A DNA stretch of 32,000 bases from Candidatus Hermodarchaeota archaeon (GCA_048886185.1 JBHLKY010000001.1:210001-242000); one strand, 5' to 3'. Shown: positions 1 through 32,000, counted from the first letter of the stretch. The notes: generated by a model not told the origin, from the sequence alone. A program made the numbers and translations.

Positions 1-1
1 T

Positions 2-1219
2 TATGGTCATCCCGAAGGACAGTTTATGATTGAAAGATTGATTGAACAATTAGCGCGTAAACTAGACATGGACTCCAATGAGCTACGTATGCTAAATTTT
101 CTAAAAGCAGGTGATACTAACTCATTAGGACAACAAATTACAGCTCATAATGGGGATATGAGGGAGTGCTTTGAGAAAATGGTTGCAGCTCTAAAAGCAA
201 ATCCATTACCAGAAGAAGATGAAGTATATTTCTATGGTAGAGGAGTTGCTGCATTAGTAAAATCTCCTGTTCAAGCTGCAAATGCTTCATCAAGCGTTTT
301 CTTAAAATTTAATGAGGACTTAACCGTCAATATCTCAATAGGGGGGATAGAAATGGGTCAAGGATGTCTTACAGTACTCGCACAAATAGCTGCAGAAAGT
401 CTTCAACTTCCCTTGGAAAAAGTTCGGATTAATTATGAAATTAATACACAACTAACTCCTTATGAATGGCAAAGTGTGGCGAGTATGACCACAATGAGGG
501 TTGGAAATGCCATAATAACTGCTTGTAAAAGAGCAATTGAGCAATTTAAACAAAATGCCGCGTTAGTCCTTAATTGCGATTCCAAAGAATTGATTTACGA
601 TGGTAAAAACGTATCTCGGGGACAAGAGAGCATTTCATTAAAAAATCTCGTCCTTGGATATCAATACGAAGATGGCCATACTATAGGTGACCCAATTTTA
701 GCTTCTGGATCTTCTGTTGTTAGGAATGTAACCTTTCCTAATCTTGAAAGTGGTCAATATCAGCCATATGAATGGACTTTCGGTGCACAAGGTTGTGATA
801 TTAGTATAGAAAAATCAACTGGTAAGATAAAGGTTTTACATATTGTAACAGCTCTTGATATTGGGAAAGTAATTAATCCTAAGACTGTTCATGGTCAAAT
901 AACAGGAGGAGTTCTGATGGGGATAGGAGCAGCACTTAAAGAGATAATTATTTTTGATGCAAATGGAATTATGGAAACAACCACTCTACGAAAGTATGCA
1001 ACTCCCAGAATATCTGATATGCCTGATAAATTCACCTATATTCTTATTGAAAACCCTCAACCAGATGGCCCATATGGTGCAAGGCCTATGGCTGAACATC
1101 CTATTATAGGAGTTCCACCTGCAATTCTTAATGCTCTTCAAAATGCTACAGGTATTTCGATAACAAAATTACCAGCTACATCTGATAAAGTACTAATAGG
1201 TTTAGTGGAGAGGAGTTGA
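2..1219 (+). CDS. Xanthine dehydrogenase/CoxL/aldehyde oxidoreductase family molybdopterin-binding subunit, C-terminal part (5'-truncated by window)
   Basis: Frame is open from position 2 (YGHPEGQFMIER, the FRGFGxPQ-type Moco loop). Further family motifs: IEMGQG, TPYEWQSVASMTT, DIGKVINP..GQITGG..MGIG..L.E, GPYGARPMAE. Confidence 0.9.
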   Translation, partial: YGHPEGQFMIERLIEQLARKLDMDSNELRMLNFLKAGDTNSLGQQITAHNGDMRECFEKMVAALKANPLPEEDEVYFYGRGVAALVKSPVQAANASSSVFLKFNEDLTVNISIGGIEMGQGCLTVLAQIAAESLQLPLEKVRINYEINTQLTPYEWQSVASMTTMRVGNAIITACKRAIEQFKQNAALVLNCDSKELIYDGKNVSRGQESISLKNLVLGYQYEDGHTIGDPILASGSSVVRNVTFPNLESGQYQPYEWTFGAQGCDISIEKSTGKIKVLHIVTALDIGKVINPKTVHGQITGGVLMGIGAALKEIIIFDANGIMETTTLRKYATPRISDMPDKFTYILIENPQPDGPYGARPMAEHPIIGVPPAILNALQNATGISITKLPATSDKVLIGLVERS

Positions 1220-1223
1220 TAAT

Positions 1224-1706
1224 ATGGAGATTAAACTTACAGTTAATAATAGAAAATATACGCTTGAGGTCGATCCTAAGGATTCTTTACTTTTTATTCT
1301 TCGTGAACGTCTAAATTTAACTGGAACTAAAAATGGGTGTAATCAAGGTCACTGTGGAGCGTGTACTGTTATCTTAAATGGTGATGCTGTTAAATCTTGT
1401 CTAATAAAGTCCAACAAGCTCGACGGGGCGAATATAACAACAATTGAAGGGATCTCTCCTGACTCACTTGATTTCGAGTTACACCCTATTCAGGAAGCAT
1501 TCGTTAAGACCACTGCTGTTCAGTGTGGCTTTTGTACTTCAGGGTATATTATGGAACTATATGCTCTCTATGAAAAAAATCTTGATATTTCGGAACAGGA
1601 AATAAAATCAGCTTTAGAGGGGCACTTATGTCGTTGTACAGGTTATCGGCCCATTCTAGATGCTGCATTACTTGCTCAGAAGATAATATCACAAAAGAAG
1701 TTGTGA
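1224..1706 (+). CDS. (2Fe-2S)-binding small subunit, CoxS/XdhC family
   Basis: GTKNGCNQGHCGACTV..SC and QCGFCTSG..CRCTGY cluster motifs. Starts 4 nt after the Mo subunit stop, with GAGGAG upstream. Confidence 0.95.
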   Translation: MEIKLTVNNRKYTLEVDPKDSLLFILRERLNLTGTKNGCNQGHCGACTVILNGDAVKSCLIKSNKLDGANITTIEGISPDSLDFELHPIQEAFVKTTAVQCGFCTSGYIMELYALYEKNLDISEQEIKSALEGHLCRCTGYRPILDAALLAQKIISQKKL

Positions 1707-1716
1707 TTTTTCTCTT

Positions 1717-2220
1717 TTATTTCAATCCGACAAATTCATATTTGTAGTTCATTCCATCTATTTCTAGGAGTACTATGGTATTACGAGGGGCAAAATATCT
1801 ATCTGTGGGGGATCCAGGATTAATGAAAAGAATATCATCTTTAAATTTAGCAATGGGTTTATGTGTATGCCCACTCACAATAATATTAGGATGTGGAACA
1901 TTACTAAACTCGTTCAGAACGCGTTTAAAATAACCTGAGGATCCCCCACTTCCATGAGTTATACCAATCAATAAATTTTCAACTTGAAACACTTCTCGTT
2001 TTGGAAATCGGTTTTTAACAGTCTGATGACACATATTTCCGTGAACAGCTTTGAGGGGAGCAATTTCTTCTAAAGGTGTAACGATAGATAATTCCTCAAA
2101 ATCTCCCGCGTGAACAATTAAATCAACATTACTATCAATGAATTGTTTTCTAACTGAATCTGGAAGTTTCTTTTGGCGAGACGGAATATGGGTATCAGAA
2201 ATTAATCCTAATATTTTCAT
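1717..2220 (-). CDS. Metallophosphoesterase, MJ0936/YfcE family
   Basis: Calcineurin-like motifs SDTH, HAGD, HGN, ITHG, GHTH, NPGS. Confidence 0.9.
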   Translation of the reverse strand: MKILGLISDTHIPSRQKKLPDSVRKQFIDSNVDLIVHAGDFEELSIVTPLEEIAPLKAVHGNMCHQTVKNRFPKREVFQVENLLIGITHGSGGSSGYFKRVLNEFSNVPHPNIIVSGHTHKPIAKFKDDILFINPGSPTDRYFAPRNTIVLLEIDGMNYKYEFVGLK

Positions 2221-2226
2221 TGTAAT

Positions 2227-3675
2227 TCATCCAAAAATTAAGGATTTAACAACAACAGGAAAGACCCGATTATTTACAATAGGCTCTCCGATATCAATAA
2301 AATCTCCCTCTTTCAGAGAAATCTCGTCAATAGAAAGAATATTATTTTGTACACCTGTTTCGCGGCGAAGAACATTTCCCACTGAGTTTCCAATATCCGT
2401 ATCGAAGATCATAATAATTGATTTATTGTTTGCGAGAGTTTTCGGCAATGCTTTTACAACTCCTTTTGAAAATATGGCCAACTTTTCGTATACAGTTCTC
2501 ACAGGATCATGAAACGCTAATGCGATTGGTTCCTCTCCCTCAAGACGATCAAGTCTTTCTAGAGCAGCTGAAATTTGGGTGGCTACATAATTTTCTGATA
2601 ATTTATCTCGTTGAATTATTGGAGAGACAATAGGTAAATTTCTAATTGGAAAAACACTCACGTTTGTCTCAGGGGACATAAATGTTGTGGATCCACTTAC
2701 CTGTAAGGTATACTCACTTGCACCTATAACAGTAGCACGAATTTTCTCGGGTACTTCCACCCAGTTGTGATTGTGTTCTTTGATTAGTGATCGGATATGA
2801 AAACCTAATTCTTGTCCTAGGTCATTATAATTCTGAGTATTTTTCTCATAAATAAATTCGGCTACTCCACCAGAGAAGCTCCAAATTGGATTTCCTTCAA
2901 AACACTTTTGAGGTAATTTAGAAGTCATCATAAGTTTTTTAGTGAATGGAGACATTTCCTGATTTGTAATCGCTTCAACTAAAGCAGATGCTAATAAACG
3001 AGCCACATGATCTTTTTGAAGGGGTGTGACAATATTTCCTTGTTTTAAATCCAATTCACAGTGTTCTAATGCAATTTTTCCTGCTGGTTCTAATCTAGCT
3101 AGCTCATTCTTCTCATCAAATACAATAAGTCGCCCACCAACATTAATACAAGCTGTGGCTATAATCTCTCCTTTGTCAATCACCGCAATATTCGATGTTC
3201 CCCCCCCTACGTCTGAATGAATAACTTTACAAGAGTTCTTTCTCGAATATTTTACTGCTCCAGAGCCATATGCCGAAATAACTGATTCAAAATTCGGCCC
3301 TGCGCTTGCAGCAACAAATTTCCCTGTTTCTCTTGCAAGAATTTCTACAATTTGTTCAGCATTTTCTTTCTTTGCAGATTCCCCTGTGATTATTACAGCA
3401 CCTGTATCAATGTCTTTGGTGGTTTTTCCAGCTCTTTCATATTCTTTCAATAAATATTGTGTTAATTTCTTTAAATTAATCTCATTTTTGTCTGTTAGAG
3501 GAGTGAAAAAGATATTTCCTCGATATTTGATGATCCTTTCAGCAACATGATATTTCTCAGTTTTAGCTTTAGGATCTTTCTTTAATACTAGTTCTGAGAA
3601 TATAAGATGAGATGTACTAGTACCTACGTCAATACCCACACTAGAAATTCGTTTTTCTATCTCTGTTGGTGTCAT
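2227..3675 (-). CDS. eutA: Ethanolamine ammonia-lyase reactivating factor EutA homolog (ASKHA ATPase)
   Basis: SVGIDVGTSTSHLIFS, GAVIITGE..KENA, FVAASAGPNFES..SAYGSG, DVGGGTSN, NVGGRL, FSGGVAE, IRATVIGA, C-terminal PVVVKSLIF. Length 482 aa fits EutA. Confidence 0.88.
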   Translation of the reverse strand: MTPTEIEKRISSVGIDVGTSTSHLIFSELVLKKDPKAKTEKYHVAERIIKYRGNIFFTPLTDKNEINLKKLTQYLLKEYERAGKTTKDIDTGAVIITGESAKKENAEQIVEILARETGKFVAASAGPNFESVISAYGSGAVKYSRKNSCKVIHSDVGGGTSNIAVIDKGEIIATACINVGGRLIVFDEKNELARLEPAGKIALEHCELDLKQGNIVTPLQKDHVARLLASALVEAITNQEMSPFTKKLMMTSKLPQKCFEGNPIWSFSGGVAEFIYEKNTQNYNDLGQELGFHIRSLIKEHNHNWVEVPEKIRATVIGASEYTLQVSGSTTFMSPETNVSVFPIRNLPIVSPIIQRDKLSENYVATQISAALERLDRLEGEEPIALAFHDPVRTVYEKLAIFSKGVVKALPKTLANNKSIIMIFDTDIGNSVGNVLRRETGVQNNILSIDEISLKEGDFIDIGEPIVNNRVFPVVVKSLIFG

Positions 3676-3884
3676 AGGATAACCTGCTTCCTATTCGGTG
3701 ATTTATAGCTGTGATTTTTAATCTTATTTCCAATTGGTTAATATATATCAATAATGAATACAACTGAATGGGAGGGATTCTTATTTATCTTGTATGCTGG
3801 GAAAAAGCAAAATGTATAACAATTCTTATTCTTTTCACATTATTATCAGAATGTTAATCTCAATCAAAAAAGAATCAAATTATA

Positions 3885-4694
3885 GTGATTAAAATGAATT
3901 TTAGAATGATAGATTTAACACAGAAACTCAGTATTCATACACCTCCTTGGCCGAGTTATGTTCCGCTGCAATTACAATATTTTAAGAGAATCGCGGGAGC
4001 ACACATGGGTCAAGGAGCTAATGGCCAGATTTTGACGACAAGTAATCATGTGGGAACACATATTGATGGAGAAATTCATTTCTTTGCAGCTGGAAGAAGT
4101 ATTGGAGAAATGGAGTTGGAAGAGTTTTGTGGGCCTGGAGTTATGGTAGATCTTTCCGATATATTAACTGATTACGATCTATATTCACCAGAGATGTTAA
4201 TGGAACGTGCTGATATTAGAAAAGAAGATATTTTACTTATAAAAACTGGTTATCAGCGTTATGCCTGGGATCAACCTGAGAGTGATGAGTTAAGATATTT
4301 TGTAAAACACCCAGGGCCAGATAAGGATTTTCCCCAATGGGCAATGGATATGGAATTCAAATGGATAGGGGTCGATTGCGGTAGTGCTGATCATCCTATG
4401 AACACGATTATACGGGATTGGCATCCCAAACCTTTCAAAGAAGCAGAAAAAAAACTAATAGAAAAATATGGAGTGAATTCCTGGGATGAGATGTTTCCTC
4501 TTGATGAATTTTATCAAATCATGCATCTTGATTTGTTTCCAAAAGGAGTAATTCATGCTGAAAATTTGTGGATTCCTGATGATCCTATACTAAAGAATAA
4601 ACGGATTTGGATTGGATGTTTTCCTCTCCGCGGTATTGAACTAGAATCCTCAATGTGTCGAATTGTTGCTTTTCCTGATGTCTCATTAGATTAG
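3885..4694 (+). CDS. Cyclase-family metal-dependent amidohydrolase (kynurenine formamidase-like)
   Basis: DLT...TPPWP, HVGTHIDG (HxGTHxD), DILLIKTG, HPG, IGVD, ENL, CFPLR...CRIVA. Confidence 0.9.
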   Translation: MIKMNFRMIDLTQKLSIHTPPWPSYVPLQLQYFKRIAGAHMGQGANGQILTTSNHVGTHIDGEIHFFAAGRSIGEMELEEFCGPGVMVDLSDILTDYDLYSPEMLMERADIRKEDILLIKTGYQRYAWDQPESDELRYFVKHPGPDKDFPQWAMDMEFKWIGVDCGSADHPMNTIIRDWHPKPFKEAEKKLIEKYGVNSWDEMFPLDEFYQIMHLDLFPKGVIHAENLWIPDDPILKNKRIWIGCFPLRGIELESSMCRIVAFPDVSLD

Positions 4695-4698
4695 CAAT

Positions 4699-5238
4699 TT
4701 GATCTTAAATACTTATTTAATGGAGTTAAGAAGGTTTAATAATCAAAGAGAGGAAGAAAAGTTAATGGGAAAAGCTACGGAGAAAAGAACAACTGAAAAA
4801 ATCCAGAAGAAGAAACCAAAAGCCCTTGTTGTAACTGAAGATGAATTTCTTAAATTAAGACCAATCATAAGTCCATATGTGTCTCAAAAGAAAAAAACTG
4901 CTGATGATCTACTATTAGAACTTGATTTACGCGAATTTAAGAAAAGAAGCATTATTAGAAGATTTCTTCCCACTCCTGATACCAAGAAAATCCTTCTTGA
5001 CAAGTTAGGAATGGATGTTTTTCTGTTATGTGATGGAAAACGTAAAGTCATAGATATTATAGAGATTTTTCAAGAAAAATATCGTTTAACATCTACTGAA
5101 ACTAAAATTTCCATAAAGAAATACTTGATGAGTCTTACAGAACGTCACCTTGTCGGATTTATAATACCAGAAAAAATAGCTAAAAGAAATCTGTCCTCTG
5201 GAGAAGTTATTGAGAACATTATACTAAATATAGAATGA
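4699..5238 (+). CDS. PqqD/RRE-like small protein (true start may be ATG 4720 or 4765)
   Basis: C-terminal LDKLGMDVFLLCDGKRKVIDIIEIFQEKYRL..ETKISIKKYLMSLTERHLV matches the PqqD/RRE winged-helix pattern (L...G..vw.lcDG..tv..i...l...y......d...fl..L....li). Confidence 0.75.
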   Translation: MILNTYLMELRRFNNQREEEKLMGKATEKRTTEKIQKKKPKALVVTEDEFLKLRPIISPYVSQKKKTADDLLLELDLREFKKRSIIRRFLPTPDTKKILLDKLGMDVFLLCDGKRKVIDIIEIFQEKYRLTSTETKISIKKYLMSLTERHLVGFIIPEKIAKRNLSSGEVIENIILNIE

Positions 5239-5273
5239 TAGTCAGAATCTTATTAAACAAAATTGTATTTTGA

Positions 5274-6221
5274 TTAATTTGGCAAATTAGCTTCAATTGC
5301 TAATTTTGTCATATTTTCTATTAGATCTCTAATTCTTACTTCAATTTTTCTGTTTGTAGAGAATATAATGCAATAAATGTCGTTTTTCTTTGAATTCAAC
5401 CATAAATAGGTTTCTAAGTATGTATTTCTAAGATTCAGGGGGATTCTCTTCTCTACTGTATGTTCGTTCTTCCAGGCAACTGTTTTTTTCTTATAAATTA
5501 ATTTTGTGAAATTTTCGGGACTATAATTCGTGGGGATTCCAGGAAGATGCTTCTTGTAATAACCTTTATACCAATCAGGGATCTCTCCGACATCTGAAAC
5601 TTTTTGATCAGCGAGACCAATACGATAAGCTAGAAAATCCAAATCTTCATTATAGAGATGAAGAAAAGTAAGTCCAATTAAAAAGTCCTTTTTTCTCAAG
5701 TTCATATTAAGATATGGAGAATAAATTTGAAGATTAGGTGCTGTCCACATTGAAAACTTACTTTCAGGATGGCAGTTAATCTGGGAGATTATATTCATTA
5801 TCAAAGGTTTTTCAACAGATTTCTCCTTTCTGGCAAATTGAGCTGGGCAAATGATTAGTCTTTGAGTTTGATCGCAGATCCAGACTACAATATATCCTTG
5901 AATCTTTTCATTCTCTAATTCCCAATAAATATACTTTGCTTTATGCTCATTAACTTTTCTATCACCCTCGGTTCTTATTTTAATCTTTTTACTTGATTTT
6001 TTTAGGGTTTCAAAATAATTCTTGATAACCTTACTCAAATCTGGAGTATTTTTATCAATTTTGGCCCAGCTAACCTCCAATTTTTTCTCCTTAGCATCAC
6101 GAAATCCAAAATAACCTGTTTTTTTCTTCTGTCTCTTCTGTCTTTTTTTTTCAAAAATCATTTGCCATTCAATTGGAACATTGATCAGGAAATATTGCCA
6201 ACCGAATGTTTGAGTTTTCAT
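5274..6221 (-). CDS. Conserved hypothetical soluble protein, possible PsbP/Mog1/DcrB-like fold
   Basis: Long ORF. Likely start ATG 6221 (MKTQTFGWQYFLINVPIEW); the F..f.i.vP..W pattern recalls PsbP-like N-termini. No signal peptide. ORF track extends it to 6275. Confidence 0.6.
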   Translation of the reverse strand: MKTQTFGWQYFLINVPIEWQMIFEKKRQKRQKKKTGYFGFRDAKEKKLEVSWAKIDKNTPDLSKVIKNYFETLKKSSKKIKIRTEGDRKVNEHKAKYIYWELENEKIQGYIVVWICDQTQRLIICPAQFARKEKSVEKPLIMNIISQINCHPESKFSMWTAPNLQIYSPYLNMNLRKKDFLIGLTFLHLYNEDLDFLAYRIGLADQKVSDVGEIPDWYKGYYKKHLPGIPTNYSPENFTKLIYKKKTVAWKNEHTVEKRIPLNLRNTYLETYLWLNSKKNDIYCIIFSTNRKIEVRIRDLIENMTKLAIEANLPN

Positions 6222-6579
6222 CTTAATCCCATTGAGAAAATTAGAAGTATTTATAGTCGTTGTCTCAAAAATCATGATGAGGACGCGGTAAATTGCTAAT
6301 CAAGGCTATCTCGCTTTATACTTCTTTTAACATTGATGCAAGAGGAACTTTCAAGAAGGGCTTCACTACTAGGGGGGAGGAGGATCTGATAATTTAAACT
6401 GTATTTTATTGCTTCATGTCTTCTAGTTTTATAAATATGAAAAATAGGAAAAAAGTACATAATAAACTTTAGGAAAAAAAGGGAAACTATCAAAATACAG
6501 AGTCAATTTCAGAGAATAATTATTAAAGAAATTAAAAAAGCATAAGCAGTTATATTTAGAAGTTTTCATTTCATCCATG

Positions 6580-6591
6580 TTCAAATTTGAA
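6580..6591. promoter_or_regulatory. Perfect 12-bp palindrome TTCAAATTTGAA downstream of a TATA-like box
   Basis: TTATATTTA at 6550-6558; the palindrome lies about 20 nt downstream, just before ATG 6602. Confidence 0.35.
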
Positions 6592-6601
6592 GGAAAATTA
6601 T

Positions 6602-6973
6602 ATGTCTGAATCGGAAATCCAGTGTCCATGTGGTCAATATATCGAAGATTATAGCAAATACTTACTTCTTCACTTAAAAAAGGAGATGGGAGAGATTGAT
6701 ATCTTATGTCCTAATGAATTCTGTTATTTGAGAGAACTCGGATTTTTAAAATTCCACGTTGACACTAATGGAAAAATTAAATTTGATGTTGGTAGGTTTT
6801 ATGCTCCTTACTCAACTTGGAATGCAACAAGGATTACTGAAGAAGCAACAGTAAAAATACTTAAACAACACCTTATAGATATTACTGAAAAACTTGTTGA
6901 TTGGGTTAAGATAAGAAAGGGTGTTCTTAAGTTACAAGAGGAAATAAAAGAAAAACTGGAGGTTTCAACCTGA
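6602..6973 (+). CDS. Small Cys-rich putative Zn-binding protein
   Basis: QCPCG and ILCPNEFC give four Cys. First gene of the 6602-9051 operon; its stop overlaps the next start. Confidence 0.7.
   Translation: MSESEIQCPCGQYIEDYSKYLLLHLKKEMGEIDILCPNEFCYLRELGFLKFHVDTNGKIKFDVGRFYAPYSTWNATRITEEATVKILKQHLIDITEKLVDWVKIRKGVLKLQEEIKEKLEVST
6958..6963 (+). promoter_or_regulatory. Shine-Dalgarno GGAGGT for mini-FtsX CTG start
   Basis: GGAGGT lies 6 nt before CTG at 6970. Confidence 0.7.
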
Positions 6974-7572
6974 GTCTTGATCTACCTGATCCTCATTTTT
7001 CACTTTCTGAGGTAATATATTTATCATTTGCAAATATTCGACGGAGATTTTTACGCTCTGTAATTACTGCATTGGGTATTATCTTGGGAATTACTTTTAT
7101 GTCAGCACTTCTAACTAATTCCCTGATTTTAGGATTAATGCAAGCTGAAACTGAAGTGGAAGCTTATCAATTCTGGTTAGTTGGTATATCATTGATTGTT
7201 TGTTTTGGTGGGATAACAAATTCCATGTTGATGGCTGTGAATGAAAGAGTAAAGGAAATTGGAGTCTACAAGTGCATTGGCGGATTGGATGGTCATATTG
7301 TACGATTATTTATTGTAGAAGCTTTATTTTTGGGAGCACTTGGAGGATCAATAGGAGCTATTGTAGGTTTAGGAATGGGTTTGCTAATCAATCTAAACCG
7401 TTTTTCACTAGATGAATTAACAGCTCAAATAACGGCAAATCCACTTATTTTCATATCATTATTTGGTGTTTGTCTTTTCATTGCGCTTTTTCTTACTGCT
7501 CTTGCAACATTTATACCTGCAAGAAGAGCAGCGAATTTATCTCCAGCAGAAGCTTTACGATATGAAAATTAA
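6970..7572 (+). CDS. Mini FtsX/MacB-like ABC permease lacking a large extracellular domain; probable CTG start
   Basis: The frame upstream of TTG 7072 reads LSLDLPDPHFSLSEVIYLSFANIRRRFLRSVITALGIILG, a MacB-type N-terminal helix plus TM1. FtsX core: NSMLMAVNERVKEIGVYKCIG...FIVEALFLGALGG...PARRAANLSPAEALRYE. Confidence 0.88.
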   Translation: MSLDLPDPHFSLSEVIYLSFANIRRRFLRSVITALGIILGITFMSALLTNSLILGLMQAETEVEAYQFWLVGISLIVCFGGITNSMLMAVNERVKEIGVYKCIGGLDGHIVRLFIVEALFLGALGGSIGAIVGLGMGLLINLNRFSLDELTAQITANPLIFISLFGVCLFIALFLTALATFIPARRAANLSPAEALRYEN

Positions 7573-7587
7573 TCTAGTTGATGATTT

Positions 7588-8310
7588 ATGAGTCTTGAGG
7601 AATATGTTGTAGAAATTTCGGATGTTTTTAAGGAATATCAATTAGGAAAAGTCATTATCCCAGCACTACAAGGCATTTCATTCAAGATTTATCGTGAGGA
7701 ATATGTATCTATAATGGGTCCTTCAGGCAGTGGAAAGAGTACATTGTTTAATGTGATAGGAGGCCTTGATACAGTCACTAGCGGTGAAATCTACATCGAC
7801 CAAGTAGATATTGCTGAGCTTGACGCATACGAATTAGCTTGGCTTAGAAACAGAAAAATCGGTTACATATTCCAAACATTCAATTTACTGTTAGCTTTCA
7901 CTGCTCAGGAGAATGTAGAAACCCCAATGGTTTTTGCTGGAGTCCCTAGAGAAGAAAGGAGGAAAAAATCTAAAGAAAAACTTGAATTAGTAGGACTAGG
8001 AGATCGGTTGAAAAATAAACCTGGACAGTTATCAGGAGGGCAACAACAACGTGTTGCTATTGCTCGAGCGTTAGCTAACGATCCCGCCATTGTTCTAGCA
8101 GACGAACCAACTGCGAATCTTGATCTAGTTACTGGATTGGAAATAATTGAGCTGCTAAGGAGATTAAACACTGAACAGGGTACAACAATAATAACAGCAA
8201 CTCACGATCTTAAAATGATTAATATTAGTGATCGAATTATATGGATTCGTGATGGGAGTGTCGATCGGATTGAGGATCGTGCAGATGTACAAGTAAGTGC
8301 AATATCTTGA
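7588..8310 (+). CDS. ABC transporter ATP-binding protein, MacB/LolD family
   Basis: Walker A GPSGSGKS, Q-loop IFQTF, signature LSGGQQQR, Walker B LADEP, H-loop THD. Confidence 0.95.
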   Translation: MSLEEYVVEISDVFKEYQLGKVIIPALQGISFKIYREEYVSIMGPSGSGKSTLFNVIGGLDTVTSGEIYIDQVDIAELDAYELAWLRNRKIGYIFQTFNLLLAFTAQENVETPMVFAGVPREERRKKSKEKLELVGLGDRLKNKPGQLSGGQQQRVAIARALANDPAIVLADEPTANLDLVTGLEIIELLRRLNTEQGTTIITATHDLKMINISDRIIWIRDGSVDRIEDRADVQVSAIS

Positions 8311-8322
8311 TAGGTGAAAAAG

Positions 8323-9051
8323 ATGTCAGAGGATATCACTATAAAATTAGATGATGTTTGGAAAACATATATCATGGGAAACGAGGAAGTTCAAGCACTG
8401 AGAGGGATTAACCTTGAAATTCTTCAAGGTGAGTTTCACGTTATCATGGGACCTTCTGGGTCAGGAAAGACTACTTTTTTGAATATGGTTGGTGCTCTTG
8501 ACTTTCCTTCTATGGGAGAAGTATATTTCGAGGGCGTTCCTCTTTCTAGTCTTACTAAAAAACAATTGGCTTCTTTACGTTCTTACAAGATTGGATTCAT
8601 CTTTCAAACCTTTAACCTTGTTCCCGTAATAAGTGCTCGTGAAAATGTTTCATTACCTCTTGTTTTTCAAAGATATCCCAGAGAAGAAAGAAAGAAGAGA
8701 GCAGAGGAGATATTAAAAAGAGTTGGATTAGGAGATCGTATGGATCACACCCCAGATGAACTTTCTGGGGGACAACAGCAGCGAGTAGCTATCGCTCGGG
8801 CTTTAGCGGGTAAACCAAGTTTGATTCTGGCTGATGAACCAACAGGTAATTTAGATTTAAAAACTGGATTTCAAATTGTTGAACTATTACGTGAATTAAG
8901 CCAGGAAACTGGTGTAACAGTTATTAATTCAACGCATGATCTTAAACTAATCGATATTGCCGATAGGATCTCTTGGCTAAGAGATGGTGAGATAACACGA
9001 ACCCAACAGAAGTTAGATGTATCAATTACAAGTGCTGACGTAACAATCTAA
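8323..9051 (+). CDS. ABC transporter ATP-binding protein, MacB/LolD family (second paralog)
   Basis: [37 protein letters not shown] at 8312-8317 favours ATG 8323 over GTG 8314. Confidence 0.95.
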
Positions 9052-9124
9052 TTAGCAAAACAATTTTAAAAACACATTAAAGATAAAATGGAATATAAAT
9101 AAAAGTAGTTTAGGGGCCTAAAAA

Positions 9125-9352
9125 ATGGAAACAAATGAGATTATTGCAGTTGTACTAATAACTCTTGCATTAATAATGGCAATATTAAGTACATCAATAA
9201 GAACAGCTCTCAATGATCTTTTTGAGGGAATGGGAGTTGGTATGATAATGTATTGGTTACCTGGGGACATTGTATTATTATTTATAGAAGTAGGCATCTT
9301 CATTCTAATAATAGCAACAGCAATTTATGGACAGAGAGTTTCAAGAGTCTGA
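9125..9352 (+). CDS. Small membrane protein (two predicted TM helices), hypothetical
   Basis: 75 aa with two hydrophobic stretches. Same strand as, and just downstream of, the ABC operon. Confidence 0.55.
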   Translation: METNEIIAVVLITLALIMAILSTSIRTALNDLFEGMGVGMIMYWLPGDIVLLFIEVGIFILIIATAIYGQRVSRV

Positions 9353-9400
9353 TTAACCTACTTTTCTGGAAATAATGCACTCTTCTCCACTCTTGGTGAA

Positions 9401-11830
9401 TTAAGATCCTGACCACTCTGCCTTAATGAGAATAGCTTCCTCTTTTTCAAATTCAATTGGTATACCTCTTGTTGCTTCATCCACTGTCAATTTCAAATGA
9501 GCTTTTTTTTCAAGCTTCGGTAGAGATTTAATGTCGATAGTCCAAAAACCATTTTTTTTTCTCAACAATTTAACCTTACAGGCTAAGAATTTCGGAACTG
9601 GATTATAGGCTACGAAATTAAGCTTTAGAGGAGGAAATTTAGTTAAAGCATGAAAATCAAATAGATCCAAATTTAGGAGCATAATTTCTTGTTTATCACA
9701 TTTTGCTAAGGCTTCAAACATTAAATATAACCAAATAACCTCACCTGAACCATAAATCTCCCTACCAATTACACCTGTACGAGAACCTTTTGGGAATATT
9801 TCTTGAGATTTTGAAAAATGAGGAGGTGTTTCAAGCATTTCAAGATCTTCAAAAGGAATGAATTTACAAGGAGTTTCGCGACGGGGTGGATATATAAATT
9901 CTTGATGTAAAACATTTGAGAAGTAGTAGAAGCTATTTATTCTGATAAGATTAAAAAATTTAAGTAATCCATTAATAGGGAACTTCATTCTACTTGAATT
10001 TATGATAGTCTTGAGGAAAATTAACCATGGATATGTAGATTCGAGGTTTTCTTTCATTGCTGGATATCTAATACCAACACATGCCATTACTAAGCCTTTA
10101 GTTCTACGTTTTCCTTTCCAATTAAACGAATTATCGTCATACCAGTAGAACATTCGTAGTTCATTAAGAATATTAAAAAATGCACTTTTTATATAGAATT
10201 CATCCCCAGTAATTCGATATAATTCTGTTAATCCTGCTACACCATAAGCAATTTCTAGTGGCTCCCAGAATAATTCATCTGGGGAGAATTTCATAAGTTT
10301 CTTTGCTGATTTTTTCGCTTCTCGAAGGAATCGATCCTCCCCAAATAAGTAAAAAGACTGAATCATTATATACAAATAAATGCCTAAGCAGGCAAAGTTT
10401 TTAGCTTTCATTTTCCAGAGAATATCTTTTTCCCCCCTGGCTTTAATTAAGGCTTTTTTCTTTTTATGGTCTGAATCAAGTTCATAGTTTAAAGGGCTAA
10501 ATGAAAAGGGATCATAAAAAGCAGTGATCTCATAATTATGTCTTTGTACGAATCTTATTGATTCATTAACCATTTTTTTAAGACTAGAAATATAATTAAA
10601 ATGAATAGGAACCAATGGAAGTAACCGAATAAACCAAGCAAATCTAGTAATAGGTTCAAAAAAGTACCAAGAATCGCCAATTGAGTATTTTGTTGGCTTA
10701 ATGATCCTAATACTGTGGAAATTATCATACTGAATATTATTATATAGGAAATTGGAATTAGGGTCAATAAAACTTTGGAGAGACTTACTGGCGCGTTTAA
10801 TATGATTCAATTGAGCCTCATCGTTGTGGAGTTGCAAGTACAGTATCCATGGAGGTAGTACATCGAAAAATGTCATTGTTTCAAAGGTATTTATTTTACC
10901 TATTGTTTTTCTACGTTTAAGCTCTGATTTATCAACCACATACGCGTGATATTTTGGTGAATTTAGATCCACCCAGCAGAGTTCCTCTTTCATAAGATCA
11001 TTAATGCAACCTTTGCTAAATTTCCACCATGAAAGATTATTAGAAGGAAATTGTGTATAACCGGAGACCAATTTGAAACATCTTGAGACAAGAGCTACTA
11101 CTGCCTCCCATTTACTTGGTTTTTTTTCCCTATAATTTTGAGATAAAAAGAAGTCAAAAGTCATTTCAAATTTCGCTGGAATTTCTACTTGTTTTGGAAG
11201 TGGTATTCTGTTGAGTAAACCAAATGAACCATCAGTTTTTGTTCCACATTCATATATTGAAAATCTTTCAACAGTTTCAGGAGACATCCAATACATTTTA
11301 GATATATCTAAAAAGAAAAAAGTTTCAATTCTTGAATCAGGATTCCACACATAAGCTGCAGGCATATCATTAGATTTCCATTCATCTGTGGATGGTGTAT
11401 GTCGAGTTGGTTGATTAATTGTAACTGCTGCAGGGTCATTGTATTTAGGTAAAAGCCTCATTTTAATTTCAGGTGCTGTGTTATGGAATTGAACTTTTTC
11501 GTTGAAAACTACTTTTATTCGAATGTGAAACCATGGGTACGTTTTCGCATTAACAAAAATATCCATGAAAACTTCTATACCCTTTATTTCAGATTTATTT
11601 TCAGAAAATACATGAAATGTATCATCTGTGCGTAACTTCTCAGTTATTTTCACTGAATTTATGGTAAAATGATCTTCAAGCGAGATTAGAGGTAATAATA
11701 AGTTTTCTTGCCATTTAGAAGGCGTAAGCACTGAAAAGATTGTAAAAATTGTACCCTCATTACGCGTTAATGAAATCTTTTGCCCTTTTATCTTAAAATG
11801 AATTTCGTCCTTGATTTTCAGTTCCTCCAT
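9401..11830 (-). CDS. Hypothetical soluble protein, putative (alpha/alpha)6 glycosidase-like fold; paralog of 26673..28565
   Basis: 809-aa ORF with no signal peptide. Shares DSWYF, PAMKEN.ES, LIRINSFYYF, FIPFED, GREIYGSGE.IW.YL.FEAL and YNP blocks with the 630-aa ORF. The fold is inferred. Confidence 0.65.
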   Translation of the reverse strand: MEELKIKDEIHFKIKGQKISLTRNEGTIFTIFSVLTPSKWQENLLLPLISLEDHFTINSVKITEKLRTDDTFHVFSENKSEIKGIEVFMDIFVNAKTYPWFHIRIKVVFNEKVQFHNTAPEIKMRLLPKYNDPAAVTINQPTRHTPSTDEWKSNDMPAAYVWNPDSRIETFFFLDISKMYWMSPETVERFSIYECGTKTDGSFGLLNRIPLPKQVEIPAKFEMTFDFFLSQNYREKKPSKWEAVVALVSRCFKLVSGYTQFPSNNLSWWKFSKGCINDLMKEELCWVDLNSPKYHAYVVDKSELKRRKTIGKINTFETMTFFDVLPPWILYLQLHNDEAQLNHIKRASKSLQSFIDPNSNFLYNNIQYDNFHSIRIIKPTKYSIGDSWYFFEPITRFAWFIRLLPLVPIHFNYISSLKKMVNESIRFVQRHNYEITAFYDPFSFSPLNYELDSDHKKKKALIKARGEKDILWKMKAKNFACLGIYLYIMIQSFYLFGEDRFLREAKKSAKKLMKFSPDELFWEPLEIAYGVAGLTELYRITGDEFYIKSAFFNILNELRMFYWYDDNSFNWKGKRRTKGLVMACVGIRYPAMKENLESTYPWLIFLKTIINSSRMKFPINGLLKFFNLIRINSFYYFSNVLHQEFIYPPRRETPCKFIPFEDLEMLETPPHFSKSQEIFPKGSRTGVIGREIYGSGEVIWLYLMFEALAKCDKQEIMLLNLDLFDFHALTKFPPLKLNFVAYNPVPKFLACKVKLLRKKNGFWTIDIKSLPKLEKKAHLKLTVDEATRGIPIEFEKEEAILIKAEWSGS

Positions 11831-11996
11831 TTTTTGGGAATTTTTGGATTAGAAAATTTATTTTTGGCTTCGTTCTTTAAGCTAGTTTTTAAGAAGGAGT
11901 AAAATTCGTTCATTAATGCCTATTATTTCGTGATAAAATTTTTTTTTGTGTTTCTGTTCACATGTGGGTATTCTATATGGGTTCTCCTTTTTACAC

Positions 11997-12060
11997 AAAA
12001 TTTAAAATATTGTCTAAAGCATCTGTATTATCTGTTAATCTCCCAAATAATACAGATAAT
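11997..12060 (+). promoter_or_regulatory. Putative archaeal promoter and operator of the membrane-complex operon
   Basis: TTTAAA at 12001. Inverted repeat ATCTGTATTAT (12021-12031) / ATAATACAGAT (12047-12057). Confidence 0.5.
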
Positions 12061-12077
12061 TCAGGCTTGTGATTTGT

Positions 12078-14219
12078 ATGAGTGACGAAATTGCGGAAAA
12101 GGAATCGCAAACAGGACCTAGAACAGGTTTAACCGTTAGATCTTTAATTATTGCTTTAGTGATTTTATTCTTCTGGGGATTATTAAGTATATTCAGTGGA
12201 AATTTCGGTCAGGCTCCCCAAATATTTATAGAAGAAATGTCTATTCTCTTTCCGTTTTTTATTTTGGTATTTGGTCTTCAAGCTCTTGAAAGAATTAGGA
12301 TAAGGGGAATCAAATTAACTAGACAAGAGCTAACATTTATTTGGGCTATGTTGATAGTTGGTATTCCTATTACCAGTAGTGGTTTTATTGCTGGAAGATT
12401 ATTACTCAATGCGATGTATTCACATCAAAGTGATGAACCTTACGCACCTTTATCTGGATGGGCTCCAGCATTTTGGGCTCCTTCAGAGGAAGAAATCCTC
12501 CGAGCATATGAGGGGGGAGTTTTTCCTGATTTTACAGAATGGCTAATCCCATTAGCATTCTGGGGAATCACATGCATTGCTTGGGCTTTTATGTGTTTAT
12601 TTTTGATTCAAATATTTAGAAAACCTTGGGTTGATGTAGAAAGGCTAGCTTTTCCATTAGCTCAACCTGTACAAGAGCTTTTAGAATCTCCTTTAGCGGT
12701 ACCAGAAGAAAAAAGGAAAAGGTATTTTTGGCTCGCGTTTGGATCATTACTTGGTATCGGTTATGCCTCTCTTGAATTCTTACGCGTAGCGTTCCCTGAT
12801 TGGGGAGATTTTCTTGCAGATGTAGATATATTTGGATGGATACTGGGGCGAGCTTGGTCTATAACAATTGATTTTGGAGAAGTATTTGGTTTAAGTGCGA
12901 TATTACCTAATGCCCAACTTGTTGCCCGTCCTGAACCCATTATGATTGCCGCTTTTCTATTAGTTTCACTTAATGTCCTGCTTTCTGGTATAATTTTTTG
13001 GCTCTTTTTCTGGGTTTTATTACCAGTAGGTATGACTGAGTTGGGAATAATAGATGCCCCAGCTTCAGTTGCCGCCTCTCCTCCCTATATTGATCTAGGA
13101 TTTGGACGTGTTGGGGGAATTTCACTTTTTGCTTTTGGGGAATTTGGAATGCTTTTTGGTGTTGTTGTTTGGGCCGTTATTCTGCAACGTCGATACCTTT
13201 GGAGGTCAATTAAGGCTATCTGGGATCCTAGTATAATAGATGAAAGTGGGGAACCTATATCATATAGAATAGCATGGATTGGATTTTTACTTTGTGGGGT
13301 TATATTCTTCTCAAGTTTATTGTTAAGTGGTTCTCCACTTGTGATGGCGATATACACAGTCATTTTCTTAGTAATAGGATATATTGCTGGCGCCCGTCTT
13401 AGAGCGGAAACTGCTGGAATGGGAATCGGTCACCCAGGGTACCTTCATCTGCATGGTATGCATACTGTTCGCCTTTTTGCTGGTGAAGAAAACGCAGCAA
13501 CTGGTGGTTTTTATGTCACCTCAATGTGGATGCAATTCTTTCAGAGAGATGCTGCTCCAACCACACCAGCAATTTCTTCACTAGAGGCCTATAATATTGC
13601 CAGAATTACCAATACACGTAAAAGAGACATTTTCATTGCCCATAGCATCGGAATCCTTGGGATAATATTATTATGTTTGATTACTTGGCCAATTTTTGCT
13701 TATTCGTATGGATTAGCAAACGAATGGTCTGGTGAGGCAGGACACAACCAAGATTATAGTGAATCAACAATGACACTGGCTGCAGGTGGCTTTTGGGATC
13801 ATCGAAGTTATGAAATTGATATCTGGGGTCAAGCAATATTAGGAATGGTTTTTGCTATAGGTCTTAACATACTTCGATTAAGTAGGCCTTGGTTACCGTT
13901 GAATCCAATTGCTGCACCAATCATTTTAAGCCTCCGAGGACCTTATTGGTGGTTACCAATGTTATTTGCCTATATTATCAAGTTCCTTGTAGTCCGGATT
14001 GGTGGTACAAAAGCTTATACTACTTTTCTCCTCCCAGCTGCAGTAGGATACCTTATTGGAACTGCAGGTGTGTGGGGATATTCACTAGTGGTAGTGATGA
14101 TTCCTCTACTCTTTCCATTTGTCGCAGGAGCCATTTTTGATTTCATAGTTCTCGCTATTTGGGTATTATCCATCTTAGCAACAATTTTATATCTAATTCT
14201 TAATTTAATAAAGAGATGA
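12078..14219 (+). CDS. Polytopic membrane protein, OPT-superfamily-like (DUF6785-type)
   Basis: Many hydrophobic segments. GLTVRSLII start motif and ERLAFPLAQP (OPT L.FP motif). Its stop overlaps the next start (ATGA at 14216-14219). Confidence 0.75.
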   Translation: MSDEIAEKESQTGPRTGLTVRSLIIALVILFFWGLLSIFSGNFGQAPQIFIEEMSILFPFFILVFGLQALERIRIRGIKLTRQELTFIWAMLIVGIPITSSGFIAGRLLLNAMYSHQSDEPYAPLSGWAPAFWAPSEEEILRAYEGGVFPDFTEWLIPLAFWGITCIAWAFMCLFLIQIFRKPWVDVERLAFPLAQPVQELLESPLAVPEEKRKRYFWLAFGSLLGIGYASLEFLRVAFPDWGDFLADVDIFGWILGRAWSITIDFGEVFGLSAILPNAQLVARPEPIMIAAFLLVSLNVLLSGIIFWLFFWVLLPVGMTELGIIDAPASVAASPPYIDLGFGRVGGISLFAFGEFGMLFGVVVWAVILQRRYLWRSIKAIWDPSIIDESGEPISYRIAWIGFLLCGVIFFSSLLLSGSPLVMAIYTVIFLVIGYIAGARLRAETAGMGIGHPGYLHLHGMHTVRLFAGEENAATGGFYVTSMWMQFFQRDAAPTTPAISSLEAYNIARITNTRKRDIFIAHSIGILGIILLCLITWPIFAYSYGLANEWSGEAGHNQDYSESTMTLAAGGFWDHRSYEIDIWGQAILGMVFAIGLNILRLSRPWLPLNPIAAPIILSLRGPYWWLPMLFAYIIKFLVVRIGGTKAYTTFLLPAAVGYLIGTAGVWGYSLVVVMIPLLFPFVAGAIFDFIVLAIWVLSILATILYLILNLIKR

Positions 14220-17200
14220 TGGTGTCCTTCATGACAAAGACAAAATTTGTCATCATCTTTTTTTTTTTCTTAATGTTTAATGTAATAGTTCACGTTTACA
14301 CAATTAATGACTGCAGTAATATCATAAATTGGAAAGAAAATAAGACAATTACTGGAGACAAGATTACAGGGAGAATAAATGACCTCATTGACTTCCTAGA
14401 TTTAAGCAAGCAAATTAATGAAACCTATTTTGAGAACATTGAAAGCCATATCAGTAATTTATCTAGTTTCGGAAGTCGTGTAACTGGTTATCCTGGGTAT
14501 GAACAAACAGTTAATTACATCGTTGATTTTTTTCAGAAACAGAATCTATCGAATGTTGAAACAATTTCCTATCCACTCGTAATACCACTAGAAAAGAATA
14601 CATACATTGAGATAAAAGGGGAAAATTATTCAGCGTATACTCTTGCTCCTAATTCAGTCCACTCATGCAAAACACCCCCAAATGGAGTATCTGGAAAACT
14701 AATTTATGGTGGATCAGGTAAATATTCTGATCTTGATGGGAAGGATATTGCTGGATCAATTGTAGTCTTGGAATTTAATACAAACGACAATTGGCTTAAT
14801 ATTGCTGGTTTAGGAGCTAGGGGAGTTATCTTTCTTGCCCCTAATGACACTGATCGCTTTGAAGCTAATTCTAAATCAATAGATGTCCCTCTTAATTTTC
14901 CCCGATTTTACATTCAAAATTATACAACTATAGAAACTGTTAAAAGATTTGCACAGCAGTATAATCAAACTGTAACCCTTTATTCTGATATTGAGATGAC
15001 TATGATTGAAGCTAAAAATGTGAAGGGATTATTATCTGGTAGAAGTGATGACCAAATCATTATTTCTGCTTATTTTGATTCTTCATCAGTGGTTCCTTCT
15101 ATATCACCTGGAGCTGATGAAGCATGTGGGATCGCGACTCTTTTAGAATTAATACATGTTATAAATGACAATAAAATTATACCTCAAAAAACAATAATGT
15201 TTTTAGCTCTCTCTGGTCATAATCAAGCAGCAGCAGGAGCAAGAGAATTTGTCTATCAAAATTATGATATATTAAATCGTGAATCAGGAATAAAACTATT
15301 TCTTACATTAGACCTATCTGCCTCAAATTATAAGATTGGAATAAATCCATATGGTTATTTATATCGATTTAAATTGCAGTTTACTACAGCGACAAATTTA
15401 GAAGGAAGGATAAAGGACGTTGGAGAAAATTATTTGGTTGAATATGCTTCACATATTCGTGAAGCCTCTAATTACAATTTTGAAGTGAATTCATATATCA
15501 GAAAACAACGATTTGAAGATATTGCTCCGATTACCTTTGTAGGGGATCAAGAGCCCTTCGTTGCAAGTAATGTCATCGGATTGTCTTTCTTTACTAGTGA
15601 ATCTCATCGATTAAAGTTTAATACTCCCTTTGATCTTCCTAAATATTTACAAATGGATCACCTGAAGTCGCAAGTAGTTTATTCCATTTGTGCTTTAACT
15701 CAGCTTGTCTTAGAGGAGGACTTAGATAAAGTATTAGACTTAGAGCATAGAGATTTTTCAATAAGACATACAACTCACGTCGGATACGGGATTATTCAAG
15801 GTCATTGTAAAGAACGTAATGAAACAACTGCTTGGTTTTCTGATGTACCAAATGTTCTTATCCGTGTTTCATCTCGTGATCCAAGTCGAGGTCTTTATGG
15901 GGAATATACCTATCTTACAAAAACTGATAATGATGGATTCTTTGAAATTCATGGAATTTCCTCCTCTCAACCTGATATTAACTTAGAATTCATTGCTGAG
16001 GCGTATGAATTTGATTCTAAAGGTAATTTAATCAAGGCAACCAATTTAGGATCATATGGGCAAACTTTTAAGCGGTCAAATAAGCTCACAAGTAAGACAA
16101 TTACAATTAATCCTACTGTGTTTAAGTGTGGCACAGTTTCATTATTTGAAGTAACACATCCTTATACTCAAGCTCTCTCTGCTAATTCATTAACCTATCA
16201 AGTATTGGATCCCGAAACAAGAAATCTTTTCTTCTCATTTGGATATATAGGGATTAAATCAGTTAGTTTAGTCTTTCTTTATCCTGATACATCCTCAATT
16301 ATGGTAGGAGAATTACCAGATGGAGTATTAGGGGTCTATGCTACGAATTCAAGTAGTGAAAAGCCGAGAGGAGAGGGTTTTAAGGTTCAAATGGGTGAAT
16401 TTCAAAATCTAGGGATCTCTTCATTTATCACTTCTTTAGATCTTCAGGCAGCAACAAAAACTTATGTGGAATTATACACGAGCTATAATATTTATGATTC
16501 ATTGGTTAATGATACCTTTGAAAGAGCGATTAATCTTATGGATTCCGCTTTTATACAGAAAAACAATCTGGAATACTCGAAGGCAATTGTTACTATCAAA
16601 GAAGTTCAAACTTGGTCATTAGACGCATTTAAGCAAGCTAGACGAGTAATTGAGGACGGAACATCTACAACAATATTTTTTGCTATCTTGCTTCTTCCTT
16701 TCTCTTTTGCGCTTGCATCCCTCCTTTTTACTTTCGAAAGCGGTATTAAACGCGTTGTGGTGACTAGCATAATTTACGGAACAACTTTATTATTTTTCTA
16801 TATTATTCATCCAGGTCTTCATTTATCATCCAACATTTTTATGATAATAATTGGAATAATTGCTATCATTTTTGTGTTTCCAGCTTTCTATATGATCTAT
16901 CAAGAAGGATACGATTATCTAAAGAGTTTACGAGTCAAAATAATTGGAGCACATTTTGCTGATACTAGTCGAACTTCAACTATTTTAATTGCTATGAGTA
17001 CTGGTATCGCCAGAATGAAAAAACGAAAAGGAAGAACAGTAATTGCTCTCTCTGGTATCGTTCTTATTACATTTTCCTTAACACTCTTTACTTCTGCGAG
17101 TACACAGGTTGCTGTGTCCACTCGAGGAGTAGAACTTGAAACACCTTATAATGGTGTCTATTTTAGAATGAAAGATTGGAAAGAGCCACTTTCTGAGGAA

Positions 17201-18682
17201 TTATATGATTTTCTAAATGTAAAATATGGTGAAAAAACAACGATTTCATCACGATGGTGGTTATACCCTCCATCACAGGAAGCCAACGGATTTTTGAAAG
17301 TAACGAACATTGATGGCAAAACTAGTTGGGAAGGAGAGGCAGTACTAGGTTTAACTGCCGAAGAACCTTCCTTTCAACCACTTATATCATCAATATTAAC
17401 CGAGGGTACTTGGTTTAATAGTTCTAACAGTATGGAATGTATTCTCTCTGAATTTTCAGCTAATAGTTTGGATGTTCATGTAAATGACACTATAATTTGG
17501 TCTGGATCCAAATTTAATGTTATTGGTATAATAAATGAAGAATCATTTGATGAAATCCAAGATTTTGATGGTGAGGAAATTACTCCAAAAAATAATCGTG
17601 CACCGTCTCCAAGTGTTCATCTACCAGCTAAATTGATATTTATTCTTCCAGCAGAAACAGCGAAGGACTTTGGGGCATCATTATATGCAATTTCTATTTT
17701 AGCAAATGAGGAGGTAGCTAATAACATTGCTGACTCTGTTTCCTCGACTTATGGACGTTATCTAGAAGTTAAGGTTGGTAATAATGGTATAGTGTCTACT
17801 CATAGAAGAGTTATACAAGATTTTGGAAGAGGATTAGTTGAAATGGGAATACCTCTTACTATAGCGATTTTATTGATGGTCAACACCAGTATAAGTACTG
17901 TGTATGAATCAAAGAAAGAAATTGCAGTTTTCACATCCTTAGGGCTAGCACCATTCCATATCGCTGGATTATTCTTAGCTGAGTTTCTGGTGTATGCTGT
18001 TATAGGTTCTGTGGTTGGTTACTTGGGTGGAATAACTACAGCGGTGTTACTTTCAGCTATAGGGATGTTTCCTGAATCGCTAGCTATTAATTATTCATCT
18101 GGATCTGTAATTAATGCATTAGGCTTTGGAATTGCTGGAATCCTCCTTAGTACAATATATCCACTTCGAATTTCTGCGAGAATGTCTGTACCATCTGTTC
18201 GACGAGCTTGGGAACTTGCAACTTCTCCTCAGGAGGATGGGGTTCATTGGTCAATCCCGCTACCATTTGTCGCAGCAACCGAACAAGAAGCAGAAGGTAT
18301 CATTCATTTTTTACGTGAATTTTTCATTATCTATGAGTCTGAAAGTGTTGGTGGGGTATTTTTTGCCCAGAACATTAGAGTGGTTGAGAAGAAAGAACCT
18401 AGGCAAGAAAAACACCTCATGGCTACAGTTAATTTGGCTCCATTTGATATGGGTTTGAAACAGAACGTAGATCTTTACACTTATCTGGATGAAATCAAAT
18501 ATAGATATGTCTTTGAGATTGAATTGGAGCGATTAGAAGGAATATTATCAGCATGGGAAACCTCTGTGAGACGTTTTGTTGACAGTATTAGAAAACAACT
18601 CCTAATCTGGAGAAGCCTTTCAAAAGAAGAGAAAGCAACTAAATCAAAGGAATTTCGGATTAGAATACAAAAGGAATTATGA
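14216..18682 (+). CDS. Giant membrane fusion protein: signal/TM + PA domain + degenerate M28 peptidase-like domain + extra TMs + MacB/FtsX permease + C-terminal cytoplasmic domain
   Basis: FGSRVTGYPG, PA-like SGKLIYGGSG..GARGVIF, IISAYFDS..PGADEACG, RMKKRKGRTVIALSGIVL (MacB TM1), NTSISTVYESKKEIAVFTSLGL..LFLAEF (FtsX). About 14 N-x-S/T sequons in predicted extracellular parts. Confidence 0.85.
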   Translation: MMVSFMTKTKFVIIFFFFLMFNVIVHVYTINDCSNIINWKENKTITGDKITGRINDLIDFLDLSKQINETYFENIESHISNLSSFGSRVTGYPGYEQTVNYIVDFFQKQNLSNVETISYPLVIPLEKNTYIEIKGENYSAYTLAPNSVHSCKTPPNGVSGKLIYGGSGKYSDLDGKDIAGSIVVLEFNTNDNWLNIAGLGARGVIFLAPNDTDRFEANSKSIDVPLNFPRFYIQNYTTIETVKRFAQQYNQTVTLYSDIEMTMIEAKNVKGLLSGRSDDQIIISAYFDSSSVVPSISPGADEACGIATLLELIHVINDNKIIPQKTIMFLALSGHNQAAAGAREFVYQNYDILNRESGIKLFLTLDLSASNYKIGINPYGYLYRFKLQFTTATNLEGRIKDVGENYLVEYASHIREASNYNFEVNSYIRKQRFEDIAPITFVGDQEPFVASNVIGLSFFTSESHRLKFNTPFDLPKYLQMDHLKSQVVYSICALTQLVLEEDLDKVLDLEHRDFSIRHTTHVGYGIIQGHCKERNETTAWFSDVPNVLIRVSSRDPSRGLYGEYTYLTKTDNDGFFEIHGISSSQPDINLEFIAEAYEFDSKGNLIKATNLGSYGQTFKRSNKLTSKTITINPTVFKCGTVSLFEVTHPYTQALSANSLTYQVLDPETRNLFFSFGYIGIKSVSLVFLYPDTSSIMVGELPDGVLGVYATNSSSEKPRGEGFKVQMGEFQNLGISSFITSLDLQAATKTYVELYTSYNIYDSLVNDTFERAINLMDSAFIQKNNLEYSKAIVTIKEVQTWSLDAFKQARRVIEDGTSTTIFFAILLLPFSFALASLLFTFESGIKRVVVTSIIYGTTLLFFYIIHPGLHLSSNIFMIIIGIIAIIFVFPAFYMIYQEGYDYLKSLRVKIIGAHFADTSRTSTILIAMSTGIARMKKRKGRTVIALSGIVLITFSLTLFTSASTQVAVSTRGVELETPYNGVYFRMKDWKEPLSEELYDFLNVKYGEKTTISSRWWLYPPSQEANGFLKVTNIDGKTSWEGEAVLGLTAEEPSFQPLISSILTEGTWFNSSNSMECILSEFSANSLDVHVNDTIIWSGSKFNVIGIINEESFDEIQDFDGEEITPKNNRAPSPSVHLPAKLIFILPAETAKDFGASLYAISILANEEVANNIADSVSSTYGRYLEVKVGNNGIVSTHRRVIQDFGRGLVEMGIPLTIAILLMVNTSISTVYESKKEIAVFTSLGLAPFHIAGLFLAEFLVYAVIGSVVGYLGGITTAVLLSAIGMFPESLAINYSSGSVINALGFGIAGILLSTIYPLRISARMSVPSVRRAWELATSPQEDGVHWSIPLPFVAATEQEAEGIIHFLREFFIIYESESVGGVFFAQNIRVVEKKEPRQEKHLMATVNLAPFDMGLKQNVDLYTYLDEIKYRYVFEIELERLEGILSAWETSVRRFVDSIRKQLLIWRSLSKEEKATKSKEFRIRIQKEL

Positions 18683-18691
18683 GGTTAATGA

Positions 18692-20593
18692 ATGTCTGAA
18701 GTTAAAAATGATTCGATTCTTTCAACGGAGCATGAATTACAGCAAGAATCCTTTCAAAGTGGATTGACTTGGCGTGTTGGTTTAGCTATTGTCTATAGTG
18801 CCCTTATTATACAACCATCGGCTATTTATTTATATTTTGTAACAAATCAATGGTTTATTGGAGCAGTTCTTAACACAACAATCGTTTTATTCGCAGTTCT
18901 CGCAAAAATGGCTGATAATCCGCTCACGAAGCAGGAGGTGTTTATTATGATAAATGTCACTAGTACTGCTTTGGGTATGGAGATGATAGTTGCTTTAGTC
19001 TTCAATTATTATCTAAAACATCATCCGTCTACTATAGCGACATTGATTAACGGTATATCTCTCACAACACTTATTCCTAATTGGTATGCTCCAGATTATT
19101 TTGGTCCGATTCAAACACTAATTAATCCTCTTTTTATTCTACCCTTGGGATTACTCATTCTAAATGCATTACTTGGAAAAGCAACTGATATTTCTTTAGG
19201 GATTGTGTTCAATTATCTCTATACTAAGGTAGAAGTACTACCGTTTCCTACAGCTGAAGTCGAAGCTGAACGATCAAAATCTTTAACTTGGGAGGATAAA
19301 AGAAAATTACAGATATTTTCTCTTAGTGCAATTGTAGCAAGTTTCTTTGGAATAATCCTTTATGCTTTTCCACTTGTAATAGGGATTCCTTTGATTCCCC
19401 TTCCTTGGTTTGATTTTAATGCATCAATTGAGGGATTTCTACCAGGAGCTTCTTTTGGTATTGCTACAGATGTGATTGCTTTTGCTACAGGTTTTATTTT
19501 ACCTATGAATGTTGTTGTGTGCATTCTTATTGGATCAATTGTCGTAAATATAATAATCAACCCAATTTTGGTAGCAAATAATATGCTTCCAAGATGGGAA
19601 AAGGGTATGACACTCCTTGATACATTTAATACATCTCAGTTAGACTTTTGGTTAGGGTGGACAGTTGGTTTATTGATTAGCGCATCTCTTATCCCAGTAC
19701 TTCGCAATCCACGGATTTTTATAAAAACTATCAAGGACTTGAGGAAACTAAGTCAAGGGAAAGGAGACGAATTAGAGGGCGGAGCTCCCAAATTAAGTAT
19801 CTTATTAGCTTTTTTCTTACTTGGAACGTTGGGTTCGGTTGTGGTAACATTCTTACTTATACCAAACCTCCCTATTAGATTACTAATTGTTTTAGTTATT
19901 CTAACAGTTGGTTGGAGTTTTATCTCATCTCTAACAATGGCTTATGCGTTTGGAATTACCGCAAATCTTCCATTAATTCCATATATTAAGGAGTCAGCTT
20001 TTGTTGCTGCAGGAGCTCCTATTGGAGGGGAAATCTGGTTCGCACCATTAGTTATCTCTCAGGGAGGGGCTGGATGGGTTGCAACTTTCAAAACAGCTGA
20101 TTTAACTTTTACTAAAAGAGGAAGTTTGATAAAAGCGCATGTTTTAGCGTCATTTGTAGCATGGGGGGCTGGGATTTTCTGGGTATCCGCTTTATTGTCA
20201 ATTGCACGTGTGCCCTCTGTAATTTTCCCAGTACCATTTTGGGATCTTGATGTTGGTAGGATTATAACGTTTGTCTCGGAACCAACAGTGGTTATAAATC
20301 CTTTAATATTAGGAATTTCCCTTATAATCACTTTAATTCTCTATTTTATTGAATGGGGGACGCCAGTACCAATTTCAGTGATTTCATTGGCTGTTGGTAC
20401 AACAACAGCTATTCCTTATGCAATTACTACATTTCTGGGAGCACTTTTTGCAAAAATCCTAAAGAGGAGAATGATTAACTGGGATACTGATCGTGCTATT
20501 ATTGTTGCAGGTTTAGGAGCTGGCCTTGGTATTGTTATTTCATTATCGACCTTTTTAGCATTAATTCTTAACACAATAGCTTTGCCATATTAA
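18692..20593 (+). CDS. OPT/YSL-like oligopeptide-transporter-family membrane protein
   Basis: GLTWRVGLAI, EVLPFPTAEV and FATGFILPMNVV..LIGS resemble OPT family motifs. Highly hydrophobic; GAGGT SD at 18681. Confidence 0.75.
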   Translation: MSEVKNDSILSTEHELQQESFQSGLTWRVGLAIVYSALIIQPSAIYLYFVTNQWFIGAVLNTTIVLFAVLAKMADNPLTKQEVFIMINVTSTALGMEMIVALVFNYYLKHHPSTIATLINGISLTTLIPNWYAPDYFGPIQTLINPLFILPLGLLILNALLGKATDISLGIVFNYLYTKVEVLPFPTAEVEAERSKSLTWEDKRKLQIFSLSAIVASFFGIILYAFPLVIGIPLIPLPWFDFNASIEGFLPGASFGIATDVIAFATGFILPMNVVVCILIGSIVVNIIINPILVANNMLPRWEKGMTLLDTFNTSQLDFWLGWTVGLLISASLIPVLRNPRIFIKTIKDLRKLSQGKGDELEGGAPKLSILLAFFLLGTLGSVVVTFLLIPNLPIRLLIVLVILTVGWSFISSLTMAYAFGITANLPLIPYIKESAFVAAGAPIGGEIWFAPLVISQGGAGWVATFKTADLTFTKRGSLIKAHVLASFVAWGAGIFWVSALLSIARVPSVIFPVPFWDLDVGRIITFVSEPTVVINPLILGISLIITLILYFIEWGTPVPISVISLAVGTTTAIPYAITTFLGALFAKILKRRMINWDTDRAIIVAGLGAGLGIVISLSTFLALILNTIALPY

Positions 20594-21276
20594 TAAAGAG
20601 CTTCTTTCTCAATTCTTTTTGTAACTTTTCTAATATAAATAGATATAATATCAAAAGCTTCAATAATGGAATCTAGAACCTTCTGATATTTTCCTTTCAA
20701 AATAATATGCCCAAGATATTTTTCAAGATTAATATTCCAGATAATTTCACTAGGATTGTTAAAAATTTCTTTAAAGTGGATACAATATTCATCAAGCTTA
20801 TTTGTGGCGATAGGTTGCGAAAAAAGAGTAATTTTTAAGGCGTCAGGCATAATAGTGGAAATCATTTTTCTGAGAGATTCGTCTTGATATAGATTTTCCA
20901 CTAAATAATCAGATACAACAAGATTAGGAATTTCCTTTTGTAAATATTTCAGGAAATGATGTGACACTACTTGATAATTTTTCCTAATTAATCCTTTCCT
21001 CCAAATTTCACACTCAAGTCCTTTTAATCGTTGAAATACTGGAATCAGACCATTTGAGAAATCTTCTTTGTCAACTATTATGACTGAGGCTATAAATTGC
21101 CATGTTATATCAACTGAAAATGATAATCGATGTTGTCTGAATAAAATTGAATTAAAATGATATTTTTCATTTGGAATTAGAATGCTTGCACCGAGGTTTG
21201 AAAGCTCCCATTTTCCATATTTTGATAAATATTTCGCAAATGGGACAAGTAATCCATCAGAATATGAGTTCACCAT
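20590..21276 (-). CDS. Hypothetical protein
   Basis: Long ORF (track extends to 21351; ATG 21276 preferred). Convergent stop overlaps the OPT-like gene stop at TTAA 20590-20593. No motif recognised. Confidence 0.6.
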   Translation of the reverse strand: MVNSYSDGLLVPFAKYLSKYGKWELSNLGASILIPNEKYHFNSILFRQHRLSFSVDITWQFIASVIIVDKEDFSNGLIPVFQRLKGLECEIWRKGLIRKNYQVVSHHFLKYLQKEIPNLVVSDYLVENLYQDESLRKMISTIMPDALKITLFSQPIATNKLDEYCIHFKEIFNNPSEIIWNINLEKYLGHIILKGKYQKVLDSIIEAFDIISIYIRKVTKRIEKEALY

Positions 21277-21436
21277 GCAAATTCCCAAGAAATGTGATTT
21301 AGTCAATTTTATCTTTCTATTGTAACAAACTAGGTTTAATTTTTTAAACACTTGGTTGTTGAAGGTTCAATTATTGAGATTTTCAAACATTAAATTATTA
21401 GAAAAAAGGTAAATTATCTTTTGTTTCGGAAATAAA

Positions 21437-21475
21437 TTTTTAAATATTAGGGTGTTATATTCGCTAACAATCTAA
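21437..21475 (+). promoter_or_regulatory. Putative TATA box and imperfect palindrome upstream of surface protein gene
   Basis: TTTTTAAATA, then TTAG-gg-TGTTA-N7-TAACA-at-CTAA (21447-21475). Confidence 0.4.
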
Positions 21476-21496
21476 TTTACCGGAGAATGAATTATT

Positions 21497-23716
21497 ATGA
21501 AAAATATGAGCTTCTGGATCATGTTTTTGCTATCTTTTAGTATTTTGTCTATTCAACCCAGTAATGGAATGTTGAACATATTTTTAAATTATTCTGATAA
21601 TTCTGATATTTCTTTAAAGACTACTCAAACTAATATTTATAAAATTGATCTTCAGGTCACAGCGCCATCAGGATACACATTATCTGGTAATACTCCGATT
21701 ATTATCAAACTAACAACACTTGCTGATGAATTTCCTGTTTCTGTTGACGTTTTTGGTCTAGATACTCCAGATCCTTCAGATGATCTCAAATGGTCAGCAG
21801 TTTATATTACTTATGACGAGGAAATAATTCCTAGTCAAGTAGACGATATAGACAGTCAAGTAGGATATTCTGAAGATGATGAATTATTATTTCAATTACC
21901 AGAGTCGTTAGAGCTTACAAGTGGGGAAAGTGCCTCTTTCTCGATCTTTTTAGGAACTCTGGAAACAAATTTACCTGATCCAATCTTTCCTGAAGCGTGC
22001 ACTGTCTACGATTATACGAAATATACTCAGGTGAGGGAATATTTCGGTGCTGATATGCTGAAAAAAGCCTATTACATCGAAAATAGTAAGATACAAGCTG
22101 CAGCTTTAGTTGATGCTGCTTGGAGTTCTGGAGGAATTTATGAATTATCCGTACTTGGCGAGGAGGGGAATTCACGGTGGGATGCAATTAAACAACGATT
22201 CGACCCAAGTTGGGAAGCGTGGAAATGGGCTCGTTTTGCCACAGTTGAGCAATTTATCGAATTAAATGATAAAGCTGGGACTAATAACTTTTTCATACCC
22301 AATCCTGAAAGGTCGATTATACAGGGGCCAGTTCGTGCACGAATTCAAATGCAATCAATACCTCCATATGGCAAAGCTTCTTCAGTTTGGGGTACAATCC
22401 CTGGAGTCTACGGTTTGGTAACATACGAACTTTTTGCAAACCTACCTTACCTTGATTATACTTTGGCAACAACTGGGCCTAACGCTGCCGCAAATCCGAA
22501 CTTGATCATTGAGCTTCAAAATAGAGAAAAAGCTCCTGGAGGACAATATAGTCCTTATAAAAGTGTATATGTACCTGGAGATGGATGGAGGCCAAGAAAT
22601 CCTGATGATCTATTAGTACATAAAATCTTACCTTCAGATTTTTCTGAATCGTGGTATCTAGAAAAACTAGCACCTGGGGAAATTATGTCCCCTTACGAAG
22701 AAAATTCTGATAAATTAGGATTTGGGTGCATCTTTGATATGAATGGATTGACAAACATCACGTATCAAAAAGCTTCTGAAGACATGAAACTGATGTATGA
22801 TCCATGTGAATTGCCATTAAATGCTCGATATTTTCCTTTTGATGTAACTATCACCCAAGATGCAATAACCTATATGGAAGATAACTTCCAAGAATGGAGT
22901 CGTCCTGATCCAGACTTGGATATATCTGTCTCAGTAGTAACTGCACTCCCCTTCGAATATGTAGGTGTTAGTCGTCCTCATGTTTCTTTTAATAATGATA
23001 CAGCTTTATTACAAATTGAGAATATTACAGCAATGTCAACTGAATATGGAATTATTAATGATACAATTGAATCTACTCGTACGTACAAAGTATTGGTTGC
23101 TAAATCGAAGGAAGAAACTGGAATTGAAGGAGACCTGTCTTGGAATTCAACGACGTTAACATGGGAAGCTCATGATGTCAGTCTTGCCTCTTTATCTCGT
23201 GATATTGCTTATGTTGTTGTGGCATATTTCCAGGTTGGTGACATTTTAGGGATAAGTCCTTATTCTAAATCCTTCCCCGAGATCCCCGACACTACAGCTC
23301 CTCTCATTAGTAATATTATTCAAAGCCCTCCTGCTGAAGCAATAATTCTTTCTGCTGATTCCGTGAATGTTTCTGCTATGGTAACTGATGATACAAAAGT
23401 CGAATCAGTTATTCTAAGCTATAACAATGGTACTGCTATATGGACCAATATCACAATGACTTATGGATTCGGTGTTTATACAGCTACAATCCCCCCACAA
23501 GCAGAAGGGTCAACTATTCAATATCAAATCTATGCTTATGATAGTGCTGGAAACGCAAATGTTTCAGAAACATTCTCTTATGAAGTGTCAATTGAATACC
23601 ACCCAGGCCAAGGTATAATACCATTTTTAGGAGCATCTGCCATTCTAATTGGTGCTGTTATCATTGCTTTGAAAACAACTAGTATGCATAGGCAGAAATA
23701 CGATGAAGTGGAGTAA
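21497..23716 (+). CDS. Secreted, C-terminally anchored surface protein; DUF4861-like core + Ig-like domain
   Basis: Signal peptide, IPSQVDDID..DELLFQLP, GPVRARI, Ig-like DTTAPLIS..YQIYAYDSAGN, C-terminal TM plus basic tail, many sequons. Confidence 0.72.
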   Translation: MKNMSFWIMFLLSFSILSIQPSNGMLNIFLNYSDNSDISLKTTQTNIYKIDLQVTAPSGYTLSGNTPIIIKLTTLADEFPVSVDVFGLDTPDPSDDLKWSAVYITYDEEIIPSQVDDIDSQVGYSEDDELLFQLPESLELTSGESASFSIFLGTLETNLPDPIFPEACTVYDYTKYTQVREYFGADMLKKAYYIENSKIQAAALVDAAWSSGGIYELSVLGEEGNSRWDAIKQRFDPSWEAWKWARFATVEQFIELNDKAGTNNFFIPNPERSIIQGPVRARIQMQSIPPYGKASSVWGTIPGVYGLVTYELFANLPYLDYTLATTGPNAAANPNLIIELQNREKAPGGQYSPYKSVYVPGDGWRPRNPDDLLVHKILPSDFSESWYLEKLAPGEIMSPYEENSDKLGFGCIFDMNGLTNITYQKASEDMKLMYDPCELPLNARYFPFDVTITQDAITYMEDNFQEWSRPDPDLDISVSVVTALPFEYVGVSRPHVSFNNDTALLQIENITAMSTEYGIINDTIESTRTYKVLVAKSKEETGIEGDLSWNSTTLTWEAHDVSLASLSRDIAYVVVAYFQVGDILGISPYSKSFPEIPDTTAPLISNIIQSPPAEAIILSADSVNVSAMVTDDTKVESVILSYNNGTAIWTNITMTYGFGVYTATIPPQAEGSTIQYQIYAYDSAGNANVSETFSYEVSIEYHPGQGIIPFLGASAILIGAVIIALKTTSMHRQKYDEVE

Positions 23717-23748
23717 TAAACACTTCAAGTAAGATTTCTGAAATTTAA

Positions 23749-23755
23749 TTTTTTT
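23749..23755 (+). terminator. Putative T-tract terminator
   Basis: T7 run about 30 nt after the stop at 23716. Confidence 0.35.
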
Positions 23756-23781
23756 CATCACATTTTTAATAAGAGAATTGA

Positions 23782-23804
23782 TACCCATATTGGAAATATG
23801 GGTA
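23782..23804. repeat. Perfect 10-bp inverted repeat
   Basis: TACCCATATT-GGA-AATATGGGTA between the two DUF4861-like genes. Confidence 0.7.
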
Positions 23805-23868
23805 AAATTTATCACAGATTTTAATTCTATAATTAAGTTTAAAAATCAATCCAGAAGAAGTTGAATTG

Positions 23869-23892
23869 TTGTTAGAAATCTTATTCTAACAA
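23869..23892. promoter_or_regulatory. 9-bp inverted repeat, putative operator
   Basis: TTGTTAGAA-N6-TTCTAACAA downstream of TTTAAA (23838) and upstream of ATG 23918. Confidence 0.45.
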
Positions 23893-23917
23893 TCACAAGT
23901 ACTATGTGGAAAGTAAA

Positions 23918-25396
23918 ATGAATAGAAGAAAAAATACTATCTATATGTTTGCTCTATTTCTTCCTTTGTTTTTCTCCGTATTGATAGCCCCGACTATCGT
24001 ACGTGCTGCTGAAGGAAAAAAATCCGCGATAATTACTATCACGGCAGGAGAAGACGGGATAATTGCAGATACTCCAATTATCATTGAACCAGGAGTATTA
24101 CCCGAAGGAATAGAGAACCTACAAACAGCGATTGTTTATGATGGTGATACAGCATTACCCACTCAGGCAGATGACTTGGATGGTGACGATGAGATTGATG
24201 AGATTGTGTTCCAACTCCCTGAAGATCTCGATGCAGATGAGGAAAAGAAATTTTCCCTCTATGTCTTAGATGAAGGAGATGATAATGGTCAAGATCCAAG
24301 TGCCTCCATTGATGCGGAATTTGATGAATATAATGCATCTTATAGCGATTGGCTTCCATCAACTTACACTACAGGTTATTCCAATGCGTCTGGAAATGCT
24401 CCTTTGGTAGATGAAGTTGGTAATGTCACCTGGATTGAAACTGATTGGGCAGTTATGTGTGTGTACATCTCATCTGGATGGCGTAAGAGTGCATTCAAAC
24501 ATATTTACATGAAAGACGAACAATGGGATGTAGGTATGGCTAAATGGGATCCATGGTCCGACTGGCAATTTCAATGGACAAGAGTATTCTGGGAAGCTGA
24601 CAATGGTTGGCACGACGGTAATGATTTTAAGAATACCTCTGATACTGTTGAAATGCTTAAAGTTGGCCCAGTTCGATGTGTACTACAAACTAAATCAGGA
24701 ATTGGTTATAAAGGAGATTTTGGAATTCAAGATGATCTCCGTGCGCTCAGAACATTTACTTTCTATAGTGGCTTCCCTGGTATTCACCAGAATATTCGTT
24801 TAACTGGTGGAGATGAAGATGAAGCGTCAGAAAGTATGACTGACCTGTATGGTGGTCCTCTGCAATTTACTACGAAATTCCTTGATTTCAGTACGGACAC
24901 CTCTACGAGTCCATGGTCAACTTTCCCAGATAGTAATGGTTTCAACATGGTTTATGCCCTAGGCACCCCAAATGAGGCTGGAAACTCTAATCGTGAAAAT
25001 CCTGATGAACAATTCCTAAATTTAACTAAAATGACAACGACCTACTTTGGGATGTATAGTAGTGCAACAAAGAATGGATACATGATTAACTTCGCTCTTG
25101 GTGAAAATGCAACTACATTTATCAAAGACCACGTTACATCTATCGATTGGTCTGATGGTGAGATTGTGGTTAAGCAATCATACGAGAAATTCCCATTAGA
25201 AGGAATTAACCGTGTTTATGTACCATTCAGCAAGGCTACTAATCCTAAAACTCAGATGGACACTCTAAATGGGTATTGGACTGTCGATTATGACATGGAG
25301 ACATCTAAACCAGCTCCAGCTCCAGGTTTTGAGCTTGTCATAACACTTGTGACTGCTGCGGCCATCGCAATCATTTTACGTAGAAAAAGAGGATAA
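23918..25396 (+). CDS. Secreted surface protein, DUF4861-like, with PGF-CTERM sorting signal
   Basis: Signal peptide, LPTQADDLDGDDEIDEIVFQLP, GPVRCVL, C-terminal PAPGFELVITLVTAAAIAIILRRKRG. Track start is GTG 23906. Confidence 0.75.
   Translation: MNRRKNTIYMFALFLPLFFSVLIAPTIVRAAEGKKSAIITITAGEDGIIADTPIIIEPGVLPEGIENLQTAIVYDGDTALPTQADDLDGDDEIDEIVFQLPEDLDADEEKKFSLYVLDEGDDNGQDPSASIDAEFDEYNASYSDWLPSTYTTGYSNASGNAPLVDEVGNVTWIETDWAVMCVYISSGWRKSAFKHIYMKDEQWDVGMAKWDPWSDWQFQWTRVFWEADNGWHDGNDFKNTSDTVEMLKVGPVRCVLQTKSGIGYKGDFGIQDDLRALRTFTFYSGFPGIHQNIRLTGGDEDEASESMTDLYGGPLQFTTKFLDFSTDTSTSPWSTFPDSNGFNMVYALGTPNEAGNSNRENPDEQFLNLTKMTTTYFGMYSSATKNGYMINFALGENATTFIKDHVTSIDWSDGEIVVKQSYEKFPLEGINRVYVPFSKATNPKTQMDTLNGYWTVDYDMETSKPAPAPGFELVITLVTAAAIAIILRRKRG
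25322..25396 (+). other. PGF-CTERM archaeosortase-type sorting signal
   Basis: PGF + hydrophobic helix + RRKRG at the extreme C-terminus, the tripartite PGF-CTERM architecture. Confidence 0.8.
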
Positions 25397-25400
25397 ATAA

Positions 25401-25440
25401 ATTCCCTCCTCCTTTTTTCTTTTTTTTTGATCTCTCTCTT
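25401..25440 (+). terminator. Pyrimidine/T-tract terminator between convergent genes
   Basis: CCTCCTCCTTTTTTCTTTTTTTTTG directly after the PGF-CTERM gene stop. Confidence 0.55.
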
Positions 25441-25473
25441 CTCAAAGCTTATTGTTTTGAAGCTGCTCGTATT

Positions 25474-25704
25474 TCAACTTTTTTTGTTAATTCTATTATG
25501 AAGGATAATAAAAATCTCATTCCCTTTATTGCTTTTTTTAAGAATTTCTTTAGTTTCTAACTCCTCAAGGGCTTTAAAGAAATATAAATTGGCCAATTTC
25601 GTCTTTTTTTTCAGTTCTAGAAGAGAAAGATACCCGTTACTTTCGGAAAGAATTTTCCTGATTAGCTTTCGATGTTCTTTCAGTAAATCCGAGGTTAAAA
25701 CCAT
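25474..25704 (-). CDS. Small winged helix-turn-helix protein
   Basis: IRKILSESNGYLSLLELKKKTKLANLYFFKALEELETKEIL..K.NEIFI fits a wHTH pattern. Lies 35 nt downstream of GH130 on the same strand. Confidence 0.55.
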   Translation of the reverse strand: MVLTSDLLKEHRKLIRKILSESNGYLSLLELKKKTKLANLYFFKALEELETKEILKKSNKGNEIFIILHNRINKKS

Positions 25705-25739
25705 CTGTTTTCACTATTAAAATGGGATTATTTTATTAT

Positions 25740-26648
25740 TCAGAATGATTGAAACAATTTTGTCTTCTCTATCGTAGCAAGCCCGATACATTTGTCTGCT
25801 GCTCCATAATAGACAAAATATTTGTTATCTTTTTCCACAACACCACAAGTGAAGCAGACGTTTGGTACATCTCCTAGTTTTTCGTAGTCTTCTTCAGGTG
25901 TAAGAATAGGATCTTCAAGTCGGTTAATGATAACACTCGGATCTTTCAGATCAAGAAGTAGCACACCTAGACTATAATGAAATTTTTTGTCCACTCCGTG
26001 ATAGAATTCCAACCACCCTTGTTCTGTGAAAATCGGTGGTGCACCAGCCCCAACTTTTAGATCCTGCCATGAATTTTTAATAGGTGAGAAGAGCTGCTTA
26101 TGACCAGTCCAGTTTTTCAGATCTTTGGAATATGCAATCCACATGTGGGGTTCTGGAGCGCGATGAATAAGGACATATTGACCATTAATTTTCTGTGGAA
26201 AAAGAACACCATCTTTATTCCTATATTCATTGATTATGGTTCCATGACGCTCAAAGGATTTAAAATCGGTTGTTGAGGCGATACCAATGTGATAATCAAC
26301 GTCTCCTTTTGGTACAGGAGTTCGTACTGCGGTGTAAGTAATGTAATACTTGTCTTCAAGATATGTTATTCTTGGATCTTCCACACCGTATTTTTCAAAA
26401 TCCTTTTCTGGTTTCATAGCCGGTTTTGAGAATGTTTGGAATTTATATCCATCTTGACTCTTGGCTAAACCTATGGTTGAAATATATGTTTTGTAATTTC
26501 CTATTGCACGGTAAAGGAGTAAAATTTCACCTTTAAATTGACATGCTGCACAATTGAAGACAGCTTCTTTTTCCCAGGCATGAGCTGGATTTGGTTTTAT
26601 CACGGGATTCTTGTTATAACGAACTAACCTCATTTTCATCTTCACCAA
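25740..26648 (-). CDS. Glycoside hydrolase family 130 protein (beta-mannoside phosphorylase-like)
   Basis: AVFNCAA, LLYRA, GVEDPRIT, NKDGVLFP, IHR, KVGAG.PP, FYHGV, Y.LG..LLD..DP, GDVPNV.F.CG, YYGAAD. Confidence 0.92.
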   Translation of the reverse strand: MVKMKMRLVRYNKNPVIKPNPAHAWEKEAVFNCAACQFKGEILLLYRAIGNYKTYISTIGLAKSQDGYKFQTFSKPAMKPEKDFEKYGVEDPRITYLEDKYYITYTAVRTPVPKGDVDYHIGIASTTDFKSFERHGTIINEYRNKDGVLFPQKINGQYVLIHRAPEPHMWIAYSKDLKNWTGHKQLFSPIKNSWQDLKVGAGAPPIFTEQGWLEFYHGVDKKFHYSLGVLLLDLKDPSVIINRLEDPILTPEEDYEKLGDVPNVCFTCGVVEKDNKYFVYYGAADKCIGLATIEKTKLFQSF

Positions 26649-26672
26649 TATTATTTTCTCTAGTTTCTTCTA

Positions 26673-28565
26673 CTACCTTTTAATAATTTTTTTGTGTGAG
26701 AACATTGAATATAAGATTAATACAGTTAATATTGCCATAGAGCTGATAATAAATAACACAATTGCTAGTGAATCCGGTGATGGTGATGTTGTCTGAGGTA
26801 GCGAAGAAGAAGATGTAAAATCAACAACTCCTGGGTTATAAATGAAGCTCACTAGACTAGATACATTAATCGTTAAGTATGCGGATCCTCCAGGTGGCAG
26901 TGTTATATTGAACGATTCTTCAGGTTGGAACTTACCAAGTAAGCTTCGATTAGCATACAGCGTATATGGACCATTTAGTTGCTTCAGAGTAAATGATAAT
27001 GTTTTTTCTTTGTTATAAGGATTAAAGACAATATAACCTCGATTTTCAGCAGAACCAGGATATTCTTTGTCAAAAATATTTAAATTAATTATTAGTGCAT
27101 TTCTATCAGAGGATTCTCCTAAAGCCTCAAAAAGTAAATATGACCAAATAGTTTCACCTGCTCCATATATTTCCTTTCCATTATACCCAGTGAAATACCT
27201 AACTGATTCATTTTCATATTCTCTTACTGCATAGTAATCAATGTCTTCATAAGGAATAAATTGGAGTGATCTTGGACCAAAGTCTCTTTCCCAAGCGTCA
27301 GGAATGTTGGGAGAGAAGAAATAGAAATTTTTAATTCGGTTTAAGTTGAGAACTTTCAATGGTTCTTCTGCGTTAAATTCAGGGACGTTGCCATAGAGAT
27401 ATTTCAAATAAGCGGTCCAAAACATGATACTCTCTCCATTCTCTTTAAATGCAGGAGCGTTAATCCCTCCTAACTCGGAGGGATTATAATATGGAGAATG
27501 TAGACCATCTCTCCAACCAGATGGTAACCATTCACTTGTTTGGGGATTGAAATTTACTAATGCAGTTTTCCCCTTGTTATAATATACCATTTGTTCTTGA
27601 GCGTAAAAAAAGTCCATGGAGAGTCTTACAAAGTCTACCGTTGAATTAATCAAATCAGAATATTCAATCATCTTCGCTGATGCAGCAACAGCTGCAGCAA
27701 GTTCTTGTGGTTCATACAAAGTCATAAATGGTGGAGTTACTTTTCGCAAAGCAATTAATGTCGTTTCAGCTTCTTTCAAATAAGATATATCTTGAGTTAA
27801 TTCATAAGCATTGATTAAACTATAAGCTAGGAGTCCTGCTGTGCAGTAATTTACTGTATTATAACCAAAAGCCTCCTCTTTATTCAAATTAACAAATTGA
27901 GGGAAGAGATAATTAAAATTATGAGCCATCTCAATTCCTGAGGATAAACTACCGAAATATGGATTTCTTAAACTAGATATCCCAGAAATCATGAATAGAT
28001 GTCCATATTTTAACACTGAATTCTCCATGAAGTACCAAGAATCATGCTTGTTTTCACCTGGGCGGTTTGTAGCTTGTTGAGTTTGTGGATTATAGTACTT
28101 TGGTAATTCATCTATGAATTCTTTAATCAAATTTTCTCTTGTTTCATCTGGATGTAATTGAATGTATCTATACATTGGCCACAATACATCCATGGAAGCC
28201 ATCAATTCTGTTATTTCCCTAGTTCTATCTTCTCCTCCCCAACCGTCAGTTTTTTTGACATAGGGTCTAAAACCTGTCACATTTATAGAGGTTTCATTTA
28301 TCCAACATTCATCAAAAATTAAGAGTTCTTCAAAACACTTTTCTGCATAGTCTGACCAAGAGGTTGTATTTTCAGGAAATTCATCATATCTTGGTAATGT
28401 AGCCAGATTTGTTTTAGTAGCTACTTCCATTTCCTTCCAATTCTTTTGAAAGTTCTCAATTTTAATCAGGATTGGATTTTGACATAAAACTAGACCAAAA
28501 ATTGGTAAAATGATAATATACAGCAATCCCACTATAATGATAAATTTAATTGCTTTTTTGGCCAA
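26673..28565 (-). CDS. Secreted, C-terminally anchored hypothetical protein, putative (alpha/alpha)6 glycosidase-like; paralog of 9401..11830
   Basis: N-terminal signal/TM; HDSWYFMEN, PAFKENGES, FIPYED, GKEIYGAGETIWSYLLFEAL; Ser/Thr/Pro linker + TM + HKKIIKR tail. Confidence 0.7.
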   Translation of the reverse strand: MAKKAIKFIIIVGLLYIIILPIFGLVLCQNPILIKIENFQKNWKEMEVATKTNLATLPRYDEFPENTTSWSDYAEKCFEELLIFDECWINETSINVTGFRPYVKKTDGWGGEDRTREITELMASMDVLWPMYRYIQLHPDETRENLIKEFIDELPKYYNPQTQQATNRPGENKHDSWYFMENSVLKYGHLFMISGISSLRNPYFGSLSSGIEMAHNFNYLFPQFVNLNKEEAFGYNTVNYCTAGLLAYSLINAYELTQDISYLKEAETTLIALRKVTPPFMTLYEPQELAAAVAASAKMIEYSDLINSTVDFVRLSMDFFYAQEQMVYYNKGKTALVNFNPQTSEWLPSGWRDGLHSPYYNPSELGGINAPAFKENGESIMFWTAYLKYLYGNVPEFNAEEPLKVLNLNRIKNFYFFSPNIPDAWERDFGPRSLQFIPYEDIDYYAVREYENESVRYFTGYNGKEIYGAGETIWSYLLFEALGESSDRNALIINLNIFDKEYPGSAENRGYIVFNPYNKEKTLSFTLKQLNGPYTLYANRSLLGKFQPEESFNITLPPGGSAYLTINVSSLVSFIYNPGVVDFTSSSSLPQTTSPSPDSLAIVLFIISSMAILTVLILYSMFSHKKIIKR

Positions 28566-28677
28566 TATCTATTATCCTCAGCGTTTCTTCATTATTTTAT
28601 ATTTCTAAAATCTAATAGAATAGATGAGATGAATTTTAATGCAATTGAAATTAAAACAATCAAATCAAGATTAAATT

Positions 28678-28696
28678 TATTGTTATTATAACAATA
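28678..28696. promoter_or_regulatory. 8-bp inverted repeat, putative operator
   Basis: TATTGTTA-TTA-TAACAATA upstream of the 630-aa gene (minus strand). Confidence 0.35.
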
Positions 28697-28823
28697 TTTC
28701 CTTAATTAAATTTTAGATGTTTAAGCTCAAATAGTTAAAATTGATTTTAATTATTACTGAATAAGATAGGATTCTAATTATCTAGTTCAGATAAGATATT
28801 CAGAAATTAATTAAATAGATTGT

Positions 28824-30185
28824 TTATAAACTATTGAATTGCGGAAGTGATTGTTTAAAAATCTCTATATACTTATAAAATAGCTTTTCTGCTAAGTCAA
28901 GATCATTAATCATCGGAAATAAAGCAAAGGCCTGAATTCCAGCCTCGATGTCTCCATGAACAGATGATTTAGTAATTAACTTCGAAATTGAAATCTCTCT
29001 CTGACATAAAGTTGAGATTGACTCTGGAAGCCTACCAACTGATACGCCCAAACCACCTCTTTTATTCACTATACAAGGAATTTCAACTATTGCATCCATT
29101 GGTAAGTTTTGAATGGCTCCATTATTCTCAATATTCAACGCAGGTTCGTAAAATGAAGAATCAGTATATATTTCGGTTATTAAATTCGCAAGTCGTTCAG
29201 CAGGATCCATCTTCAATTTTTCAATCCCCATTTTTCCACTAATTATTTCTTTTATGGTCTCCCAATTCTTTGCCTTATTTTGTAGATTTTCGTCAAAACC
29301 AAAGTGGTATAGATTATATTTATCCCAGTTCTCTTTTCGTGCTGTATAGGGAAGATATTCTGAAAGATGTGTTTCACCTGAAACAGGCAGAAGTCCAAAT
29401 ACTCTAAAAACATGTCTTGTTAAAGCTTCATAACTAGGAGGTAACTTATCTATATTTTGATGGATAAGAGGATAAATGTCTTCTCCATTTGAATTTCTTC
29501 GAACTTCTAGCATCCATGTAAAGTGATTTAAGCCAGCTGCCAGGACGTTATATTCATCTAAGGCTAAATTTCGATATTCATGATATTCTAAATGTTGATT
29601 GTTTTTAATCCCTAGATCTTCGATGAGAATGCGGCCTAAGATGTAAAATCCATACCAATATTGGTGGCAAAAACTTATACAATTGATACCTGCATAATCT
29701 TTTGCTGCATAATGAATCCTCGATAAAGGATTAGTAAAATTTATCAACCATGTATCGGATGCAAAATCATGGATGTCATGGAATATTGGCATAATAGCAG
29801 CGAGGTTTCTAGCAGTATGGCCAAACGACCCTGGGCCACCATTTTCCGCATAATGCCAGATACCAAATTTCTTAGCGATCTCGAAGTCTCTTCGCCAAGT
29901 TTCCTCACGATTAACACCAATGGATAGGACTACAAAATCAGCATCTTCCAAAACTTTTTTTCGATCAGTTTCAGCAAATAGTTTTACTTTAGATTTGTAA
30001 CGCTTTCTTATCACTTTAGCTAAAGACAAAACTAAATTTAGAGTCTCTTCATTGATATCGACCATATATAGAGAAGCATTTTGAAGTTTCGGATCCGACA
30101 ATATACCATTTAACGTCACAAAACAAAAATTTGTGCTTCCTGCTCCTATTACTACAATCTTTGGCTCATTTGTCAAAGAAATCAC
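28824..30185 (-). CDS. Glycoside hydrolase family 4 (NAD+/Mn2+-dependent; alpha-galactosidase/alpha-glucosidase-like)
   Basis: KIVVIGAGS, ADFVV, GGPG, INFTNP, FCH, AGLNHFTW, NNGAIQNLP.DAIVEIP. Confidence 0.93.
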   Translation of the reverse strand: MISLTNEPKIVVIGAGSTNFCFVTLNGILSDPKLQNASLYMVDINEETLNLVLSLAKVIRKRYKSKVKLFAETDRKKVLEDADFVVLSIGVNREETWRRDFEIAKKFGIWHYAENGGPGSFGHTARNLAAIMPIFHDIHDFASDTWLINFTNPLSRIHYAAKDYAGINCISFCHQYWYGFYILGRILIEDLGIKNNQHLEYHEYRNLALDEYNVLAAGLNHFTWMLEVRRNSNGEDIYPLIHQNIDKLPPSYEALTRHVFRVFGLLPVSGETHLSEYLPYTARKENWDKYNLYHFGFDENLQNKAKNWETIKEIISGKMGIEKLKMDPAERLANLITEIYTDSSFYEPALNIENNGAIQNLPMDAIVEIPCIVNKRGGLGVSVGRLPESISTLCQREISISKLITKSSVHGDIEAGIQAFALFPMINDLDLAEKLFYKYIEIFKQSLPQFNSL

Positions 30186-30315
30186 AATTATTATTTTTAC
30201 TATTGATTCTTTTCAGTTCAAAGAATCTAACGAGCGAATTTCTTGATATTACTAACAACTGGAAAATATTTAGAAATTTGCCTGTGATATCAAGAAAAGG
30301 GTTGTAAGGTAAACA

Positions 30316-32000
30316 TTATTTATAGAAGAAATTGAAAGAAGGAAGTTTTGATACATCTGTTTCTCTTAAAGACACATTACAGACTGGACAGGTTTTTTTG
30401 AATTTCACACTTTCTAGTAGATGGTGACGATGGAAAAAGCTTGAACATTGAGGACACTGAACAACTTCTTCTTCAGTTTGAAGCTCCACCACTGATGCTC
30501 GACAGATAATACAGGAAAGCCTCTGGCTACAAAATCCACAATTCTTTTGCTTCTCAAGAATTGGATTACCACATTGCGGACATTGGCTTTGATAAAGGGT
30601 GGTGGTTTTTTTTAGGCGACTGTATACATCTTTAAGGCCAGAAATCCAGATTTGTTGGAGTGATTTATGAGAATGGATATCAAATCGGGATGAGAATCTT
30701 ATTAGGGCTTTTTCATACTCTCGATAATATTTTTCCTTTTCTGATAAATCCATGAGTTTTGAGAGATTATTCCATGAACAAAATTCCCCCAGAAGTGGTA
30801 AAATAGCTCTTTGCGCATCCTCTTTTTCTTTCAATGTCTCATATAAGTTAAAGAAGTATTCTTCGGGTTTTTCAGGAGGGTGAATTTCTAAATGGTAAAC
30901 TAAGGTTTTGAGGATATTCTCCTCAAGAGGCTCAATTGGCGATTCAAGAAGAATATTTTCAATTGTATGCACTGAGGTGTTTTCAAAAAGGACTGGTAAC
31001 AAAAGAGATTGACTTCGTGGTCTTTGTTTAAAAATGGAGAAAATTAACAAGTCATCATTAGCTGATTTTCCAATTAGAGAACGAAAAAAATCGTAAAGAA
31101 TTTTTTTCCCTTCAATTGAGAAATCTTGTTCTTCATAATTTGATATTAATTTTCTTAACAGAGGAAGATTCTCTTTCCCACCCTTAGTTAGTTTTTCAAG
31201 TTGGTTTATAACTATTGAATTGAATATGTGGGATTTAAGAGTAACTATAAATGGTAAAATTATATTTTCAACATCTACAAGGGATAACGATGAGAAAAAT
31301 GAATTTACAATGGGGATAAGAGAATTTAACTTTTGAGTGTCGATAATAGTAAGTGTGTTTATTGTATAATGGTTGATGATTTTATCGAGTAAAGAATTTG
31401 TAGAATTACTGAATCTTGAATCTGTGATTATTTTGGATAAACGAATTAGGACAATAATCAACAATTCATCTGGATCTAGTTTTATCAATTCTAGAACAGC
31501 TCTTTGAATCGCAGGTTCTTGAATATATGATGTTCCTTGTCCTGACAAGAGTGAGTACAGTATTTTGGGACTTGTTGTGACACATTGTGGGATAATACGT
31601 TCAAAGATAAAAGACAGATGATCCTTGGGCAATGAAGATATTACCTCTCCAATTATGGTAATACTCAAATCGAAAGCGTGAATAAGAATGGGATGAAGTT
31701 TTGAAAAGCTATTAGGAGGTAACGATTTAAATAAAAACCAAAATTGGTAGAGTTCTAAGCTAATCAGTCTATTCAGCAAAGGAATTAGATAAGCCTTATT
31801 TTTTCCTTCTTGTAAAAAATCGCTCAGTACAATATGAAGAGCATCCCTTGAACATATTATGAGTACATCCTCCCAATACTGCAATAATTCCCTCTTTAAC
31901 CGAATCATGTCTAAAAGAATCTTAAAACTAGAATGATCAATCAACATTGCGATGGATAATTGAGGAAATGAAATTCTTTTTCCTAATTTAACTATCTGAT
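30316..32000 (-). CDS. Leu-rich alpha-helical (solenoid-like) protein with C-terminal Zn ribbon and RING-like finger (probably 5'-truncated by window)
   Basis: Frame stays open beyond ATG 31947 to the window edge. C-terminal CPQC-x10-CGFC, then CIIC-x15-CPQC-x4-H-x2-H-x10-CPVC. Confidence 0.8.
   Translation of the reverse strand, partial: QIVKLGKRISFPQLSIAMLIDHSSFKILLDMIRLKRELLQYWEDVLIICSRDALHIVLSDFLQEGKNKAYLIPLLNRLISLELYQFWFLFKSLPPNSFSKLHPILIHAFDLSITIIGEVISSLPKDHLSFIFERIIPQCVTTSPKILYSLLSGQGTSYIQEPAIQRAVLELIKLDPDELLIIVLIRLSKIITDSRFSNSTNSLLDKIINHYTINTLTIIDTQKLNSLIPIVNSFFSSLSLVDVENIILPFIVTLKSHIFNSIVINQLEKLTKGGKENLPLLRKLISNYEEQDFSIEGKKILYDFFRSLIGKSANDDLLIFSIFKQRPRSQSLLLPVLFENTSVHTIENILLESPIEPLEENILKTLVYHLEIHPPEKPEEYFFNLYETLKEKEDAQRAILPLLGEFCSWNNLSKLMDLSEKEKYYREYEKALIRFSSRFDIHSHKSLQQIWISGLKDVYSRLKKTTTLYQSQCPQCGNPILEKQKNCGFCSQRLSCIICRASVVELQTEEEVVQCPQCSSFFHRHHLLESVKFKKTCPVCNVSLRETDVSKLPSFNFFYK

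Follow-up and report, generated by a model that had tools for sequence, protein, structure and literature searches.

To our knowledge, every type VII ABC system characterised so far exports or acts outward, and we know of no view of the class other than that it acts only in this way or as a switch. The cargo of MacB, LolCDE and DevCA is periplasmic or lies in the outer leaflet, while FtsEX and other type VII systems transmit a conformational change and transport nothing. Characterised members of the OPT family (TC 2.A.67) are importers, and the OPT proteins known to us work alone, on the proton gradient. Here we describe a locus of an Asgard archaeon in which genes of both kinds lie together, in a window (the whole stretch of DNA that was analysed) of 32,000 nucleotides. 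Its core is an undescribed, widely conserved modular envelope machine of membrane proteins, and no paper was found in the literature under the Pfam names of this system. All genes listed in the initial annotation proved to be open frames, at the positions given below.

The putative motor and the giant membrane protein

Mini-FtsX [200 amino acids (AA), 6970..7572, plus strand; FtsX E 5e-18] is composed of an N-terminal amphipathic helix, TM1, a short loop and TM2–4; the loop has about 15 residues and a periplasmic core domain is absent. Its true N-terminus appears to be the CTG codon at 6970, as had been proposed; in relatives, ATG, GTG or TTG is the start codon at that residue. Two MacB/LolD-type ABC ATPases follow on the plus strand, ATPase 1 (7588..8310; ABC_tran 2e-35) and ATPase 2 (8314..9051). 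They are 52% identical, their top NCBIfam matches are LolD, MacB and DevA, and Walker A, LSGGQ, Walker B-Glu and the H-loop can be read intact in both. Hodarchaeales have two different ATPases; most other lineages have one beside mini-FtsX. The FtsX-type membrane domain (PF02687) is present in mini-FtsX and in a giant protein encoded downstream (2.3e-10), and the NCBIfam models of LolC/E, MacB and FtsX match these domains. As judged from sequence, the locus is thus of type VII, with an FtsX domain, a core domain in the giant and ATPases of the LolD/MacB/FtsE type.

The giant (1488 AA, 14216..18682, plus strand) matches M28 (PF04389, 1.4e-11) as well as FtsX. It matches MacB_PCD at 2e-4, below the Pfam cut-off, and its homologues match this domain clearly. 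The protein contains, in order, a signal anchor, a PA/M28-like pseudo-peptidase, a beta-rich domain and a helical stalk; the PA domain is evident in homologues and in the predicted fold. After the stalk come three extra TM helices, then a MacB-type unit (amphipathic helix, TM1, PCD, TM2–4), and the protein ends in a conserved cytoplasmic domain of 160 AA. A paralogue of 1249 AA is devoid of the core domain between TM1 and TM2, and in this genome the gene for this PCD-less protein has no OPT-like neighbour, an observation that speaks against the reading favoured below.

The model of the giant ectodomain (pLDDT 89.6) resembles PA-bearing M28 aminopeptidases, the transferrin receptor and GCPII (Foldseek E 4e-24 to 2ek8, 8acg and 6hc6). 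Giants have lost the catalytic Glu of M28 throughout the family: in the alignment the EE motif is replaced by G–H, with G in 72 and H in 63 of 78 giants. The column of the first His zinc ligand holds H in 29 of these 78, Y in 24 and F in 13, and Thr occupies the presumed last His ligand column, which was assigned by eye, in 58. An M28 metallopeptidase was therefore rejected as an identity for the giant, as the fold fits but the Glu–Glu pair and the set of zinc ligands are not kept. Several of the replaced positions are themselves conserved, H335 and D288 in most giants, and may thus form a new site for binding or catalysis. Giants are commonly annotated as 'M28 family peptidase', which is corrected here; because they lack the catalytic residues, counts of extracellular peptidases are inflated in such genomes.

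The single FtsX unit of the giant may pair with mini-FtsX to form an asymmetric type VII membrane dimer, similar to MacB or LolCDE and driven by the MacB-type ATPases. The outer part of the giant, with its PA/M28 fold, would then be moved by mechanotransmission, powered by ATP, and serve as a receptor or a handling domain.

OPT-like permeases and the distribution of the core

Two permease genes flank the giant on the same strand. Permease A (716 AA, 12069..14219) is assigned to the OPT superfamily and matches DUF6785 and DUF6784 (PF20581 1e-38, PF20580 1e-8) rather than PF03169, and its stop overlaps the giant start by 4 bases; permease B (633 AA, 18692..20593) begins 9 bases past the giant. 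Permease B of the window has no Pfam match of its own, and six of 16 members of its family match OPT (PF03169, best 8e-12). Atlas sets both permeases among OPT-like clusters, which are the nearest ones to permease B, and the two families are homologous over their full length (581 columns aligned, hhalign 99.8%). A PDB sequence search with the permeases gave no match. Permease B is present in 69 of 80 loci. Of the 38 giant loci whose flanks extend to 6 kb or more on either side of the giant, 35 have adjoining OPT-superfamily permease genes (both types in 31, one type in four), mostly with gaps of less than 60 bases or overlaps, and the order DUF6785–giant–OPT recurs in Bathyarchaeia, WOR-3 and others.

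The ABC part could in principle be a regulator, switching an extracellular activity (that of its own head or of a bound hydrolase) just as FtsEX and its like relay conformational changes, and the OPT-like proteins would then be independent of it and merely co-regulated. Nevertheless, in phyla of Archaea and Bacteria alike the giant is flanked by permease genes, with frames that overlap or nearly abut, and an arrangement so stable is unusual for proteins that are merely co-regulated; we consider this explanation very unlikely. We favour instead a model in which the flanking permeases would be the substrate conduits, the ABC part capturing the substrate, feeding or gating the permeases, and leaving translocation to them. 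Complex prediction gave no support for contact between the parts, a result that we counted neither for nor against this model.

Relatives of the giant are found at 320 places in GTDB species genomes, in Archaea and Bacteria. The family is large, with more than 1000 clusters at 50% identity (1081 at E<=1e-30), and has several copies per genome in Bathyarchaeia, archaea that abound in sediments and whose nutrient uptake is poorly understood. Gene-neighbourhood comparison bore out the expectation that the components co-occur in other archaea and in bacteria, and the set recurs well above chance expectation. It is therefore hardly credible that unrelated transport and sugar genes came together by chance in this single genome: chance could account for the linkage of the window's carbohydrate genes (GH130, GH4, p809/p630 and DUF4861-like), which is conserved within Hodarchaeales only, but this is contradicted for the core, found in dozens of distant lineages.

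Mini-FtsX and ATPase genes adjoin the giant in Hodarchaeales, Desulfobacterota, Desantisbacteria, Victivallales and one Desulfurococcaceae genome. Five Thermoproteota genomes have two to eight giant/permease cassettes each, yet no more and no fewer than one mini-FtsX orthologue (E about 1e-60), its gene next to that of one ATPase, in an operon located elsewhere in the genome, apart from the giants. The protein p333 (see below) is also single-copy in each of these five genomes, encoded, like the motor operon, apart from the cassettes and next to a PqqD-like gene in three of them, and p253 is present in four. Thus, one mini-FtsX–ATPase operon, one p333 and usually p253 in a genome stand against several giant–permease cassettes. 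In Asgard archaea, the giant and mini-FtsX are found in the identical seven of 201 genomes. This distribution and the one-to-many Thermoproteota genomes make it look as if one motor were shared by many specificity modules, which we propose, for the first time in this analysis, as an answer to the puzzle of the 'missing ATPase'. The cassettes of one genome presumably differ in specificity. Taken further, this leads to a tentative proposal, which we hold to be somewhat doubtful in its full extent: one motor per cell, made of mini-FtsX, ATPase and an RRE/PsbP-like adaptor, may dock interchangeably on many cassettes, each composed of a pseudo-peptidase receptor and two OPT-fold conduits, and couple ATP mechanotransmission to secondary transport. 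It would be an uptake machine of a new class and a main route for polymer fragments in Bathyarchaeia, Hodarchaeales and several bacterial phyla.

Carbohydrate genes, accessory proteins and the substrate

The initial annotation proposed that three surface-anchored proteins and two cytoplasmic carbohydrate enzymes are encoded in the window, and both proposals held. The anchored proteins are p739 (739 AA, 21497..23716, plus strand), with a signal peptide and a C-terminal TM anchor; a DUF4861-like protein (23906..25396, plus strand; PF16153 4e-8), whose sequence reads as a PGF-CTERM-type anchor (C-terminal PGF motif, TM helix, basic tail); and the extracellular p630 (26673..28565, minus strand). 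The N-terminal region of p739 is distantly DUF4861-like, and the protein is conserved in Hodarchaeales loci only. A paralogue of p630, the cytoplasmic p809 (9401..11830, minus strand; BLASTP 7e-34 to p630), belongs to an unnamed family present in nine Hodarchaeales loci and one further locus (L005); its PDB profile matches are weak (LanC-like proteins at E 0.02), and it is a lineage-specific accessory and possibly a glycan-active enzyme. GH130, of the mannoside-phosphorylase family (25740..26648, minus strand; PF04041 5e-69), and GH4, an NAD-dependent glycosidase (28824..30185, minus strand; PF02056 8e-32, PF11975 2e-33), have neither a hydrophobic N-terminal segment nor a TM segment. In the window, p630, p739 and the DUF4861-like protein would release oligosaccharides or glycopeptides, the cassette would import them, and p809, GH130 and GH4 would complete their breakdown in the cytoplasm.

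None of the observations named at the outset as speaking against uptake was made. The window was correctly described as having no solute-binding protein or MalFG-type permease, and the same is true within 20 kb on each side; no classical sugar importer adjoins it, and about 64 kb separate it from the closest BPD_transp_1 gene of the contig. Carbohydrate enzymes are present in homologous archaeal loci too. Among 80 non-redundant proteins encoded within three genes of Thermoproteota cassettes are GH66, GH1 and GH78-N, and two each of GH38, TrmB sugar regulators, GFO/IDH/MocA and MR_MLE, a raw listing in which related genomes are non-independent samples; annotated loci additionally hold GH2, GH42, GH4, GH130 and BNR.

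The same machine might nevertheless handle peptides (detrital oligopeptides or muropeptide-like fragments) instead of glycans, with the M28-like head binding peptide termini, the OPT-like permeases importing, and the RRE binding peptides or the tail of the machine inside. The M28/PA fold, OPT and the PqqD RRE all belong to peptide-related families, and M42, M3, M28 and M20 peptidase genes flank both the window and another locus (L103). However, the 25 most frequent of the 106 families matched beside Thermoproteota cassettes include glycoside hydrolases and sugar regulators and no peptidase, and the Hodarchaeales cassette sits among GH130, GH4 and DUF4861-like genes, so that we regard a peptide substrate as unlikely. 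Taken by themselves, the affinities of the core families (M28-like, OPT, RRE) suggest peptides no less than glycans.

Several further proteins, most of them cytoplasmic, accompany the core. The PqqD/RRE-family protein (4699..5238, plus strand) matches PF05402 alone at E 1.4e-4, below the Pfam cut-off; all 12 members of its family match it (best 5e-11), and the family profile matches the lasso-peptide RRE TbiB1 at 3e-6. It forms a conserved accessory pair, single-copy, with p333, and the two genes adjoin in Asgard, Desulfurococcales, Desantisbacteria, Desulfobacterota and Thermoproteota. The two-domain p333 (5274..6221, minus strand), seen in 21 of 80 loci, has an N-terminal domain with a PsbP/Mog1/DUF1795-like fold (AF2 model pLDDT 83; Foldseek to PsbP E 7e-6; VIA Z 14.2 to PsbP 2xb3, rmsd 2.6 over 141 residues), and its conservation is not enzyme-like. 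A Cys-rich protein of 128 AA (6587..6973, plus strand), whose stop overlaps the mini-FtsX start, is encoded upstream of mini-FtsX in 11 loci, from Asgard and one Desulfurococcaceae genome. The p253 gene (20590..21273, minus strand) is convergent with permease B, and its family occurs in 17 loci of Asgard and Thermoproteota. A gene absent from the initial list, a two-TM ORF of 75 AA (9125..9352, plus strand) downstream of ATPase 2, is conserved at the protein level in seven Hodarchaeales loci and, among the intergenic ORFs of at least 25 AA in the window, is the only one conserved in Hodarchaeales relatives. What the four cytoplasmic accessory proteins would do in an importer is not obvious, and the RRE and the PsbP/Eag-like fold recall the chaperoning of exported peptides.

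The latter resemblance, to parts that hold peptides ahead of export, is in line with an exporter or assembly device for a glycoconjugate or glycosylated peptide built in the cytoplasm, in which the RRE/p333 pair would hand the cargo to the permeases and the MacB-type part would move or process it outside, as do the characterised type VII systems known to us. In Desulfobacterota, the core lies within one tightly packed operon, with overlapping genes, that also encodes GT4-type and GT28-type glycosyltransferases, a histidine phosphatase and a deacetylase-like protein; this context is biosynthetic, and export fits it as well as import. In Archaea, in contrast, the neighbours are catabolic exo-glycosidases and TrmB regulators, up to eight cassettes are present in one genome of 2.1 Mb, and a tandem of three occurs; such a multiplicity in a small genome fits nutrient uptake. 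No candidate precursor is found among the intergenic ORFs of at least 25 AA in the window. As characterised OPT members import, as glycoside hydrolases and sugar regulators adjoin the archaeal cassettes, and as no classical sugar importer lies near GH130 and GH4 of the window, we favour import and find export rather improbable.

Gene order and phyletic pattern strongly support two elements of the uptake scheme of the initial annotation, namely that mini-FtsX and the ATPases pair with the giant and that the giant is coupled to the two OPT-like permeases. We infer its other elements, the physical assembly of the parts, the inward direction and the substrate class. For the whole reading, a MacB-type motor, a pseudo-peptidase receptor and OPT-like conduits importing glycans or glycopeptides, we judge the chances to be evenly balanced. 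If true, a conserved union of type VII and OPT proteins, in which the motor is shared and the receptor cassettes are exchangeable, would represent a new principle of membrane transport, and as the system is also present in cultured Desulfobacterota, with Desulfogranum japonicum DSM 18378 and Desulfopila sp. IMCC35008 among the carriers, it is genetically testable.

Comparison with known systems

Lasso-peptide and other RiPP systems also encode a PqqD-family RRE with an ABC system. A role in such a system was considered for the PqqD-like protein and rejected: the winged-helix domain is present, but genes for a radical SAM protein, YcaO, a lasso cyclase or a leader protease do not occur in the window (Pfam), no candidate precursor is found among its intergenic ORFs of at least 25 AA, and the conserved partner of the RRE is the PsbP/Mog1-fold p333. 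The permeases resemble OPT/Yellow-Stripe-like proteins (TC 2.A.67, PF03169) in being polytopic, of about 630–720 AA, and in that some family members match PF03169. They differ in being very divergent, the window's own proteins falling short of PF03169, in forming a conserved pair of distant paralogues, and in being tied to an ABC mechanotransducer. Like the transferrin receptor (and nicastrin by analogy), the giant combines an M28-like fold, bearing a PA insert, with a site that differs from the catalytic site of aminopeptidases; unlike in the transferrin receptor, this domain is fused to an ABC membrane unit, and in a prokaryote.

SusC/SusD loci that share TonB–ExbBD, and MsiK/MalK-type shared ATPases, likewise combine many specific outer modules with one motor encoded elsewhere, and genes for Sus-type modules neighbour those for glycoside hydrolases and regulators. 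Only the logic is similar. Homology to SusC, SusD or TonB is absent, no SusC-type TonB-dependent transporter or SusD-type binding protein is found in the window (Pfam), the archaeal hosts have no outer membrane, and the motor is an ATPase-driven MacB-type unit. The type VII ABC systems (MacB, LolCDE, FtsEX, DevCA, BceAB) share with the locus the FtsX-type four-helix unit with its N-terminal amphipathic helix, the LolD/MacB-type ATPases, the periplasmic core domain between TM1 and TM2, here in the giant, and, in the case of LolC/LolE, a heterodimeric membrane pair, which the genes suggest here. The present system departs from them in having a mini-FtsX partner devoid of any outer domain, a giant that bears a PA/M28-like head of about 790 AA, three extra TM helices and a conserved cytoplasmic C-terminal domain, and cytoplasmic RRE and PsbP-like accessory proteins, and in being encoded with two OPT-superfamily permeases, so arranged that one motor operon may serve several giants.

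Gene content of the window and recurrence of the cassette

ORF listing and Pfam and NCBIfam scans located in the window every gene named in the initial annotation, NCBIfam holding no specific model for any of the core proteins. On the + strand, one operon encodes a Cys-rich 128-aa protein, a 200-aa FtsX protein without core domain (mini-FtsX), ATPase 1 and ATPase 2, and another encodes a DUF6785/DUF6784 protein of 716 aa (permease A), a 1488-aa PA/M28-like/MacB_PCD/FtsX fusion (the giant) and a 633-aa OPT-like membrane protein (permease B). The two junctions of this three-gene cassette are a 4-base overlap (permease A/giant) and a 9-base gap (giant/permease B). A PqqD-like gene lies upstream of the motor operon, as does a 333-aa gene (p333) in divergent orientation. 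A 253-aa gene (p253) is convergent with the permease B operon, an 809-aa gene (p809) is on the - strand, and GH4, an anchored 630-aa protein (p630, a paralogue of p809; E 7e-34) and GH130 form a single run, also on the - strand. There are in addition two anchored surface proteins, one of them DUF4861-like with a PGF-CTERM-type tail, and we add to the list a conserved 75-aa ORF with two TM helices (9125-9352). The DUF4861-like protein ends (25310-25396) in a PGF motif, then a TM helix, then a basic tail; this is the PGF-CTERM signal that marks substrates of archaeosortase A, and its carrier is an Asgard archaeon. Immediately beyond GH4, 30316-31947 encodes a helical protein that bears a C-terminal zinc ribbon and also a RING-like finger (its matches to zf-RING_2 and Prok-RING_1 are weak); this protein is not conserved at related loci. 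The genome (4.84 Mb) is 96% complete, and homologues of the window's proteins carry the names Heimdallarchaeota or Hodarchaeales. A promoter and terminator scan of the window, made with a consensus not suited to archaea, gave counts equal to those of shuffles. The sequencing runs listed were all of sediment DNA, possibly those from which the assembly was made, with no RNA run among them.

Full-length relatives of the giant, 25-35% identical to it, are found in many archaeal groups (including Bathyarchaeia, Brockarchaeota, Thermoprotei and Desulfurococcales) and bacterial groups (including WOR-3, Planctomycetales, Sumerlaeota, Desantisbacteria, Victivallales and Armatimonadota), as well as in many Desulfobacterota, which include cultured strains such as Desulfogranum japonicum DSM 18378, Desulfopila sp. 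IMCC35008 and Desulfovibrio sp. 7SRBS1. The giant matches 320 places in GTDB species genomes, and its C-terminal half alone 1081 clusters (50% identity) at E<=1e-30. We called ORFs in the best 80 loci, many of which end at contig ends, and assigned them to families using profiles derived from the proteins of the window: the permease B family was present in 69/80, the DUF6785 family in 63/80, a MacB-type ATPase in 36/80, mini-FtsX in 25/80, p333 in 21/80, p253 in 16/80, the PqqD-like protein in 15/80 and the Cys-rich protein in 11/80. Of the 38 loci in which 6 kb or more flank the giant on each side, 31 contain both permease types, four contain one and three contain neither, and the genes of the cassette mostly overlap or are separated by fewer than 60 bases. 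Independent Pfam-annotated neighbourhoods display the same DUF6785-giant-OPT order in Bathyarchaeia, Thermoproteota and one WOR-3 bacterium, and a Bathyarchaeia contig (L104; JAVZNR010000006.1) carries three giant/permease cassettes in tandem within 25 kb. The suggestion, in the initial annotation, that a similar gene set recurs in other archaea and some bacteria is therefore correct. Across 201 sampled Asgard genomes, carriers were found only within the window's own family (6/9 other genomes there). Thermoproteota and Desulfobacterota commonly have the system, and so uneven a distribution suggests horizontal acquisition.

BLASTP detects no significant similarity between permeases A and B. Profile-profile alignment of the two families nevertheless covers 581 columns at a probability of 99.8% (E 8.5e-28), both proteins fall among OPT-like and DUF6785 clusters in a language-model atlas, 6/16 members of the permease B family match PF03169, and homologues at other loci have clear OPT matches. 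Judged from these comparisons, the two permeases are a conserved pair of distant paralogues, probably of the OPT superfamily. A profile search of PDB sequences with the permease B family returned nothing significant.

The giant and its proposed shared motor

In the hydropathy profile of the giant, a signal anchor precedes some 790 residues on the outside, three TM helices (residues 820-892) and a MacB-type unit made up of TM1 (941-959), the core domain and TM2-4 (about 1211-1314); no stretch is more conserved across the family than the C-terminal cytoplasmic tail of 160 aa. The ectodomain model (pLDDT 89.6) resembles PA-bearing M28 aminopeptidases, the transferrin receptor and GCPII, and database names of the relatives are 'M28 family peptidase' or 'FtsX-like permease'. 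The catalytic site is dead: across 78 giants the catalytic Glu-Glu pair is replaced by Gly (72/78) and His (63/78), the first zinc histidine position holds H, Y or F, and the bridging Asp is retained in just 44/78. On these residues, no member of the family is a canonical aminopeptidase, and since several of the replaced positions are conserved, the altered M28 site is probably used for something. Searches for longer relatives retrieved no giant fused to a permease, a result that weighs little for or against such forms; the only longer relative found, P0121 (2731 aa), has an enlarged outer part in which one stretch weakly resembles LysM. A paralogue in the window's genome (G000:C2:31946-35690, equivalent to L019:9941-13690, - strand) was considered as a second full system and rejected, as it has no OPT-like neighbours; this 1249-aa protein is without the periplasmic core domain (about residues 965-1208 of the giant), a short form that other Hodarchaeales also carry (P0025-P0043).

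The frame of mini-FtsX is open from 6931, and the initial annotation had proposed an N-terminal extension starting at 6970. This extension is right, because relatives begin at that same residue, with ATG, GTG or TTG. In the window 6970-6972 reads CTG, a codon lying partly within the stop codon of the preceding Cys-rich gene, and the closest relative (L024, giant 91% identical) has ATG there; the CTG could be a sequencing variant or a genuine non-canonical start.

Mini-FtsX and ATPase genes adjoin the cassette in Hodarchaeales, Desulfobacterota, Desantisbacteria, Victivallales and one Desulfurococcaceae genome; Thermoproteota cassettes lack these neighbours. Five Thermoproteota genomes, which hold 8, 2, 2, 3 and 3 full-length giants (the eight in G001, a genome of 2.1 Mb), were searched with the mini-FtsX family profile. 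In each of the five, exactly one strong orthologue stands out (E 1e-60 to 1e-66, against 1e-31 and weaker for ordinary FtsX proteins); its frame is 207-236 aa long, one MacB-type ATPase is adjacent to it, and it lies far from the giants. Seven of the 201 Asgard genomes, all from the window's family, have the giant, and exactly these seven have mini-FtsX (both at E<=1e-40), although as related genomes they are not independent samples; one further genome has a partial giant-like match only. The simplest reading is that the giant and mini-FtsX form a heterodimeric membrane pair with two ATPase subunits, and that several cassettes are served by one motor operon and one adaptor pair, the latter being the PqqD-like protein and p333. 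An FtsX gene followed by two MacB-type ATPase genes at G000:C29:41265-43453 was rejected as a second motor, its FtsX protein having an outer domain and being truncated where the contig stops; the window's locus is therefore not the only one in this genome with a two-ATPase layout.

Putative adaptor proteins, neighbours and possible substrate

p333 is single-copy in 5/5 of these Thermoproteota genomes, the PqqD-like gene adjoins it in 3/5, and p253 is present in 4/5. By sequence, the PqqD-like proteins class as a true RRE family. The p333 model (pLDDT 83) has two domains, an N-terminal one with the PsbP/Mog1/DUF1795 fold (VIA Z 14.2; Foldseek E 7e-6) and an alpha/beta one with weak matches only; we looked for enzyme-like conservation in p333 and saw none, and profile searches of PDB sequences with p333 and the p809 family gave nothing significant. 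Because this fold class includes chaperone-like binders and RREs bind peptide strands, the two proteins look like a cytoplasmic adaptor, and we infer that what they recognise may be the invariant motif at the C-terminus of the giants, or else the cargo.

As stated in the initial annotation, the window holds no solute-binding protein or MalFG-type permease, and we found none within 20 kb on either side; each of the genome's 21 BPD_transp_1 matches lies either on another contig or over 60 kb away, and SBP_bac_8 has no match genome-wide. A glycan substrate for the cassette is favoured by its neighbours. The 80 non-redundant proteins encoded within three genes of Thermoproteota cassettes include URO-D (5), MFS (3), GH38 (2), GFO/IDH/MocA (2), MR_MLE (2) and TrmB sugar regulators (2), with GH66, GH1, a rhamnosidase N-domain and DUF6259 among the singletons; annotated loci add GH2, GH42, GH4, GH130, BNR, PfkB and sugar isomerase-type proteins, and in Hodarchaeales the cassette has a fixed setting among p809/p630, DUF4861-like proteins, GH130 and GH4. 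Import is favoured by these catabolic neighbours, by the many cassettes per genome and by the characterised OPT proteins, which function in import. The core families, however, have affinities to peptide rather than sugar proteins, which speaks for import of peptides instead. A further point against simple import comes from Desulfobacterota. There, in L093:3153-20681 and 11 other loci, one long operon of overlapping genes carries mini-FtsX, ATPase, giant, DUF6785 and OPT-like genes together with p333, the PqqD-like gene and a gene for a 213-aa protein; the same operon encodes four glycosyltransferases (two of GT4 type, two of GT28 type), a DUF2334/deacetylase-like protein and a histidine phosphatase. 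This context is biosynthetic and would fit a device for export or assembly. With the evidence for and against import thus mixed, we give import of glycans or glycopeptides about an even chance, and regard import of peptides as rather unlikely and export or assembly as similarly improbable. URO-D-family genes recur by cassettes (L003, L004, L006, L102 and L103), once with a B12-binding protein, and might encode methyltransferases with methylated sugars or methoxy compounds as substrates.

Proposed mechanism and comparison with known systems

MacB-type units transmit ATP-driven movement to an outer domain and, to our knowledge, have no substrate channel. The observed parts, their conservation and the one-to-many layout, together with the loss of the catalytic residues, are the starting point of our model, in which the PA/M28-like outer head would bind oligomers set free by the anchored surface proteins, and ATP-driven motion of the core domain and stalk would pass them to the two OPT-fold permeases, or open these. 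Cytoplasmic GH130, GH4 and p809 might then break the oligomers down. A complex prediction for permease B with giant residues 800-965 scored 0.17, under the mark, and we draw no verdict from it. Our literature searches found no paper naming DUF6785 or DUF6784, and nothing relevant on FtsX, M28 and OPT together. No described transport system known to us matches this combination of components. What is new here is the proposal of a shared motor, along with a putative adaptor pair present in single copy, evidence that the two permeases are homologous, and a census of the neighbourhoods.
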